IMG/VR virus record: IMGVR_UViG_2896054739_000007
Coordinates: 32,001-96,000 of that record
Source: a virus
Taxonomy: Duplodnaviria > Caudoviricetes
Strand: one strand, 5' to 3'
Length of the DNA stretch: 64,000 nucleotides
Under the pieces are notes generated by a model that saw only the letters and a list, made by a program, of their open reading frames with translations, did no database searches and was not told the origin of the DNA. The position numbers and the translations under genes were made by a program. Below, one piece after another: positions 1-64,000 of this stretch (positions are counted from its first letter, which is position 1; every line of letters starts with the position of its first letter).

Positions 1-361
1 ATTTGGTCATAACATAAACCATTTAGCATGAATGGAAGCCTTACCATATCATCATTAATGAAAAAATACTTTTTTATGTCTGTGTTCCGTGTTCTCAAAA
101 CATATTCACATACTACTTCATCCATATCCAATAATTCATCTTGTGAAATTGGATATTTTTCAATTAGTTTATTAAATTTTTTACCTGTTTCAATGTGATA
201 CTTATCTTCTTCTGATAATCTGTTATAATAATCAAGCTGTTTGTTCAAAACTTCAATTTCTTTACTTATACATTCTCCAAGTAATTTGAATAAATTTATA
301 TTTTTCACCTCACTTCAAACCTTGAAATCGTGCTTTCAATGCCTCTATAATTTATTGGCTT

Positions 362-1285
362 TTATGCGACTCCATAATCTTTTAATACGGGGGCTTCATT
401 CTTAATTTCATGTAATACAACCGTAATCATTCCATCCTCAATATGTACCTCATAACCATCATAAATATTGGTATCAATAAACAGATGAATATTTATATCA
501 TTTTCAAATCCCAAATCTGGCATTTCATATTTACCAATAACATTTAAGTAAGTCTGTTTTGTCCTGTTCACAAACTCGGTAGAATATGTAATCAAGTCCT
601 TTGGTATACCCCATGCCTCGTAAAGCATTACTTTATCACCATTTAATTCCTTCTCCACTACTGGTCTGTCATAATCGTTTTCATAAAACATACACTTATA
701 CTCCTTTTCAAAAATATTTTCATCATAATTGACACTTCTAATACTATAACCACAAGAAACTGCATCTAACATTTCTTTAAATTGTTTCATCGTCTTCCCA
801 CTTCCTCTTGCGGAAGTAACAAATAAAATTGGTCTATATTTTGCTGACTCAATCACATCATCTTTTGTAATATCACAAAAATACATTCTGTCTGTTGGAT
901 CGTCATTATTATCGTATCTATTTTCTACAAATAGAGATTTTAGACACGGAAGAATAACTGTATTTACAACTTCTTTGTTCACTATCGAATCAACAATCAT
1001 TCCATTAAATCTATTCCCTCTTGCTGTGCTACTTGCTCTAACAACTTTTATGAGATTACCATTAGGAAATCTTACACTAGATTCACATTGATTATTTCTT
1101 ATTTCTGTTTTCTTTTGATCCCAAATCAAATTTGAAATAACATTTATTACAATATCACTTTTAGCTTTTGATGTTACCCAAACTCCACACTTATAATTTT
1201 CATTTGTGTTACAAAATTCTATTTGCTTTTTTAGTGCTTCAATTAAGTTTATTTTTATCACTCCTCTTTTATTTATATTCTCCAT
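362..1285 (-). CDS. Hypothetical protein with degenerate terminase/helicase-like ATPase motifs
   Basis: ARGNRFNGMIVD and ARGSGKT motifs; SD GAGGAGTG suggests an ATA start near 1252. Confidence 0.4.
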   Translation of the reverse strand: MENINKRGVIKINLIEALKKQIEFCNTNENYKCGVWVTSKAKSDIVINVISNLIWDQKKTEIRNNQCESSVRFPNGNLIKVVRASSTARGNRFNGMIVDSIVNKEVVNTVILPCLKSLFVENRYDNNDDPTDRMYFCDITKDDVIESAKYRPILFVTSARGSGKTMKQFKEMLDAVSCGYSIRSVNYDENIFEKEYKCMFYENDYDRPVVEKELNGDKVMLYEAWGIPKDLITYSTEFVNRTKQTYLNVIGKYEMPDLGFENDINIHLFIDTNIYDGYEVHIEDGMITVVLHEIKNEAPVLKDYGVA

Positions 1286-1598
1286 TCATCCGCTGTTCTA
1301 ATATCTTTGCCTCTCTCCTTAATCCTCTATCAATTTTCAGCAAACTGTTAGTATATTTCACCCATTCTTCTGCTTCTATCTTTTGAATATGATCTGACAC
1401 TTCTCTATGTATCATATCTTGCATTTTTAAATAATCTTGTAGAGATTTAGGTATTCTAATATATTTACTGTAACTTCCAGATTCTAAGACTCGTTTTATA
1501 TCTTCTCCAATATTATGTTCGTGTCCATCAGTTTCAAATAATTCTTGAAGTTCTTTTTGCTTAAAATCTGTAAACGTTTTATCAATACATTTGCCCAT
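1269..1598 (-). CDS. Hypothetical protein (frame extends upstream towards SD GGAGGTG at about 1690)
   Basis: ORF track plus SD position. Confidence 0.6.
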   Translation of the reverse strand: MGKCIDKTFTDFKQKELQELFETDGHEHNIGEDIKRVLESGSYSKYIRIPKSLQDYLKMQDMIHREVSDHIQKIEAEEWVKYTNSLLKIDRGLRREAKILEQRMNGEYK

Positions 1599-1713
1599 TT
1601 CTTCAAGTAAAGAATCATGTATTTCTTTTTCATGTTCTTTGAAGAATTGAAAAAGTTCATATTTTTGTTTTGGAATTATTGATTATCACCTCCCACCAAA
1701 TGAAACCAAGATT

Positions 1714-2364
1714 TTATTGAACTAAAATACTATTCAATTTACTATCCGCTATATCAAAATACTCTTTGTCAATTTCATACCCCAGATATTTTCTATCTAA
1801 TTCTTTTGCAGCTACTAACGTAGAGCCTGTACCACAAAAAGGATCAAATACAATATCTCCTTCTCTACTCGAATTACTAATATAGAATTTCAATAGATCT
1901 ACAGGTTTTTCACATGGGTGAGTTTTGTTACCAATGATATTATCAAATTGATGAACTGTCTTACTTCCACCTATATCATTAATCCATTTTGCTTTTCCTT
2001 TTCTAAGAAATAATATATACTCACAATTCTTCATATAAAATTGTGAACACACACAATTATTCTTTTCCCAACATAAAAGATTATGTAATTTAAAACCTGC
2101 TTTCTGTGATTCATTCAACATTTCAGTCAAGTTTAGAACATTTGTAAATATATAAGCATGACTTCCATATTTCAAAATTCTATATACTTCTGGCATCCAA
2201 TCATATATATTTACATTTTGATGTGCGAATAATGTACCAGAATTTCTTTTTAATATACCTTTTGGACGCTTTGTGCGTTTTCCATCTTTACATCCACCAG
2301 AGATTGTCTTATAGGGAGGATCGGTAACTAACAAATCTATACATTCAGATTCCATATTTTTCAT
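1714..2364 (-). CDS. N4/N6 DNA methyltransferase (beta class)
   Basis: TDPPY, HPCEKP and DPFCGTGST motifs; frame open upstream to about 2406 (IEINKIFNIDSI). Confidence 0.92.
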   Translation of the reverse strand: MKNMESECIDLLVTDPPYKTISGGCKDGKRTKRPKGILKRNSGTLFAHQNVNIYDWMPEVYRILKYGSHAYIFTNVLNLTEMLNESQKAGFKLHNLLCWEKNNCVCSQFYMKNCEYILFLRKGKAKWINDIGGSKTVHQFDNIIGNKTHPCEKPVDLLKFYISNSSREGDIVFDPFCGTGSTLVAAKELDRKYLGYEIDKEYFDIADSKLNSILVQ

Positions 2365-2471
2365 TGCCTTAATAGAATCTATATTGAAAATTTTGTTTAT
2401 TTCTATTTTTTCTTCACCAGAAAGTCCATATGGTTCACAGTAGCTACACTTTGTTTTTCCTTTCTGATTTT

Positions 2472-3233
2472 TTATATCAAATAATTTCTATCGTTGTGAA
2501 TATCAAACTCATATCTCAACAAAGCATCATGTACTTTTTGCGGAATTATACTCTTATATTCATTCGCTATCTTTACTATTTCTTCTTCCTTTTTCTGCGA
2601 ATATACTTTGTACGCTTTTTCGATTGTGTCAAACGAACCTAAATCTTTACCAGAATATCGTGCTGAGTATCCTTTATTAAGTTTATCAATACCATTAGGT
2701 AAATTTCTTTGATTTGGTTTATTTACAAAAAGCATATTGATTCTTTGAGGAACTAACAGACATTTATTTGGCTCATAGATTTTGTTTCCTGGATATAAAA
2801 TATCTTTATCTAAATGTAACCTCCCTTTTACTTCGTATTTATTATTTTCATACCATTCTGCAAAATTTTGATAACATAACCATTCTTCACATACTGTACT
2901 CTCTTTATAATAAACAGTTGATTCATCACAATAACATCTATATAGCATCGTAACCCATGTATTATAAGCATCCGTATGTCTTTGTGGAGATTTCTTAGTT
3001 TTATATTTTCCTTCCCCAATATACCCAATGCCGTTTACTGTAATATCATATGGATTGCTGACTTGTCCTCTTTTGAAATTTGAATAAGTTGTATTTGTTA
3101 TATAATGATGTTGGTCTAAAAATTCAACTTGCATATTATCATGTGAATGATATACAAGAATCATCATATCAGTTCCTTTATTATTCTTACGAATTTCACC
3201 AGTTCTATCTATATTTTCACCTCCATATGCCAA
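2472..3233 (-). CDS. HNH-type homing endonuclease-like protein, paralog 1
   Basis: VCEEW..FAEW, LHLDKDI, CLLVPQRIN; AP2-like C-terminus. Confidence 0.75.
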   Translation of the reverse strand: MAYGGENIDRTGEIRKNNKGTDMMILVYHSHDNMQVEFLDQHHYITNTTYSNFKRGQVSNPYDITVNGIGYIGEGKYKTKKSPQRHTDAYNTWVTMLYRCYCDESTVYYKESTVCEEWLCYQNFAEWYENNKYEVKGRLHLDKDILYPGNKIYEPNKCLLVPQRINMLFVNKPNQRNLPNGIDKLNKGYSARYSGKDLGSFDTIEKAYKVYSQKKEEEIVKIANEYKSIIPQKVHDALLRYEFDIHNDRNYLI

Positions 3234-3246
3234 GGAAATTAACCTT

Positions 3247-3525
3247 TCAAGGCAACATTTTCTTATAGAAATGATTATCTCTATATACTCTTTTCTTTAA
3301 AATTTTAAGAATACTTATCAAATTTTCTAACCCATCAACATTGTCAAAAACAATTTCTCCAATAGGCACGCCAACATCATTTTCTATTTTTTCTCCTAAT
3401 CTTCCAACTGTATCTAATTGAGAAAAGATGAGACTGACTTTATCAAGCTCTGGATCAACTGTTTGTGTTATAGCAATATCTCCATTTCCTAAATAAATAA
3501 TTGGAATTTCTTTTTTATTTGACAT
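3247..3525 (-). CDS. Hypothetical protein
   Basis: ORF with SD; stop lies in boundary palindrome. Confidence 0.65.
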   Translation of the reverse strand: MSNKKEIPIIYLGNGDIAITQTVDPELDKVSLIFSQLDTVGRLGEKIENDVGVPIGEIVFDNVDGLENLISILKILKKRVYRDNHFYKKMLP

Positions 3526-3799
3526 ATTTCACTTCTCCAATCCAAACAACATCTTACAGTCATTTTCATTATTCTCTATAATATCCATAAGTGTATGGCT
3601 ACAATAACTGCCATTCAGATAATACTTTTGATAATCATGTTTGATCCTCTCAAAAGTCCAATCATAATTGTGACAATCTATGTAACACTGTAAACGCTGC
3701 CAAGCATATTCTTCAACTATACACCTATCACAATTTTTGTGTTCTTCATTACAGTAATCACCGATAAGAGGACATACCTTTTCTTTTCTGGTATATTCG

Positions 3800-4048
3800 T
3801 TATCCATCTTTTCTTTCCTTGAACTTTTTGACAATTTGAGGAATACATCCGTAAAATCCCCAACATGTTTGAACCTTTTCAACTTCTTTAACTTCATAAT
3901 CGTTAGCAATACCATTAAACTCCAACCATGAAACAATAGATGATATTAAATTTTCTTCATTCATATTATAACTGCCACCCCCATCAGAACCATGTACAAT
4001 GGCTTCTACAATTATTCTATTAATTATTTCAATTTCTTTTTCTAACAT
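3800..4048 (-). CDS. Hypothetical protein
   Basis: GGAGG SD, ATG. Confidence 0.65.
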   Translation of the reverse strand: MLEKEIEIINRIIVEAIVHGSDGGGSYNMNEENLISSIVSWLEFNGIANDYEVKEVEKVQTCWGFYGCIPQIVKKFKERKDG

Positions 4049-4082
4049 AATTTTCCTCCCTTGAAACTCTGGTTTTAAGTCC

Positions 4083-4829
4083 TTACTCTAACCACTTATT
4101 ATCCAAATAATAAAACCCAAACACACAGCCGCCGATTAACACAATCCAGAATATCCAGAATATGATTAATCCTCCACCGGCTTCTAAATACTCGACTGTT
4201 TCATTTATATTTTTGTCAATATAAAACTTTGTATTATCCGAAATTGTTTGATTTCTTAAATCTGTAAAGATTGTTCCTGTGTATTTTGTTCCTATTCCAT
4301 AATATTTGTACCTGATATGACTTGATTCTTTGATGGTGTCAATATAATTTGTGTTTGGCAAATCAATCTTATTGCTACCAAAAGTAATTCCACAAAAGGA
4401 TATTTCTTGGCATTTCTTATCCTCGCTACCTACTCTATCCCAAGTCCAATAAACTTTTGTACGATAGTGTTTTCCTGACTTTACTCGTTTAGTATGTCTT
4501 GTATATTTCTCTTTTACTTTTTCAACATATATGTACTCGCCGCCAATCTCTGGATAAGTAACTGTATCAACAGCCACTAAATCGCCATACACAAAGGCAT
4601 TTCCAACATTCGTGTCCATGCCATACTGAAATAAATCTGTATTATCTATTTTTACTGCCTTGTTATAAACCTCATTTGCGTCTAGTTGGTGTTCTGAAAT
4701 CTTGCTAGAAATCAGAACACCAATTAGTAACATTACAGCCACAATAGAAATACTTGCTAAAATTTCTCTCTTGGTAATTTCAAAATCACCAAAATCAAAT
4801 CCATTCTTTCTATAACTGTATCTACTCAT
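4083..4829 (-). CDS. Two-TM membrane protein coupled to LemA
   Basis: N- and C-terminal hydrophobic helices; directly follows lemA. Confidence 0.7.
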   Translation of the reverse strand: MSRYSYRKNGFDFGDFEITKREILASISIVAVMLLIGVLISSKISEHQLDANEVYNKAVKIDNTDLFQYGMDTNVGNAFVYGDLVAVDTVTYPEIGGEYIYVEKVKEKYTRHTKRVKSGKHYRTKVYWTWDRVGSEDKKCQEISFCGITFGSNKIDLPNTNYIDTIKESSHIRYKYYGIGTKYTGTIFTDLRNQTISDNTKFYIDKNINETVEYLEAGGGLIIFWIFWIVLIGGCVFGFYYLDNKWLE

Positions 4830-4831
4830 AT

Positions 4832-5383
4832 TTATTCTCCAAACAAATTCTGAGGTGCTGTCTCAGGTGCGTCATAATCCAAATATGTATAATCCTGCGC
4901 TTCATAACCAAGCATATTTAAAAATATTCTTGTTGGAAACTTGCGAACATATCTGCTGTACTCTTTTACCTGTTTATTATAATTACTTCTATATTCCGCA
5001 ATCAGATTTTCAGTCATTACCAATTCATTCATAAGCTGCTTATAGTTTTCATTTGACTTCAGCTCTGGATATGCTTCTGAAACTGCTGTAATGGCTGTTG
5101 TCACATTTTCAATATCACCTGCTGATCCACGCCCCTCAGCGATAGCTGTGAGAGTTTCAAATTCATGTTTGTCATATTGCTTCACGCAATCAGCAAGGTT
5201 ATACACCAAATCTACTCTTCTTTTCTCCTGAACTTTAATATCTGATTGTGCTGTGTTTACCTGTTCTTCCAAAGCAAACGCTCTATTCTGAGAACTCTGT
5301 ACACCAAATACACAAAGTAGGATAACAGCTACAATACCTACTCCAATGATTAACGGTAACTTCCAATTTGTTTTCTTGTTCAT
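4832..5383 (-). CDS. lemA: LemA family protein
   Basis: N-terminal TM, RRVDLVYNL, EAYPELKSNENY, YNKQVKEY...FP. Confidence 0.9.
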   Translation of the reverse strand: MNKKTNWKLPLIIGVGIVAVILLCVFGVQSSQNRAFALEEQVNTAQSDIKVQEKRRVDLVYNLADCVKQYDKHEFETLTAIAEGRGSAGDIENVTTAITAVSEAYPELKSNENYKQLMNELVMTENLIAEYRSNYNKQVKEYSRYVRKFPTRIFLNMLGYEAQDYTYLDYDAPETAPQNLFGE

Positions 5384-5581
5384 AATTTTCTTTCTCCTTT
5401 TAATTTTATTTTTTATCTGATTGAGTAATCAGAATTTTATTGATTTCTTAACGGCAAAATATTATTGACAAACATTTCCATTTTTGTTACAATATTTTCA
5501 AATAAACGATAGATTAAGACTTAAGACTATTAACGTACAAAAGATAAACATACATCGCCAAAATGAAAGGGGTACAGCCGT

Positions 5582-5740
5582 ATGATTTATTTTTGTGTAA
5601 CTTTAATAGTTTTTTTATTTTTCCTTTGCTTTGTAATTTACAAAAAGAAAAACGATAATCTTGATCTTAACCTGAAAATTAATTTTCTACATATTTTACA
5701 GATTGAATTGGGTTGTAAATCTTCCAAAAAGAAAAAGTAA
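5582..5740 (+). CDS. 52-aa TM peptide with basic tail (type I toxin-like), own promoter
   Basis: MIYFCVTLIVFLFFLCFVIYKKK...SSKKKK; TTGACA-17-TACAAT at about 5465-5493; SD AAGGGG. Confidence 0.6.
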   Translation: MIYFCVTLIVFLFFLCFVIYKKKNDNLDLNLKINFLHILQIELGCKSSKKKK

Positions 5741-5764
5741 TAACGTGCCAATGAAAGCAAAATT

Positions 5765-6160
5765 TCAACAAATCGTCCTTAAATAATTTTGATAATCTTC
5801 CTTTGTATATTCATATTTATTTGCTATGTTTACACATTTTTCTGTTTTCCAAGGTTCACATCCTTCATCTTCTAATGTAGAAAACCAATATCCAATTAAA
5901 TCTTTAATATCACTATACATCTCATTAATTCTATTCTTTATACTTTCTGCTTCATGAAAACTAAATTTTCTAACAGCAACTAATGAATTTAAATAATCCC
6001 ATGCTACTTGAAAATCATCCCTGCTTTCTTTATAAAAATAACACTCACCATACTTATCTGTAGCCGATTCTGCTGGAATATCAAAATTAGTATGATTATC
6101 ACTATCTATATGATGATGTCCACAATCGCCTGTATAATTTTTACATGTTTTACAATTCAT
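5765..6160 (-). CDS. Hypothetical Cys/His-rich protein
   Basis: SD GGAGG before MNCKTCK. Confidence 0.6.
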   Translation of the reverse strand: MNCKTCKNYTGDCGHHHIDSDNHTNFDIPAESATDKYGECYFYKESRDDFQVAWDYLNSLVAVRKFSFHEAESIKNRINEMYSDIKDLIGYWFSTLEDEGCEPWKTEKCVNIANKYEYTKEDYQNYLRTIC

Positions 6161-6433
6161 AAATCCTCCAATTTTCCCAATGAAAGAGTTGTTTTCTGGC
6201 ATCAATCTAACACTGGTTTACATGTATCTGACCATCTTTTATCTTTATGTTTTTCTATGAATTTTTCACACTCATCCCAATCTTTATGTAACGAAAAAAG
6301 TATTTTCCACAATATTTACATTTTAATTCTATTTCTAAAAAACGGATATCATTATCGTTATATCCGTGAGTCCAATGCCAGCAAACCACCTCACTATTTT
6401 TATGTCTGCAAAACAAATCCATAATCCTTTTAA

Positions 6434-6811
6434 TCATTTTCTTCTCCATTCCTCACACTGAAATCCGTTCTGATTTAACCACTCAGCTACCAAATATCTG
6501 TGACAAAAATCTGATGGTTTCTCATAACAAATCAGTGCAATGTCTTTGCCATTTACATTCGGAACTAAATAATTTAATTCCTTAATTACAGTGGCAGCAT
6601 CTAAAACATCCAGAACCTCAACTTTAAAACGCTCTATATAATAGTCATTATCATGATTCTTTTTCCATTCCATGAAGAATCCATACTTTGGAGCCAACTT
6701 TTTATACTGTAATCCCTTATACCAGTCAGGTGCTTTACCACAGATTGAGATTGGTATAATGTTATGATTTTCTAACTCTTTTAGCTTTGCAAAATAACTC
6801 GTGTATATCAT
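6434..6811 (-). CDS. DUF488-like protein
   Basis: IYTSYFA, LAP, LICYEKPSDFCHR. Confidence 0.8.
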   Translation of the reverse strand: MIYTSYFAKLKELENHNIIPISICGKAPDWYKGLQYKKLAPKYGFFMEWKKNHDNDYYIERFKVEVLDVLDAATVIKELNYLVPNVNGKDIALICYEKPSDFCHRYLVAEWLNQNGFQCEEWRRK

Positions 6812-7620
6812 TTACTATTCATTTCATCCCCCACATAATTTTTATCATGAACAATAGATACTTCATATTTCAACAGTGCTTGATACACTTCGTCTGGAAT
6901 AATCTCTTTGTACTCATTTGCAATATTTATAATATCTTTTTTCTTTTTACTGGCGTATACGGAATATGCTTCCTCAACAGAGTTATATACTCCTAATTCC
7001 ATTTGATTATACTTTGCCAAATATCCACAAGAATTTTTTCTAATTCCATTTGGAAGACCACGTTTATTTGGTTTATTTAAGAAAAGCATATTAATTCGTT
7101 GTGGAACTAATAAACATTTTTCTGGTGCATAAACAGTATTCCCAGGACATTTTATATCTTTGTCTAAGTGTAGTCTCCCATCACATTCATATTCTCTTTC
7201 CTTATACCAATCTGCAAATAGCTGATAATTTAACCATTCATTACATACAGTACATTTATCATAATATGAAGGATGAAGTTCCTGATTTTTGTCGTAGTAA
7301 CACCTTTCGATCATGTGCATCCAACATAAATAAACTCTTGAAAATTTACCATTATGTTTAACTTTCCACTTACCATCACCAATATAACCAATACCAAATA
7401 CAGATCTATCATATGGATTTTTAATAGTACCTTTTACAAAATTTGAATATGCACTATGCCTTTTCACATAATGAAAATCATCTAAAAATTCCACATCCAT
7501 GTCATTTCGTTTACGATAAGCGATAATTTTCATTTTTGTTCCCTGGTTATTGATTCTTATTTCTCCTAATCTATCCGTTTTATCACCTCTTTCTAAATGG
7601 CAAGGAAATGAAAAATTCAT
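6808..7620 (-). CDS. HNH-type homing endonuclease-like protein, paralog 2
   Basis: LHLDKDI, CLLVPQRINMLF, LPNG shared with paralogs. Confidence 0.75.
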   Translation of the reverse strand: MNFSFPCHLERGDKTDRLGEIRINNQGTKMKIIAYRKRNDMDVEFLDDFHYVKRHSAYSNFVKGTIKNPYDRSVFGIGYIGDGKWKVKHNGKFSRVYLCWMHMIERCYYDKNQELHPSYYDKCTVCNEWLNYQLFADWYKEREYECDGRLHLDKDIKCPGNTVYAPEKCLLVPQRINMLFLNKPNKRGLPNGIRKNSCGYLAKYNQMELGVYNSVEEAYSVYASKKKKDIINIANEYKEIIPDEVYQALLKYEVSIVHDKNYVGDEMNSK

Positions 7621-8063
7621 TCGTACTTATTCTTAAATCCTGATGAATACTCTGCTTCATCATCTTGATATACTGTGATTTCTCTATCACTCATTCCTAC
7701 ATACTCAAGTTCATACTTTTTAATATAAGCATCCATTGACTTAGGTTTCATCTCACCCCAAGAAGGATATGGAAATGTTGTTTTATCTCTAAAATCCATT
7801 CGCCCATATTCTCTTGGATCATAATCATAACCTTTTCTTCTACATACGAATTTGTCAAACTCAATACCATTCGCTCTATGCCAGTCAATAATCGAATATG
7901 TATTGAACTCATAAGAATTTTCAGCCATACGATTATAACTAACATAATCGATTATAATGTCTGCCCAGGGGTATTTCTTACTTCTGAAGATCATTCCTGT
8001 TTTATATTTCTCTTTGTATTTTTTTATTACAATGCTAACCTTTTTGTCTGTATAAAATATCAT
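7617..8063 (-). CDS. Hypothetical protein
   Basis: ORF track. Confidence 0.6.
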   Translation of the reverse strand: MIFYTDKKVSIVIKKYKEKYKTGMIFRSKKYPWADIIIDYVSYNRMAENSYEFNTYSIIDWHRANGIEFDKFVCRRKGYDYDPREYGRMDFRDKTTFPYPSWGEMKPKSMDAYIKKYELEYVGMSDREITVYQDDEAEYSSGFKNKYE

Positions 8064-8369
8064 TCATATTAATTCCAACAGATTTTTTACTCCACTTTTT
8101 ACAATCAATATGAGTCCTGATAAATACGTTAGCCCTACTTTCAATATCTAAAATATCTTTTACTGCTTTCATACACTCTTCTTTGTACATACACACGTCT
8201 TCTTTATCACAGTTCTCACAAATTTTTTCACCAGTGTTTTTAATATTTGGCATTGGAATATTGCAGTTTGTTTGTGGTAATTTACTATTACTTTCATAAG
8301 TTCTTGATACTTTCTGCATATCATACTCAGATGCAACACCGTTAATAATACTACTCATTCTATTTCTCC

Positions 8370-9143
8370 TCACAAAACAATATTGTTCCATTTCTTGTTC
8401 TTTTCATATTTCCACTGAATATTTCCAAAACTGATTCTCGTTTCAATTTCTTCTACATTTTTCATAGAAAGTAACCATTCACGATACGCATTCACTTCCT
8501 CATCTGTAGCATCCTGAAATACTTTCCAATGATTAAGAGTTTTGTCAATCTCCTCTACTGCCCATTCATAATCAGACAATGTAGCTTGTCTTCTAAATTC
8601 TGCAAGATACTCTTCTACTTCAGCCTTTGCCTCTTGATATGTAAAATACACTTTATCTGGCCTGATGCTCACATGAGTTATATGATGTTGCCACATAGGG
8701 TATTTCTTAATGATGCGAAATCCTTCTTTGGTAATATCAGTTTCAATATTTCCATGAAAAATCTTATTGGATTTAACAAGCAAACCTGATTCATATGCTT
8801 TCTTAATTGACTCTGGATCATCTATTCGCACACATAATTCTTTAAATAATTTTTCATCTTCAGAATCAGTTTTCCATTCCAAATCAAACAATTTTGTATT
8901 ATGTGTCCAGCCTTTAGGAAGTTTTCTATATTTTTGGTTATCCTTAAATTCATCAATTGGAACTCCATTTATATATCTTGTTTCTTTTGGTTCCAATAGA
9001 TCTATACATACAGCATCAGAAAATTGTTCGTCTACTCTGCCATATTGAACACTATATTCATTTCTACTTTTATTACACCAATAAACAATATCTCCATGTT
9101 TAAATCTTTTTCCAAAACCTTTTTTGATATTTATCACCACCAT
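8370..9143 (-). CDS. Hypothetical phage protein
   Basis: 257-aa ORF with SD. Confidence 0.7.
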   Translation of the reverse strand: MVVINIKKGFGKRFKHGDIVYWCNKSRNEYSVQYGRVDEQFSDAVCIDLLEPKETRYINGVPIDEFKDNQKYRKLPKGWTHNTKLFDLEWKTDSEDEKLFKELCVRIDDPESIKKAYESGLLVKSNKIFHGNIETDITKEGFRIIKKYPMWQHHITHVSIRPDKVYFTYQEAKAEVEEYLAEFRRQATLSDYEWAVEEIDKTLNHWKVFQDATDEEVNAYREWLLSMKNVEEIETRISFGNIQWKYEKNKKWNNIVL

Positions 9144-9278
9144 TCCTTTTTTTAGTGTAATTCTCCCCTCGTTATATACAAGGAAGTATCTACACTACTG
9201 CTTGTCATAAACATCATTCCTATCATCTATAGGAAATCGTTAGAATTGTTAAGGTGATTATCTGCCGAATGGAAGAAA

Positions 9279-9869
9279 TCAATTATGAGCTGGTAAATCT
9301 ATTAAATCTTTATTATTTAATATCCAAATCGCTCTTCTCATATGTTTTCTCTTTAATCCTCTATTTTTAAACCAAGGACACATAATCAGTTTTCCTTTTT
9401 TCACCGATGACGTTTGTACTAAGTGTGTGTCTTTAAAACACTCTAAATCAAAGCACTCATCATCAAGAATTACAAAGTTATCTACTTCGTTTTGGTGTTT
9501 TGATAGCCAAGATAATATTTCTTTATCACGCCTACCATCGGATGATTTTGGTGTAATATCAATAACTTCAATATTGTATTTATTTAGCAAATCTGTTAGC
9601 AACTTCTGATCATCTGTTTTCTCTTCATATGGTACATTCCAAAATCCACCACGCCAACTACTTGACATTACAACTTTTGAATCTGTTGCAGCCACAATCT
9701 TAGATAAGTACTTAATCTTTTCTTTATGAATGGTAAATGAATTTCTTATATGTTTTCTATACCAATCTTGTATGTGCAACAAACAAGACACATTCCAGCC
9801 TAATAAAGACCAAAAATCATACCCATTTAATACACCATCAACATCAAGAAATATAATTTTTTGTTTTAT
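9279..9869 (-). CDS. HAD-domain protein (RNA-repair Swiss-army-knife type), ATA start
   Basis: Upstream in-frame IIFLDVDGVLN missed by the ORF track; VMSSSWR, FVILDD; SD GGAGGTG before ATA. Confidence 0.8.
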   Translation of the reverse strand: MKQKIIFLDVDGVLNGYDFWSLLGWNVSCLLHIQDWYRKHIRNSFTIHKEKIKYLSKIVAATDSKVVMSSSWRGGFWNVPYEEKTDDQKLLTDLLNKYNIEVIDITPKSSDGRRDKEILSWLSKHQNEVDNFVILDDECFDLECFKDTHLVQTSSVKKGKLIMCPWFKNRGLKRKHMRRAIWILNNKDLIDLPAHN

Positions 9870-9915
9870 AAATCACACCTCCTACCATGAAACCGATGAT
9901 TTAAGTCTATATGTA

Positions 9916-10797
9916 CTATTCCTCTTTTGCAAAATTCAACATTTCATCTTTTGCTCTCTGGTAGAAATTACGGTCAATTTCAAAACCATAAGCACTTCTA
10001 CCAAGTTCATAAGCAGCTCTTAATGTAGTTCCACTTCCGCAACACGGATCAATAACTACATCACCAGGATCAGTAAATATTTCAATCAATCGTTTCAGAA
10101 CTGCTACTGGCTTCTGAGCTGGATGAATCTTAGGTATCTCTTTCCCCTTATCTTTTTCCCACATCATATATGTACTGTTGTTATAATAAGTTCTTCCCCA
10201 TTCATCTTCATTCCCACCATCAAACCAATTAAAAATCATATGTCCTGTACCTGGAATATTCTTGCCATTCTCGTCAATTTGAAGTCCATTTCTGAATTTA
10301 GGCAATTTATCTCTGTATAACAGAAGTGCATACTCAGCGGCTCCTACAACACGCATATTCGCTTTAAGCACCTGTGGACTATAATTCTTACAAAAGATCA
10401 GCGGAATGTAATGAACAAATTCATGCTTCTCTGCTGCTTTGATGAGTGTCTGAATCTGTTCAAATGAGCAAAATACAATCATACAAGGTGAATTACTGCT
10501 CCGACCTCTTGGAACGGGTCTAGTATCATCCTTTTTCAGCATCTTGGAACAAAAATGAAAATACTCATATAGATTAAAATTGAAATCAGAGTTGAACGCT
10601 GCTTTACCAGCTAATTTGCTTTCACCTTTTTTATTGTCTCCTCCGTTGTACCACATCGGATTTGAACCGTAAAAATTATTTCCTACATTATATGGAACAT
10701 CTGCAATAATTAACTGAGCAGGTGGAATTGCATACTTCTTATAATTTTGCATAGAGTCCCTATATAATTCACATTTGATTTTCTTTTGATATTCCAT
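9916..10797 (-). CDS. N4/N6 DNA methyltransferase
   Basis: ADVPY, HPAQKP, DPCCGSGTT. Confidence 0.9.
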   Translation of the reverse strand: MEYQKKIKCELYRDSMQNYKKYAIPPAQLIIADVPYNVGNNFYGSNPMWYNGGDNKKGESKLAGKAAFNSDFNFNLYEYFHFCSKMLKKDDTRPVPRGRSSNSPCMIVFCSFEQIQTLIKAAEKHEFVHYIPLIFCKNYSPQVLKANMRVVGAAEYALLLYRDKLPKFRNGLQIDENGKNIPGTGHMIFNWFDGGNEDEWGRTYYNNSTYMMWEKDKGKEIPKIHPAQKPVAVLKRLIEIFTDPGDVVIDPCCGSGTTLRAAYELGRSAYGFEIDRNFYQRAKDEMLNFAKEE

Positions 10798-10932
10798 TCT
10801 TATTTAGGAGTAAATCCGGATTTATTCTGCGCAGAAACCTCATTTCCTCCTAATCTTTTTCTTTATTTGCTTTGCATTTGCTTATTTGTTACTTCTACTT
10901 CTCAACTATCAATGAATCGAAATTTTTATTGC

Positions 10933-11145
10933 TTAATATTCTTCTTCTGGCTCGTCAGGTTCCTCTAGTTCCATTCCTAAAATACAACCAATCTGATATG
11001 CTGCCCAACTTGTTCCAGATTCATATCCATCATTAAAGCAATCATCATAATTTCCCGCTGATCTCTCTGATGTCCACCCAGTAGAATATTGTTTATAATG
11101 ATCTTTCACCCATTCCTCTAATTTCTTTTTGATATTACTATCCAT
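10933..11145 (-). CDS. Hypothetical protein
   Basis: SD AAGGAG; flanked by boundary palindromes. Confidence 0.65.
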   Translation of the reverse strand: MDSNIKKKLEEWVKDHYKQYSTGWTSERSAGNYDDCFNDGYESGTSWAAYQIGCILGMELEEPDEPEEEY

Positions 11146-11196
11146 ACTCTTTCTCCTTTAATTAAATTTTTTGCTTTGAAATTGGCTTTTCAACTG

Positions 11197-11718
11197 CTAA
11201 TCTTGATATCCATTTACTAGGACATTTTCATATAATTTTATTGTTTGTTTTGTACCAAAAATCTTCTTATTCAAGTCTTCGATACATTGTCTACAATACT
11301 GTTCATCAATACTTTTTACTTCTTTTTCTAATCCCCTACTTACTAATTCTTCTCTAACAATAGGAACAGAATCAAATGCTTCATTATCTGTATAATATTT
11401 GAGTAGTTCATCATTAGTTATTTCAGAAATAACTTCCTTGCAATTTTCTTCTTCTCCAAAATTCGAACAATGAAAACCACATCCACCATTTATCCCTTGA
11501 CTAAAACATGAATCTCCACCACTCAATATGTAACGATCATATGCATTTCTTTCAGATTGAATCCTCGGTTCTAACTCATGTTTTATTCGAAAATTAGCAC
11601 TATATAATTTATCATCTGTTTTTCTATATTCTCTTTGCAAATCCCCATATTCTTTTTGTAATTTTTCATACTTATATTTCAGATTTTCATATTTTTCTTC
11701 TATGGTGTCACTATACAA
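11197..11718 (-). CDS. Hypothetical coiled-coil protein
   Basis: ORF track. Confidence 0.6.
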   Translation of the reverse strand: MYSDTIEEKYENLKYKYEKLQKEYGDLQREYRKTDDKLYSANFRIKHELEPRIQSERNAYDRYILSGGDSCFSQGINGGCGFHCSNFGEEENCKEVISEITNDELLKYYTDNEAFDSVPIVREELVSRGLEKEVKSIDEQYCRQCIEDLNKKIFGTKQTIKLYENVLVNGYQD

Positions 11719-12662
11719 TATTTACATCACACCTTCCTTTTACACATTCCAAAATTCTATTTTTACCAATATTAAATATCTCTTCATCATTCTCAATACA
11801 AATACATTTCCTGGCTGTCCTAATAGTAGCTACGCAAGTTGTCATACTACCAGCCGTTGAATCAAGCACAGTATCGCCCTCATCAGTATAAGTTTTAATA
11901 ATTTCTTCTACTAATGCTACTGGCTTTTGAGTTGGAGTTAATGCACACTTTTGGGTATCTTTGGCGAATAGCCAAACTGACTTAGGAAATCTCTCTGTAC
12001 TGTCATATGTATGATTTTTGATTTCGTTGTAATTTGTTGACTGCTTACTATTTCTTTTGTGGGACGCTGTACTTACTTTCCTGATGTATCCACTTGTTTT
12101 CTGAGGATTATACGTTGGTTGTTTCTTATAGAAAACACACATATCCTCATGGTTTCTCATTGGCATTCTATTAGCATTCTGGAACCCTGTAGGTTGTGTT
12201 TTCTCCCAAATGAGATTGTATTTTCTCCCAAATGAGATTGTATTTCCACATCTCACGATTGCTCTCCATAAGATCAGCGGTAAACATTCCGTTTGCAAAT
12301 AGAATAATTGCGCCATTATCTTTAATAATTCTTTTATATTGAGTCCATAACCCTATAGACTTATTTTCTTCAAAATACGCAAGCGCACCATTATAATTAG
12401 TTTCTCCTTGCTTATAACACCACAAAAGAAAATCATCTTTATAAAATACCTTTGGTTTCTTTCTCACTTCTAAAGTTATATAGTCATTAAATGGAATTAC
12501 TATATCCCAAGCATTCCTGGCGGTCTGCCCAAACGGAAGATCTGTGATAATTGCATCTATAGATCTATCAGGAATATCATCCATCAGTTTTAGACAATCA
12601 CCTTGCCATAATTCATAATTATTATTCTCAAATATTTTCTTTTCCCAGAAAGGCATGATCAT
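11711..12662 (-). pseudogene. N4/N6 DNA methyltransferase frameshifted by a 22-bp tandem duplication
   Basis: TDLPF in the 5' ORF; PTQKP and LDSTAGS in the 3' ORF; duplicated KYNLIWEK-coding segment at 12199-12242. Confidence 0.88.
12199..12242. repeat. Perfect 2x22-bp tandem repeat ttttctcccaaatgagattgta
   Basis: Read directly. Confidence 0.95.
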
Positions 12663-12974
12663 CTTACGGTTGCAACACCTTTGTTCCTTTCTGTGTTATT
12701 TTTCTTAAACTTCCTTGATTTTATCTGCTAACAAATTTATTAATCTTGCACCATGCGGATATAACGCATTTTCCATTACTATGTAATCTAATTGCATCAT
12801 TCCTCTACCTTGATTTTCTTCAATAATATCTGCTAATATATTGAAAAAATCTGCTTGTTGCGCTGAATCCATATTCCAGAACTCTTCAGCTAATTCCTGT
12901 GGATTCATTTCTATATTAACCTCTCTTGTTACTATTTCTTTTCACCTCCTCTTGATGAAACAGATTTTTCATGG

Positions 12975-13289
12975 TTATTCATTATAGTTAATTACACCAC
13001 ATTCCTTTAAAATATCCATTGCAAATTTACCGACATCTTCAAATTTACTATGCTGAGTAGAAAATTTTGCAATCTGATCTACCATGTAAATTGTTTTTGA
13101 TACCTTTACTTGATCTTTCAGTCCGCCATGTTGAGTAATAGCATAAACGATATATGCCAAATCTTCTGGATTATACTCCTTTACTTCGTACCCAAAATCT
13201 TTCAACATTTTCTTGGTCATTTTTTCATCACTCAAGACTGTTTTCACCATCTTGTCAAGCTGTTCATCTGTTATCTTATTATCTTCCAT
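12975..13289 (-). CDS. Hypothetical protein
   Basis: SD AAGGAG, ATG. Confidence 0.7.
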   Translation of the reverse strand: MEDNKITDEQLDKMVKTVLSDEKMTKKMLKDFGYEVKEYNPEDLAYIVYAITQHGGLKDQVKVSKTIYMVDQIAKFSTQHSKFEDVGKFAMDILKECGVINYNE

Positions 13290-13305
13290 ATAATTTCTCC
13301 TTTAC

Positions 13306-13410
13306 TATTTTACACTTGACTACCTATCAGCTTTTGTATTATGTTTAATTAACATAATTTTGTTGAGTACAATATCTCTCAACTTTCAGATGCAAAATCA
13401 CCTGATTACT
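13306..13410 (-). ncRNA. Candidate guide-RNA scaffold downstream of cas12f/tnpB
   Basis: TCAGGTG-ATTTTG-CATCTGA stem, GTTGAG/CTCAAC stem, ATTATGTT/AACATAAT stem, ends GTGTAAAAT. Confidence 0.6.
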
Positions 13411-13423
13411 TACAACAGATTTA

Positions 13424-14698
13424 TTAAACAAAATCCGTTGACATAGCAATATTTCTACTTGCATTAAAGTCTGCATTTAACTCTGCACCACAAGATTTAC
13501 ATTTAAAATGTGCCTGATCAATCCTCTGTCCCTCCTCCCAATGTCCACAACAACTACAAATCTGTGAAGTATGATATGGATTTATCTTCCTTACTTCTAT
13601 TCCATATTTGGCAGCTTTATATGTAATAAACTGTTGAAGTTCATAAAAACTCCAATTTCTTAATATAAATTGATTTGAATCAAAACCGCTTAAATCTTCT
13701 ACATTTATGTATTTTGCTTTGTTCTTAACTGCAAAATCTACAACATTTTTACTGACATAATGGTTATATGTTTTTACAAAATTTCTTTCTCTGTCTTTTA
13801 ATTTCTCTAATGGTTTTAATTTCTTTTGTCTACCGTGCCCACCAGATGTTGATGCTAGGGATTTTTGTAATCTTCTTCTCTGTGACTGTAATTGTGTTCT
13901 AATTCTTAAAAAATCATCTTTAGAACCAATAGATTGTCTTATATAATCATTTGTATTCAATCCACACATAGCAGGTATAGCAAGTCCTAAATCTACACCA
14001 ACAACTATATTTTCATCCAATTCTAGTTCTTGCTTGGGGATATCCATACTAAGATTTAAAATAATTTTCTTACCATCAATTTGAATAGAAGATCCGCACA
14101 CCTTATAGTTCTCTTCAAATATCTGCTGAATTTCGCTTCGTAAATATGCTGATTTATGTGGATTACCGAAAATCATTTTGAATGTAATATTGTTTGCAAA
14201 TTTAATAAATACTTCTAAATCTTTTGAGTACAGATGATCTAAGAAATCTGTATGTGATTCATAATTATGATACATTCCATTGTCTTGGTGATAATTTGTA
14301 CTTCGTAATCTCACAAAATTAACATGGACTAATAATGGATTATTTTTTCTATATGTTGGCAGAGAGACTTTCCCACATAGCAACCCATTTTTACATGAAT
14401 TTGCAAAGTCTTGTTTTACTTGTTTCACTACATATCCTAAATTCATATTTTTTGCAAATTCTATTGATTTATCATAAGCACTCCCTTTTTTACTATTACT
14501 TACTCTTGAATATAATCTATTTAATTCTTTTCTGTCTTCTTTAGAAATATCTTTTATTGCAGCAATGTATAACGCACTCATATATTGATTCATCGCTTTA
14601 TTCTGATAGAAAATACCATCTCTAAGATATTTATAAACCCTATCTATTTCTTCTTTTTCTCCTAATGGAATTATTTGAATTTTTCTTGTTAATATCAA
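13424..14698 (-). CDS. Cas12f1-like/TnpB-family RNA-guided nuclease (about 424 aa)
   Basis: RuvC VGVDLG, INVEDL, NADFNA; zinc finger CSCC...CKSC; GGHGRQKK motif; SD CAGGAGG before TTG at 14698. Confidence 0.88.
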   Translation of the reverse strand: MILTRKIQIIPLGEKEEIDRVYKYLRDGIFYQNKAMNQYMSALYIAAIKDISKEDRKELNRLYSRVSNSKKGSAYDKSIEFAKNMNLGYVVKQVKQDFANSCKNGLLCGKVSLPTYRKNNPLLVHVNFVRLRSTNYHQDNGMYHNYESHTDFLDHLYSKDLEVFIKFANNITFKMIFGNPHKSAYLRSEIQQIFEENYKVCGSSIQIDGKKIILNLSMDIPKQELELDENIVVGVDLGLAIPAMCGLNTNDYIRQSIGSKDDFLRIRTQLQSQRRRLQKSLASTSGGHGRQKKLKPLEKLKDRERNFVKTYNHYVSKNVVDFAVKNKAKYINVEDLSGFDSNQFILRNWSFYELQQFITYKAAKYGIEVRKINPYHTSQICSCCGHWEEGQRIDQAHFKCKSCGAELNADFNASRNIAMSTDFV

Positions 14699-14730
14699 TC
14701 TATTTTGCCTCCTGTTTTGTATCATAAGCA

Positions 14731-14895
14731 ATTTTGACTTTGTATCTATATAATTTTATAAAAAATACAAAGTCCGTTACATCAAATTAGACTATAGCAA
14801 CTTTGTATCAATGCAATATTATATATATAAAATTACATAGATTTTAGTGATTAGAATATATCTATCACCTTTCGGCAGCAAAATCTACCGTAGTT
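14731..14895 (-). ncRNA. Second candidate guide-RNA scaffold upstream of cas12f/tnpB
   Basis: CGGTAG-ATTTTG-CTGCCG stem, AAAG, GTGAT/ATCAC stem, third stem, ACAAA, TGTAA; same layout as the downstream copy. Confidence 0.55.
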
Positions 14896-14958
14896 TATAC
14901 TAATTGTTGGTGGATTTTTTCCACCATTTTTCCAATAAAATCTCGAATTTATTGCTTA

Positions 14959-15870
14959 TTAATGTGACATTTTATCTGCTCTATGTAACTTCATTACTTT
15001 ATCATACAACCATTCGCCCCAAAATCGCTCATATTTTGACATTGTATCTTCTCCATGTTCTTTATCTTTTTCCCAAAAGTACGGAAACATATGTAAATTA
15101 ATCAAAATTGATACATCTAATTTATCTACACCAGACGGATATAAATAAAACAGACTGTCATATGCACCTACACAATGATGCTGATAGTAATGTGCTATAT
15201 TCGTTGTTTCTCCTTTTGAATTTACAAAAGTCTTTGTAAACGGTTTCCCACAATCATGTAAAAAACCAGCACATTCCAATAGTTTATCTTGTGCTAAAAA
15301 TGCACTTACTTTTCTACAATGTAATCCAAGAGTCATTGAATGATGTGGATTATCCTGCTCATAATTTAAATGATTATTTACCCAACATCCCATCACCTTA
15401 CGAATATCATCTTTAAATTCAATTGAAATATCATCCCACCCTTCAAACCAATAGGGTGTATTCCAATTCATATACATTCTTTTGATCACATCATATGGAA
15501 CATTTCTATCTCTTGAATCATTCCTATTACAACATTCAGCAAACGGTGTTGCCATAATAACGCACTTTTTATAACAAGGAATATTTTTTAATTCAGATAA
15601 AAATGCTCTACGCCTTTTTGAATTGATGTTGGTAGCATCATAAATAACATTTTTACCTTCTTTTAAATTCCCCTTGATTCTATCATGTAAAACTTTAAAA
15701 ACTTCTTCATTTTTATCCTGCGAATTTATATCACCACACAATTCTTTTCTAATTGTGTCTGAACTACAAATTATTGCTTCTAAATCATTTGATAATTCTT
15801 TTGCATAGGTAGATTTACCAGAGCCAGGCAAACCTACCATCATAACAAAAGTTGGTTTTGTATTATTCAT
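14959..15870 (-). CDS. Polynucleotide kinase (AAA_33) fused to HD domain
   Basis: GLPGSGKST, YDATN, HH...H...LHDCGKP. Confidence 0.85.
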   Translation of the reverse strand: MNNTKPTFVMMVGLPGSGKSTYAKELSNDLEAIICSSDTIRKELCGDINSQDKNEEVFKVLHDRIKGNLKEGKNVIYDATNINSKRRRAFLSELKNIPCYKKCVIMATPFAECCNRNDSRDRNVPYDVIKRMYMNWNTPYWFEGWDDISIEFKDDIRKVMGCWVNNHLNYEQDNPHHSMTLGLHCRKVSAFLAQDKLLECAGFLHDCGKPFTKTFVNSKGETTNIAHYYQHHCVGAYDSLFYLYPSGVDKLDVSILINLHMFPYFWEKDKEHGEDTMSKYERFWGEWLYDKVMKLHRADKMSH

Positions 15871-17194
15871 TTATAACTAACTCCTCTGCTTCCTCCATAT
15901 CTGGAGTATCCGCTTTATCCTTAATAATCCCTTCAAGTACCTTAAAACTGAAATTCTTATGTTTATATGCCGTAAATTTCTCTCGATTGTCAATTCTCAC
16001 TACAACTCCTTCTCTTACATGGGTCTTGCCAATCGGATCAGCACCATCATAATACTTCTCCACTCTCTCCATCAGATCTTCCCATGTAGTAAATACAAAT
16101 TTCTCAAAAGTAGGAACACACTTAATCCCTAGCTTCTCACATTCAATCTGTACCTGCTCCCAAGGAAGTTCTACAGCAAATCCATCCTCATTTGTCATAG
16201 TCATTCGATATACATAAATATCATTTTCGCCTGGTTTACACCCATATGAGAATACAGTTTCCTTACCATACTGTTTTTCAAATTCCTTATCTTTGACAAG
16301 TTTATTTGAACATCTTCCCATAATTGTCTGATCGCCTTCTGTATATCCAACAATCTCATAGAATACTTCTACACCTTTTGGAAGTTTATCTTTAAAAAAG
16401 TCCTGATATTTCTGTCTGAACGCATTACTACCATAATAGCCACCTTCATAATTTCTTAATGTGGTTCTTCTTGTCCCACTAACAACTGCAAATCGCTTAA
16501 TCTCTTTATCCCTAATTTTGAATACCTTCTTTAAAATAAAATGTCTCTTCTTTTTTACAATCTCAATAGCATTTGCAGTTCTAGCAGATGTACCATGCAT
16601 TTTAAGTGTTATGTAACAGGTATCGCCCTCTCTAAAAGCATTCTGATTATATGCAAGCTGCGCAGTATCAATATGCTCTACAAAAAATGGATAAGAAACT
16701 TTTTCCTTCTCTTCTTTCCTATTTCTATTTTTATTACCAGTGGAATTGTTTTCACATCTTCTCCGATTAGAATGCGGAATATATTTTCTACAAATTTCAT
16801 GTCCATCCAACATAGAAATCTGGTCACCATCTGATAATGTTTTTACATCTACATATTTACTTAATACTTCGATTGGCAATACAAGCCCGTCTGACTTTTC
16901 ACCTCTAAGTTTAAGAGCTGTGATATTTCTCTTATCAGGATCAAGATATCCTCCAACATTATTTCCGTTTTCGTCCTTTAAACGAACAAGATTATTATCA
17001 CATGCAAACTCTTCACTTAATTGTCCATCCACAGGGAAATAAATTACTCTCTGTCCTTCTGTATAATTCAAATCTACAATTACATTATTTCCAAAGATTG
17101 TTGCACACTGCAATCTATCAGCATTACTATGTTTTCTAAGCTGCTTAATCGTTGTTATATATCCACAATATCCATTTACTCTATTCTGTTCCAA
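15863..17194 (-). CDS. RNA ligase (Rnl2/DRB0094-like, N-terminal OB domain)
   Basis: HSNADRL, LKMHGTS, EIVG, REGVVVR, YKHK. Confidence 0.88.
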   Translation of the reverse strand: MEQNRVNGYCGYITTIKQLRKHSNADRLQCATIFGNNVIVDLNYTEGQRVIYFPVDGQLSEEFACDNNLVRLKDENGNNVGGYLDPDKRNITALKLRGEKSDGLVLPIEVLSKYVDVKTLSDGDQISMLDGHEICRKYIPHSNRRRCENNSTGNKNRNRKEEKEKVSYPFFVEHIDTAQLAYNQNAFREGDTCYITLKMHGTSARTANAIEIVKKKRHFILKKVFKIRDKEIKRFAVVSGTRRTTLRNYEGGYYGSNAFRQKYQDFFKDKLPKGVEVFYEIVGYTEGDQTIMGRCSNKLVKDKEFEKQYGKETVFSYGCKPGENDIYVYRMTMTNEDGFAVELPWEQVQIECEKLGIKCVPTFEKFVFTTWEDLMERVEKYYDGADPIGKTHVREGVVVRIDNREKFTAYKHKNFSFKVLEGIIKDKADTPDMEEAEELVINE

Positions 17195-17264
17195 ATTTGC
17201 TTACCGTCATAAGCTGTGCGCACTTTTCACCTATAGGAACTTCTGATTTTATCCTTTCTTTTAT

Positions 17265-17543
17265 TTAATATGAATTTACAAATCTAATCTTTGTTACATC
17301 AGATGGGATTTTAGTTAAGTCCACTTCAAAAAAATCTCTACAACAATCATCTGCATATTCTCTTATTGCATCTTTAGGTAATTCTGTTACAATTCCATCT
17401 TCACATATTTCTCCATCAAAAAATTTCAGTATTTCATCTGGAGGTGATATATTAATTTCTTTACAGGCATTATAAATGTGTAATTTCTTTTCATACTCTT
17501 CTGTTTTTGGTTTCAATCCCTGTATATAAGAATACATGCTCAT
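17265..17543 (-). CDS. Hypothetical protein
   Basis: SD AAGGAG before MSM. Confidence 0.6.
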   Translation of the reverse strand: MSMYSYIQGLKPKTEEYEKKLHIYNACKEINISPPDEILKFFDGEICEDGIVTELPKDAIREYADDCCRDFFEVDLTKIPSDVTKIRFVNSY

Positions 17544-17576
17544 ATTTTTCTCCTTTTCTCCCAATGAAATGCAAGT

Positions 17577-17822
17577 TTAATTGACTCCACCTTTTCTAAT
17601 AATACTCTCACATGCTCGTGTTCCTATTGCTCTATAATACTTATGTGGAACACTAACAGTATCCATTTTCCTTGATTTTGCTTTCATTTCGGCTACGACA
17701 TTTTCTATGTCATAAGCAGTTTTTTCTTTATCCAATAAAGAAATTACATCATCATAAGGCGCACCAGCTTTTACCAATGCTTGTAAAAAATTTTTAAACC
17801 CATCTGCATCAATTAACCTCAC
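17577..17822 (-). CDS. MRLIDAD-type small phage protein
   Basis: N-terminal MRLIDAD and TAYD motifs. Confidence 0.7.
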   Translation of the reverse strand: MRLIDADGFKNFLQALVKAGAPYDDVISLLDKEKTAYDIENVVAEMKAKSRKMDTVSVPHKYYRAIGTRACESIIRKGGVN

Positions 17823-18243
17823 TTAAACACCTCATCAAATTATCCCAATGCTTATCTATACATTCTCTAAATTCTTTACCACATCTCTTATAACTCTTCT
17901 TTGATTTGATTTTAATATCAGAACCATAATATCCACTTGACTGCCCCTTATGTATATAACTCTTCTCTTTTTTGCTATCGAAGCAATAACAAATATATGG
18001 ATCATACATATATGATGGTTCCATACCAAATAAAATTCTAAATCTGTTATCTTCTAATTCTATTTTGAAATCGAAACCGCCAATATCATCAATAATTTCA
18101 TCTTTTAATGAATTTAGAGCATCTTCAAAAAATAGTTTTGCAGTCTCATTGAACTTTTCATTATCTGTCCATTCGTTATCAAAAATTACTGGCGATGGAT
18201 TCCCAATACCAATGCAAACATTTCCTATTAATCTTCTACGCAT
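17809..18243 (-). CDS. Hypothetical protein
   Basis: ORF track. Confidence 0.6.
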   Translation of the reverse strand: MRRRLIGNVCIGIGNPSPVIFDNEWTDNEKFNETAKLFFEDALNSLKDEIIDDIGGFDFKIELEDNRFRILFGMEPSYMYDPYICYCFDSKKEKSYIHKGQSSGYYGSDIKIKSKKSYKRCGKEFRECIDKHWDNLMRCLSEVN

Positions 18244-18711
18244 TAGTCACCATCCTGTTCCTGTGGTTCCAATCCCATTCTCATTCGCAAAACATCTTCC
18301 TCAATCTGATCTGTGTTGGTTTTGATTTCTCTGCCAAAAGCGTCTTTGATAATAATATTAACATCTTCCATATTCACTTACTCCTTAATCAAAATCGCCA
18401 TCCAGTATTCGCAATCGTATACATTTCCACCAACTTCTCCAGCATAACCACAATTGGTAGAAGAAATTTTATATCCTTGTAAAATTAGCCTATCTACTTT
18501 TTCTTTAAATACCTTATGGTCATTTTCACTAACAGTTTCTATCATGTATTTATCACCTCTCTCCATATGAATCGCAGATTTCAACAATTGTATTTTTGCA
18601 AACGTCATGATATAATTTTTATAAGTTGATAGATATGTATATCATTTGCTATTTATGACTTCGAACTTGATTAACTTAAGTTACCAAAATCTTTAGTCGG
18701 AGGTAGCTGAT

Positions 18712-18891
18712 ATGATTGCATATTTGTGTATAATTTTTTTAACAATTATTCCTATTATTACTATTGGAATTTTTATAATTTCAATTCTCAATAAGATCAA
18801 TAAACTAGAGCCAACAGAATTTGATTTAGAAACTTCTTATAGAAAATCCAAAATTAAGTTACACCTCAAGTTTAATAGGAAGAAAAAGTAA
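18712..18891 (+). CDS. 59-aa TM peptide with basic tail (type I toxin-like)
   Basis: MIAYLCIIFLTIIPIITIGIFIISIL...FNRKKK; SD GGAGGT; 5'/3' UTR complementarity. Confidence 0.65.
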   Translation: MIAYLCIIFLTIIPIITIGIFIISILNKINKLEPTEFDLETSYRKSKIKLHLKFNRKKK

Positions 18892-19005
18892 CTATCAGCT
18901 ATATACATATCATTACAATATCAACCCACTACCACACAAAGAATGTGCTACTATTCTTTGTATTGAGGTCAAAGTTAGCGATGCTTTGACCTCATCTTTT
19001 AACAT

Positions 19006-19785
19006 TCATAACCTTACAATTCTATACAAGTCCCCATCCAAATAATTTTTCAACAACCATTCTTCATCAAATCCAGTGCCATGATAGAATTCCTCTGCAA
19101 TACCTCCACCAATAGCACACAATGTATCCATGTCACAAGGAAGTGAATAAACATTTCTCAAAAACGACTCATAATCTTCACTATCCAAAAAACATCTGAT
19201 TGCCACTGGCACACTTCCTTGACAAGTAACATCCCACCTATATGTATCTCTATACTCATCCAGTTCATATTCGACACTGTACTTATAGAAATCCATCGGA
19301 TATTGTATTTTTGTATAATTGAATATTTCAGCTTTAGACGCTCCTGTCCTTGCCATATAAATACACATGGATGTTACAACTGCACCTTTGATTCCTTCAT
19401 GGTGATTGTGTGTACAATCTGCTGATTTTGTCGCCCATTCTATTACTTCTTTTTCTGTATTGAAATATTCTCCAATATATGAACACCGCATTGCTGATCC
19501 GTTGCCAAAGCTGTTATATGGTTTCTCATCATCCCATCTTAGCCAAGAATCAAACATTCCTCCATATCCTGCATTTGGATATTGTCTACCTAACTTTCTA
19601 TAGGAATCAGCAAACGGAATATTATTTTTGACTGCTAATTTAGCAGCCAGTGTCATAACCGTATCATCCGTAAAATAACAGTTATCAGTGAACAGTTCAC
19701 ATTTCTTCCAATTCAAATTTTTAGGACGCTGGAACTCATATTGAGAACCAGCTATATCACCTAAAATTGCTCCAACTATCGCCAT
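19006..19785 (-). CDS. ADP-ribosylglycohydrolase (DraG/ARH family)
   Basis: GAILGDIAGS, FTDDT, GNGSAMR, THNH, DMDT. Confidence 0.92.
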   Translation of the reverse strand: MAIVGAILGDIAGSQYEFQRPKNLNWKKCELFTDNCYFTDDTVMTLAAKLAVKNNIPFADSYRKLGRQYPNAGYGGMFDSWLRWDDEKPYNSFGNGSAMRCSYIGEYFNTEKEVIEWATKSADCTHNHHEGIKGAVVTSMCIYMARTGASKAEIFNYTKIQYPMDFYKYSVEYELDEYRDTYRWDVTCQGSVPVAIRCFLDSEDYESFLRNVYSLPCDMDTLCAIGGGIAEEFYHGTGFDEEWLLKNYLDGDLYRIVRL

Positions 19786-20268
19786 TTAATTATTCTCCTC
19801 ATTTACAACCACGTTCTTAGAGTCATCCATCGCTTTCATAGCCCTCAGATATGCTTCTGTCTGAATCGCAATCTGTTCTTCACGTTTCTTAACTGTTCTA
19901 CGTTCCTTATAAGCAAGTCTCTTGGCACGTTTCTTCTCAATTCGCTCTTGTTCTTCCTTCTGATGCTTCTCAAACTCTAACTTCTTCTCATAGACCTTCA
20001 TACCACGTTTAATCGCATTATTATAAGCTGAAGATCCACCCATAATTTTCTTTGAAATGCAGATAGAAATTGCAGACTCCAAACTGAATGTATCAGGTTC
20101 TCTACATACAGATTTCTCTTTTGTTCCATCTGCAAAAGTTACTTCTACAACCTTGTTTGGCACAATTGGATTGACATCTACAATTTTAATATCTTTCTCT
20201 CTACATGCTAAAATTTTTTCAATTGGTAACATTTCTGTATTAAATGCTCTAACATAATAATCCATCAT
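19786..20268 (-). CDS. Hypothetical phage protein (ORF track fuses it with an upstream segment to 20544)
   Basis: Internal SD GGAGGAG before MMDYY. Confidence 0.55.
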   Translation of the reverse strand: MMDYYVRAFNTEMLPIEKILACREKDIKIVDVNPIVPNKVVEVTFADGTKEKSVCREPDTFSLESAISICISKKIMGGSSAYNNAIKRGMKVYEKKLEFEKHQKEEQERIEKKRAKRLAYKERRTVKKREEQIAIQTEAYLRAMKAMDDSKNVVVNEENN

Positions 20269-20602
20269 ATTCTCTCCTCCATAACTTGAACATTTTTTAT
20301 TTTCTAAATAGTTATAAATTATTTCTCTTAATGGTATTCCGGCCAATAATGCTTGATTTACTTTATCTAAACATGCAATATAATCACCCCAACTCAAAGA
20401 ATGCCTTTGTAAAGTCATGCAAAAATTATCAACAACACAATCTTCTTCATTAGTAATTGTTTTCATAATAGTTTTTTGTTCGTCAATTTTCCTTCGTATT
20501 TCTAATTCTCTTTGTTTACTTTCTCTTATAAAGTTTCTATCCAATCATATACAATATTTATATTAGTCACCTTCCTTTGAAACGGAAATTTTATTAAATA
20601 CT

Positions 20603-20968
20603 CTAATTTTCTGTGTTATATTTTTCTTGTAACATTTTAAAATGATCTTTACAGTTCTCCAAAGCTTCAAATTCAGTATTTCCATATCCTATTACAGATA
20701 TAGAAATCCCCTCGTAATCAACAATAGAATATTCACATTTCCAAACGGGTTCATTTTCTTTCATCTGCATATATGCATCTTTACAATTACATTTAATTTC
20801 ATATTTTTCATGTACTTGTGACCAAGGACTATTAATCCAAACAGCCCATTCTTCCATATCGTCTTTTGTTAATTCTTCATCATTCTCTTTATAAAAACTA
20901 ATAAAATCATCTGTATAATAAACAATTTCTTCATTATAACAAAAACTACCTGCTTTATATTTCTTCAT
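20603..20968 (-). CDS. Hypothetical protein
   Basis: ORF track. Confidence 0.6.
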   Translation of the reverse strand: MKKYKAGSFCYNEEIVYYTDDFISFYKENDEELTKDDMEEWAVWINSPWSQVHEKYEIKCNCKDAYMQMKENEPVWKCEYSIVDYEGISISVIGYGNTEFEALENCKDHFKMLQEKYNTEN

Positions 20969-20992
20969 TTTGTCACCTATTTAAACAGAAAA

Positions 20993-21304
20993 TCAATGCT
21001 TTCTTTTTGAATCTTTAATCTTTTTATGTCTTTGTATTTGATAATCAAACTCTTGTAAAGTTTTATCTGTACATTCTAAAATTTCCAAATAAGGAGTAGA
21101 TAAGGTGCCAAAAAGTTCAATCCAATGAACTATAACAATACGGTTTTCTTTATCAATTTTGGGAATTGTATAACCAACGATACTATATTTATATTCATCA
21201 ATAATTTTATCTATTTGTTTCCATATCTTATAATAATCTTGGTTACAATTTATCTCAAAAAGTTTATCACGTTTATTATTCGTATCTACTAAATGTAATT
21301 TCAT
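20993..21304 (-). CDS. Hypothetical protein
   Basis: SD AGGAGG. Confidence 0.6.
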   Translation of the reverse strand: MKLHLVDTNNKRDKLFEINCNQDYYKIWKQIDKIIDEYKYSIVGYTIPKIDKENRIVIVHWIELFGTLSTPYLEILECTDKTLQEFDYQIQRHKKIKDSKRKH

Positions 21305-21635
21305 AAATTTTTCCCTCCTTAAAACTCGTGCTTCAACTACTTAACAATATAGTTTTTATAATTGCTAATATTTTTCTTTTCTGCCATCTCTACAGATATA
21401 ACACGAACACACCAATCTACAAATAAACAATACTGATTGGGTAATTTATCATGCAGATATTTTCTAATTCTTTCAGATAATAATATATGTCCTCTATCAA
21501 TCGCACTGTGAGAATATTCATCTTCGTACTCGTCTTCTCTTAAATATAATTCGTGAGAAAGTAAACCTGTTTCTACATCTTTGACAAAAATGTTATACTG
21601 ATCTTCTACCTCGTAATTCATAATAAACCTCTCTT

Positions 21636-22673
21636 TTATTTTCCAAACAACTCTTCTACACATCTATCCATCTCATATCCCAATTTCACACAATTACCAT
21701 GCGATATATGATTCTTCCATACATTATAGCTTTCATAAAATTTCTCTTTGCCCAATTTTCCACACTTTACTAATCCAACCATTTTCTTAAATTTCTTCTT
21801 AGCAGCACGCTTATTCTCATTCTTCAACTTACGAATCACTTTTCCATTAGAAGTCACATATGTATGAAAACCACAAAACTTAATTCCATTCTTAAATGGA
21901 ATAATCTGAGTTTTTCCATTCAATTCAAGACCTAGTGTATATACAAACTCATAAATTACAGACAAACACCATTTAGCATACTCTCTGTCCTGGACTATCA
22001 AATAAAAATCATCCATGTATCTACCATAGTATTTGACACCAAGCTCTCCTGTGATGAAGTGATCCAACCCTGATAAATATAGAAGTGCATAAACCTGACT
22101 AATCTGATTGCCTAAAGGAAGCCCTACTCCCTCAGTACTATCAATAAACTTCTCACACAGCCAATACACTTCTTTATCTTCTATAAAATATTTCAAAATA
22201 TCCTTCAAAATATCGTGATTGATATTATAAAAGAACTTACTGATATCAGCTTTCACAATCCAACAATCATAACCATACTTCTGATATGCCAAATACATTT
22301 GTGCTTTCAGACAATCTAAGCCAAATAATGTACCTTTGCCAATTTGCCCAGCGTAGTTTGTTTGAATAAACTCATTACTCAACCTTGGAATCAATACATT
22401 ATCACATAGACTATGCTGTACAATTTTATCTACAAATGAGCACGACTTAATGACCCTTTCTTTTGGCTCATATATCGTAAATTCATTGTATTTTGATACT
22501 TGATATGTCTTTGTTTTTAATCTTCTCTTTATTTGATGGATTCCATCAAGAGCTGCTACTTGAAATTTCTGACTGCTTTTTGAAAAACCTTTACCTGATT
22601 TAGATTTTAAAAATGCTTGATACAAATTGCCGAAATCTACTACTTTTTCAAAATCTGATTTATCTTCTATCAT
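21636..22673 (-). CDS. DGR reverse transcriptase
   Basis: ADISKFF, GLPLGNQISQ, RYMDD, FCGF; adjacent TR and avd. Confidence 0.95.
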   Translation of the reverse strand: MIEDKSDFEKVVDFGNLYQAFLKSKSGKGFSKSSQKFQVAALDGIHQIKRRLKTKTYQVSKYNEFTIYEPKERVIKSCSFVDKIVQHSLCDNVLIPRLSNEFIQTNYAGQIGKGTLFGLDCLKAQMYLAYQKYGYDCWIVKADISKFFYNINHDILKDILKYFIEDKEVYWLCEKFIDSTEGVGLPLGNQISQVYALLYLSGLDHFITGELGVKYYGRYMDDFYLIVQDREYAKWCLSVIYEFVYTLGLELNGKTQIIPFKNGIKFCGFHTYVTSNGKVIRKLKNENKRAAKKKFKKMVGLVKCGKLGKEKFYESYNVWKNHISHGNCVKLGYEMDRCVEELFGK

Positions 22674-22792
22674 AATATTTTGTTCCTTTATATTTATCCT
22701 GACATCTTCGTGTTAGGAAAGGTTGTTTATTCTTTTGATATCGGGACTCTAATTTCAGTGTTTCTCTTACTTTCATTCGTCTTCCGATCCAG

Positions 22793-22875
22793 AACGGACG
22801 CACGCCTTTGTCATTCCAGTTGCAGTCGTTATAGTTCACATTGCCATTGGAGTTAACGTATTGAACATAGTGGGT
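22793..22875 (-). repeat. DGR template repeat (TR)
   Basis: Aligns ungapped to 23386-23468; 14 of 17 mismatches are at TR adenines. Confidence 0.95.
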
Positions 22876-22896
22876 CATACAACAAACAACCTAAAA

Positions 22897-23265
22897 TTAT
22901 CTCTCTTTATCTTTTGAACGCCATGCAATACTCATATATTTCACATCATTTATTTGTTTCTGCCAATATCCTACTGTATCACTTCCAATTAATTTCAATT
23001 TCATAGAAAGTTCCACATAACAAGACAACTTATCACAACATGAAATTGCTTTTGTTTGTAATTCTTGGCGTTCCGATTTTGAAGTATCCAATTTCAGCCT
23101 ATTTGCATCAAGCAAATATTCATATATATCCATACAGCGATTTTGGATGCGTTTTACCAATGTTAAATGCTTAACTGGATACCTCTTTCGGTTTGATGTA
23201 ATTGTCATAGTATATTCCATAAGATTTATTGCTTTTACAATAACATCCAGTTTCGCTTCGCTCAC
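22897..23265 (-). CDS. avd: DGR accessory variability determinant (four-helix bundle)
   Basis: 122 aa, basic, RYP..and IAW motifs, located between target and TR. Confidence 0.85.
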   Translation of the reverse strand: MSEAKLDVIVKAINLMEYTMTITSNRKRYPVKHLTLVKRIQNRCMDIYEYLLDANRLKLDTSKSERQELQTKAISCCDKLSCYVELSMKLKLIGSDTVGYWQKQINDVKYMSIAWRSKDKER

Positions 23266-23306
23266 TGGTTTTCCCTGCTCCTTTCAGTTGCTCATCGGCT
23301 ACCTAC

Positions 23307-23324
23307 GGAATGCTGACGCATTCC
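23307..23324. promoter_or_regulatory. DGR homing hairpin downstream of VR
   Basis: GGAATGC-tgac-GCATTCC, 7-bp stem with 4-nt loop. Confidence 0.7.
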
Positions 23325-23366
23325 TAGTTACTGGCTACCCGATAGTTTTTTGCAAGATTCAAAGAT

Positions 23367-24137
23367 TTAAGATTGAAGGATGAAAAACGGACGCACACCC
23401 TTGTCATTCCAGAAACAGCCGTTGTAGCCCACATTGCCACAGGAGCCAACGTACTGAACACAGAGGGCATCGTTTCTCTTCGGTGTCTGATTAGGATTAG
23501 CAAGCCAATACCAATTATCAATCAACGGAATACTTTCACCAAACTTCATAAGCAACTGAATATTTGGGATTGCTAAAATATCGCCTTCAACACTTCCATA
23601 ATCTTTAAATCCATCCATAGAAGTCAAATCAAGAGAAATCGGAACAAGTTTATCTCCAAATTCTTTCTTTAAATCCTCAGACAATTCACTATTAATAAGA
23701 TCATTTCGTACATAAGATTCTACATAATTATTTGTTTTACCAAACTCTGACTTTTTAAGAATTCCATTCATGAAGTAATATGTACAATCTCCATCCTGTA
23801 CACTTGTCCAATAATGCCCGCAAATAAATTTGAACTGTTTTCTCCACTCATTCATATATTCTTCAACTGCATTTCTAAAATCCTGCTCATATCTCTCTGG
23901 GTCTCTTTCGTACCAATCAGGTACAATATCCTGATCGACCTTATATCTCCAGTCTTTTACATTGGTCATTTTATCATTATTTTTAGGAATTAACTCTGCT
24001 CTTACAAATGTTTTAGATGCATTCATGTGAGTATCCTCAATCCCAAGATTCTCTAACAAATCCGAATGACTTTCATTTCCTTCTGGTGCTAAAACAACCC
24101 TGTTCTTCAAAATAATTCCACTTTTAAAATTACACAT
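23367..24137 (-). CDS. DGR target protein with C-terminal CLec/DUF6273-like variable domain
   Basis: WYWLANP...GVRPFF; VR at the 3' end. Confidence 0.88.
   Translation of the reverse strand: MCNFKSGIILKNRVVLAPEGNESHSDLLENLGIEDTHMNASKTFVRAELIPKNNDKMTNVKDWRYKVDQDIVPDWYERDPERYEQDFRNAVEEYMNEWRKQFKFICGHYWTSVQDGDCTYYFMNGILKKSEFGKTNNYVESYVRNDLINSELSEDLKKEFGDKLVPISLDLTSMDGFKDYGSVEGDILAIPNIQLLMKFGESIPLIDNWYWLANPNQTPKRNDALCVQYVGSCGNVGYNGCFWNDKGVRPFFILQS
23386..23468 (-). repeat. DGR variable repeat (VR)
   Basis: AAC>GGC, AAT>TGT, AAC>TTC type changes versus TR. Confidence 0.95.
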
Positions 24138-24408
24138 AATATCTCTCCTTTTCTATTTGTGTGTTTAATATATACTTCTCTTTTTGCACTTGAAAGTTTC
24201 ATTTTATTGACTTCTTGACTAAATTTCCGCAACAATATGTACCAACCATGTCAAAAGTCTGTTTACATTTACATTGTTTCTTCTTTACATCATCATCAGA
24301 CATCCAAACCTGATGTAGTCTGCACCAATATGTAGGATTTTTGCAGATTTTATTGTCAAGCCCCATGAATGGGTGTCTTTGGTCTGCTATTTGGTAGGTC
24401 ATTGGGTA

Positions 24409-24741
24409 TCACTCCAATCTCTGACCGCATTTGTGGCAATAATTACTCCCACCGACCGGTTCTGTGCCGCAAACGGGGCATTCATAACTATTAAAACCGC
24501 AATATGAATCTAAAACCCTTTTCTTCCCCCTCTGCCTTTCCCTTGCCTCCCAGCATTCTTCGACTGTGCCGATTGCTCGGTATTGCTGGATTTCTTCAAG
24601 AGAAGATATGGAAAGAGTTAGTGCATCCGAAAATTTGCAGAAATCCTTCAATTCTTTATCGCTCATATCCTTTCCCCTAGCAAAATTCATTCTATCTTCA
24701 CAAAACTTTGCAATTAGTTTCTTTGCTTCATTCTCCGTCAT
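24409..24741 (-). CDS. Zn-ribbon phage protein
   Basis: CPVC...YCHKCGQ. Confidence 0.7.
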   Translation of the reverse strand: MTENEAKKLIAKFCEDRMNFARGKDMSDKELKDFCKFSDALTLSISSLEEIQQYRAIGTVEECWEARERQRGKKRVLDSYCGFNSYECPVCGTEPVGGSNYCHKCGQRLE

Positions 24742-24787
24742 CCTATCACCTCACACCACAAAATCAAATTTTCATTGACAAAACATA

Positions 24788-25042
24788 CTAATAAAGCATT
24801 TGTCCGCAACCACAATATCCTGGATATTTCATCAAGTTGTGACACTTTGGACAAAAATATTTTCCTTCAATTATTTCTCTTGAAATTGCGACTTGTTTTT
24901 CCAGAGCAATAATCGCTACAGAAATTGCTTGCCCCAATTCACATTCAGTATCGTCAAAACCGCCTACATATCTTCCATCAATCATTTTTGCAGTTTTTGG
25001 ATAATTTTTCTTTAATATTTCTATTGCATCTCTAGCTTCCAT
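24788..25042 (-). CDS. Zn-ribbon phage protein
   Basis: ALEKQ, CPKC...CGCGQ. Confidence 0.65.
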   Translation of the reverse strand: MEARDAIEILKKNYPKTAKMIDGRYVGGFDDTECELGQAISVAIIALEKQVAISREIIEGKYFCPKCHNLMKYPGYCGCGQMLY

Positions 25043-25086
25043 ATAATTCTCCAACCTTTCCACGAAATGAATTTTTCATCGCCTTA

Positions 25087-25662
25087 TTAATTAATCAATT
25101 CCATATCTTTTTCTATTAAACTGTTAATATATTGAGTTATATTTAACCCATATTTTCCACGTTTATCTATTACTTGCTCATACAATCGAATAGGAACAGC
25201 AACATTAATTAATTTTGATGGTTCTTTTGTTTTCGGTCTTCCTGGTCGTCTTTTTGTATTTTGGCATTCAATCCATTTTAATACATCTTTATAAGACTTT
25301 TTACCGCCACTATTTTGTTTTTCAAATGTTGTAAATTTATGTTGCAAGATAGGCTTTAACATTTCTATGTATTTTTGTTCTTCTGAATTTACTTCATTTC
25401 TATCATTTGTTTTCAATTGCTTCATTTTTACAGTATCAAACATCAAATTGTCTATATGTATTTTTAGTCTTGTAATAGGATTAACATTTGTTTGTCCAAC
25501 ATATAAACACTTTTGTTCTTCCATATCATGAGTTTCAAGAACATAAATTATACTTTTATTCAAGTCCCCATCTCTATTACAAGATAAATCAAAATCTAAC
25601 TGAATATGACTATTTAGATTTTCATCAACCTTATAAACTCTTAAATCCTGCACTACATTCAC
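25087..25662 (-). CDS. GIY-YIG domain protein with C-terminal RHH-like domain
   Basis: IIY...YVGQT...R..H; GRPK...INVAVP...YINSLIEKD. Confidence 0.65.
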   Translation of the reverse strand: MNVVQDLRVYKVDENLNSHIQLDFDLSCNRDGDLNKSIIYVLETHDMEEQKCLYVGQTNVNPITRLKIHIDNLMFDTVKMKQLKTNDRNEVNSEEQKYIEMLKPILQHKFTTFEKQNSGGKKSYKDVLKWIECQNTKRRPGRPKTKEPSKLINVAVPIRLYEQVIDKRGKYGLNITQYINSLIEKDMELIN

Positions 25663-25925
25663 TCCTTTACAAGTTCCTTTTCTACAGAATATTTTAAATT
25701 TTCACATACATATCCTTTGTTTAATTCTTCTTCAACCAGCTCTGAAATATCATCGGTAGAATTGTCTGTGATATCTATTTCCACATCTGTATAAAATGAA
25801 CACTTCACCCTAAATCGTCTTTTCATAAATCCTCCGTTTAAACACACTATATACTGTATTTTCTGTGTTTGCTATATACTATATATAGTACATGAGTTGC
25901 CATAAAATGTTAGATTCATTGGGTA

Positions 25926-26339
25926 TCAAATTACATCTTCTGTGTAATCTGATACATCAATTAACCAATTCCCTTCATCATCTTTAACATTAAGTAATAT
26001 TAGCCATGAAACAATTCGATGATATAGAACTTCATAAAATTCTGTACAACCATCCGCATTTAACCATCGTTTTTCCTGAAATGCTTCATCAACAATTACA
26101 TTCTGCCAAAAACTCCTAATTCTATCTGGTGTAAGAAACACTTCTACACATCTGTTAAACCATAAATGAAGCATAAACTTATATGATAAAACAGGAAGTT
26201 TTTCTTTTGGAATACAATAATATTTTCTATAATATGCGTCTAAAGCATCTTCTAATGTTTTATATTTATCCTGATCATAAAGACCTTTACATATCATAAG
26301 AATATCGTTTTCTGTAGTTTTCACTGTAACTCTCCTCAA
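25926..26339 (-). CDS. Hypothetical protein
   Basis: ORF track. Confidence 0.6.
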   Translation of the reverse strand: MRRVTVKTTENDILMICKGLYDQDKYKTLEDALDAYYRKYYCIPKEKLPVLSYKFMLHLWFNRCVEVFLTPDRIRSFWQNVIVDEAFQEKRWLNADGCTEFYEVLYHRIVSWLILLNVKDDEGNWLIDVSDYTEDVI

Positions 26340-26507
26340 ATATTCATTAATGCAATTACATCTGCTACTGAAATATGTTTTTCTTTTGCTTTGCTAATAA
26401 TTTTATCATGATCAGGATCAAATCCAGATTTATCATCACATCCACATTCGCATCCATCGTATTCATCATAACATGTACAGAAATAACACTTATCAAATTC
26501 ATTCATA

Positions 26508-27350
26508 TTACACCTCTCCTACATTCACAAACCGTTCAATATATTCTCTGCCATCACCTTTGAAAATTGGAATATCATAATCAACAATCCAATTATTCTC
26601 ACCCTGTTTCGGATCACGCAATATACACTTTTCCTTTACGCCATCTGATTCAAGAATAATTCGATTTCTAACCACACAGCTCCCACGCTTCTGATATGTA
26701 GGAAAGTCATTCCAATTAATACCTTTCTGAGTCATGAGCATATCCTGAATGTCATTACAAGATTTAAACTGTAACTCCTTATGACTGAAATTTGCTTGTC
26801 CTACCATCTGAATACTATTTCTGGATGCGTCAAGTTGCCGCCAGTAGAAGTAATTTGTCGCTTCTTCTCGTGGAATATTAAAGACTCTGGCATCAAACAT
26901 GGCTCCTGAATAAGCAACCTCAAAATATCTATCCATTGTTTTTGTATTATCAACCTTCAAATCAGACACAGTTTCACTGAATATCCGATTAAAAGCCATA
27001 GTCGCCATACTTGCAGAAATACTACACATTTTCTGTATTTCATAATCAAACCATGCCGACGTTTCAAATCTCTGATAATCAATTAGTAACAAAGAAATTT
27101 CATCTGACTGTGTATAGGCTAATGAGCAACCTTGTATATTCTCGCAAAGATATTTCGCTGTTTCCTGCATTGTCATAATAAGAACATCATCAAAAGGTCT
27201 TTTGAATCCTCTGGTGAATGTATGAAACGCCTTACCATCAATCCGAATCACAACTGGCGTTCTTCTCATTAATTTTGTCTTAGGGATTTCTTCATAAAAT
27301 GTTTTCATTCGATTTCCTAAATCATCTCTCTTCATTTTCTTATCACTCAT
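26508..27350 (-). CDS. tRNA(His) guanylyltransferase Thg1-like 3'-5' polymerase
   Basis: RIDGKAFHTFT, YTQSDEISL, FDAR, WRQLDA.RNS, GINW. Confidence 0.93.
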   Translation of the reverse strand: MSDKKMKRDDLGNRMKTFYEEIPKTKLMRRTPVVIRIDGKAFHTFTRGFKRPFDDVLIMTMQETAKYLCENIQGCSLAYTQSDEISLLLIDYQRFETSAWFDYEIQKMCSISASMATMAFNRIFSETVSDLKVDNTKTMDRYFEVAYSGAMFDARVFNIPREEATNYFYWRQLDASRNSIQMVGQANFSHKELQFKSCNDIQDMLMTQKGINWNDFPTYQKRGSCVVRNRIILESDGVKEKCILRDPKQGENNWIVDYDIPIFKGDGREYIERFVNVGEV

Positions 27351-28029
27351 GACTATTTCTCCTACAGTTCATCAACCTTTTTGTGCATCAAATCCAACAG
27401 TTCCTTTTTCTGTTCCTGTAACTCCTTAATTGCAAGTGCAGTAACCTCAACACTTAATCCACAATTCGATATATAATTCTGCTTCTTGGTAATTTCAAAT
27501 ACTGCACTTTCCAACTCAGCTAATGACATTGGTAGAGTTTTCTTACACTCCTTATCACCAAAAATAATACATCTGCCATAATTCATAATATTTTTCTCCT
27601 TTTCTCTTCAATTTTCCCTTTGAAATGCGGCTTCTATTACATGCATAACATATTCATCAATTCACAGACTGGTGCAAAATAAGGTTTCTGTCTCACCACG
27701 AAATCTTTTTCAAATTCGGAAATCAACTTTTGTAATTCTTCATATTTTTTATTGATTTCGCAAATCCTTTTCTGTCTTTCTTTCTCAAGTTTTTCTTTCA
27801 TTGCTTTACCATCCCGCATTTTCTGCTCATGTTCACAACATTCCTGCTCTGTATTAAATACCTTATTATCATCACTTATATATCTCACTGTTCAATAGCC
27901 TCCTTATTGAAATAAATAATTTGTCCGTTTTCTGTCGAAACGTTTTTTCTTGTTATATTATTCTCCTTCCTCGTTTTGGAATTAACATACTCCTGAAAAT
28001 TAATAATAATTGCCATCTTCTTATCCTCT

Positions 28030-29400
28030 TTATGCACATTTTTTAATATACTGTTCGAAATCATTTTTCATATGTAAGAAATTTCTTTTTTGATCCACAA
28101 AATATGTATTGTTTTTACTTGCGTAATCTGCCATCCATTTATCCAAATCTTTATCTTCTTTATATGAATAAATCATCATTGCCAGTAATGATAATCTATT
28201 TTGTTTATCCAACAATTTGGAACCGATCTTTACCGTATTATCCAGCAACTTATCAAGTGTATCGTTGTAGTCCTCTAAATCATCACTGAATTCATCAACA
28301 TCTATATCAAGATTCTCTACGATAAATTTTTCTACATTGACAGAAGAACAATCTTCACCTGCATTATCTAAAAATTCATTCATAAGAGCATCAATTAATT
28401 CCAATTTATCTGTAATGACTTGTTTAGCCTTAGTACTGCTACTCTGCTTGATCTCGTCAAAAATAAGTCCATTTCTATTTCTACGATTTCCTCTATAGTT
28501 TGTTTTAAATTCTCTTAAGAAATCTGCAAATTTTGTATCACTGACTCCAAGTTTTGTAAATCTATCAAATACTGTCAAAAAGATAAAGGAATCCTTTTTA
28601 TTGAAAATATCTTTAATATCATCTGTAATGATATTCTCTAATCTATGTAAATTCTTTTCCAATATATCAAATTCATTTTCAGTTGCATTATCATTGATAT
28701 ATTTAAACAGTCGCTTTGCCTCCTTAGTCCATGCTTCAAAATGATTCATACACATAATTGTTTCAACAATAATTCTCTCAACAACACCTTTTTCATTATC
28801 GTTATCAGAATAAACATTACATTCTAAGAAAAATCTACTATCCATCATTTTACGAATACGATTAGCAAATTTATCAATATATGTAAACGCCTTCTGATTT
28901 GTATTCATTGAAGAGTGCTCATTGTAACGCTTGATATATGTTGCTATTCTATTTTTGTCACAGTTTTCGTGGATAACTGTCTCAATCTGATAAGCATTAA
29001 ACTTCTTCTTCAATTCTTCTGGAAGCTGATCATAAGTTTTTCCTTTTATATCAAAAGTGGCATCTTCCCAAATAATATTGCCATTTTCATCCTTTACTTT
29101 CTTCTTATATGAAATTAATGAGTTTTCGACAGAAGATGTAATCTTATAATTACCATATCTATACATCATAAAAGCGGCAGTCCTACTACCTCCATCAACA
29201 ATATCTAACTGACTATTATCTTCTTCCGCTAAAATAATAGGAGGAATATAATCATCCGTGAGAATTGTTACAATAAGTCCATTAATTATTGCTTTCCATG
29301 CCGGTTTTCTCTGAGTGTCGGCATTATTTGAAATATCTCCATCTTTATTACCATTTAAATAAGTTTCTAAAGGATATGTTTGTTTTCTAGGTCTTGCCAT
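28030..29400 (-). CDS. DUF262/ParB-like domain protein
   Basis: TQR..W, IPPIIL, IVDGGSRT; SD AGGAGG before MARPRK. Confidence 0.75.
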   Translation of the reverse strand: MARPRKQTYPLETYLNGNKDGDISNNADTQRKPAWKAIINGLIVTILTDDYIPPIILAEEDNSQLDIVDGGSRTAAFMMYRYGNYKITSSVENSLISYKKKVKDENGNIIWEDATFDIKGKTYDQLPEELKKKFNAYQIETVIHENCDKNRIATYIKRYNEHSSMNTNQKAFTYIDKFANRIRKMMDSRFFLECNVYSDNDNEKGVVERIIVETIMCMNHFEAWTKEAKRLFKYINDNATENEFDILEKNLHRLENIITDDIKDIFNKKDSFIFLTVFDRFTKLGVSDTKFADFLREFKTNYRGNRRNRNGLIFDEIKQSSSTKAKQVITDKLELIDALMNEFLDNAGEDCSSVNVEKFIVENLDIDVDEFSDDLEDYNDTLDKLLDNTVKIGSKLLDKQNRLSLLAMMIYSYKEDKDLDKWMADYASKNNTYFVDQKRNFLHMKNDFEQYIKKCA

Positions 29401-29440
29401 TTTAAATTTCCTCCTATTATTTTCAACAATATACTGTCTC

Positions 29441-29998
29441 TTAAAATAAAACTGAAACATTTCTATATGAATGAATAGCAGCATAACAATCTGCATATTC
29501 TTTTTCACTTAATTGTAATTCTTCTCGAATCTCATTTGGAAGATAACCCACTATATTAAGCCTTAATACCTCTTTCTGAAGAGTTGAAAGTCGACTGAGA
29601 TATTGCAACATTCGTTGACTATATCCTTCTTCATTACCTTCAAATAATTCTTTCTCAATAGAGAAATCAGATGCAATCATATCTCCAATAGTACAATTCT
29701 CATCATCCCCAATCGGTGTATCAATTGAAATCGACATTCTATCTGCTTTACGTTTTTCACAATTTCTTCTTGTCATTTCTGTCTTAATTTTATTTAACAA
29801 ACATGAATACAGAAATGCATCAAATGATTGAGAATCATCGTATCTTGCCATTACATCTACAAATACTTCATTAGACAATGAATAAAAGTCATCTACATCT
29901 TTATCTGATAAACCTCCAAATCTCTTTAAAATCTTATCAACTACCTTATGAAGTTTTTTTGCATTATCTGCATAATATTTATTTAATATCTGTTCCAT
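29441..29998 (-). CDS. Phage sigma-70-family factor
   Basis: Region 2 (YDDSQSFDAFLY), SIDTPIGDD, region 4 HTH. Confidence 0.8.
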   Translation of the reverse strand: MEQILNKYYADNAKKLHKVVDKILKRFGGLSDKDVDDFYSLSNEVFVDVMARYDDSQSFDAFLYSCLLNKIKTEMTRRNCEKRKADRMSISIDTPIGDDENCTIGDMIASDFSIEKELFEGNEEGYSQRMLQYLSRLSTLQKEVLRLNIVGYLPNEIREELQLSEKEYADCYAAIHSYRNVSVLF

Positions 29999-30113
29999 AT
30001 TGATACACCCTCTTGAAAATTTTATGTACTATTTATTTCTACATTTCTCTGATGCTCTACTCATGCACTCCTGAAAATTCGGTTCTTTTGTATAAACTTT
30101 GTCATGACATTTT

Positions 30114-30743
30114 TTACACAACACTCTCTGTTTCCTCCTCTTCAACCACTCGATATGTAAATTTTCTTTTTGTTAAGCCTGTAACTACTTTATCAATTGT
30201 ATTTCGATCAAGATTTCTAAAATCCATCTTTAGCACACTTGATAGAACAAGCATCTCATTCTTTATATATCTTCTCTTTTCTCTATTTTCTTTTACCCTA
30301 TTTCTCTCTTGCCACCCTCCATATAAATCAATTTTTCCTTCAAATTCAATTTCATGAATTATATTAATAAATTCTTTGTCTATTTCGGACAATGCTTTGT
30401 TTAGTTCTTTTTTTCGTTTTTGTGCTTCTTTTAAGATATCATCACAAATTCCGAACTTTTCTACCCATTGCTTAATTTGATCCGATACTATATAATTTCC
30501 TCCTTCTATTACACACTTTTCAGCGTTACTATTTAAAATTTCTTTTGGCTGTATATCTGGAATAGCCTCAACTATAAAATTTAATTTTTTTAATGTTTTA
30601 GGCAAATTACTCAGAATATTTTTTGCTTTTGACTGTTCAAATAATGTCTTTTCATGTTCTGCACATGTAACAGGTGTTCCATTTTTATTGAGTCGAATGT
30701 ACAGATTCTTATGATTTTTAATTACATAGTCCATTTTTTTCAT
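30114..30743 (-). CDS. Conserved-looking coiled-coil phage protein
   Basis: IIHEIE, RRYIKNE. Confidence 0.65.
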   Translation of the reverse strand: MKKMDYVIKNHKNLYIRLNKNGTPVTCAEHEKTLFEQSKAKNILSNLPKTLKKLNFIVEAIPDIQPKEILNSNAEKCVIEGGNYIVSDQIKQWVEKFGICDDILKEAQKRKKELNKALSEIDKEFINIIHEIEFEGKIDLYGGWQERNRVKENREKRRYIKNEMLVLSSVLKMDFRNLDRNTIDKVVTGLTKRKFTYRVVEEEETESVV

Positions 30744-30808
30744 CCTTTCTTATAAAATTCCCTAAAAATGGGTATAAAAAATACAGTGTACTTAAAACAC
30801 TGATTTAA

Positions 30809-30882
30809 TGGATTCTCTGGGGCTCAACCCCGGGACTGCTCGGTTACGAGCCAAGTTTTCTAACCGACTGAAATAAGAACCC
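30809..30882 (-). tRNA. Aberrant tRNA, anticodon CGT (Thr), Ile2/Met-like body, degenerate T-arm
   Basis: Acceptor GGGTTCT/AGAATCC, anticodon loop CTCGTAA, T-loop GTTGAGC. Confidence 0.6.
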
Positions 30883-30886
30883 ATAA

Positions 30887-30958
30887 CTGGGCTAACCAGA
30901 TTCGAACTGGTGAATGCAGGAGTCAAAGTCCTGTGCCTTACCGCTTGGCGATAGCCCA
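30887..30958 (-). tRNA. tRNA-Gln(TTG)
   Basis: TGGGCTATCGCCAAGCGGTAAGGCACAGGACTTTGACTCCTG...GTTCGAATC; canonical cloverleaf, no encoded CCA. Confidence 0.95.
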
Positions 30959-31164
30959 TTAATATCTATATTCAACTATTCTCTTTTTGAAACATTTGCA
31001 GAATCGCTTGAAAACACTTGACTTACAACTTGAGTATATGTAATAATATAGTCAACATAGCGTTTCTGCTGTGTGTATGTATTCAGAAGACTCATTCAAT
31101 TCAGAGGTGCTCCAACACCGTTTGTATGATTGAATGGGTCTTCTTATATTTCCTAACAACGATA

Positions 31165-31205
31165 AGTATAGAACATATGTTTCTTTTTGTCAAGAACGTT
31201 TGTTC
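31165..31205 (-). promoter_or_regulatory. SigA promoter with two LexA (Cheo) boxes
   Basis: TTGACA-17-TATACT; GAAC-gttt-GTTC at 31194-31205 and GAAC-atat-GTTT at 31171-31182. Confidence 0.8.
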
Positions 31206-31309
31206 GGTTATTCATTCCATTTGAGGAAACAAAATGTTATGAATAATATTTTTTTCTTTTAATACTACATATAAAGATAAAGTTCCGAAAAAATCATTAT
31301 TTTGATAAA

Positions 31310-31507
31310 GGATACCCTGCTGCATGTGCTTTATACGATGGAACAACTACAAGAATATCTTTTGAAACTCTTGAAAACATTTGCAAAGTACTTAATTGCA
31401 CACCAAACGAAATATTAATATCAGACGATCCTCAATTACAACGTATGCTTATGTATACATCAAAGCTTAATGAATTGCAAAATACTAAAAAGGATACTGC
31501 TCTTTAA
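31310..31507 (+). pseudogene. 5'-truncated Cro/CI-type HTH repressor
   Basis: GYPAACALYDGTTTRISFETLENICKVLNCTPNEIL; no in-frame canonical start or HTH N-terminus. Confidence 0.6.
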
Positions 31508-31785
31508 TAATATCTCATTTAGTGTCCAATATACAGGACATTTAAATATTTAACTCATTTAAGGTATAGAAACCATAATTTCATCTTATTTTCATATGCA
31601 GAAATGCCTATTTTACACGCTTTTACACTTATAGATGGTTGATCATATTACAGTTTTATCCATTGATTCCATATTTTTAGTATAGAAATAAGGATTTTTC
31701 TATGCTAAACTGGCTAATATCAAAGATAAAATTATGGTTTCTATATTGGTCAGTATGCTTTTATACATACTGACCATATGTAATT

Positions 31786-32741
31786 TTAAACACTTATCCG
31801 CCTTGCTTTTAAATCATTCAAAGCTGCCATACCCTTTAGCTTATCATTTTGCTTTAAATTCTGTAATGGTGTACTCTGTTGTAACATCTCTGTTGGCGAC
31901 TGTTCATATGCTTCACACATAGCACAAAATGTTTTCATTACATCAGCCCACTCAGACTCGTCAATCCACTGTATATATGGAGTACCTCCTCTCTGCTTTA
32001 CACAGATCCCATACTTATACTGAAGATTCTTATATAATTCATTCCACATCTTGCTAAAATGAATTCCTGTCACAGCAGCAAGTTTTCTAATACCGGCATT
32101 AAGTTTATTCCTGTCTTTCCATTCCAGAATACCTTCTGCTAACGCCTTATTATCATTTTCTAACTTCTGAATATGACGATTCTTAAATTCTACCAATTTT
32201 GCAGATGCTACTGCCACAGCCGTTGCATCACCACTAGCAACTGCCATACCTACTGATAACATAAGACTCTGCTCTTCATCAATGTCGTGTGTCTTAGTTT
32301 CGTCAGAAGTTTTCTCTTCTATATTGAGTAACTGTGTGCGAACTTCTTTTGCAACATTTGAATCTCTAAGTAACATTCCAACACGTAATATCGCTCTACG
32401 AGGAAAAACTTTCTGACCTCTTGTCGGGAAATCAAGTAATGTCCCATCTTTAAAGAAAAATGTCACCTTCCCTTTTGATGTTTTCAAACTTTCATATTGC
32501 AAGTTTGAAAGTTCCTTGTATTTTACAATACACATTCCATCCAATTCTAATTCATCGCAATGCCTACTATAAATAGATACAATTGCATCCTCTCCAACTT
32601 CATAGAAATCTGCAACTTGTTTAACAGTCGATAGTTCTGTTCCTGGCAATAATAATAATTTTTTACCTTTTCCAAAACTTCATAATGACACACTGCATTA
32701 TCCCTCAATTTCCTGTCATTAATAAATTGTGTTTCTACCAT
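31786..32741 (-). pseudogene. Antirepressor-like protein split by a frameshift in an A6 run
   Basis: 5' ORF ends EVLEKVK, 3' frame resumes LLLLPGTE; FPRRAILRVGMLLRDS.VAKEVR motif. Confidence 0.7.
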
Positions 32742-32995
32742 ATTCTATCATTTCCTTTCTGTGAAAAAATCTTGATCAATAGTTCCAATAACTATTTCTA
32801 CAAAACTTTTCACATTTTCTCTAAAATCATACTTGCGATGCTCAATATTAAGTTATCAAGGTGCAACTTGGAGAAAATTGTGAGAAATCACTTGAAAAGA
32901 AATGAAGTTTCTTTTATAATAGAACAGAAATCATTCTTTGAGTGATTCCATGACTGAGTGTAGCTGAGTTGTCCAGACTGTGAGCTACACTCTAT

Positions 32996-33172
32996 TTACT
33001 TTACTTCAACTGAAAGAATATTATTTACTAATTTCATTCTAATTTCATCATTTGCAAATGCTTTCATAAATGCTTCGAGAATAACATTTTGAGGTATTCC
33101 AGATTGATTACATTTGTCCTTAAAATCTCTTTGAATATTCTCTTCAATTGAACTTGTAAAGGCTTTTCTCAT
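32996..33172 (-). CDS. Ribbon-helix-helix protein (58 aa)
   Basis: MRKAFTSSIEENIQRDFKDKC..SGIPQNVILEAFM; SD AAGGAGG. Confidence 0.7.
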   Translation of the reverse strand: MRKAFTSSIEENIQRDFKDKCNQSGIPQNVILEAFMKAFANDEIRMKLVNNILSVEVK

Positions 33173-33549
33173 TTATTTCTACCTCCTTTACATTTATAAT
33201 TGTACACCATTTATATATGTTTGTTAACCATAAATCCTATAATAACAAAAGACACTGTATATTTCTATACAATGCCTTAAAATTATTTTTCTGATATTAA
33301 CTTACTCATTGTCATTAAATAAGTCTTCACGCCACTGAATAGGAACAACATCTTTTAAAGCCTCCTCTGATGATATAGTACCTATTTTTCTATTTTCTAA
33401 TTTAGACATATTTATTTTTCTATTCACTTCCCTCAAAGAAGCTTCTAATTCAGATAAGAAAATATCTTTATTATATTCAATATCTTCACTTATCATAAAA
33501 TTCTCCTTTTTAAAGGAATGGAATGTCAGTCCTTTTCAGTTTTTATCAC

Positions 33550-33909
33550 TTAAATACAATATTCTTTTATAATATTTGCAATTTCTTTCTTTGTTGGAAT
33601 GTTCTTATCTTCTTTCTTGTAGTAAATAGTTATCAGATATATTTCTTTATCATCTTTAACCACATAATATATAATCCGATAACCATTTGATTTTCCAACT
33701 TTTGTATTTGAATTAGCAACCCGCACTTTATAAGTATGATTATCTGTTGGAATATCTATATCCGGTATATCATCACCCACTAAATTACCAATCTCTAAAT
33801 CCTTTACAACACTGTCAATGTCATCTGTAATATTTTTAAACTTCTTCTTTTTCTCATAGTAATCAATATCTTGAAGAAATTTAGGAGTTGGTATCACTGT
33901 ATAATACAT
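33550..33909 (-). CDS. RelE/HigB-2 family toxin
   Basis: YKVRVANS...GKSNGYRIIYY. Confidence 0.85.
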   Translation of the reverse strand: MYYTVIPTPKFLQDIDYYEKKKKFKNITDDIDSVVKDLEIGNLVGDDIPDIDIPTDNHTYKVRVANSNTKVGKSNGYRIIYYVVKDDKEIYLITIYYKKEDKNIPTKKEIANIIKEYCI

Positions 33910-33912
33910 ATC

Positions 33913-34119
33913 TCACTCGTTTTCCTCTCGTTTCTTATGTTCATCCATAAAATCTTTCCACGACTTCTTAGGAAGTTTACCTTCTCGTATGAGTTTTACT
34001 TCCTTAAATGATTCAATTATAGATTCTTGAATTGTACAATATCTTTCATCCAATGCAGCTATACTCATATCATCAACCTCCTTTTCAGCATTTATATCGT
34101 CAGTTTTGTTTGATTTCAT
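33913..34119 (-). CDS. Putative cognate antitoxin
   Basis: SFKEVKLIREGKLPKKSWKDF; directly upstream of toxin. Confidence 0.6.
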   Translation of the reverse strand: MKSNKTDDINAEKEVDDMSIAALDERYCTIQESIIESFKEVKLIREGKLPKKSWKDFMDEHKKREENE

Positions 34120-34702
34120 TATAACACCCCTAATTATGTTATGCAATACATTTCTTATTATAACCAAAATCACTTGAAATAGTTATTTTATGTCTAAACT
34201 GGTATTATATCGATAACCTTATCACAATGAATCTTTACTGATTCATCGCCAATATCCAAGTGAAAATCGTCTCCAAATGCTCCAACGCTTGTAAGAACTC
34301 CTTCAAAAATACCTTTGTCCGTCTTAACTTTCAATTTTTCTCCTTCAGAAATATGAAATTCAGAACCACCTTTTTTAAATTTATATTCCTGATATATTTT
34401 TAATGTATCCATAAATCCTCCTTTGAAATTTCACTTTCATATCTATAAAAACAATCCAATTATTTGTAGTATACTCCCCATAATGATCAGAATTGTCCCT
34501 ATAATTACTTTCTTTTTATCCTTTTTAAAATCATCTGATAAGTTAGAAAACCATTCGCATGTCCCATAATATTTTTCTTTAGTAGAAAGAATAGACCATA
34601 AGCTAAATACTGTTCCAATCATAACTAAAATAATTCCTATTACATTCAAAATCTTATCCATTAGTACGCTCCTTTCACCTATTGAAACAGAACATTTATG
34701 TC

Positions 34703-35437
34703 CTACATAAAATATTTGCACTTATCAAAATAAAACTGCTGCTCTTTTTCAAAAAGTGTAATCAATTTATCCAGACTTTTTTCTTCTCTATATTCTTTCA
34801 ATGCCTCCAGATACTCATTTCTATTTGCATCTTCAATCACAACCGGCACAACACCATTCTTCAAGCACTCCCTAAAGAGAATTAATCTTCCCGTCCTACC
34901 GTTCCCGTCTTGGAAAGGATGAATGCTTTCGTATCTTGCATGAAACTCAGCTAATACAGAAATATTTATCGTCTGACCATAATACCATTCCATTAGTAAA
35001 TACATTTCTTGGGCAACATCTTCTGGTCTTACAGTTTGATACATTCCAATCATATTAGGACGCTGCTTATAATCACCGATTGCATATCCGTTAGCACGAT
35101 CCTCAAACACTCCAGACTTCAACTCATAATGAAATTTCTTTATTAGTTCCTGTGTCAATGACTCATCCAAAGTGTCCAGCATTTTATTAAACATCAGAAA
35201 ATGACCATTCATCTCCTCAACATCTTTTGCTCTATAATAATCATCTGATTTCGGCAAAGTTCCATTATCAAACAAAGAAGCTGTTTGCTCCTCAGTAAGT
35301 GTGCTACCTTCAATCTTATTTGAGTTATAAGCAAGTAGACGCTGTGTGTATGCATATACACCCGATCTGTCAAATCGCTCTCTTTCAATTTCAAATCGTT
35401 CTAGAAGAAACTTTAAGAATTCTTTATTGTTACTCAT
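34703..35437 (-). CDS. Fic domain protein
   Basis: SNKIEG, HPFQDGNGRTGR. Confidence 0.93.
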   Translation of the reverse strand: MSNNKEFLKFLLERFEIERERFDRSGVYAYTQRLLAYNSNKIEGSTLTEEQTASLFDNGTLPKSDDYYRAKDVEEMNGHFLMFNKMLDTLDESLTQELIKKFHYELKSGVFEDRANGYAIGDYKQRPNMIGMYQTVRPEDVAQEMYLLMEWYYGQTINISVLAEFHARYESIHPFQDGNGRTGRLILFRECLKNGVVPVVIEDANRNEYLEALKEYREEKSLDKLITLFEKEQQFYFDKCKYFM

Positions 35438-35802
35438 ATCACACCTCTTCTCTGTCCATAAACCATCAAACTAGAATTTCAATGCTCTACTCTCCTTGAT
35501 GTCTTAATTTTCGCATATATTTCTCTACACTAATCTTTATATCTACATACGCATTTAGTCTTTCCTTCGCTCGTTCCAATTCAATTTCCGCTGAATCTAT
35601 CAAACATTGTTCATCTTCAAAATAACAACTTCGTTTCGTATCTTGAAAATTCTGTTCAGCTTTTTCAACAAGATTTTTTTGTTCTTTGCATTTTTTATCT
35701 AACCATTTGAATACATCTTTTACGCCTTCAGATTTCAACAATATCCCTCCTAAATACCCTTGAATCCAGCCTTTTATTGACTTTTTCACATAAAAAGATC
35801 TA

Positions 35803-36426
35803 TTATCTGTTATTCTCATAATAAAATGCTCTTAGTATAAGCACATATCTCATTTTAAAGAATCTAACATACCTATTATAAAAAATATATGTCATAAGGC
35901 AACTTATGATAGTCATAAAAAAATATGTACTATTTATGCAAATTAAAAACTTTATCACTGAAATTAAAAAAATCAAAACAAAATATATTGATAAACTTCT
36001 TGCCATACCTCCAATTGATTGTTGCTTATCTATTTCTATTGTGGTTTTATTTGATTTTATATAACATGCTTTACAATAATTATATATTTCTGAAACAGAA
36101 TCGTCCGTAAAGACAATATCCAGTTTATCACAAACGGTATTTGTAATAAAATCTATTTCTTTTTGTGATAAAGAAATATGTAAATCATTTGATACTTTAA
36201 ACACTGGTTTTAATAATTTTCTTCCACTAAATTTTGAACCTAATTCTTGAAAAACCATTCCAATAAAATAACTGATTATTAAAAATTGTAATGAATCATC
36301 AGCATCTATTTTAATATGAAAATTAAAAATCGGAAAAATTTTAATAGTAATAAGCAATATAATCATTCCGGTAAGCAATAGTACCATTAGATCATATATT
36401 CCTAACTTCTCTAATATTTTATCCAT
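35803..36426 (-). CDS. Multi-TM membrane protein
   Basis: Four hydrophobic segments. Confidence 0.65.
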   Translation of the reverse strand: MDKILEKLGIYDLMVLLLTGMIILLITIKIFPIFNFHIKIDADDSLQFLIISYFIGMVFQELGSKFSGRKLLKPVFKVSNDLHISLSQKEIDFITNTVCDKLDIVFTDDSVSEIYNYCKACYIKSNKTTIEIDKQQSIGGMARSLSIYFVLIFLISVIKFLICINSTYFFMTIISCLMTYIFYNRYVRFFKMRYVLILRAFYYENNR

Positions 36427-36756
36427 TCTAACACCTATAAAAACAGCATTTTATTTCATCTTATAATCTTTATACCACATTTTATACAATTCCTTATCCG
36501 AATACTTTCTATTTCCATTATACTTAGACCACCCCTTCTTATAGGAGTTAAAGGAATTTAAAAATTTATAGTCACAAATATCATAAGAGCAAAATAATTT
36601 TTTATATGCCCTTCCAGACGGAATGTCCAAATAATTTCTACGCAAATGTCTATTTGCACGCTTTTTCATTCCACGGTTATAATCCTTGCAACATGGAATT
36701 TTCTTATAACTTCTACTCATAACATTTCCCTCTTAAAAGCAACAATTCATTGCAAA

Positions 36757-37859
36757 CTATTTTCTTCGATTCATTTCTTCTTTTAATTCTGATATCGGAA
36801 TTATCCATCCATTTTCTTTATAACTGCTTATTCTAGCAAATATATCATTAGACTGAGAAAATATTTGTACAGCAGTATTGAAAGGTTCTATTGATATCTG
36901 CCCTAAAACATTAAATACTATGTCTGATGCAGAAATTTTTAATGAATTATTTGCAAATTTCCATACTGATTCATCAAAATATTTCACTATATCTTCATGT
37001 GATATTTCCTTAGATACAGAAAGGTCTTCTGCTAATAATGGCAGCGTTCTAAATCTATCTTTCTGTTTTGCATCATATATTGTTTTTATAGGAAGTTCTG
37101 TAATATCTGGAAGAGTTTCTGAAAAAAGCAATTTTACAGTTTCGTCTTTCTTTATTCCCCTAAATTCAAATAATTCTTTAGTATTTGAATAGTATTTTTT
37201 TATTCCTTTAGATGAAAAAAATAATGGCAAATCACTCTCTTCATTACCTATAGTTTCAATATCTTCTCCGTCAAATATAAAAACAGGCATTTCTTTTAAG
37301 AATTCCATCAGCATAATATGGCTTAAAGAATATATTGTATTCACTCCATAAGTTTGTTTATAATACTCAGATATAATCAAATCCTGTAATAATGTTTGTA
37401 TCCATCCAATATTTTTTTCACAATTTTTTCTGGATATATATTGCATAATTTATTATATACAAACAAAAACAATTCTGAACTTGGAAAGATAGAATGTTTA
37501 TCATTATTATAATAATACCAAAAAACATCGTCTATAAAATTATCATTAAAACTATGTAAAGAATATATATTTTGCAGTATTTTTTTATTGATAAGTTTTC
37601 TTACTGTCTCGATATCACCATTTAAATAATATTCTACTAATGAATAAGTGTTAAGATCAAGAAGAGAGCATCCATCTTCATCACTTTTCAATAAATCATT
37701 TTTATCTGCATATAATTCTTTTTTCTTTAGCGATTCCAAATGAAATGTTCTTATATATATTGTATCATATGCCAATATTCCTAAATAGAATGCTTCTTTT
37801 TCATCTTGTCCAATTCTATTTAATTGCGCTCCTGGAAAAAAAGCAGTATATTTCTTCAT
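36757..37859 (-). pseudogene. Possibly one gene split into two overlapping frames
   Basis: ORFs 37377-37859 and 36757-37446 overlap at A-runs and sit between one pair of boundary palindromes. Confidence 0.45.
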
Positions 37860-39181
37860 AATCTATATCCCTCTTCTCTTGTATATTCGATAAAAACCGG
37901 ATTTCAAGACTATCATTTACCAATTACAAACATCTCTATAAAGCAATCTATGAGAATTGCACATTTTTTCTTCGTTAAGAGAATCTAATTCCTTTTGACA
38001 ATCTTCATTCCAAGTTCCAGAAATTTTCTTATTAAGTAAAATTCTTAATTTGCTTTCGATTTCCAATTCAGTATCGTAATCTGTCTTATCATTATTTGGA
38101 AATTCCATATTAAACGCATATGTCATTTTAGAAACCAACACGCCCATGCATTCGGTACATAAATTTATTTTTAATGGATTCAAATTTCCTATAGTAATTG
38201 AATATATTTTTCTATATTCATCTTGCTTCTCGTTACAATTTAAACACGAAGTATATTTACCATTATCTAATCCAACATCAAGCATGATATCCTCCAATCT
38301 AAAAATTTACTGTTGCAAATTTATATCATAAATATTTTCCACAACATTTAGCAATGAGTATCCGTACCCACCAAGCAATCCTTCCCACTCACAATATTCA
38401 TTAAACACATCCTGTTTCGACATACTCATAATATCTCCATCTTGTGATGTATCACCAGGTTCTAATCCTCTACGCTGTCTAAGAGCCTCCATGACTTTCT
38501 TATTATATGTCTTCTGTGCTGGTTCCAACCAATTCACACTGACATGTTTCTGTTCCATTTCTCCATCTTCTGTTTCAAAATTCACATCACATTCTTCCTC
38601 GGATTCCCATGCATATCCAATAAAGAATCCATATTGCTTCAAATTTTTGTGATAAACTCTATCTCCATGTTTGAATTTCTTATCCATACTTACCTCCACT
38701 TTCATCCACACTTTATAACAATCTTATCAAATATTCTCTGCTCTAACTTATCAAAATCAACTGATAAAATTCCATCATTTATCATCTCATTTATTTCATC
38801 CAATCTTACAAATACTCCATTTGGATTAGTCACACTCATACAAAATTCGCTTGGATATAATTTATTCTCATTCCTGATTGTTTGCTACCATAGTTGGCTT
38901 CTAAATGGATTATTCATATAACTTCCTCCAAACGATTTTTCAAATCATTCTGAACCTGTCCAAGTGTCTCAATTCTTGATTCTATTTTTGCGTATTCAAT
39001 GCCGCACAAATAAACTTCTTTTGCTGCATCATTTTCTAACTCAACAAATTTATCTTCGATCAGCTTTACACATCTATCAATTTCTTCCTGAATCTCAGTT
39101 ATGTATTCTTTTACTTTTTCTCTCATATCTGGCATAATACTTCTCTCCTAATGAAAATCGAATTTCATTATCAATCATTCT

Positions 39182-39889
39182 CTACTTATCATTATCTAAT
39201 TTACAAACCAAATATCCAATTACAATTCCTATAGCAATTAAAGCAAGCACTATACAAAAAGTTACTTTTCCAACTATACCAACGATAATTGCTACTATAA
39301 TCAAAATCAATATTATTATTAAAAATTTTATCGGCTTCTTTTTTACTGTATGTACATACTTTTCTCCATTTTTATTTCTATTTATTTTTTCTGCTAATTT
39401 TTTCTCCAATAATTTTAACTCATATTCTTTTTGATTCATTTTATTATCTCCAAACTCAACTAAAAAGTAAAGTGGAGGAAACGGAATAAAAAAGACACCA
39501 ACGAATACCAATACAATTAGAATAAACAATATAATCAAAACAATATATAACCCTAAAAGTTCGTACATGTTTTCTGCTGTGATAGGTATAGATTGCAATT
39601 TCTGAAACATTTCAATAAAATTAGGAATACTACTAATTTTATTGAATACTAAATTGACTAAAAGTCCAAAAATAATAGTAATTATAATTGGAAAAAATAA
39701 AATATTTCTCCTGTTAAGATATGATTTCAATTGATATTTTCTGCATATCATATCATTTTCAGAAATATCTTCTTCGCTATAAAATTTATCAATTCGCTTT
39801 TGTGATTCCAAATTTTCTTCATATAAATCATATTCCCATTTACGTCTTATCTTTTTCAAATCTTTGTCTAATGTTTTGTATTTTTCCAT
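39182..39889 (-). CDS. Multi-TM membrane protein
   Basis: Several hydrophobic helices; own upstream TATAAT. Confidence 0.65.
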   Translation of the reverse strand: MEKYKTLDKDLKKIRRKWEYDLYEENLESQKRIDKFYSEEDISENDMICRKYQLKSYLNRRNILFFPIIITIIFGLLVNLVFNKISSIPNFIEMFQKLQSIPITAENMYELLGLYIVLIILFILIVLVFVGVFFIPFPPLYFLVEFGDNKMNQKEYELKLLEKKLAEKINRNKNGEKYVHTVKKKPIKFLIIILILIIVAIIVGIVGKVTFCIVLALIAIGIVIGYLVCKLDNDK

Positions 39890-39964
39890 ATTTATCTCCT
39901 CAGTTTGAATTCGTTCATTATAACAAATATTATCACCATACCCTTGAAATCAAATTTTCAATTA

Positions 39965-40657
39965 CTAATCCAATTTAATATCAACTGGATTTTCCAATTT
40001 CAAAAATTCGTCCTTATGTTCTACCAAAGCAGCACTAGCAATGGAATTAATCTTATTTTGGCAGAAAGATTCTATTTCTCCTTTTGCTTCCATTACTGTC
40101 TTGTCCATTTGTTCATTAAACTGATCTGCAATAAAATCCATATTACACCCGATTTCCATACTCAGTTTAGACAATTTACTGAGAATTTCTTGCTTGTCTG
40201 CTTTTGTAAGTGTTTTCTTTTGATTAAATAGTTCTGTTACATCTTTAATAATTTGCTGTGACTCCATAGTTGCTTCTTTTCTTTTTTCTTTAAACTCATC
40301 AGCAAATTGTTCTCTCTTACTAACAAAATCACAGTCTGGTATACGTCCATCTCTTTCTGTCCAACGCACAGTAACTGGAACGCCACTTCCCATATTCATT
40401 GATGTAATAGCTTCAGCAAATTGTAAATAACTCATTTCTACTTCTACAATCTTTTTGTCACCATAAATAGAATCATAATGCAACCCCCTTGTAATATCTG
40501 CATGATATAAAGTCATTGCAATTGTGTCCCTATGTTCTATACTACTTCCAAATAGCGGTGTCGTTCCTCCTGTCCTTCTACTAAACGCCAATGTTCCATA
40601 ACTCGGATGACTTGTTTTTGTTCCAAATTGCGTATTTTCTACTTTATAATCACTCAT
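39965..40657 (-). CDS. Conserved hypothetical phage protein
   Basis: HPSYG, LFGSSI, VEMSY.QFAEAITSMN.GSGVPVT. Confidence 0.7.
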   Translation of the reverse strand: MSDYKVENTQFGTKTSHPSYGTLAFSRRTGGTTPLFGSSIEHRDTIAMTLYHADITRGLHYDSIYGDKKIVEVEMSYLQFAEAITSMNMGSGVPVTVRWTERDGRIPDCDFVSKREQFADEFKEKRKEATMESQQIIKDVTELFNQKKTLTKADKQEILSKLSKLSMEIGCNMDFIADQFNEQMDKTVMEAKGEIESFCQNKINSIASAALVEHKDEFLKLENPVDIKLD

Positions 40658-40862
40658 AATATTTTCATCTCTTTCTCCAATAAAATCAATCTTTCATTTT
40701 CTGATTTATTTATACACTAATATCTCTAATGCTTTCTCCAATTCTCATCTTCCCACTTTTATATTACTACTATCTGCTAACGCTTCACGCTTTAGCTTCT
40801 CTTAATTTATCATATGCCTCTTTACGAGTCATAATCTTCCTTCCATATTATACCATATATTA

Positions 40863-41858
40863 TTACTCAAGTGTTAATTTTTCTCTAATACCATATCCTC
40901 CATCTACATAAGTATTTACCGTAATATTAACATTTTTATGTCCTAATTGTTGCTGTGCAAAAGCTGCTCCATATTTTTCCGTTGTTACAGTTCCGTACCA
41001 ATGTCTAATCATATGCGGTGTAAGTTTTTTGCAACTATATACCTTAAATATTGCTCTCACATCGGACTCTTGCATTCTTTTCCCTGTCTTATTTAAAAAA
41101 ACTGCTTTATTGTCTACAATGTTTATTGTATTTCTGACTTCAAACCATTCCAAGAATGCGTTTTTTGTAGTATTATTAAGCAAAACATTTCTTCCTTTTT
41201 CAATGTGATACACCCCTTTCCCCATCACTCTGATATGTGGAGACTTTTCAATTTCACTTCCATCTAAAAATAAAGAAGAAAATTCCAATTCTACAAGTTC
41301 ACATTCTCTCAAACCTGTATTCATCAGAATTGTAAGAATAAGAAGATTCCTCTCCCTTACAAAACTATCATTCTTCTTTTTCTGAATAATATTTCTTCTC
41401 ATTTCATCCAAATCTTCTTTTGATGGCATTTTAACATAGCGATTATATCCAGAATCTAAACCTTCATATGCTACATCTTCAACAATATTACAATTTACTG
41501 GGACACTGGGAGAATTAACCATAGATCTCCAAAAACTTCTAAAGATATTCTTCCTTGTATTTAATGTGGTCGGTGATATACCTTCACTTTGTTTTTCTTC
41601 TAAATACATATTTATATAAGCCGATTCTATATATGTCATATCGGACTGCACAATCTCTGATATACTATTTTTCTGAATTATCCTTTTATCAATCAGCCAT
41701 TGTAATAAATTCTTAATTACAGAATAATAATTCAATGCACCTAATTTACTTTTCCTATTTAAAAGATAAAATTGTATAAACATTGGTATATTATCTTCAT
41801 TCATTTTTCTCTGTAACTTTTCTGAATTCTTCTTTTGAACTTCATCTTTATAACACAT
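40863..41858 (-). CDS. Tyrosine recombinase (XerC/D-like)
   Basis: TGLRECE, MGKG, PHMIRH, LGH, TY catalytic set. Confidence 0.92.
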   Translation of the reverse strand: MCYKDEVQKKNSEKLQRKMNEDNIPMFIQFYLLNRKSKLGALNYYSVIKNLLQWLIDKRIIQKNSISEIVQSDMTYIESAYINMYLEEKQSEGISPTTLNTRKNIFRSFWRSMVNSPSVPVNCNIVEDVAYEGLDSGYNRYVKMPSKEDLDEMRRNIIQKKKNDSFVRERNLLILTILMNTGLRECELVELEFSSLFLDGSEIEKSPHIRVMGKGVYHIEKGRNVLLNNTTKNAFLEWFEVRNTINIVDNKAVFLNKTGKRMQESDVRAIFKVYSCKKLTPHMIRHWYGTVTTEKYGAAFAQQQLGHKNVNITVNTYVDGGYGIREKLTLE

Positions 41859-41965
41859 AATAAATCCATCCTTTCTAAAAGTTTTACCTCTACATTATAT
41901 TTCTACATTAAAAAAGAAAAAAGCACTAACGATTTACGCCAATGCCCTTAATCAACTTACAACTA

Positions 41966-42220
41966 TCAATAATGATATCTACAAGTAAACACTATTAAAT
42001 TGCTTCCTTCTACTTGATATACTAACCTATGTTCATCCGTTATTCTTCTACTCCACTTTCTAGCCAAATCATATTTTAGTGGTTCTGGTTTCCCCACACC
42101 TTCAAAAGGATTTCTCTTTATATCTTTGATCAATTCGTTGATTCTCTTGACAATCTTTTTATCCATCTTTTGCCAGTAAAGATAATCTTCCCAAGCATTT
42201 TCTGTGAAAGACACATTCAT
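41966..42220 (-). CDS. yoeB: Txe/YoeB toxin
   Basis: AWEDY, GKPEPLK, WSRRITDEHRLVY, CRYHY. Confidence 0.93.
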   Translation of the reverse strand: MNVSFTENAWEDYLYWQKMDKKIVKRINELIKDIKRNPFEGVGKPEPLKYDLARKWSRRITDEHRLVYQVEGSNLIVFTCRYHY

Positions 42221-42223
42221 AAA

Positions 42224-42475
42224 CTAATCCTCCACATCAAAATTTACAAGTTTTCCATCTTCAGCTTGCTTGATAGACTCTTTCAACCACTCATAATTCG
42301 CTTTACTTTCCCTTATATGAAGATTTTCCATCAGATTATCATACTGTGCCTGAGACATAAGCACAACATTTTCATCGTTTTTTCTCGTAATTATTGCGAT
42401 ATCAGAATCATGTACAACCCGATCGCAAACTTCTTTGAAGTTATTCCTTACATTTGAAAAATTTGTTGCTATCAT
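42224..42475 (-). CDS. yefM: Phd/YefM antitoxin
   Basis: NFS.VRNNFK, IITRK, VVLMS. Confidence 0.9.
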   Translation of the reverse strand: MIATNFSNVRNNFKEVCDRVVHDSDIAIITRKNDENVVLMSQAQYDNLMENLHIRESKANYEWLKESIKQAEDGKLVNFDVED

Positions 42476-43203
42476 ACAATCACTCTCCTTTGAATATAGT
42501 ATATGTCATATTCATAGTTTTGTCAATATTTTGTACAATATTCTGTGCAACTATGTATCACAAGTTGAAACGATGATTTCAAAGCTATATTACCAATACT
42601 TTGATGAATGAATACTTATTTTGTTCATATGTTTTGTGACTTCCATATACTCATCCATTCTTCCATATGTGACTTCATTCATAAAAGAATATAACCATCC
42701 GAATTTTGCAAGTGCAATTTCTGTATTGTGTTTTCTTTCTTCTCTGATCTTTTGTTGACGCTCTAATTCTGTTTTCTGTTCCACATCTGTAAGACTCTTG
42801 AACCATTCACTATATAAGTGCTTCCCATACCATTTATCCAATTTGTATATGGAATTTTCCTCCAAGGAATAAACCATTTATACAATGCATACCAAGCCAT
42901 AAATCAAGCACCTTCTTTCAATTTTTAATCATTTCAAAGTCATTTAACTATATTTAATTATCATTATATTCCAAACAAACATCCATAGATTTTTCTCCGT
43001 CTACACAACAAAAACAATGACTACAAGTTCCACCATTAATTTGACTTTCTTTACAAGTTCTACATTTACAATAAACATCATCATTAGCACAAAAAGCATC
43101 CATATTCATATTCTTCCTCCAATCATTTTATATAAACTACTTCTCTTTTTCGTGAAGAAGTATAAAGCACGATCCAACACATATACAGCGTGGAATATAC
43201 AAA

Positions 43204-44241
43204 TTAACTTGCTAAAGTCTTTACACTTCCAAAATATTTATCATAATCCTTCTTAATTTCTTCCACCCTCTTCATAACAGCAGAATTCTTCCCTGTTCCA
43301 CGTCCGGCAGCATCATTATACGCCTTAGAAGTTGTGGCAGATTTCTTTCCACTAAAGAAATTTACAAACCACTCCATCATCTGTTTGTCTGAATAACCTT
43401 CATTAAGCGACTCTGCAACAATCGGCACAATACTAATCATATGTGTTCTGGCATAAATCCTTTTTGCAATTTTCTTATCCTCTATCATGGTATGAATATT
43501 GTAAATACGATCAAATACTTCTGTTAAAAGAAGTTCATCATCTTTTGTAATATCTGCCTTTCTCATATATGGACGAATCCACTTGGCATCCGTAGAAACT
43601 TCCTTATCATTAAGAATTGCATGTGCTTTTGCCACCATATCTTCATTCACATGTCCATCTAAAGCTGTCTGACTTAAAGCATCAGCAAACAGCTTATGCT
43701 TCCCAAGATTGATAATCTGTTCCTTTGATTTCGCCTTTACACGGTTCATCGTAGCAGCGTTTAATGCCTGACCATTATTCAGATTATAGAATGTATCCGC
43801 CTGTTCTTCCTGATCCGCATTGTCCGTATAGCAAATTGCGAATGAATACTCCTTAATAGCGTTCTGGAAACATTCAGGAAGATCACTAAATTTGTATCCA
43901 TTGACATCAATTTCTTCTGTTTCTCCATCATCATTTACCACTGTAAATTCCTCAAGTCCACTCAATTCAAACTCATCTTTCAGGAATTTAATAATAGTTA
44001 ATGTTCTCTGCTTCCCATCTTCTCCCTCGTAAACATCTTCTACTTTATTGAAATACAGAGGAGGAACATGTCTATCCAATATCAAAGAGCGAATCAAAGC
44101 AGATTTCTTATCATTATCTTTCCACACATAACCCCTTTGAATATCAATGTTAAAATTCACTGTTCCGTCTTCCACTAATTCAACAAGTTTCCGTGCCGTC
44201 CACTCTGTTCTTCCACGATCCGCACCTTTAATTATCTTCAT
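43204..44241 (-). CDS. DUF262 domain protein
   Basis: IQRGYVW, VPPLY, DGKQRT, LNNG. Confidence 0.8.
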   Translation of the reverse strand: MKIIKGADRGRTEWTARKLVELVEDGTVNFNIDIQRGYVWKDNDKKSALIRSLILDRHVPPLYFNKVEDVYEGEDGKQRTLTIIKFLKDEFELSGLEEFTVVNDDGETEEIDVNGYKFSDLPECFQNAIKEYSFAICYTDNADQEEQADTFYNLNNGQALNAATMNRVKAKSKEQIINLGKHKLFADALSQTALDGHVNEDMVAKAHAILNDKEVSTDAKWIRPYMRKADITKDDELLLTEVFDRIYNIHTMIEDKKIAKRIYARTHMISIVPIVAESLNEGYSDKQMMEWFVNFFSGKKSATTSKAYNDAAGRGTGKNSAVMKRVEEIKKDYDKYFGSVKTLAS

Positions 44242-44264
44242 GACATTTCCTCCATTTCACCAAA

Positions 44265-45194
44265 TCATTTTGAGATTTTAACTTTCTTCCCATTCTCTAC
44301 ATATATCTTCTTCACTATTCCGAGTCCATCACACACTAAATCTTCCACATAAAGTACACATGATACTCTGTGGTCACGTTTCGGATACTTTGCTTTTGCT
44401 TCCGCACTGAATAACGCAGGGTCAATCTGCCTTAATTCCTTTGACAAATACCTATGTATTTCTTTCCTATCATTCGGATGGGCAATCCAAACCTCCCTTA
44501 ATGCCCTCATTACAAATGTTGCATATCCGTTTGTCTCTTTATTCCATCCAGCATTATCAATAATAGAAAAAATAAAGTCCAGGCACTTCTCACCATGAAC
44601 TTTTACGATTGAATATGTATCTGTATAACTTCCAAGAACCGATTCTTCTCTATTTCCTTTTGTAGACACAAACTTGATTCCATATTTGTTCAGAAGTTTA
44701 TCTAAGGAAACGGCAGCGTTGTCTCCAATGATTACCCTTGAAAGATGCTTTTCAAGTGGCTTCACATTTTCCACTTCTGAATCCTGTCCTATGAAGTATT
44801 CAGCTTCAAATTTTAATCGCTCATCTAAGTCTTCAGGAGCGTCCATAAGGATAATTGCATTGAGACGATCCATACCCTTCTCAGGAGCCACAAGACACCT
44901 CCCCTGACCATCTACAACCGCAAATCTGTATTCTTCTGGATGTGGTACTAAGATAATAGGTGTCAACTTTCGTTCATCCCATTTATTCTTTAACCGATTC
45001 AGATGCTTATGTGTTCTCATGCCCTGATACCTAACATCTACAAAACAACGAGATAAGGGAACCACGGCACTACCTGTAATCACTCTCTGATTCTTTCCCT
45101 TCCCAACAGTCATAAGCGGCTTAATATTTGCCACTATATCATTATACTGTTCCATTTTCCTTGTTTCCTCATTCATTGCCACTACTGCACTCAT
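44265..45194 (-). CDS. ParB-like (DUF6551-type) protein
   Basis: VDVRYQ, VVDGQGR. Confidence 0.65.
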   Translation of the reverse strand: MSAVVAMNEETRKMEQYNDIVANIKPLMTVGKGKNQRVITGSAVVPLSRCFVDVRYQGMRTHKHLNRLKNKWDERKLTPIILVPHPEEYRFAVVDGQGRCLVAPEKGMDRLNAIILMDAPEDLDERLKFEAEYFIGQDSEVENVKPLEKHLSRVIIGDNAAVSLDKLLNKYGIKFVSTKGNREESVLGSYTDTYSIVKVHGEKCLDFIFSIIDNAGWNKETNGYATFVMRALREVWIAHPNDRKEIHRYLSKELRQIDPALFSAEAKAKYPKRDHRVSCVLYVEDLVCDGLGIVKKIYVENGKKVKISK

Positions 45195-45307
45195 ACTGAA
45201 ACCTCCTTGAATATGTATTTTTTGTATAATAAAAAGCATCTGGATTTTTATTTCCAAATGCTTTACTACCTTAATGTATTTAGTTAAATATCACATTGTC
45301 GTGCTGA

Positions 45308-47961
45308 TTATACAACTAATGCCAATGATTTTTGCAAATTCCTTATTTCTTTTTGAAGTCCTTCAGCAATACATTTTTTTATTTCTCCCAAATAATCATC
45401 TATGTTCTGTTCATTAGTCAAGAAGATAAAATATTCATATGAATTTGAACTCCAATGTTGCATTTTCCATTTTTCAAAGCAATCAAATGGGATATGATAT
45501 CCAAAGCCGAACGTTTTAAACCCGTCTTCATAAACTGCGTCTACTTCACATTCGCTTTTTCTTAAATCTTCTTTTCCTGCTTCGACCTCATATACATATT
45601 TATAAATTTTCCCACCATTTTCTCTCCATTTGATAAATTGTTCTTTATCCATTTATCCTCATCCCTTCCTTAAATATCTAATTTCATTGCCTATTTAATA
45701 TAACTCATCAAGTTTTAACATTGTATATGTAAAACTAAACTCATCAGCCTTGAAAGAATCTTTCTTCCTTATGGCTAAATATTTCTTCTTTCCCTCTTCC
45801 ATCTTTGTCTTTGATGAAAAGATGCCACACTCTTCAAATTCTTCGTCATATATGTGTTTTACTTTCAATAAATACAAATCCATACCAAACCCTCCAATCT
45901 ATACATTACAAGGTAAATAATGCCCTTCTATATGATATTCTCCATCTTCCAAAACCAATGAAGTATTTTTCTTTACCCATTCTACTAATTCCTCTGGACT
46001 CAGAAAATACTTTGCTACCGTAAAATCATTACACACCGGAATACCATCGCCAGCAACTTCTTTTCCCTCAACAATATCTTCATTATCATTATTTAGAATA
46101 ATAAAAAATCTCCATTCGCATTTCATGCAATCACCTCACACCACATCCAGCAGCATACTTCAAAATATCATCATTTGTTGGATATGTATCTTCCCATCCC
46201 AAAACAGTATAACTTTCACCGTTCTTAATGTCATTTATAATTCCTAACAATTCTTCTTTATCCAACTTATATAAACATTTCCATGTAATCATATTATATC
46301 TGCCTCCACTTGAAACTTAGATTTTATCCACTATCTCTTTTACTTTGCTTTTTCAAACAAACACATTATTTTTGATTCAAGTTCTATGCCGTCTGGAGCA
46401 TAGGAAGGTTTTTCATATAGTTTATGGATAAAACCTCTTTTCTGAAATTCCATCATAACTTTTACAGAACTTGTACTTGTTGTGTCTGTAAACAATACAT
46501 TCATATTATGTTTAATTGCATATTCTAAACATCCTTCTACATTAAAAATTGTATCTAAAATTAATAGCTCTTGATCATCCTTATCAAATTTAGGTATATA
46601 TTTTCCCATATTATTATCCACACCCTTCCCATAAATCTATTATTTCATTCCCATATTTCTGTGTTATCTGTTAAGTTGGCTTCCCAATTCCAACTATGAC
46701 CAGTTTTTTGCTTTACAGTATTAATAGCTTCATTTTCTGTTTCTGCTTTTACAACATAACAATAACTTGAACAATCCTCTTGATATTTCGGTATATCTTT
46801 AACTACATATAATCTTTTCATTTTAATCACTCTCCATGTTAAATGGCATATACAAATCAGCAATCTTTTCTTTGACATGCTGATAATCGTCTTCTGCCAA
46901 TACATCAACCATTCCATTTATTCTTTTTATGTCTAAATTATTCATATGTTCTGCAATTATAGTACCTTTTCTTCCATTTTTCGTGTTTGCTTGAATATGA
47001 AAACGATTTTTATCATCATCATTTTTTCCAAACATAATTGGAGCACAAAAAATTGCGTTGTTTACAACTCCATTCCCTAAAATAATTACATACGTTCCTG
47101 TTTCTAATCCATACGGTAACTTTGCCGCATATATTTCAAATCTCTTCATATAACTTCCCTCCATTAAACAATCCTTTCAAGACTTAAATCTCTTTGACAC
47201 TAACAATTTTAGAATTCTTCATGCAACGTGTTCCATCTCCAATATTCATCAAATAATACTCTTCATCTTCATTAAACATTTTAATAGCTCCGCTATCTCT
47301 GTTTTCACTATCTGAAATTTTTAGTCCTTTAACAAATTCTTCTGTTGTAATATGCTTCCCATCTGCAGTCTCTACATTTACAACTTCTTTTTCGTCAACT
47401 TCTACCTCAAGCACAATTTGTAATTTCTTCATCTAATTTTCCTCCATTCTTTCCATCAAATAATCCTTTTAAGATACTTTTGTTTTGTAACCGCCTTCTG
47501 GTGTAAAACTATTCCAATCAACTTTAGTTGCCCATTTATCTTGATGATTGCTGCCGTAAATTTTATGCCATTCCTCTAAACTCATTACATGAGCGTTATT
47601 CTCGATCCTAACAGCCACCATCTGTTCTCCATGACATTCAAACTCTTTTATCACTTCATATTTGTCATTCATACTTATGTCCTCCATATTATATCATTTA
47701 TCCACTATAAAAGCCACCAGATTTTATTTTCCAGTGGCTTTCTATTCGCTTCCATATTCACTTTTTAACATCGTAACCGCCACGATTAGCTTTACTCATC
47801 ACTTCATTCTTAGATTTTCCCATTGCTAAATCATGGCTCATTGCACCGTAATCTGTTTTATATCCTTCTGGTGGCATCCGATTGTCAAATTTAACATTCG
47901 TAATGATTCCAGGTAAAAAGCATACACAAAAGATAACAGCCAATCCAATTAAAGTTTCCAT
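45308..47961 (-). other. Run of small hypothetical genes, including a degenerate PemK-like ORF (46823-47149)
   Basis: ORF track, SD sites, boundary palindromes between most genes. Confidence 0.55.
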
Positions 47962-48072
47962 ATATTTTCCTTTCTGCCTACTATGTAGGACTTTGATCTA
48001 TTTGTTTATATTTTCATTATACTATTCTATGTGTCCAATTAAAAGAACTTTTCATCAAAGGAAAGGTACATT

Positions 48073-48804
48073 TTAAGACCAATTTATCAAAGCATCATAT
48101 ACTTTTTGAGGTATAATTTCTTTGTACTCTTCCGCAACTTGTTTTATAGCTTCCAATTTGGCTTTATAATGTGCCGTTTCAGCATCTTTTATAGAATCAA
48201 ACTTACCAAGATTTTTTCCATTATAGACTGCCGAAAATGTTCCTTTACTTTCTTTCCTAACACCATTAGGTAATCCACTTTTATTAGGTCTTGTCATGAA
48301 TAACATATTTATTCTCTGTGGAACCAGCAAACACGTTTGCGGAGAATATATTTTGTTTTCTGGATATAATATATCCTTATCCAAATGCAGTCTTCCATCT
48401 ACTTCATATTTATTGTTGTTATACCATTCTGCAAATTTCTGAAAACACTTCCATTCATCGCATACTGTAGCAATGCCATAGTAGGATTTATTATCTTCTT
48501 TATATTTTTCAGAATAGCAGCGTTCCAACATACCTCTCCATACTCTATGCTCTTGTGTTCTTTTCTTTGAAGTACCTGTACTATGGTTGCCTTCTCCTAA
48601 ATATCCTACTCCAAATACTGATCTGTCATACGGATTTAATGCTTGGTGGCGTTTGAAATTGGTATATGTTGTATGCAATCTATAATGATGCTCATCTTGA
48701 AATTCAACAGTTACATCATTATAACCATCATACTTAACAATTTTCATTTCAGTTCCAAAACGATTATTTTCAATTTCTCCCACTCTTGAATTTATATTGT
48801 TCAA
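48073..48804 (-). CDS. HNH-type homing endonuclease-like protein, paralog 3
   Basis: WRGMLERCY, LHLDKDI, CLLVPQRINMLF. Confidence 0.75.
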   Translation of the reverse strand: MNNINSRVGEIENNRFGTEMKIVKYDGYNDVTVEFQDEHHYRLHTTYTNFKRHQALNPYDRSVFGVGYLGEGNHSTGTSKKRTQEHRVWRGMLERCYSEKYKEDNKSYYGIATVCDEWKCFQKFAEWYNNNKYEVDGRLHLDKDILYPENKIYSPQTCLLVPQRINMLFMTRPNKSGLPNGVRKESKGTFSAVYNGKNLGKFDSIKDAETAHYKAKLEAIKQVAEEYKEIIPQKVYDALINWS

Positions 48805-48821
48805 TTTTTCACCACCCTCTA

Positions 48822-51800
48822 CTAACCATAAACTTTTTCTTCAAAAATCTTATTATGATGTTCTAACACCTCTTGTATCTCATAAATTTTGCCAAGTATC
48901 TTATCATATTCTGCACTCAGTAAATCAGCAGCTTGCTTTTTAACTGCTTCTTGATAATTTCTCTGTAAATTTTCAATGAATCTTTCTACATTTATCTCTT
49001 GATCATTGAACAGAATTTTCACATCATATAATCCATTTTCATCTGCTTGGATATCTATTACATCCCTATCTTGTCCTATTGCTTCACACACCATAAACAT
49101 TGCCATTTTATTATTGATAACATCTATTTTTGCCATATCTTCACCTCATTTCTTCCTTGAAATGCGAATTTTAAGAGAATATAAATTTTTCCAACATATT
49201 CTCCATTTCTTCTTCCAATTCATCATCTATACTACAATTATGATCACATTCTGGATTGCAACATACACATCTAATTTCTGGATCATGTACACATTGTCCC
49301 GTAGTATTGATATTTTTCCTATAACTTTTTCCATTCTTTTCTATAATTTTAAATGCCACACTACACCTCCAAATCTCCATCCAAATACAATCTTTCCATT
49401 TCCATATATTCTTCATGTGCTGCTTCTATTGTTTCCTTCTCTATAATATCTAAGATTCTTTCATCATCTATTTTATTCAATTTTTTATTTCCTCCAATCA
49501 CTCATTTTCTTCTTTAATTTTCGACACAAACAATTCTCTGTCATACCTATAATCTTCTCCATCATAAGGAAGATTATAAACTACATATATGATAACAATC
49601 ACAAGCTAAACAATTCCTGTCTTCATGCTTACAAAAATCATGTATATTATCAAAAGCATCTGTTCTACTTGCTGTTATATATGTTCCCTTTAAGTTATAT
49701 ACAACAACTCCCAGCTCCTTTATATCCAAGATATATTTTTGACCTTCCACCAAGCCAAAATAAGCTGCTCCTTTATAGTTTGCCGTTCCAATTTTCTTTT
49801 CCATATTTTCCTCCAATATACCAAGTTGAAATACGAGTTTCATTACCTTTATTTATTCTTATCTTTCTTCTTTGAAATACAACTTTTGCATCTAACAGTG
49901 GGCACTGTAAGTCCATTACCTTTAAAAAATGGTATCTCATAACAATCAAGTACAAAATTCTTTCCACAATCTTTACATTTGCAAAAATACGTTTCATCTC
50001 TACAAGGTATAAGATATGTGTACAAAAGACATTTTGAAGAAGAATAAACCCCCATTATTTCATACGGAATTTTTCCTTTATATAAATAGTGAGGGGTTGA
50101 GAAACTTCTTCCTCTGTAAGTATGATTTGCAAAATATTCAAAATCTTCCACCGCATATTTATCAGGTGAATCAAGACAACCTCCATACTCTAAGCTACTA
50201 CCATTATGCCCTAATACTAAAATACCATTTTCCACATAAGCAGGTATTTCATGATAAAACTCACCAACTGAACCTATATATTTACCAATTGCTATAATCA
50301 TTCTTTTATTCCTCTCTTTCCTTTATTTTTCGATGAAATTCCGACTTCATTGCCTATTATTCTTCGACAACACCAGTATCAATAATTTCTTTTACAATGT
50401 GTTCATATGTGAAATGATACGCTTCGCCTCTTTTAATTCTGATTTTCCTTCCATTTTTCATTTCAATAATAGTTTTTTCCTTTTTGCAATGACCGGCACA
50501 AATTTCAAATTCACCCTCATATCCATATGAATTGATTTCCTGAATATCATCACTTCCACTTGATACGGTGTTCAATCGCCTATATATCCTCTTAAAGTAA
50601 ATCGGACAGCATAAAATATTCCCTGTAAATCCTCCCCAATCCGCATCATTAGACCACTCTTTGATATTTTTAACAATATTCCCATTGCCGATCAGGATTT
50701 CAAAAACCCTTCTAAAAGGATTATTAATATCATGCAAATATTTCCATGCTGACATTTTAGGTTCGTTATAGTAAGCATCAAAACTAACTTCCTGTAAAGG
50801 GCTCCTGAAAAATAGTCCTTTTTCTGTCCCCTCCTCTGTACTGATAACATATCCTTTATAATTCACAACTCTGTTTTCCATAGTTTTTCTCCTTCCTAAC
50901 TTCTTGAAATCCTGATTTTCAGTCTTTAATCAACTAACTCAAAACCAAAATGACAAAATCCAGTTCTATCTGATAAATAATCAGATACCTCTTCTTCATC
51001 TGTCATATCCCCTGGAATTTCCATTTCTGTCGGTAACTGCTTTAACAATTCCATATGCCCATCTGTGTCCCACTTAATATTTATTGCTTTCATTAAATTT
51101 CCTCCGTTTCTAACTTGAATTTGTGTTTTCATTGCACTATTTCTTTACAATGTTCCAAAAGACCTTCAATAGTTCCTCCATATTCACTATTTAACCTATT
51201 TTCAAAAAATATGTAGCTAATAATCTCATAATCTAACATAGGAATATCAATATTATCGGATTCCATTTCATCAATAAAATCCATTATAGTATCATATTCC
51301 CTATTAATTATTTTTCCATTTTCATTCTTGTATTTAATCCATAAATCCTTCATATATAAAACCTCCACTTCTCCACTTAAAATCATTATTTCCTTGCCAT
51401 TTGTTACTTAAAATTGAGGAATATCTTTTTCATCTTCTCTCCATCCTATCGGCGTAAATTCCAATGCAGTTAAAAAGGCTTGATATACAGTGTTTAACCA
51501 TTCAATCCTTGTATTATCATTACCCTTTATCTTGTCAAACACACCCATATCAATAAATCGCTGCCGTTCTTCATTAGTCAACTTTTCCCACGTCCATGAT
51601 TTTTTAATAACATTTTGGAAGTAATTTTCTACCACATTTGATTTTTTCATAATCACACCTCCATATACTTTTCCGCAAAATAAATATCATTTGCAATAGC
51701 AACTGTCTGTCTTGATTTAAGTTTCCGAAAATACTCTGTCTTTCCATCTGCCACAACAACATCGTTTCCACATATTTTAATATCTACATTCGGATTTTTA

Positions 51801-52108
51801 ATACCTCTCATAACTTCTCCTTCCATGAATCCATTGTTCTATTGATATTCTGTTTTCCATTCAAGCCGATTTTTTCCCTCAATCCAATCTCTTATATATT
51901 CAAGTGGCATTTTTTCAATTCTCTTGATAAAATCCGCTGCTTTTATCATCAAATACCCTGACATTTCATTCCATTTGATAGCATCATCTGCATATTTCCT
52001 TAACCATGACGAATACGCTTTATGCTCTTTGAAACTGTCAATTTTTTCATTAAACAATTTGTATCTTTGTTTTGCCCATTCGTTTCTAGCCTGTACTTTT
52101 ACTTTCAT
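48822..52108 (-). other. Run of small hypothetical genes
   Basis: ORF track, SD sites, boundary palindromes. Confidence 0.55.
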
Positions 52109-52448
52109 ATCAATTACCATCCTTTCTACTCTTTATTTCTCCATTTATTCTGTGCTTATATACACTATAGGACACATCATTTTTAATATGTTCTATACTG
52201 GATACAAACCGTATCACATCCTGTTGACCGCTTATCCTTCGCAATACTGCACTCGCTTCACCATCAACCCAAAAGAGGTTTATAAGAGTTCTTTTGGTAC
52301 TCTTCCGAAAACTTATTTATAATTCCGTTTTCGTTATATTTACTATATCATAACGTTTTCGGAATGTCAATACCTTTTTGGAATTTATTTTCTGTTTTCG
52401 GAATATTCTTTTACAAAGAAAAAGCACCATGCAATTTGCACAATGCTT

Positions 52449-52662
52449 TTACTTAATCTCATTTCCATCAGGAAATATAAATTTTGATTCATACTTGCAT
52501 CCCATAAATGCAGCCATTTCTTGTAATTCCTCTTGCGTAAACTTTCCTGTTTTTACACGCTTTGAAATAGATGCTTGACTCATGCCCATTTTTGCTCCCA
52601 ACTCTGTCAAACTCATTCCGGCAGTATCACAGGCAACTTTTATTTTTTGTTGTAGCGTTATA
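52449..52662 (-). CDS. XRE-family HTH regulator (probable ATA start)
   Basis: SLTELGAKMGMSQASISKR; SD AAGGAAGTG before ATA; GTTTTCGGAA-like repeats nearby. Confidence 0.75.
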
Positions 52663-52795
52663 CTGGTCACTTCCTTTCCATTCCAATTTATGATATTATA
52701 CAACGTTTTGGGAATTATTTCAACCACTATAAAAGGCACTAACGAATATTCCGCTAATGCCTTCTGACTGGTTATAAATTATTATTCAATTCAGA

Positions 52796-53215
52796 TTAAA
52801 AATTCCGTTGTACATTAAGTACATTCATCAATGCTTCTTGTAAAACTCTCGATATATTAATTCCGGCATGTTCCGCCTCATAATTAAGCCAACTAGGGAT
52901 AGTAACATTTTTTCTAACCGCTTTTGTGTCAATTTTCCTTCGATATTCCCCGGAATCAATATCAACCAGCGATATAACCGTTGTTCCATCCTCCACAAAA
53001 GTTCCGCTATTTACATCTAAAGAACTAATTTCAGACGGCAAAGGAATTTCCATTCCATCATCCTCCATTGATACACATTTCAATTCTATGGCATCTCTTG
53101 CCATTTCAACAGCATTTACCATATCTTTCCCTTCTGTCAAGATTTCCAGATCAGGAACTTCTACAAGTATAACCGTATCTGTTTTTGTAAAAAACACAGG
53201 GTATATATTTTTCAT
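52796..53215 (-). CDS. hicB: HicB antitoxin
   Basis: YPVFF, VPDL..LTEG, VRKNVTIPSWL. Confidence 0.9.
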   Translation of the reverse strand: MKNIYPVFFTKTDTVILVEVPDLEILTEGKDMVNAVEMARDAIELKCVSMEDDGMEIPLPSEISSLDVNSGTFVEDGTTVISLVDIDSGEYRRKIDTKAVRKNVTIPSWLNYEAEHAGINISRVLQEALMNVLNVQRNF

Positions 53216-53271
53216 TTTCTTTTCTCCTTTCTAGGAACTTATATTCTATATTCTTGAAGAGATAGGGGATT

Positions 53272-53442
53272 TTATAATCCCCTTCTCCTTATGATTGCTT
53301 TTGCTAATCGTTCATCAATCTCTTTATGCCTTGGTACTTCTTCTTTCTCTGTTCCTCTCGCATAAACATCATGATTACTTCCATGCCTTTCAAAAACAAA
53401 TCCACCAGCTTCCAATTTCTTTATCAAATCTCTTTGTTTCAA
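53272..53442 (-). CDS. hicA: HicA toxin (56 aa, not in ORF track)
   Basis: MKQRDLIKKLEAGGF..RHGSNHDVY...VPRHKEI. Confidence 0.9.
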   Translation of the reverse strand: MKQRDLIKKLEAGGFVFERHGSNHDVYARGTEKEEVPRHKEIDERLAKAIIRRRGL

Positions 53443-53797
53443 TAGTGTTTCCTCCTTATATATGGATTATACACACTTTATACGTATATGTCAACAATAA
53501 TTTATACTTATTTCATGCGCATAAAACGATTCTTTCATTGCTTTACATATTCTCAACAAAATTTTCGATTTCTTCCAACGAAAATATGTAATCTGTTATT
53601 GGTTTTCTATCAAATTGATCCATTGGGAAAATAGCGTATTTACTTCCATCAAACTTAAATATCAACCCTTTATACGCTAATTTCTCTTGTAATCGCCTCA
53701 AACGTTCAATCACATCATTCTCGCAATACATATGGAATGTGTTAAAATAGTTGCCTACTGCTTTTCTTTCTTCCTTTGTCATGTATATATTTCCTCC

Positions 53798-54028
53798 CTA
53801 TCCTTTCTCCATCTCAAAATCTTCCAGTTCCTTCTGTGTCAATTCCCTGTTATAATACAACTCTGCCCACACCATACGCCCATTTACTTCCGTTCTGGTA
53901 TCATAGTTGATAAAATCCATCATACCAGCTTTTGGATGTGTCCCGATTGATACAGGACGCATAACAGAATAATATTTGTTCCAATGATATTTTTGTGCTG
54001 ATTGTCTTATATAGTCGTTTGTACTCAT
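53798..54028 (-). CDS. DarA C-terminal-like small protein
   Basis: YYS..RPVSIGTHPK...WAELYYNRELT. Confidence 0.55.
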   Translation of the reverse strand: MSTNDYIRQSAQKYHWNKYYSVMRPVSIGTHPKAGMMDFINYDTRTEVNGRMVWAELYYNRELTQKELEDFEMEKG

Positions 54029-54040
54029 GCTCTGCCCTCC

Positions 54041-54685
54041 CTACGCTGCATAAAATGTTCCATCTTCTAAAAATTCCCATCCATTAGCTTCACAAGTTTC
54101 TGTTACTTCTTCTTCATCCGCTTCATAAAAATATTTATAGCCGTATTCTTCATATTGTTTAGAAAGCATTACAAACATATCAGCAACTAATTTTTCCATT
54201 TTTCGGATTGTGTCAACCTGAATATTTTTATACTGCTGATATTCAAGATCATATATCCAACCTTCAGCAAAATCCGTCTTATCAGATACGCAATAATTAT
54301 AATGTCCGTCATTATAAGGCAATGTAACAGTTCTTCCACAAACTTCCATATATGCCTCTATGGTCTTCTGCTCATGTTCCGTCATATAATCCCAAAAATC
54401 CTTGAATGTTTCACCACAATATAACTTGTTCCGGATTACCTTGAATACGTCCATCAAATCAAGTTTTCCGTATATATTTAAGCCGTCCCCCTGACAATAG
54501 CCTAAAGAATATTGCATCTTTAAGTTACTGTTAGAAAAAATATTGTGTAAATCTTCTGTGTAAATTTTCGAAAATTCGTCATTTCTGCATGGATCATCAA
54601 GATACCACTGATTTACTTTCTCTTTTGCTTCCTCCGATAATTCAGGATAAGTATATACATTATAAGTTTCTGTTACTGTACGCAT
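54041..54685 (-). CDS. Acidic phage protein, possible anti-restriction factor
   Basis: YTYPELSEEAKE, QGDG, CEANGWEFLEDG. Confidence 0.45.
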   Translation of the reverse strand: MRTVTETYNVYTYPELSEEAKEKVNQWYLDDPCRNDEFSKIYTEDLHNIFSNSNLKMQYSLGYCQGDGLNIYGKLDLMDVFKVIRNKLYCGETFKDFWDYMTEHEQKTIEAYMEVCGRTVTLPYNDGHYNYCVSDKTDFAEGWIYDLEYQQYKNIQVDTIRKMEKLVADMFVMLSKQYEEYGYKYFYEADEEEVTETCEANGWEFLEDGTFYAA

Positions 54686-56250
54686 AAAAATTTTCTCCAT
54701 TCTATTTAATTTTCCAATAATAAAAGCAAGCAACATTTCCACTTGTCACTTGCTCTATACTTCCCTTTCTATGATGCTTATTTGTCTTATTTAAGGACTT
54801 AATGCAACGCACATACATATTTGCATATGCGCTGATTTAAGGCTTTAAATGGGCTTGTATACGGTTTAAACACCAATGATTTTTTGATTAAATCCAAAAA
54901 GATTTATAAGAAAATCCGTATTGAAATTCAGTAAAAGACGGAAGCCACATTTATTAAAATATCTAAGTGTAATTCCAAACGCTTCCCAAGAAGTCCCTCC
55001 AATTTTAAAACGCCATCCATTATCAAACTTTCTAAATCCATGCTTTTTCATGCTCATTCCTCCATTGTTGAAGCAGTAGTTTCATTGATGTGTCAAATTC
55101 CATTTAAGACACCATGCCTTATATTCTTCATCTGTAATTATTCCATTTTGATAATCATGCTTTATCTCTATTGCATCTAAACACTCTTGAGATAATGTAT
55201 AACTTTTTACTCTTCCTGCAATTTTCCTATTCGCTGCCAAATAACATTGCATGGATAATTCTGCTATAATTTTATCTATTGCATTTACATTCTTTTTCAT
55301 TTTTACGATCTCCATATTTATATTTTATCACTTTCCGATAACCAATGAAATACACGATTTATTCTTTCCAAAATTTCATAATCGTTTCATTATCTTCTAA
55401 TACTAAACCGCACTTATAGCCGTGTCTATCTGCAATCTCAATCAATTCTCTGTTTGTCTTGCTATTTTCATATGGAATCATATAGAAAGAATTTGCTGTT
55501 ACTTTATGTAGTTCCACGCAATTTAACGGATAACATTCCGTTTGCCTAGTTTCGTCATTATAGCAACAGGCGCAATTATTAATCACCATGCAAATATCAA
55601 AAATAATGTCCTTGTGTGCCTTTTTACGTTTCTGTTCTGCATATGCTTTAAAATCCATGTTATCCCCCCAGTTTTTAAAATGTCATAACTTTTTCTTGTG
55701 TCATCATCAAAAATATTCCAAGTGGCAACGCAACAAGTGAAAATGTTGCATCTCCATCCAGCACAAACGGCGTTACAATTCCAATAGTTGCCATTATTGC
55801 ACCTGATAACTGTTGTTTCATATAATAAAAGCGTTCTGTCCTCTGTTTGATTCTCCACTTTTCTTCCCGGCGGTTATATTCTTTGAGCCATTCTTCATAT
55901 GTGTAAACTGTTTCTATTGCTTCAGATCCGATATTGTATATTATCATTATTCTTTTTCCTCTTTGTTTGCTGCCTACTTTGTTTTATATTTTCATTACTT
56001 TAATTACATACTATTCATTAATATTAAAGTAATCATCTATCAAATATTGAAGTTTGTCACATGTATTTAAAATTTCTCTTGTTTGATCGTTTTCAAAAAC
56101 TTCTTCTGAAGCTTTATTACATAAATCTGAAATCTGTTTTAATATATTTTTCATTGTTTCAGTCATTGTCTTTCCCCCTAATCTAAATTTTCTAATAGTT
56201 CCATTGCTATTTTAATTTCCATTTTAGTTATCTCCTTTCAAATTACAATT

Positions 56251-56475
56251 TTATTGTGCCGTTCTTTTATTCCACATTTCAATTACTGTATGTTTGTTTT
56301 GTGCATATCCAGGATCAATCATTGCCATACATCCAGTACAAAAAATTCTAAATCTTTCACCTGCTCTATGTTCGTATTTATCAATAACAATCTCTTTACT
56401 TCCACAAAATGGGCAAGGTTTAGTTTTTTCAGGATTACATTTTTCAATATCTCCACATGTAAAATCATTTTTCAT
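56251..56475 (-). CDS. Lar-family restriction alleviation protein
   Basis: KPCPFCG...C..C...WNKR. Confidence 0.8.
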   Translation of the reverse strand: MKNDFTCGDIEKCNPEKTKPCPFCGSKEIVIDKYEHRAGERFRIFCTGCMAMIDPGYAQNKHTVIEMWNKRTAQ

Positions 56476-56492
56476 AGCCTTATAACCTCCAC

Positions 56493-56888
56493 TTAAAAGA
56501 ATTTACAACCGCTTTTTAACTCACGATACAACAAATATGTTATCTTTTCTTCTGCCTGTTCTTCTGTGAAACGCTTCTTCTCTTCCTCTGTTTCCTCTAA
56601 CCAGTCTGCAAGTAAATCGATAGCCGACACATTGTAATAGTAAGAAGAATTTACCATACTACAAAGCCCCTGCATCCAGTCTTTGAAATACTCATATTTA
56701 GAAAGTTTCTGGTTATTGTATTTAATTTTTTCTGTATATAAGCATTCATAAATTGCATGAGCCACACAAGAAAAGTTTTCCTTGTCTACGTTGTAATACT
56801 GCTCATAGCCGTATGCTTCCGGCTGGAATCCATCCATAATATACTGCCTTACTTTTGCCTTTACTTCTTTACTATTTGTTCTTAACAT
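56493..56888 (-). CDS. Hypothetical phage early protein
   Basis: ORF track. Confidence 0.6.
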   Translation of the reverse strand: MLRTNSKEVKAKVRQYIMDGFQPEAYGYEQYYNVDKENFSCVAHAIYECLYTEKIKYNNQKLSKYEYFKDWMQGLCSMVNSSYYYNVSAIDLLADWLEETEEEKKRFTEEQAEEKITYLLYRELKSGCKFF

Positions 56889-56951
56889 AATTTTCACCAT
56901 TTAACCTTTCTTTGATTGTCTATGTATAACAACTATTTCTCTATTGATTTC

Positions 56952-57024
56952 TTGTTACCCTCTGCATTTTCCAGGCTTGGGACTGTCTGAAAGTTGATCA
57001 GACTTTCAGGCTGCATTATAACAA
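56952..57024 (-). ncRNA. Twister ribozyme (type P1)
   Basis: UUGUUA-UAA-UGCA-GC-[CUGAAAG/CUUUCAG]-A-CAG-UCCCAAGC-CUG-GAAAA-UGCA-GAGGG-UAACAA matches the twister consensus. Confidence 0.88.
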
Positions 57025-57571
57025 TTCTGCATCTAGTGAATTTTTTCTATCAACTGAGGAGTTCACCATCTCCCGGCTGTTTTATACTTGCTATGCCGTG
57101 TTAGCGCAAGTTCAATGTACTGCAACAATTAGTTGTTTTCTTTGTAAATGCCCAAACGGGAAATCGAATCCCGTGTATGTTGCTTGCTCCTGCTGGGTGG
57201 TTAGATTAATCACGGTAACATTTTAAGCCGTCTATTTCTTCACAACATAAATCAAAGAAATATTCACCGTTTGTGTCAATGTCTTCTATGTCTTCACTTG
57301 CAATCTCTACGGCTTTATCAAATGTATAACCTTCTTCAATTGCATCTTTCGCTATCTGTAATTCATTTTCAAATTTCTTTAATGCTTGTGATTTCGTCAT
57401 TGTCCTTACCTCCGTTTGTTTGATTTCTTTAACTGTCTTTATTGTACACTAGTACCAGTATCTTTTCAATATGCAATAGTACCAATGTTTCTATTAAATA
57501 TTTGTGAATTATGTACAATAGTACTATTGTATTTTAAGATAAAAAAATAGAACATATTAAAAATATATGTC

Positions 57572-57760
57572 CTATTCATTCCTTGCCATCTTATCTTTTA
57601 TTGCTTGCCGTATGAATCCAGCTTTTGTATGACCTTTTTCTTTACAATAATTATCAAGTGTTTCCGCTTCTTCGTTTGGCATTGATAATTTTACTTGTGT
57701 ATAATTTTTTTCTGTCCACTTCTTATTAGCTCTTTTCTTTGCGTCTGATACTGGTGAAAT
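57572..57760 (-). CDS. Arc/RHH-like DNA-binding protein
   Basis: SDAKKRANKKW..KNY...GFIRQAI. Confidence 0.7.
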   Translation of the reverse strand: MSPVSDAKKRANKKWTEKNYTQVKLSMPNEEAETLDNYCKEKGHTKAGFIRQAIKDKMARNE

Positions 57761-57788
57761 TATTATCACTTCCTTTTCTATATAATAA

Positions 57789-57885
57789 AAGCACAATTAT
57801 TTTTGGCTGGGCGGTGTATCCAGCATCTCAGGTACTCTTGCGAGTGTGTCGGGAACCATTTCCGACCTCAAAAATAATCATGCTT
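57789..57885 (-). ncRNA. Structured small RNA downstream of PBECR-like nuclease
   Basis: 16-bp closing stem around three hairpins; TTGACA-17-TATATT promoter at 57942-57914. Confidence 0.65.
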
Positions 57886-57919
57886 ATTACTATCATATTC
57901 TCTTTGTACCTATAATATA

Positions 57920-58315
57920 CTATGTATTTTCGGCATTGTCAATCTTAAATTCCTTTATTCTGCCACTATATAAACGCCTTTGAATCTTTGATTCCTGTAT
58001 ATCGTGCATAGTAGACACATACAAATAATCATTATCTTTATCTAATTTAATTCCTATCATCACATTATCACGGTATCTTTTTATTAGTTCTATGGATTGT
58101 GTGCCGTTTTCATTTGGATTTATGCCGATATAATCAGGATTATCAATAATATCTGGTATATAGTCGATATATTTCAAACATTTTGCATGTTTACTTTTCA
58201 GCATATGAGCAGGTAAACCTTTTGATCTGTATATATCTTTAGGTTCTATATTTATTCCTAAGATGGAATTAAATTTACTTTTGTATTTCCCTACTATAAT
58301 TAATTTGTCCGACAT
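57920..58315 (-). CDS. PBECR-like (barnase/RelE-fold) nuclease
   Basis: H..K.H...IPDIIDNPDYIG.NP...IELIK...YVST. Confidence 0.7.
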   Translation of the reverse strand: MSDKLIIVGKYKSKFNSILGINIEPKDIYRSKGLPAHMLKSKHAKCLKYIDYIPDIIDNPDYIGINPNENGTQSIELIKRYRDNVMIGIKLDKDNDYLYVSTMHDIQESKIQRRLYSGRIKEFKIDNAENT

Positions 58316-58467
58316 TTTGTTATATTCCTTTTGTTTAATAGGAAAATTATAACATATATTTTATAGATTATCTACACAAAATTGACAATTGGGGAGGGTA
58401 CTAATTCCAGAATATTCCAACGCCATATCAATTTTCTGTTGTATAGTAATCTTTATCGGCCCCCTAT

Positions 58468-58677
58468 CTAAACTGGCATAGAAAACAAATGTGGCTCTGG
58501 TATTTCTTCCCCGTCTTCTAGTGCCGTTTCAATCCATTCTTGAATAATAATTTCTGCATTTTCTACTGTCTCAGTTGGTGTTTCTCCGTCTGCCATACAT
58601 CCAGGAAGATCGGGAACTGACACAATATAGGCTTGATCTTCCTCAGACCATGACATAACCATAGAATATTTGTACAT
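58468..58677 (-). CDS. hicB: Short HicB-like antitoxin
   Basis: WSEED..VPDLPGCMADGET. Confidence 0.85.
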   Translation of the reverse strand: MYKYSMVMSWSEEDQAYIVSVPDLPGCMADGETPTETVENAEIIIQEWIETALEDGEEIPEPHLFSMPV

Positions 58678-58679
58678 AT

Positions 58680-58883
58680 TTACACCACCATAATATCAGG
58701 ATCTGGAATTGTTTGCCCATCTTCTAAAGCCGTTTCAATCCATAATTCCTTTGCTATTTCAATTTCTTTCAACGCTTCTTCTTTTGTTTCCCCGTGTGCC
58801 ATACATCCTTGTAACTCAGGAACGCTTGCAACATATATTTTATCTTGTGGATCATATTGCATAAAAATAGAATACTCTGCCAT
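58680..58883 (-). CDS. hicB: Short HicB-like antitoxin (second copy)
   Basis: VPELQGCMAHGET. Confidence 0.85.
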   Translation of the reverse strand: MAEYSIFMQYDPQDKIYVASVPELQGCMAHGETKEEALKEIEIAKELWIETALEDGQTIPDPDIMVV

Positions 58884-58895
58884 CTTAAAACCTCC

Positions 58896-59135
58896 TTATA
58901 AGCCGTGTTTATTAATAATATTCCTTAATTGTCTAACCTGATACCCTTTAGCCTTTGAATTGGCATTCTGTATTGTCATACGTTCATTTATTCCATTATG
59001 ATAATATGACTTGTGGGAGCCTTTCTGTCCTTTAAAAGAAAAACCTAAATCAACAATAAGATTGCAGAAATCACTAAAATTTATATTGTTGTCGGATTTT
59101 CCGCTTATTACATCATTATATGTCTTTTGGTTCAT
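58896..59135 (-). CDS. hicA: HicA toxin
   Basis: LGF...KGSH...AKGYQVRQ. Confidence 0.85.
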   Translation of the reverse strand: MNQKTYNDVISGKSDNNINFSDFCNLIVDLGFSFKGQKGSHKSYYHNGINERMTIQNANSKAKGYQVRQLRNIINKHGL

Positions 59136-59544
59136 TCTGATTCACTTCCTTTGTGTATATTAATTATATCAGATTTCCCGATTTTTTCAAGCATTATCAA
59201 AAACCGTTCATATCTAATTGAAATAATTGTTTCATTGGCACACGAAAATAAATTCATTGCCAAACATATCCCATTTTGAAAACCTTCTTTGCAATAAATC
59301 AACGGGAATATTATTTGACATTCCCTGAAATAATGTACCTTTCTTTTCGTCAAATTCGCATCCTGAAGGCAATTCATAATTTTCAGAATCAACTATCGCA
59401 CAATATATTCCACTTTCTTCATTTTCAACAAACATTGATAAAAAGTCTTTAATTAACATGATAAATTCCTCCTGATCTTATTTTCTACATTTTTATGAAA
59501 TGAGCTTGCAACTTTTGACGGATGCAAGCCCTTGTATTGCTTTT

Positions 59545-60159
59545 CTACATATTTACTACAATAACTCTATTCAATACCAGAATGTCACAAAATATAGACA
59601 TAAACAACTTACTGAACTGTCTATCTCTCATTGTAGAAGAAAATACGCCCTCTTCTAACAACTGTTTAGAATTGCTAACACTCACACCCAGCCGATCTGC
59701 AATCTGTTCTGATAACTTACAGAGTGCCGATTGACCCACTTCTTCTATACCGATATTCTCAAGAAATCCCCTGATACATTCGATAAAATCCCCACGTTTA
59801 CCAAGTTCAATCTTGCGCACATAAGAATCATACATACCATCAGGCATAAAAGCATATGTGCTTTTCAAGTCTTCATTTAAAGGTTTTAAAGTTTCCTTAT
59901 GTAAATTGTTTTCTGCTCTGATAGCCTTATCTACTTCAACGCTGGAATGTTTGCGGATGACATCATCTAAATTCATGCCATTTTTTAAATCAATTTCCCT
60001 GTTTTCGTGAATTGCTTCAAGTTTTGCTTTTAACGGCTTCATTTCTGCCATGTGTCGCATATCCTCTTTTGCAATGGCGATTCTTGCATCTACAAAAGCA
60101 TTCAGATAAGCAAGTGATTTACTGTCGATTAATTCAAAATTAATAGGTGCTTTACTCAT
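59545..60159 (-). CDS. Hypothetical protein
   Basis: SD AAGGAGG, 204 aa. Confidence 0.7.
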   Translation of the reverse strand: MSKAPINFELIDSKSLAYLNAFVDARIAIAKEDMRHMAEMKPLKAKLEAIHENREIDLKNGMNLDDVIRKHSSVEVDKAIRAENNLHKETLKPLNEDLKSTYAFMPDGMYDSYVRKIELGKRGDFIECIRGFLENIGIEEVGQSALCKLSEQIADRLGVSVSNSKQLLEEGVFSSTMRDRQFSKLFMSIFCDILVLNRVIVVNM

Positions 60160-60720
60160 AATATGGTTACCTCCTTCAAATTATTTAACCTGTTTTTGCG
60201 TTACCCGTCACATACTACGAGGAAGTACAGGTTATAATGTGACATAGTGTCTGCTTCTAATCTTGTATCATTCCTGCAATACATCGCTACTCTAGCGTGT
60301 TTTATGTGCGTTTCCTTGCTCCCTATTTTGCGGTATATCTCTAACTGCTGATATATCGGTTACTTATCCGCTTGAGCGATGCAGATAAGAGGGTAAACAA
60401 TATACTACAAGTACAGACATATGAAACTTTCAAAGTGCAACCCTCACACAAACACACCTGTAAAAGCACTATTCGGATTTAATAACCCTAGTTTGCGGAT
60501 TGATAAAGCTTTAAGTTTGGGATTTTCACGACTTGACATAGCCTGAATAGATAAGTATAATAAAGATGCAATGGCTATATGCTGTTGTGAAGGTTAGGAA
60601 AGCGGTGATTACTTTGGTCGGTGTCAACCGCTTTTCTTTATTCCCTTAACTTGATTATATCTTACCATAAATAAAAGTACTTGTCAACACTTTTTCAAGA
60701 TTTTCTTGAATTTTTCAAGA

Positions 60721-60921
60721 TTATTGTTCAATCCATTCTATCAGATCACCCGGTTGACACTTTAAGACATTACAGATTTTGTCTATTACTTTAAGTGAGA
60801 CAGGCTCATTATTGTTAATTGCTTTAATTGCATTAGTTGTAATGCCTGCTTGAATTCTTAATTCTTCCCTTGTCATTCCCTTACGATTTAACAGGTCTAA
60901 TAATTTATAATAAGTAATCAT
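60721..60921 (-). CDS. Cro/CI-type HTH regulator
   Basis: VSLKVIDKICNVLKCQPGDLIE. Confidence 0.88.
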   Translation of the reverse strand: MITYYKLLDLLNRKGMTREELRIQAGITTNAIKAINNNEPVSLKVIDKICNVLKCQPGDLIEWIEQ

Positions 60922-61048
60922 ACAATCACCTTCCTATATTTGATGTATCCATTATACCAAATATTTCTCTTTTTGTAAAAGAACATATTTTCTGATTTAC
61001 CCATCTTCTTTCCTGCTATATAATGGAAATATCATATTACGAAAGAAG

Positions 61049-61522
61049 GTGAAACCAATGCAGAATATACCGTATGACGATCTGGAAATGTTTATGGAAT
61101 GGACTAAAACGAAATCAGAACTAAAATTCAATCCACAAACAAAAACTTTTCCAATTATTCCTAATTGCATTTATTGGGCTTTTATGGGCTGTAATATCGG
61201 CTCAGAGGAAGGGAAACATCGTCCGGTCTTAGTTACAAGGACTTACCCAAATTCGCCGACTATAACAGTATTACCACTTACAACGCAACGTTTGAATGAT
61301 GGGAAACAATATCATGTTGACTTGGAAAAGCAAAATTCTACTGTTTTAGTTGAGCAAATGCGTGTGATTGATATTTCCCGAATTGACAAACCAATGAGAA
61401 AAAGCGGTTCAATTATTTCAATTACTGAAAAAGATTGGAAAGCTATTGACTATCAAATCAAACGTGAATATTTACTTACACCATTACCAAAAGTTCAAAA
61501 AAATAGTATAAAAAGCAAATAA
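61049..61522 (+). CDS. PemK/MazF-like toxin
   Basis: G.NIGSEE.KHRPVLV, VLPLTT, EQMRVIDISRI. Confidence 0.85.
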   Translation: MKPMQNIPYDDLEMFMEWTKTKSELKFNPQTKTFPIIPNCIYWAFMGCNIGSEEGKHRPVLVTRTYPNSPTITVLPLTTQRLNDGKQYHVDLEKQNSTVLVEQMRVIDISRIDKPMRKSGSIISITEKDWKAIDYQIKREYLLTPLPKVQKNSIKSK

Positions 61523-61639
61523 ATTGTATCTTTTCTTCTTGACATACATATAATAAATGTGTATACTAAAGATACAAAAGATGTGTAAACATCAATTTTC
61601 CACTACTTTTAGTAGTGAGTAGTATCATCAATTATCCGA

Positions 61640-61672
61640 AAGCACTTAGTTTATACTAGGTGCTTTTGTTTT
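61640..61672 (+). terminator. Intrinsic terminator
   Basis: aaagcacttagt-ttat-actaggtgcttt plus T run. Confidence 0.75.
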
Positions 61673-61756
61673 TTCAACTTATCTTTCCCCAAAACAAAAA
61701 AGGACTGGAAAAACCAATCCTTTTATACTGTCCATACTTATTTCCTTACAATTCCA

Positions 61757-61984
61757 TCATGCAGCACTACTATAATTTACAATAGAAATTTCCTGTGTAA
61801 ATTGTTTCGCCTGTTCTGTGATCTGCTCCAATCTTTTAATAACATCCCCTGTATAGATAACCTCATTACATTCTGTACACTTATAGCAAGGAACATTGCG
61901 CACGATTAAAAGGCAATTACCTAAGTCTGTTACGCTTGTTGTATATCCCTTTTCGGCTTTTGCTCCGCATTCCATACATACCAT
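61757..61984 (-). CDS. YgiT-type zinc finger (MqsA-like)
   Basis: CMECG...VRNVPCYKCTECNE. Confidence 0.85.
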   Translation of the reverse strand: MVCMECGAKAEKGYTTSVTDLGNCLLIVRNVPCYKCTECNEVIYTGDVIKRLEQITEQAKQFTQEISIVNYSSAA

Positions 61985-61986
61985 AA

Positions 61987-62301
61987 TTAACGCCCCTTTC
62001 TTGTCTTAAAATCACTTTCCCACATATCAGGATCGGGAAAATATGCAGTTATAAGATATATAAAATCTGTATCACAACTTACTACTATATGAATATACTG
62101 TGATTTAACAGAAAATCCCAATATCAAACAACTTGCTAGTGGTTTATCGTCTGGATATTGTTTAATAATTTCACCAGTGTTTATACCATTCACAATATCA
62201 TCAATGCTAATATTCCGTTCATACAAGCGAATTCTAGCATGTTCTGTTACTGCTATGTTTTCAGGTTTATTTATTGCCCTTAACTGTTCTATCGTTATCA
62301 T
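61987..62301 (-). CDS. DUF4258 protein (putative toxin)
   Basis: TEHARIRLYER, EIIKQYPDD, ITAYFPD. Confidence 0.85.
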   Translation of the reverse strand: MITIEQLRAINKPENIAVTEHARIRLYERNISIDDIVNGINTGEIIKQYPDDKPLASCLILGFSVKSQYIHIVVSCDTDFIYLITAYFPDPDMWESDFKTRKGR

Positions 62302-63315
62302 TTTACACCAACTTTTCTATTGATATTCTAATTATAACAGATTATTGAATCATTTAAAACCTTTTTATTACTTATCCATACCCACAAAAGAGACTTTTCA
62401 AAAGATACGGCTAAATGCATCCAGCTTTAATGGCTATGTCCTCATTGTATTGAGTGGTTAATAAAACTATGTATTGCTTTTGTTGCTTCTTATTTCTCGT
62501 TTGAACATCACATTCCTTTTTGAAAAGCAGTTGACCGCTTTTAATATAGAAGAGAGTGCCAAAGGTTCTTGACACTCTCTAAAAGTTCTTGTGTATTTAT
62601 TAATCGCTTTTATTTTGTAGCGATAGAATTTTTATGTTTGATTTACGATTTCAAACTAGCGGTTATTTCAGCTACTTGTTATATTGCATAGTCAATTTTT
62701 CACTTTCTTTCCTTTGCTATACTAGGCTTATTCCGTACCCCTAAGACAATTCCTTGCCCGCTTCCATCAATAGCAATTCAACTTTTCGTGGAATAGGTTT
62801 TTTCTGATAAAACCGTATAAATCAGACTTATAAGCCTATGTAAAGGAATTTGTAACGTGTCCTAATTCACGATAGATTTCATCAAATCTATAAGGAAATA
62901 TGATACCCAGAGATATAAGCCGTTTGTGTCCACCTTATACCATTCCACCGGAATATATACTATGCTATATCTGGATTCGGTCTTCTTTCAATCATACCGC
63001 CGTTTTGTTGTCGTTCTATGTCGGTCATTTGCTTATGCCAAGCAGCCTTGTTTGCTATCGTTTGATTTCCTCTTTTCTGGTCATTACCCAGTTTAATCCT
63101 CCTGATATTGTTTTCTATTTTCGTTTTGGGATTTTTCATTGACTTTTCCAAAGAAATGAATATAATAGAATGTATCAATGGTAAGTGAAAACTTATCTTG
63201 TAGATTAGCAAGTTGTTACTTTGGTAGAGTGGGCAACTTGCTTTTGTTTTCTCCTACTTATCCCAAATGGCAAGTTAGAATTGAATCCCACGGCTTGACC
63301 GCTTGCCTGAATGTG

Positions 63316-63576
63316 TTAATCTCCTATTATTGCACGAATTTTTCTTTCTTCTACTGTCAAGTAATTATGTATTACTATCTCTCTTGCATCTATGATCTTG
63401 TCTAGCATCTTTTGGGCTTTATTGGATTCCCAATTTTTATAGCCTTCCCAGATCGAATATGCAATTTTAATTTTTTCAACAGCTTTATCATATTTACCAG
63501 CGTTATTATAATATTTTGCCCTGTCCAGAAAATAAATGATTGTTTTCTTGCGTGACTGCTTTTTTAATTTTTTCAC
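63316..63576 (-). CDS. Hypothetical protein
   Basis: SD AAGGAG, GTG start. Confidence 0.55.
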   Translation of the reverse strand: MKKLKKQSRKKTIIYFLDRAKYYNNAGKYDKAVEKIKIAYSIWEGYKNWESNKAQKMLDKIIDAREIVIHNYLTVEERKIRAIIGD

Positions 63577-63880
63577 TTTTTGACTTGCTCCTTTCTTTAT
63601 CTTATGTACTAAGTATAAACGATTTTCATTTAAAAGTCAAGTACTTTTTAAATATTTTTCATTTATTTTTTATTATATAACATTTTCATTTCAACGTTTT
63701 TCGTTTATCTTTAATGGGATTATAAATGATATTCATTTGTATGTCAATAATTTTTTAAATATTTTTCATTTATTTTTATCGTTTGACAATTAAAAGAAAA
63801 TACTTTATATTTAAGTATAAATAAAAATCAAAAATAGAATATTAAAATAGATATTAAAAATGTGGAGGATATAGAAAAGA

Positions 63881-64000
63881 ATGGCTTTTATTTTTCAAGA
63901 TAATAAACAGGTTAAAAATGAATTTAAGAAATTGACTATTGATAATAATGTAACCATGTCGGAAGTAGCTGGAAAGTGTGGGCTCATACCACAACAATTA
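63881..64000 (+). CDS. HTH regulator, partial (runs off window)
   Basis: SD GGAGG; MAFIFQDN...TMSEVAGKCGLIPQQL. Confidence 0.65.
   Translation, partial: MAFIFQDNKQVKNEFKKLTIDNNVTMSEVAGKCGLIPQQL

Follow-up and report, generated by a model that had tools for sequence, protein, structure and literature searches.

The 64-kb window analyzed here lies in a prophage of about 160 kb from the mouse gut; the first ~27 kb of its contig have a host-like GC content and an integrase lies at the boundary, indicating a prophage. Gene orientation is minus strand throughout, and the gene interval runs in what look like long operons. A short palindrome, TGAAA-N6-TTTCA, is borne by about 50 gene junctions, 48 of these junction sites lying between window positions 323 and 56253. 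The sites (given without strand) and the candidate partner genes are as follows.

323..338, junction palindrome, perfect; same slot and centre in G006 and G008, flanks unrelated
1701..1716, junction palindrome, at most 2 mismatches; left arm forms stop codon
3234..3249, junction palindrome, at most 2 mismatches; left arm forms stop codon
4062..4077, junction palindrome, at most 2 mismatches
5752..5767, junction palindrome, perfect; left flank as in G008, right arm and right flank differ
6181..6196, junction palindrome, at most 2 mismatches
7604..7619, junction palindrome, weak arms; centre conserved
9888..9903, junction palindrome, at most 2 mismatches
10913..10928, junction palindrome, at most 2 mismatches
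11177..11192, junction palindrome, perfect; compared with G008
12956..12971, junction palindrome, perfect
14936..14951, junction palindrome, 3 mismatches; identical centre in G006 and L002
17565..17580, junction palindrome, at most 2 mismatches
18568..18583, junction palindrome, at most 2 mismatches
20578..20593, junction palindrome, at most 2 mismatches
21320..21335, junction palindrome, at most 2 mismatches
24759..24774, junction palindrome; sole duplicated centre of the genome, second copy at 39945
25063..25078, junction palindrome, at most 2 mismatches
25903..25918, junction palindrome; exact end of blastn block with L085
27621..27636, junction palindrome, at most 2 mismatches
28030..29998, minus strand, DUF262-type protein of 456 aa (28030-29400) and sigma-like factor (29441-29998)
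30793..30808, weak site adjoining tRNA genes; centre kept in relatives
34175..34190, junction palindrome; adjoins stop codon, promoter-like sequence downstream
34424..34439, junction palindrome, perfect
34683..34698, junction palindrome; end of blastn block with L082
35466..35481, junction palindrome; compared with G008 and G010
35761..35776, junction palindrome, absent from the earlier list
36438..36453, junction palindrome; island, cassettes on either side unrelated
36734..36749, junction palindrome; island amid unrelated cassettes, next interval 280 nt versus 2741 nt in G006
37891..37906, junction palindrome, at most 2 mismatches
39152..39167, junction palindrome, perfect; three unrelated left flanks across three phages
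39945..39960, junction palindrome, perfect; centre as at 24759
40681..40696, junction palindrome, at most 2 mismatches
40863..41858, minus strand, Xer-like tyrosine recombinase, 331 aa (PF00589, 2.9e-17), candidate enzyme; itself an array cassette
42566..42581, junction palindrome, perfect; metagenome contigs are joined at 42554 and 42579
44739..44754, perfect intragenic copy in gene 44265-45257; kept along with the gene in G006
45671..45686, junction palindrome; forms a 21-nt island in contigs from co-resident relatives
46311..46326, junction palindrome; contig joint at 46309
46632..46647, junction palindrome; island, neighbouring cassettes unrelated
47164..47179, junction palindrome, at most 2 mismatches
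47456..47471, junction palindrome, at most 2 mismatches
48039..48054, second site, 21 nt from 48060, absent from the earlier list
48060..48075, junction palindrome; left arm forms stop codon
49158..49173, junction palindrome; island, neighbouring cassettes unrelated
49827..49842, junction palindrome, perfect; island, neighbouring cassettes unrelated
50334..50349, junction palindrome, at most 2 mismatches
50905..50920, junction palindrome, at most 2 mismatches
51116..51131, junction palindrome, at most 2 mismatches
51378..51393, weak junction site
51826..51841, weak junction site, 3 mismatches
53522..53537, junction palindrome; a 12/12 sigma70-like promoter follows
55069..55084, junction palindrome, at most 2 mismatches
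55346..55361, junction palindrome; contig joint at 55342
56238..56253, junction palindrome, the last of the array

The palindrome had been described in a first-pass annotation, and we confirmed that observation against a shuffled background: the window holds 11 perfect copies, compared with 0.57 ± 0.71 in dinucleotide shuffles, and 35 copies with at most one mismatch (12.0 ± 3.4 expected). None of the other 5-mer palindromes with spacings of 2 to 10, scanned across the window, stands out. The nine perfect copies previously listed are all present, but two more exist, at 44739 (intragenic) and 59219; likewise, all 39 listed variants are in place, 37 of them with at most two mismatches, whereas those at 14936 and 51826 have three. 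Two zones described as motif-free, 27.9 to 33.5 kb and beyond 57 kb, are indeed sparse, but two weak, conserved sites (30793 and 31568) occur in the former and the perfect copy at 59219 in the latter. Strong conservation is limited to five arm positions; a weak extension, CAA 5' and TTG 3' of the motif, brings the arms to 8 bp, and the site is a simple dyad of 16 to 22 bp.

The motif lies between genes, as had been claimed: copies with at most one mismatch reach a density of 0.5 and 1.3 per kb in intergenic DNA versus 0.06 per kb in coding DNA, an 8- to 20-fold enrichment. It sits 3' of stop codons at a distance of 0 to 14 nt. The minus-strand gene block of the contig comprises 163 minus-strand ORFs, of which 47 have a motif positioned between -3 and +20 nt relative to the stop codon, compared with 1 of 84 spurious antisense ORFs taken as a control. 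In 18 of these 47 cases, the first three bases of the motif (left arm) are the stop codon, in agreement with the earlier remark that an arm often supplies it. The median spacing between sites is 828 bp, which supports the claim that they delimit cassettes of 1 to 3 genes. Compared with a sigma70 promoter and a terminator, the motif proved to be neither.

The most informative feature of the array, missed by the first-pass annotation, is the slot-specific conserved centre. The spacer, called variable there, does differ among the sites of one genome, but it is specific to its slot and the same between phages. Within the genome, 59 of 60 centres are unique, one centre being present twice (24759 and 39945) without evident deletion, and none of the 60 is palindromic. 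Besides, the GC content of the centres is 44%, versus 32% in intergenic DNA, and 32% of them contain CG, versus 8% of intergenic 6-mers. An identical centre was found in at least one of four relatives for 43 of the 48 listed sites (about 6.5 expected by chance), and collinear chains with G006 and G008 confirmed the same slot for 37 of those 43. Arm positions 2, 5, and 15 differ in 28 to 43% of orthologous pairs, and the A at position 2 mostly stands opposite C at position 15, with no compensatory change. In related phages the centres follow one another in an unchanged order but enclose different genes, and the sites therefore resemble crossover points that have been numbered.

When this phage is aligned with its relatives, as the earlier annotation had suggested, the breakpoints of gain, loss, and replacement fall on the sites. 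In the collinear chains of same-centre sites formed with G006 and G008, about half of the intervals show no protein similarity and differ in length. Islands of 16 to 33 nt of identity stand between unrelated flanks, perfect identity covering only 12 to 16 nt at many of them, and all 12 isolated exact matches of at least 18 nt outside alignable regions coincide with motif sites. Across 53 loci of a sister clade, a single centre joins 15 left with 9 right flank types in 23 combinations, and the left-right flank association across the site is near zero. Among same-centre pairs, 449 have ungapped homology of at most 3 nt on both sides, and in 145 it exceeds 150 nt on one side but does not exceed 3 nt on the other. 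The arms segregate with their own flanks: identity at right-arm position 15 is 0.68 where only the left flank is shared and 0.94 where both are. Breakpoints are located inside the 16 bp or at their margins, not anywhere in the gaps of 30 to 100 nt, and exchange points can be mapped only to the central ~9 nt. In mouse-gut metagenomes, contigs of co-resident relatives also join or break at motif sites.

One mosaic breakpoint is intragenic. A guanylate kinase gene (PF00625, 1.5e-20), intact in G006, is truncated after 31 codons in both this phage and G008, the cut coinciding exactly with a motif copy inside the gene, and the right arm and right flank of the truncated gene differ between the two. 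This implies that the motif itself, and not only selection for intact genes, places the breakpoint. The sites are not the sole breakpoints, since mosaicism occurs inside cassettes as well; 73 of 110 motif-less junctions are also breakpoints. The association of motif with breakpoint is further confounded by region, because the conserved core blocks lack the motif.

We tentatively favour the reading, at somewhat short of even confidence, that the palindromes are crossover sites cutting the accessory arm of this temperate phage of ~160 kb into about 60 cassettes of 1 to 3 genes each; the interpretation offered by the first-pass annotation is partly supported. The arms TGAAA and TTTCA, common to all sites, would be read by a dimeric protein, and the nonpalindromic 6-bp centre, near-unique per junction and matched at the equivalent junction of relatives, would serve as an address. 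When collinear relatives meet, by co-infection or by infection of a lysogen, exchange at matching centres would yield an in-register hybrid with its left portion from one genome and its right portion from the other, and repeated events would replace single cassettes. Such a matching requirement would stop sites of the same genome from recombining. The chemistry is most likely that of Xer-, Cre-, or FLP-type tyrosine recombinases, given the inverted arms, the asymmetric 6-bp centre, the arms travelling with their flanks, and the Xer-like recombinases encoded. Counting against the proposal, arms of five strong positions are short relative to the 11- to 13-bp arms of known simple sites.

The candidate enzyme encoded at 40863-41858 has XerH and XerA, whose sites have 6-bp centres, as its best solved relatives. 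Its alignment with XerH keeps the conserved R, K, HxxR, H, and C-terminal Y, which we read as the probable catalytic residues. This protein suits the site geometry and may serve the sites, as had been suggested, but its clade occurs in 5 of 7 motif-bearing genomes and is missing in G003 and G013, the former with 26 perfect motif copies. No recombinase clade is common to the seven motif-bearing genomes compared, and tyrosine recombinases also occur in genomes without the GAAA-type motif. Only the genes for the sigma-like factor and the DUF262 protein occur in each of the five GAAA-type motif-bearing distant relatives and in none of four others, a candidate link that suggests a partner with a regulatory or nuclease function and not a recombinase.

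Because two motif-bearing genomes lack the Xer-like recombinase, recombination by short homology at a regulatory site is a serious rival, albeit one that we consider less likely. The palindrome would then primarily be an operator at which a dimeric prophage repressor acts at many junctions, as at stoperators, or a signal for the phage sigma-like factor, exchange being a by-product of general or phage-encoded homologous recombination over the 16- to 22-bp linker, as at the promoter-early stem-loop (PeSL) cassettes of T4-type phages, whose junction elements can drive modular shuffling in this way (PMC2839356, PMC4122927). For a prophage such as this one, repressor sites at numerous junctions are plausible; according to the abstracts, some 30 intergenic stoperators serve one repressor in cluster A mycobacteriophages (PMC9283540, PMC6550527). 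The sigma-like/DUF262 co-occurrence and the lack of a universal recombinase fit this rival, as do the exchange-point data, of which short-homology recombination would yield the same picture. However, a regulator reading the arms alone explains neither the GC and CG enrichment of the centres nor their better conservation than arm positions 2, 5, and 15. The repressor or nucleoid-protein array considered in the first-pass annotation is possible for the arms but, on its own, leaves the conserved centres unexplained. Besides, efficient RecA-type exchange needs roughly 23 to 27 bp, and the 12 to 16 nt of island identity fall below this. The guanylate kinase break, at a chance copy inside the gene, needs a partner site, and one with an unrelated centre would share only 5 + 5 bp. 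The dissimilarity to both sigma70 promoter and terminator also speaks against a regulatory site.

That the site is only regulatory or structural and plays no part in recombination, breakpoints coinciding with it because it sits at every gene boundary and selection favours recombinants with intact genes, appears very improbable. The frequent breakpoints at motif-less junctions and the motif-free core blocks favour it, but identical same-slot centres persisting amid unrelated flanks, a gene interrupted, in two phages, precisely at a copy within it, and breakpoints confined to the 16 bp or its edges argue strongly against it. We give still less credence to an RNA-level element, i.e., a post-cistron hairpin acting as a terminator, 3' stabilizer, or processing site. 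Its location just 3' of stop codons within apparent long operons would suit this role, but predicted stems (-2.4 to -6.1 kcal/mol) are not better than shuffles, a U tract, compensatory change, and an Rfam match are absent, and a conserved stem with a variable loop is the reverse of most protein-bound RNA hairpins. The integron analogy of the first-pass annotation (single-strand-folded attC-type sites, an IntI-type integrase, excised circles, and attI insertion) is the least credible reading, despite co-oriented cassettes with 3'-end, sometimes stop-overlapping sites and reports of integron-like elements in phages (PMC9892861), and was refuted: the Xer-like recombinase scores 15.7 bits against the integron-integrase model (cut-off, 265), the sites are simple dyads with weak hairpins, lacking the R''/L''/L'/R' layout and GTTRRRY core, rather than attC folds of 57 to 141 bp, and cassettes hold their slot and flanking addresses with no single insertion point (about 30 flank comparisons, four relatives).

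Among known systems, PeSLs likewise are short conserved elements between small accessory genes of hyperplastic regions, at which indels and replacements between relatives start or stop, and are proposed drivers of modular shuffling. They differ in comprising a sigma70 promoter and a terminator hairpin, whereas the dyad here has neither a promoter nor a stable hairpin, and in being near-identical copies within a genome that recombine mutually into mini-circles, whereas each copy here has its own slot-conserved centre. A variable centre specific to each slot, or a connection with mosaic joints, is not known for stoperators and is not described in the abstracts. As far as these abstracts describe them, stoperators too are dozens of short protein-binding motifs in short intergenic gaps near stop or start codons of temperate phages but are asymmetric, monomer-bound 13-mers that depend on orientation (PMC9283540, PMC6550527). 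The sites dif/XerCD, difH/XerH, loxP/Cre, and FRT/FLP share inverted arms flanking a 6- to 8-bp asymmetric centre; in simple tyrosine-recombinase sites, as in heterospecific lox/FRT pairs engineered for cassette exchange, recombination is expected only where centres match. Further likenesses are the Xer-like recombinase encoded in the array and the arms travelling with flanks. Natural simple-site systems, in contrast, have one or a few sites per replicon rather than ~60 different centres, whereas the arms here are shorter (five strong and three weak positions) and the recombinase is a candidate only, none being universal. Integron attC/IntI systems likewise have co-oriented arrays in which every promoterless cassette carries a site at its 3' end but differ in integrase family, in site length and fold, and in a single insertion point. 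Finally, in the modular theory of Susskind and Botstein and in lambdoid boundary sequences, short conserved sequences between modules are likewise proposed to act as crossover points. To our knowledge, evidence for such linkers is sparse and includes neither dyad arms nor addresses, whereas the present pattern is systematic over ~60 junctions and hundreds of metagenomic relatives.

The palindrome TGAAA-N6-TTTCA is enriched in the window, where the first-pass annotation had noticed it. We counted 11 perfect copies against 0.57 expected and 35 copies with at most one mismatch against 12 expected, and no other 5-mer palindrome stood out in the window at any spacing. The variants listed in that annotation with one or two mismatches were all present, although two of them carry three. 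The intergenic density of copies with no or one mismatch was 8 to 20 times that inside genes. In coding-strand orientation, the motif is tied to the stop codon of the gene upstream, with offsets between -3 and +14 nt, and its first three bases are themselves the stop codon in 18 cases, in line with the earlier remark that an arm often supplies the stop. A motif lies at the stop codon of 47 of the 163 open reading frames (ORFs) in the minus-strand block of the contig, compared with 1 of 84 spurious antisense ORFs, and it remains beside the stop codon even in long gaps with promoter-like sequence (34175, 39945, and 53522). Extension of the arms to 8 bp is weak and symmetrical. Each site thus described comprises two inverted arms and a 6-bp centre, none of 60 centres being palindromic, which is the simple geometry of a tyrosine recombinase core site (Xer/Cre/FLP).

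We searched for related phages with the RNA ligase and the sigma-like protein and fetched ten complete records. In a sister clade (53 loci), many phages share the GAAA-N6-TTTC core with an identical series of centres. No centre is repeated within a genome, yet each joins unrelated left and right flanks in many combinations. For a single centre, we distinguished 15 types of left flank and 9 of right flank, which combined in 23 ways with a cross-site association near zero. Among pairs of distinct contexts with a common centre, 449 had no ungapped homology longer than 3 nt on either side, and another 145 had more than 150 nt of homology on one side and at most 3 nt on the other.

Two relatives, G006 (129 kb) and G008, are collinear with the window phage through chains of same-centre sites, and roughly half of the intervals from one site to the next contain genes without detectable protein similarity and of unequal lengths (e.g., 280 versus 2741 nt). 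For 43 of the 48 sites of the first-pass annotation, an identical centre was found in at least one of four relatives, compared with approximately 6.5 expected, and 37 sites were confirmed at the same slot (the equivalent junction) in G006 or G008. In contrast to the centres, orthologous pairs disagree at arm positions 2, 5, and 15 in 28 to 43% of cases. The centres also differ in composition from intergenic DNA (GC, 44% versus 32%; CG, 32% versus 8%), and only one duplicate was found among 60 within the genome. This repeated centre is at 24759 and 39945, 15 kb apart, which makes the pair a natural case in which to look for deletions or circles formed within one genome. As a control, we collected isolated exact matches near the collinear diagonal but outside alignable regions: all 12 matches of at least 18 nt were motif sites, as were 29 of the 74 matches of at least 13 nt, despite the motif sites covering 3% of those bases.

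Recombination at the motif had been suggested from the window alone, and the relatives' breakpoints do fall on it, since blastn blocks shared with the window start or end at 25903, 27640, 34682, 39947, and 40699. Among junctions with a homologue for one or both neighbouring genes, synteny breaks at 56 of 59 motif junctions and at 73 of 110 motif-less junctions, in a pooled count that is partly confounded by region. The motif sites are the end points of insertions, deletions, and replacements between relatives, as are elements of the PeSL (promoter-early stem-loop) type in T4-type phages. In the same mouse gut samples, contigs of co-resident relatives at higher depth either align just over short islands at motif sites or are joined there (39169, 42579, 45669-45689, 46309, and 55342). 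In the few comparable cases, genes shared with relatives retain their flanking centres, 27 flanks being the same and 5 being off by one centre base only. Some composite cassettes have joints formed away from motif sites too, and a linkage test of within-cassette versus cross-site association did not discriminate because the whole region is mosaic.

Pairs sharing only the left flank have a conserved left arm, and position 15 in the right arm is identical in a fraction of 0.68 of them versus 0.94 of pairs with both flanks in common; the mirror image is seen where just the right flank is common. Judging from these alignments, the arms tend to move together with their own flanks, which places the exchange in the central 9 nt or so. 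That partners sharing a centre keep their arms with their flanks fits exchange within the centre, and it is also expected if short-homology recombination acts at a site whose role is primarily regulatory, a serious rival that we regard as somewhat less likely.

A copy of the motif inside a guanylate kinase gene provides a natural experiment on where the crossover falls. The relevant features are as follows.

Contig C112 (the 190-kb contig containing the window), 35127-35142 (window position -24518): motif copy inside the guanylate kinase gene, upstream of the window
Locus L195, 1628-1643: the motif copy inside the gene
Locus L150 (G006), 12822-13388: the guanylate kinase gene

The enzyme is intact in G006 (188 aa; PF00625 at 1.5e-20), and in the window phage and G008 it ends after 31 codons, exactly at the internal motif copy. 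The right arm and right flank are different in each of the three phages, and a different gene follows in each. Because the break destroys the gene, selection for intact boundaries cannot explain this breakpoint. The aligned loci indicate that the position of the crossover here is set by the motif itself.

Taken together, the comparative pattern of dyad junction sites, slot-specific conserved centres, and cassettes exchanged among collinear relatives is strong, and it is likely that recombination is directed by the sites. To our knowledge, such dyad sites with slot-specific conserved centres have not been described before, and our literature searches found no prior description. A Xer-like, site-specific mechanism with a check of the centre has, in our judgement, close to an even chance of being the one at work. 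A fuller scheme, natural addressed site-specific recombination with one recombinase, common dyad arms, some 60 heterospecific 6-bp centres, and in-register reassortment of cassettes, is put forward tentatively. According to this scheme, a phage-encoded or host recombinase would read the arms shared by all sites, and the approximately 60 different centres would serve as heterospecific addresses. Divergent collinear phages could then swap cassettes in register with no need for homology, and intragenomic deletion would be avoided. If true, this would be a natural counterpart of engineered recombinase-mediated cassette exchange and would amount to viral sex within a large gut phage family.

We further considered which protein might act on the sites, and two loci are of interest.

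40863-41858, minus strand: Xer-like tyrosine recombinase
28030-30743, minus strand: three-gene block encoding a 206-aa protein, a sigma-like factor (185 aa), and a DUF262-type protein (456 aa)

The recombinase, which the first-pass annotation had named as the possible agent, has a PF00589 domain, and XerH and XerA are closest to it among solved structures. By our reading, its alignment retains the R-K-H-R-H-Y catalytic set, and it is apparently an intact Xer-like enzyme. Its best models are XerC, XerS, and XerA, each scoring far under its own cutoff. The relatives examined have one to five tyrosine recombinases each; the clade of the window recombinase is present in five of seven motif-bearing genomes and missing from G003, the genome with the most copies. 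Besides, we observed that in co-resident relatives two small genes upstream of the recombinase (41860-42556) are replaced by 11 to 12 bases with a ribosome-binding site, so that the recombinase gene directly follows the 42566 site in those relatives.

A phylogenetic profile seeking the binding protein returned the sigma-like factor and the adjacent DUF262-type protein as the sole genes that all five distant GAAA-type genomes have and four others lack, a comparison of few lineages in which one genome scored as negative (G011) bears a TAAAA-type variant and another (G005) an unrelated constant-centre palindrome. The sigma-like factor matches the sigma70-ECF superfamily model below its cutoff. 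Models of the 206-aa and 456-aa proteins had a mean pLDDT of 63 and 68, with no Foldseek match at an E value of ≤0.001, and searches of Pfam, NCBIfam, and PDB sequences with both were empty or weak. As a marker, the 456-aa protein has more than 2,500 homologues encoded in public contigs.

Several other functions of the motif were considered and rejected. An RNA hairpin or terminator is disfavoured, since the stems of ten sites (-2.4 to -6.1 kcal/mol) are no better than shuffles, with nonsignificant z-scores. A structured RNA finds no compensatory change, A at position 2 being mostly opposite C at position 15, and an Rfam search returned nothing at motif sites. An apparent covariation of outer base pairs in the sister clade vanished in a comparison of orthologous sites, since the bases at these outer positions are free to vary. 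The motif shows no association with sigma70 promoters; 20 kb of the gene strand have four strong sigma70-like promoters and three terminator-like sites, none of them in a motif, and most sites are therefore inside operons.

The window corresponds to bases 59646 to 123645 of the contig, which has a GC content of 33%, compared with 42.6% in the remaining assembly; all genes of the window are on the minus strand. The first 27 kb or so of the contig (1-27000; GC, 0.39 to 0.45) and the last 5 kb are host-like, whereas GC is 0.28 to 0.34 beyond approximately 27 kb. Together with the recombinase at the left boundary listed below, this indicates that the element is an integrated prophage of about 160 kb, and one relative is classified as a provirus by IMG/VR. 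The DNA was found in public runs of 12 studies, the majority labelled mouse gut metagenomes, and a Lachnospiraceae metagenome-assembled genome has one annotated homologue of a marker protein. Contigs from RNA runs cover the region as well and are no sign that it is transcribed. A search of phage records found no close relative among deposited phages. Gene content includes two tRNAs, the sigma-like factor, the Xer-like recombinase, a TnpB-like protein, an RNA ligase, and a kinase/HD protein, and other features are as follows.

Contig C112, 27646-29004: tyrosine recombinase (452 aa), at the left GC boundary
Contig C112, 143853-144806: third tyrosine recombinase of the phage, besides this one and that of the window
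13424-14731 and 14959-17194, minus strand: TnpB/Cas12f-like protein (435 aa), neighbouring a kinase/HD protein and the RNA ligase
31568-31583 and 31727-31742: two 16-mers resembling the motif, each nearly the exact reverse complement of the other (15/16), approximately 145 nt apart
57798-57876, minus strand: strong match to the skipping-rope RNA family (79.6 bits; gathering score, 36.7), just past the end of the array

Two phage contigs that are dissimilar elsewhere match just the RNA ligase gene, with 90% DNA identity, and this gene thus resembles a single-gene transfer. The pair of 16-mers lies in a long noncoding gap upstream of the tRNA genes and is kept in G006 within a block of 94.5% identity; the region could be a regulatory region or an origin. 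Inside the gene at 44265-45257, a segment of 809 bp (44332-45142) is replaced by 37 other bases in higher-depth relatives from two metagenomes, implying that the segment is an optional insertion within this gene.

Why the mosaicism of tailed phages coincides so exactly with gene boundaries has long been debated, with conserved linkers directing exchange on one side and random illegitimate recombination followed by selection on the other. This phage family is an unusually clean case for directed exchange because a defined dyad of 16 to 22 bp with a slot-specific centre recurs at some 60 junctions whose order is conserved and whose intervening genes are unrelated. Directed exchange is directly testable here, since the phage is common in laboratory mouse guts and several relatives co-occur per sample. 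Should a recombinase recognise the arms and verify the centre, this would be a new use of site-specific recombination and would provide genome engineering with dozens of orthogonal sites ready for use. Furthermore, the sites supply a practical rule for delimiting the accessory cassettes of large gut phages.

Other palindromic elements occur in relatives that lack the GAAA-type core. In G005 (L137-L144), a relative from which the motif is absent, another palindrome, TTGTT-3 bases-AACAA, occurs 63 times, packed into 17 kb (87-104 kb); 57 copies are outside ORFs and 47 have the same 3-base centre, and it is a junction element without addresses. G011 (L164-L171) has an A/T arm variant with a centre of 6 bases in 19 copies, of which 13 are outside ORFs, and the motif family may therefore extend beyond the GAAA form; no collinear chain of sites was found between G011 and G004.

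Among known systems, the integron, to which the first-pass annotation had likened the array, does not fit. The window recombinase scores 15.7 bits against a cutoff of 265 on the IntI model TIGR02249. An attC site is an imperfect palindrome of 57 to 141 bp with R''/L''/L'/R' boxes, a GTTRRRY core, and a single-strand fold, whereas the motif is a simple dyad of 16 to 22 bp that folds weakly. Integron cassettes enter at one attI beside the integrase and may take any array position, whereas shared genes here keep their flanking centres in the few comparable cases. Stoperators are asymmetric, bound by the immunity repressor, and set in one orientation relative to transcription, unlike the dyad-symmetric motif. 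Each PeSL element combines a strong sigma70-like promoter with a terminator stem-loop, whereas the motif has neither and its hairpins are weak. The closest known counterparts are PeSL elements for role and heterospecific lox or FRT sites for logic.

Follow-up and report, generated by a model that had tools for sequence, protein, structure and literature searches.

Does a phage nuclease gene with a homologous structured RNA on each side represent a stage on the way from TnpB to Cas12f, or a CRISPR-Cas system that has lost most of its array? The first answer was the original prediction for a locus in the window analyzed here (the whole stretch of DNA, 64,000 nucleotides), which comes from a large gut phage, contig C112 (190 kb scanned) of a 4.7-Mb assembly. 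The DNA of the locus is AT-rich. We compared it with related phage loci and in particular with L049, the nearest relative having usable flanks, whose Cas12f protein is 86% identical.

The nuclease gene and its surroundings

The gene, its neighbor, and the edges of the cassette are as follows.

12975–13289, minus strand: ORF104, to which no function is assigned by sequence; always beside this cassette
13424–14698, minus strand: cas12f1, 424 aa, with D236, E334, and D410 and a zinc finger
14908–14926, no strand: GC-rich hairpin GGTGG-A6-CCACC at the cassette's 5′ edge, conserved also in L049
14936–14951, no strand: junction palindrome TAAAT-N6-TTTTA (regular-expression match), directly past the pnk stop codon

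A ribosome-binding site, AGGAGG, precedes the cas12f1 reading frame, which opens with TTG; its homologs likewise start with MILTRK. The D-E-D RuvC triad is intact, as predicted, in the motifs GVD236, NVE334, and NAD410, and is accompanied by two CxxC pairs (381–384 and 400–403); the Pfam domain is Cas12f1-like_TNB (PF07282, 3e-24). The top solved relative is CnCas12f1 (8HR5, E-value 7e-89), followed by RhCas12f (9NZP, 1e-69) and AsCas12f (8J12, 1e-50), which bears out an earlier impression of resemblance to clostridial Cas12f1. In contrast, ISDra2 TnpB (8EXA) reaches only 2e-5, and the LaTranC chains only 1e-3 against 7e-89 for Cas12f1, scores too weak to place the protein in TranC, a lineage off IS605 TnpB outside the known Cas12 subtypes that employs omega-RNA-like as well as CRISPR RNAs. 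On these comparisons we assign the protein to type V-F1, as a Cas12f1 of clostridial type; its catalytic residues are intact, and it is predicted to be an active nuclease.

The gene is single-copy, the one TNB-domain gene in the whole assembly, and a covariance model search of the 4.7 Mb found no further copies of the two homologous structured RNAs that bracket it. Searches of the assembly placed cas1 on contig C203 and Y1_Tnp only on C15 and C182, leaving neither cas1 nor tnpA on C112, in keeping with the predicted lack of both near the gene. A TnpB/OMEGA element would show TnpA or transposon ends together with multiple near-identical copies; what we found was one gene and two scaffolds. A conventional array elsewhere could have supplied guides, but the assembly contains none compatible with the cassette, the host arrays on C203 and C216 having unrelated repeats. 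To that extent the locus is without a CRISPR array, as had been claimed; at the locus itself the claim holds only in part, for the upstream module still has a spacer among three repeat remnants (14714–14820), homologous to the intact array of L049. Against INPHARED phages, the cassette and both modules gave matches at chance level only (megablast and blastn). At gathering thresholds, Rfam recognizes no known family in 13200–15000; elsewhere in the window its only matches are two tRNAs and one skipping-rope RNA.

The palindrome at 14936–14951 bounds the cassette-holding variable region on its left: homology to relatives with an identical pnk stops there, and L049 has an equivalent palindrome at the same place, ahead of its cassette. 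ORF104 and the cassette share one unit bounded by junction palindromes, the next of which lies at 12956–12971, and the region between such palindromes is a mosaic hot spot. Like the neighbor gene of L049, ORF104 was always found adjoining cas12f, and it is missing from other Cas12f cassettes. No clean empty allele was found among the phages with an identical pnk, which hold other gene sets past the palindrome and show no simple deletion of the cassette.

Two tracrRNA-led modules

A covariance model, R1, built from 12 family members scores the upstream scaffold at 75.8 bits (E-value 5e-14) and the downstream one at 69.3 bits (E-value 1.5e-12). The two align at 78% with compensatory changes, confirming that both flanks share one architecture, and stems 1 and 2 lie where they had been placed (coordinates below). 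R1 matches occur in every related phage locus, on the same strand as the gene and often in 2–4 copies, with 3–4 copies on one side of the gene in some loci; cassette-free relatives have none. In the relatives these matches lead arrays of 36-nt repeats and ~30-nt spacers, whose repeat segment ..TTACATAG.. pairs with the scaffold segment CTATGTAA, an anti-repeat complementary to TTAYATAG of the repeats.

Over 29 scaffold copies, pairing holds in 93% of the stem-1 and stem-2 cells, with double changes in 60 cells; none of 500 shuffles equaled this. The loop of stem 1 covaries with the 3′ tail of the repeat (..CAAAA/G..), in pairs that include ATTTGA/TCAAAT, ATTTGG/CCAAA, TTTCG/CGAAA, and CCTTTT/AAAAGG, and just 1 of 5000 shuffled pairings matched this. 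The pseudoknot first proposed, between the loop and the (C/T)AAAAT linker, was rejected, being no better than shuffled pairings (879 of 5000 reached it); the loop follows the repeat tail instead. The covariation is consistent with what is known of Cas12 tracrRNAs, which pair with the repeat at its 3′ end (bioRxiv 10.1101/2025.01.20.633832). Judging by their anti-repeat and a 5′ element that would pair with the repeat 3′ end, the scaffolds are tracrRNAs, and the view of both flanks as guide-RNA scaffolds stands. Some of the finer elements are to be read differently: the downstream ‘stem 3’ corresponds to the hairpin of anti-repeat and repeat, ‘ACAAA’ to the tail of the repeat, and ‘TGTAA’ is located within the guides, outside the scaffold.

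The upstream module (module B) is a tracrRNA gene that leads into a decayed mini-array.

14830–14891, minus strand: tracrRNA scaffold
14873–14890, minus strand: stem 1, with loop AUUUUG
14847–14868, minus strand: stem 2; the linker is UAAAAU
About 14826–14840, minus strand: anti-repeat CUAUGUAAUUUU
14801–14825, minus strand: repeat 1, 5′-truncated by comparison with L049
14772–14800, minus strand: the sole true spacer, ~28–29 nt, between repeats 1 and 2
14738–14771, minus strand: repeat 2, 34 nt
14714–14737, minus strand: repeat 3 remnant, abutting repeat 2 (by comparison with L049)

The module B tracrRNA is ~95% identical to the upstream tracrRNA of L049, which shares the left edge and repeats with the window and heads an intact array with two full spacers. 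Compared with L049, the window lacks 19 nt of the tracrRNA/array junction at repeat 1 (the ATTTGA motif and the 5′ part of the repeat), and a further deletion of ~44 nt took spacer 2 along with the 5′ portion of repeat 3. Repeat 1 retains the half that pairs with the anti-repeat and the tail ..GAUACAAAG(U), and the ends of repeat 2 are mutually complementary (5′ UUUGUAU with 3′ AUACAAAG), like the GUUUU...AAAAC repeats of the family. Directly after the repeat 3 remnant (14714) come the AGGAGG and start codon of cas12f. The spacer is wholly unlike the L049 spacer at the equivalent position, and exact-match scans of viral and metagenome contigs found no target for it. With its leader junction lost, the array looks frozen or decaying; one repeat-half and one spacer are retained and are predicted to be usable.

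Downstream of the gene, the second module (module A) is built more simply.

13346–13405, minus strand: tracrRNA scaffold
13386–13405, minus strand: stem 1, with loop AUUUUG
13362–13383, minus strand: stem 2
13331–13356, minus strand: anti-repeat fused to the 3′ half of a repeat (hairpin and tail)
13311–13330, minus strand: hard-wired guide A, CUGAUAGGUAGUCAAGUGUA, beginning right after the repeat tail

Module A begins 18 nt past the cas12f1 stop codon, without overlapping the ORF, and about 60 nt of scaffold precede its anti-repeat. The fused hairpin, UAUGUU-AAUUA-AACAUA, is followed by the tail AUACAAAAG and by guide A. The first nucleotide of this guide is 13330 (CTGATAGG...), which puts it about 25 nt upstream of where the guide had been proposed. 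L049 has the same fused hairpin with a shorter loop, as well as a compensatory change in stem 1, and L057 also has a fused module, in which the loop AUCUUA covaries with the tail UAAGA. The join of anti-repeat and repeat makes module A, by its predicted fold, a natural single guide. Where two pre-fused guides had been envisaged, we retain the downstream one, whose fusion recurs in L049 and L057, and replace the upstream one with the tracrRNA and mini-array just described.

The direction of change can be read from the relatives, which at 40–88% identity carry tracrRNAs and real mini-arrays of 2–8 repeats with differing spacers; in the window there are only a spacer and three repeat remnants ahead of the gene and one fused half of a repeat behind it. 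Because the upstream array is intact in L049 and visibly deleted in the window, the window state is derived. Re-fusion of tracrRNA and repeat has already been described for Cas12f derivatives (PMC10691335), and the array-poor, fused state is, on these comparisons, secondary decay or re-fusion.

We consider it very improbable, then, that the locus is a TnpB-to-Cas12f intermediate, never arrayed and equipped with two omega-RNA-like pre-fused guides. The order of gene, scaffold, and guide does mimic TnpB with its omega-RNA, the downstream scaffold is single and fused, its guide is flanking backbone DNA, and cas1/2/4 genes are absent; yet the protein is much nearer to Cas12f1 (7e-89 to 1e-50) than to ISDra2 TnpB (2e-5), all relatives sampled have arrays, and the repeat remnants of the window are homologous to an intact one. 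Moreover, the scaffold stands 18 nt clear of the ORF, its hairpin derives from a CRISPR repeat, and another module stands upstream of the gene, which is single-copy on a contig without tnpA. Similar same-strand hairpins around a tnpB-like gene are also an IS605 signature, and the two flanks might be taken for TnpA-recognized left and right ends of an IS200/IS605-type transposon. To this we give next to no credence, and it is already contradicted: an anti-repeat and repeats come after each copy, the loop covaries with the repeat tail, some loci have 3–4 copies on one side of the gene, the contig has no TnpA, and the gene occurs once in the assembly. Autoregulation, in which an RNA would guide Cas12f to its own promoter or ribosome-binding region in the manner of the long tracr form of Cas9, could draw on the AGGAGG and start codon directly after the last repeat tail (14714) as a candidate ‘guide’. 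Such a layout is the ordinary end of an array ahead of a gene, common in relatives, the 10-nt complementarity at this place is that between the two ends of the repeat itself, and a perfect self-match would be lethal with an active nuclease unless the PAM were absent; we hold this no likelier than the intermediate.

A hard-wired guide that matches related phages

Cassette-free related phages have a conserved inverted-repeat element of ~125 bp, and the first 18–20 nt of guide A match both of its arms exactly. The 20-mer directly after the repeat tail is found in L043–L048, and the 18-mer in L028, L033, L070, and L071; these phages show 87–92% DNA identity across the flanking genes. The element is located in the syntenic variable region, beside genes unrelated to ORF104, and both of its arms are preceded by CAYT. 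Identity to the relatives starts exactly at guide position +1 and spans the functional guide length, and the one copy of the sequence on C112 is that flanked, and presumably protected, by the repeat tail. The guide is backbone DNA present in cassette-free relatives, which makes it ‘homing-like’ in logic, as predicted; of the two things to be looked for in related phages, guide matches were found and a clean empty allele was not.

Virus-borne mini-arrays aimed at close relatives are established (PMC6858448), and guide A likewise matches close relatives, at 18–20 of 20 nt, whereas the upstream spacer is matchless. Neither the guide A 20-mer nor the fused guide of L049 has a match in IMG/VR. The arrays of related loci gave only repeat-to-repeat matches, with no protospacers, against the host assembly and all fetched loci (blast), and the 8-spacer array of L008 had no match in INPHARED. 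The match of guide A to related phages is what appears to be new here, and it fits inter-phage interference or homing.

The sequence has a second character, however. In the relatives it is a conserved leader ~16–23 nt ahead of the start codon of whatever gene comes next, and its 18-nt motif stands before four unrelated genes. (As a general promoter of the phage the motif was rejected, since it has one copy in 190 kb.) Cas12f1 PAMs include YTTH for OsCas12f1 and NCCD for RhCas12f1 (PMC10090079); the CAYT ahead of the targets is neither, which counts against the guide reading. Because the match spans 18–20 nt only and the sequence is a conserved gene leader, its place next to the repeat tail could be a scar of recombination at a module boundary and not a selected guide. 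All nine cassette copies sampled (9/9) are identical, and there is thus no population-level sign of selection.

Possible roles and known systems

That the locus consists of a Cas12f1 with tracrRNA modules seems to us highly probable from its sequence, and the best explanation of the whole is probably a reduced, hard-wired CRISPR-Cas12f1 cassette of type V-F1 that is carried by a phage, lacks adaptation genes, and has two tracrRNA-led guide modules. We are almost evenly divided, tending slightly to doubt, on whether module A is a working guide against relatives. In such a cassette, one Cas12f1 nuclease would be served by both guide modules, on its own strand. Deletion would have fused the anti-repeat to the 3′ half of a single repeat, and the module A transcript would fold as a natural sgRNA, with stem 1, stem 2, the anti-repeat:repeat hairpin, and then the 20-nt guide; the loop of stem 1 (AUUUUG) would form a pseudoknot with the tail of the repeat (CAAAA/G). 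Type V-F1 effectors act as asymmetric homodimers on a single guide RNA and cleave double-stranded DNA depending on a PAM. A Cas12f dimer with this RNA may cut related phages during co-infection; its target there would be the ~125-bp inverted-repeat element, which lies in the same variable region and has CAYT ahead of both arms. The phage's own copy would be protected by the repeat tail standing in the PAM position. Competitors would be excluded as a result, and recombinational repair might also copy the cassette into their genomes.

Two further readings appear unlikely, to a similar degree. In the first, the cassette would serve phages as an RNA-guided element for homing or marker exclusion: sgRNA A would send Cas12f1 to both inverted-repeat arms in co-infecting cassette-free relatives, the genome with the cassette would be the template for repair of the breaks, and conversion from the pnk palindrome to the next shared sequence would copy in cas12f, both guide modules, and the hitch-hiking ORF104. 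Alternatively, the locus may be a decaying relic in which the guides no longer matter, the sequence past the repeat tail being a backbone leader joined by module-boundary recombination. The upstream deletions removed the leader junction and one spacer, the remaining spacer is targetless, the 18-nt motif ahead of four unrelated genes behaves as a mobile regulatory or boundary element, and the palindrome-bounded region is a mosaic hot spot, all of which favor decay; but the nuclease ORF is intact and lacks no catalytic residue, scaffold pairing has been kept through compensatory changes in both copies, the fused module is kept in L049 and L057, and identity to relatives begins at guide +1 and covers a functional guide length.

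The reduced cassette resembles several known systems in part. With the Cas12f1 of Clostridia (CnCas12f1 8HR5, RhCas12f1 9NZP, OsCas12f1, AsCas12f1; type V-F1, formerly V-U3) it shares family, size (about 415–500 aa), RuvC triad, zinc finger, the need for a tracrRNA (5′ stems, anti-repeat, pairing with the repeat 3′ end), and the absence of adaptation genes. It differs in being phage-encoded, in having a tracrRNA gene on each side of the nuclease gene, in an array of which one spacer (upstream) and a single fused repeat (downstream) are left, and in its ~60-nt scaffold before the anti-repeat. In the greater Cas12f branch, arrays are the sole associated component (PMC10691335), and the nuclease-dead, sigma-E-associated derivatives of Cas12f use a re-fused tracrRNA and half-repeat ‘omega-RNA’ (Altae-Tran et al., 2023, PMC10691335; dCas12f-sigma-E, PMC13472631). 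The route is the same: an array minimized to a half repeat by the tracrRNA, fusion, and duplicated scaffold-guide units. Unlike these derivatives, the present cassette is by its residues catalytically intact, is phage-borne without a sigma factor, and has a guide that matches related-phage DNA and not a host promoter.

In IS200/IS605 elements such as ISDra2, TnpB takes its guide from flanking DNA and cuts the empty site for retention or homing; its omega-RNA is single, overlaps the ORF at the 3′ end, and stops at the right end of the transposon. The cassette is similar in its gene-scaffold-guide order, in a guide that is the DNA just past the cassette, and in a matching site in cassette-free relatives that has another 5′ neighbor, its own copy being predicted to be protected. 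It differs in its lack of TnpA or transposon ends, its single copy, its scaffold off the ORF, its Cas12f1-group protein, and the CRISPR remnant upstream. Virus-borne mini-arrays (Medvedeva et al., 2019, PMC6858448) and the compact Cas12 proteins of phages (Cas-phi; ‘Cas12 hacker’, bioRxiv 10.1101/2025.01.20.633832) likewise have a minimal array or guide, no adaptation genes, and close relatives as targets; here the effector and tracrRNAs are the cassette's own, and one guide is permanently hard-wired outside the array.

Phage-borne Cas12f1 loci with tracrRNA-led mini-arrays are a known kind. What module A would add is a naturally fused and very short Cas12f sgRNA (~60 nt of scaffold, a fused repeat half, and the guide), a fusion that recurs across cassettes of the family and would serve, just as it stands, as a minimal sgRNA design for a nuclease of 424 aa. 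The route of tracrRNA-repeat re-fusion, earlier known for nuclease-dead Cas12f, here appears in a phage enzyme that is predicted to be catalytically intact. If the homing reading were true, an active Cas12f would have returned to the selfish lifestyle of TnpB, with phage recombination replacing the transposase. With a fixed guide that matches a conserved element of sister phages at the same mosaic locus, the choice between an exclusion weapon and homing is directly testable.

A phage cas12f1 gene between two scaffolds

The window corresponds to C112:59646-123645, where C112 is a 190-kb contig with a GC content of 33%, compared with 42.6% over the entire assembly (4.7 Mb, 282 contigs). The contigs related to it are viral, drawn from IMG/VR and 150-200 kb long, so C112 is either the genome of a large phage or a block the size of a prophage. 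The nuclease gene, cas12f1, is present in one copy in the assembly, and all genes around it lie on the minus strand.

The cas12f1 gene and its surroundings (window positions)
15863-17194, minus strand: RNA ligase
14959-15870, minus strand: polynucleotide kinase with HD domain (pnk)
14936-14951: 16-bp palindrome
14891-14830, minus strand: module B scaffold, ~130 nt ahead of the cas12f1 start codon
14772-14800: sole remaining spacer
13424-14698, minus strand: cas12f1, ORF of 424 aa
13405-13346, minus strand: module A scaffold, 18 nt past the cas12f1 stop codon
12975-13289, minus strand: ORF of 104 aa (ORF104)
12956-12971: next such palindrome, past ORF104
11711-12662, minus strand: N6/N4 DNA methyltransferase, split between overlapping ORFs of 163 and 201 aa
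Minus strand: several DNA methyltransferases

The gene starts with TTG, eight bases past AGGAGG, and the N-terminus of its homologs is likewise MILTRK. The D-E-D RuvC triad is intact, as predicted (GVD236, NVE334, NAD410), and is accompanied by two CxxC pairs. Pfam assigns the protein to Cas12f1-like_TNB (3e-24), and NCBIfam to the generic guided_TnpB subfamily. In a search of all PDB chains, the best match was CnCas12f1 (8HR5, 7e-89), followed by the 415-aa chain of 9NZP (1e-69), further Cas12f orthologs and AsCas12f (1e-50); ISDra2 TnpB scored only 2e-5 and LaTranC 1e-3. We take 9NZP to be RhCas12f1, given its chain length and the cryo-EM complexes of Al3Cas12f, OsCas12f and RhCas12f reported in PMC13186708. 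Because these scores favor Cas12f1 over TnpB and LaTranC, the clostridial Cas12f1 identity given in the original prediction was correct. Homologs number more than 1,700 in metagenomes, and many of them lie on contigs 60-220 kb long.

Elsewhere in the window, the minus strand at 57798-57876 and 30809-30958 encodes a skipping-rope RNA (Rfam RF02924, 79.6 bits) and a pair of tRNA genes. The methyltransferase at the end of the region has an 87% identical counterpart in L044, a related phage locus without the cassette, which is a single 278-aa ORF and suggests a frameshift or split gene in the window.

Scaffolds and their pairing with the repeat

The two scaffolds share one architecture with compensatory changes, as originally described: they are 78% identical and follow a common plan of stem 1 (loop AUUUUG), AAAG, stem 2, (C/U)AAAAU and (C)UAUGU(U)AAUU. 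Both flanks fold more stably than shuffled sequence (z-scores -2.7 and -4.9). A covariance model built on 12 family copies recovers module A at an E-value of 1e-12 and module B at 5e-14, and finds no third scaffold in the 4.7-Mb assembly. Across 29 copies fitted to this model, 93% of stem cells are paired and 60 are doubly changed, either value being reached in 0 of 500 shuffles; an independent MAFFT alignment agrees on the stem covariation.

We surveyed 19 IMG/VR loci, two genome loci and several Logan/ENA contigs encoding proteins 40-88% identical to the nuclease. Every locus carries the scaffold on the strand of the gene, often in two to four copies upstream and/or downstream of it, and in almost all of them the scaffold leads through a ATTTGAGG-type junction directly into a mini-array with ~36-nt repeats of the GTTTTAGA...AAATTACATAGGTACAAAAC type and ~30-nt spacers. 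The anti-repeat in the scaffold, CTATGTAA, is complementary to TTACATAG of the repeat. The stem-1 loop in turn covaries with the terminal bases of the repeat (loop ATTTGA with tail TCAAAT, ATTTGG with CCAAA, ATTTTA with TAAAA, TTTCG with CGAAA, CCTTTT with AAAAGG and, in the relative L015, GTTCTG with CGGAAC). The loop:tail helix averages 5.1 bp, against 4.62 ± 0.12 for shuffled pairings (1/5000), and the test is conservative since the regular expression misplaced five repeat tails. The pseudoknot originally proposed between this loop and the AAAAT linker did no better than shuffles (879/5000) and is rejected in favor of the repeat tail. Because the loop pairs with the 3' end of the repeat, as the known rule for the 5' element of Cas12 tracrRNAs requires (10.1101/2025.01.20.633832), the scaffolds are tracrRNAs of a V-F1 system.

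The ATTTGAGG junction followed by GTTTTAGA-type 36-nt repeats, seen in most relatives (L002, L004, L007, L008, L012, L021, L024, L026), resembles the type II-A leader anchor plus repeat, and suggests that spacers are loaded by a II-A adaptation machinery of the host. The window has lost this tracr-to-array junction.

A decayed array, a natural single guide and their direction of change

The nearest relative with informative flanks, L049 (protein 86% identical), aligns with module B from the junction palindrome and a GC hairpin onward, and the upstream tracr is ~95% identical in the two. In L049 the tracr leads into three repeats (1 to 3) separated by two 31-nt spacers, after which comes the ribosome-binding site. 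Compared with this order, module B carries two deletions: one of 19 nt, which removes the 5' portion of repeat 1 along with the tracr/array junction, and one of ~44 nt, which takes out spacer 2 together with the 5' portion of repeat 3. The one spacer that remains is unrelated to that of L049, and searches of the assembly, INPHARED, IMG/VR, the metagenome collection and the retrieved loci gave no match to it; the repeat half that a mature crRNA requires (anti-repeat-pairing segment and tail GAUACAAAG(U)) is intact before it. Within the repeat, the 5' and 3' ends are complementary to each other, which accounts for the pairing at 14731-14782 better than self-targeting autorepression does.

In module A, the anti-repeat UAUGUUAAUU runs without a break into the 3' half of a repeat, AAACAUA-AUACAAAAG, forming a hairpin and then a 9-nt tail. 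The same fusion occurs in L049, where the loop is 4 nt shorter and stem 1 shows a compensatory change from U-A to C-G; a fused module in another relative, L057, has a loop AUCUUA that covaries with its tail UAAGA, and solo tracr-repeat-guide units occur in L012 and L025. Module A is therefore a natural single-guide RNA, and its fused layout is found again in other cassettes of this family. Thus, of the two pre-fused guides originally proposed, the downstream one stands and the upstream one is a tracr with a deleted array. The description array-less is not entirely accurate, as a frozen remnant with one spacer survives.

Array-bearing loci are found across the whole identity range of the relatives and module B is visibly a deleted array, so on this evidence the fused, array-poor state is derived. 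A TnpB-to-Cas12f intermediate, as first suggested, is therefore not supported; the locus is a genuine and well-structured feature, a derived and hard-wired form of a phage type V-F1 system that is already known. The same route, from array minimization to fusion, was inferred for nuclease-dead Cas12f derivatives (Altae-Tran et al.), in which the array shrinks to a half repeat beside the tracrRNA, fusion of the two yields a re-emergent omega-RNA, and the units are then duplicated; that study also places Cas12f in a branch associated with arrays only, without Cas1, Cas2 or Cas4 (PMC10691335). As predicted, neither cas1 nor tnpA is nearby: within the assembly, cas1 is found only beside an array of the binned host genome on contig C203 (C203:34843-37066), and Y1 tnpA only on contigs C15 and C182. 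The repeats of this array and of a second one (C216:~54667-54822) are unrelated, and the assembly contains no tracrRNA-compatible repeats outside the two modules, so that no array elsewhere was found to supply guides.

Guide A and an element of related phages

Phages with an identical Pnk differ in the gene set directly after pnk, which may be PcfJ, YonG and flotillin, a Gp5.9-like RecBCD inhibitor with a Dam methylase, or the Cas12f cassette. Homology with these phages breaks inside the upstream palindrome (TAAAT-TCGAGA-TTTTA); the unit [tracr B - cas12f - sgRNA A - ORF104] lies between the two window copies, which have the form T(G/A)AA(A/T)-N6-(A/T)TT(C/T)A, and an equivalent palindrome marks the left edge of the L049 cassette. 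The 1.7-kb cassette is invariant across the nine copies sampled; ORF104 always lies beside it and is absent from other Cas12f cassettes. Two relatives, L021 and L023, carry the same Cas12f cassette in different genomic contexts, their common sequence starting at a terminator-like hairpin ~230 nt upstream of the upstream tracr and stopping ~16-21 nt past the last repeat; these boundaries indicate that cassettes pass from one phage genome to another as units, a terminal stretch of guide length included.

Guide A begins directly after the tail AUACAAAAG, and its 20-mer has one exact match in the metagenomes, in L043. A lone match could be chance in a collection that large, but the context excludes it: L043-L048 come from a related phage (ADP-ribosylglycohydrolase gene 90% and methyltransferase gene 87% DNA-identical to C112), the match lies in the syntenic variable region, and this region has two copies of the 18-mer CTGATAGGTAGTCAAGTG, which form the arms of a ~125-bp inverted-repeat element. 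With ~90% conservation, the element is also present in L028 and L033, both carrying the identical pnk, and in the IMG/VR phages L070 and L071; its 18-bp arms are perfect or near-perfect (L044:2911-3034; L028:8230-8355; L070:7018-7140). The search of related phages for guide matches thus found the element in relatives that are free of the cassette. It contains a tiny reverse-strand ORF (MKTTELILLND), gives only chance-level matches in Rfam, and each time precedes a different, unrelated gene, 16-23 nt ahead of the start codon; one of these genes, in L070/L071, has ~70% DNA identity to C112 66481-67234. The element behaves in the manner of a mobile module with a regulatory or boundary role.

In the window, the cassette replaces the element interior and left arm, identity with the relatives starts exactly at position +1 of guide A, and C112 holds no further copies of the motif. 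Under the proposed mechanism, RNA A would load Cas12f1 and direct it to the element in co-infecting sister phages, but would leave the phage's own copy uncut, since there the repeat tail occupies the PAM position. The components and the guide A match are observed, and a core GGTAGT(C/G)AAG is common to guide A and the fused guide of L049. Counting against this mechanism, the CAYT that precedes both element arms (gagCATT, aacACT) differs from the PAMs of both OsCas12f1 (YTTH) and RhCas12f1 (NCCD). The chief rival reading sees the motif as no more than a boundary or leader element that the cassette joined by recombination, and guide A as an accident of a decaying locus.

Targeting of sister phages by guide A would follow the logic of virus-borne mini-arrays, which target close relatives (PMC6858448), and, since guide A is DNA that flanks the cassette, also that of TnpB retention or homing. 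A fixed guide that may be directed against sister phages is the most interesting point of this locus.
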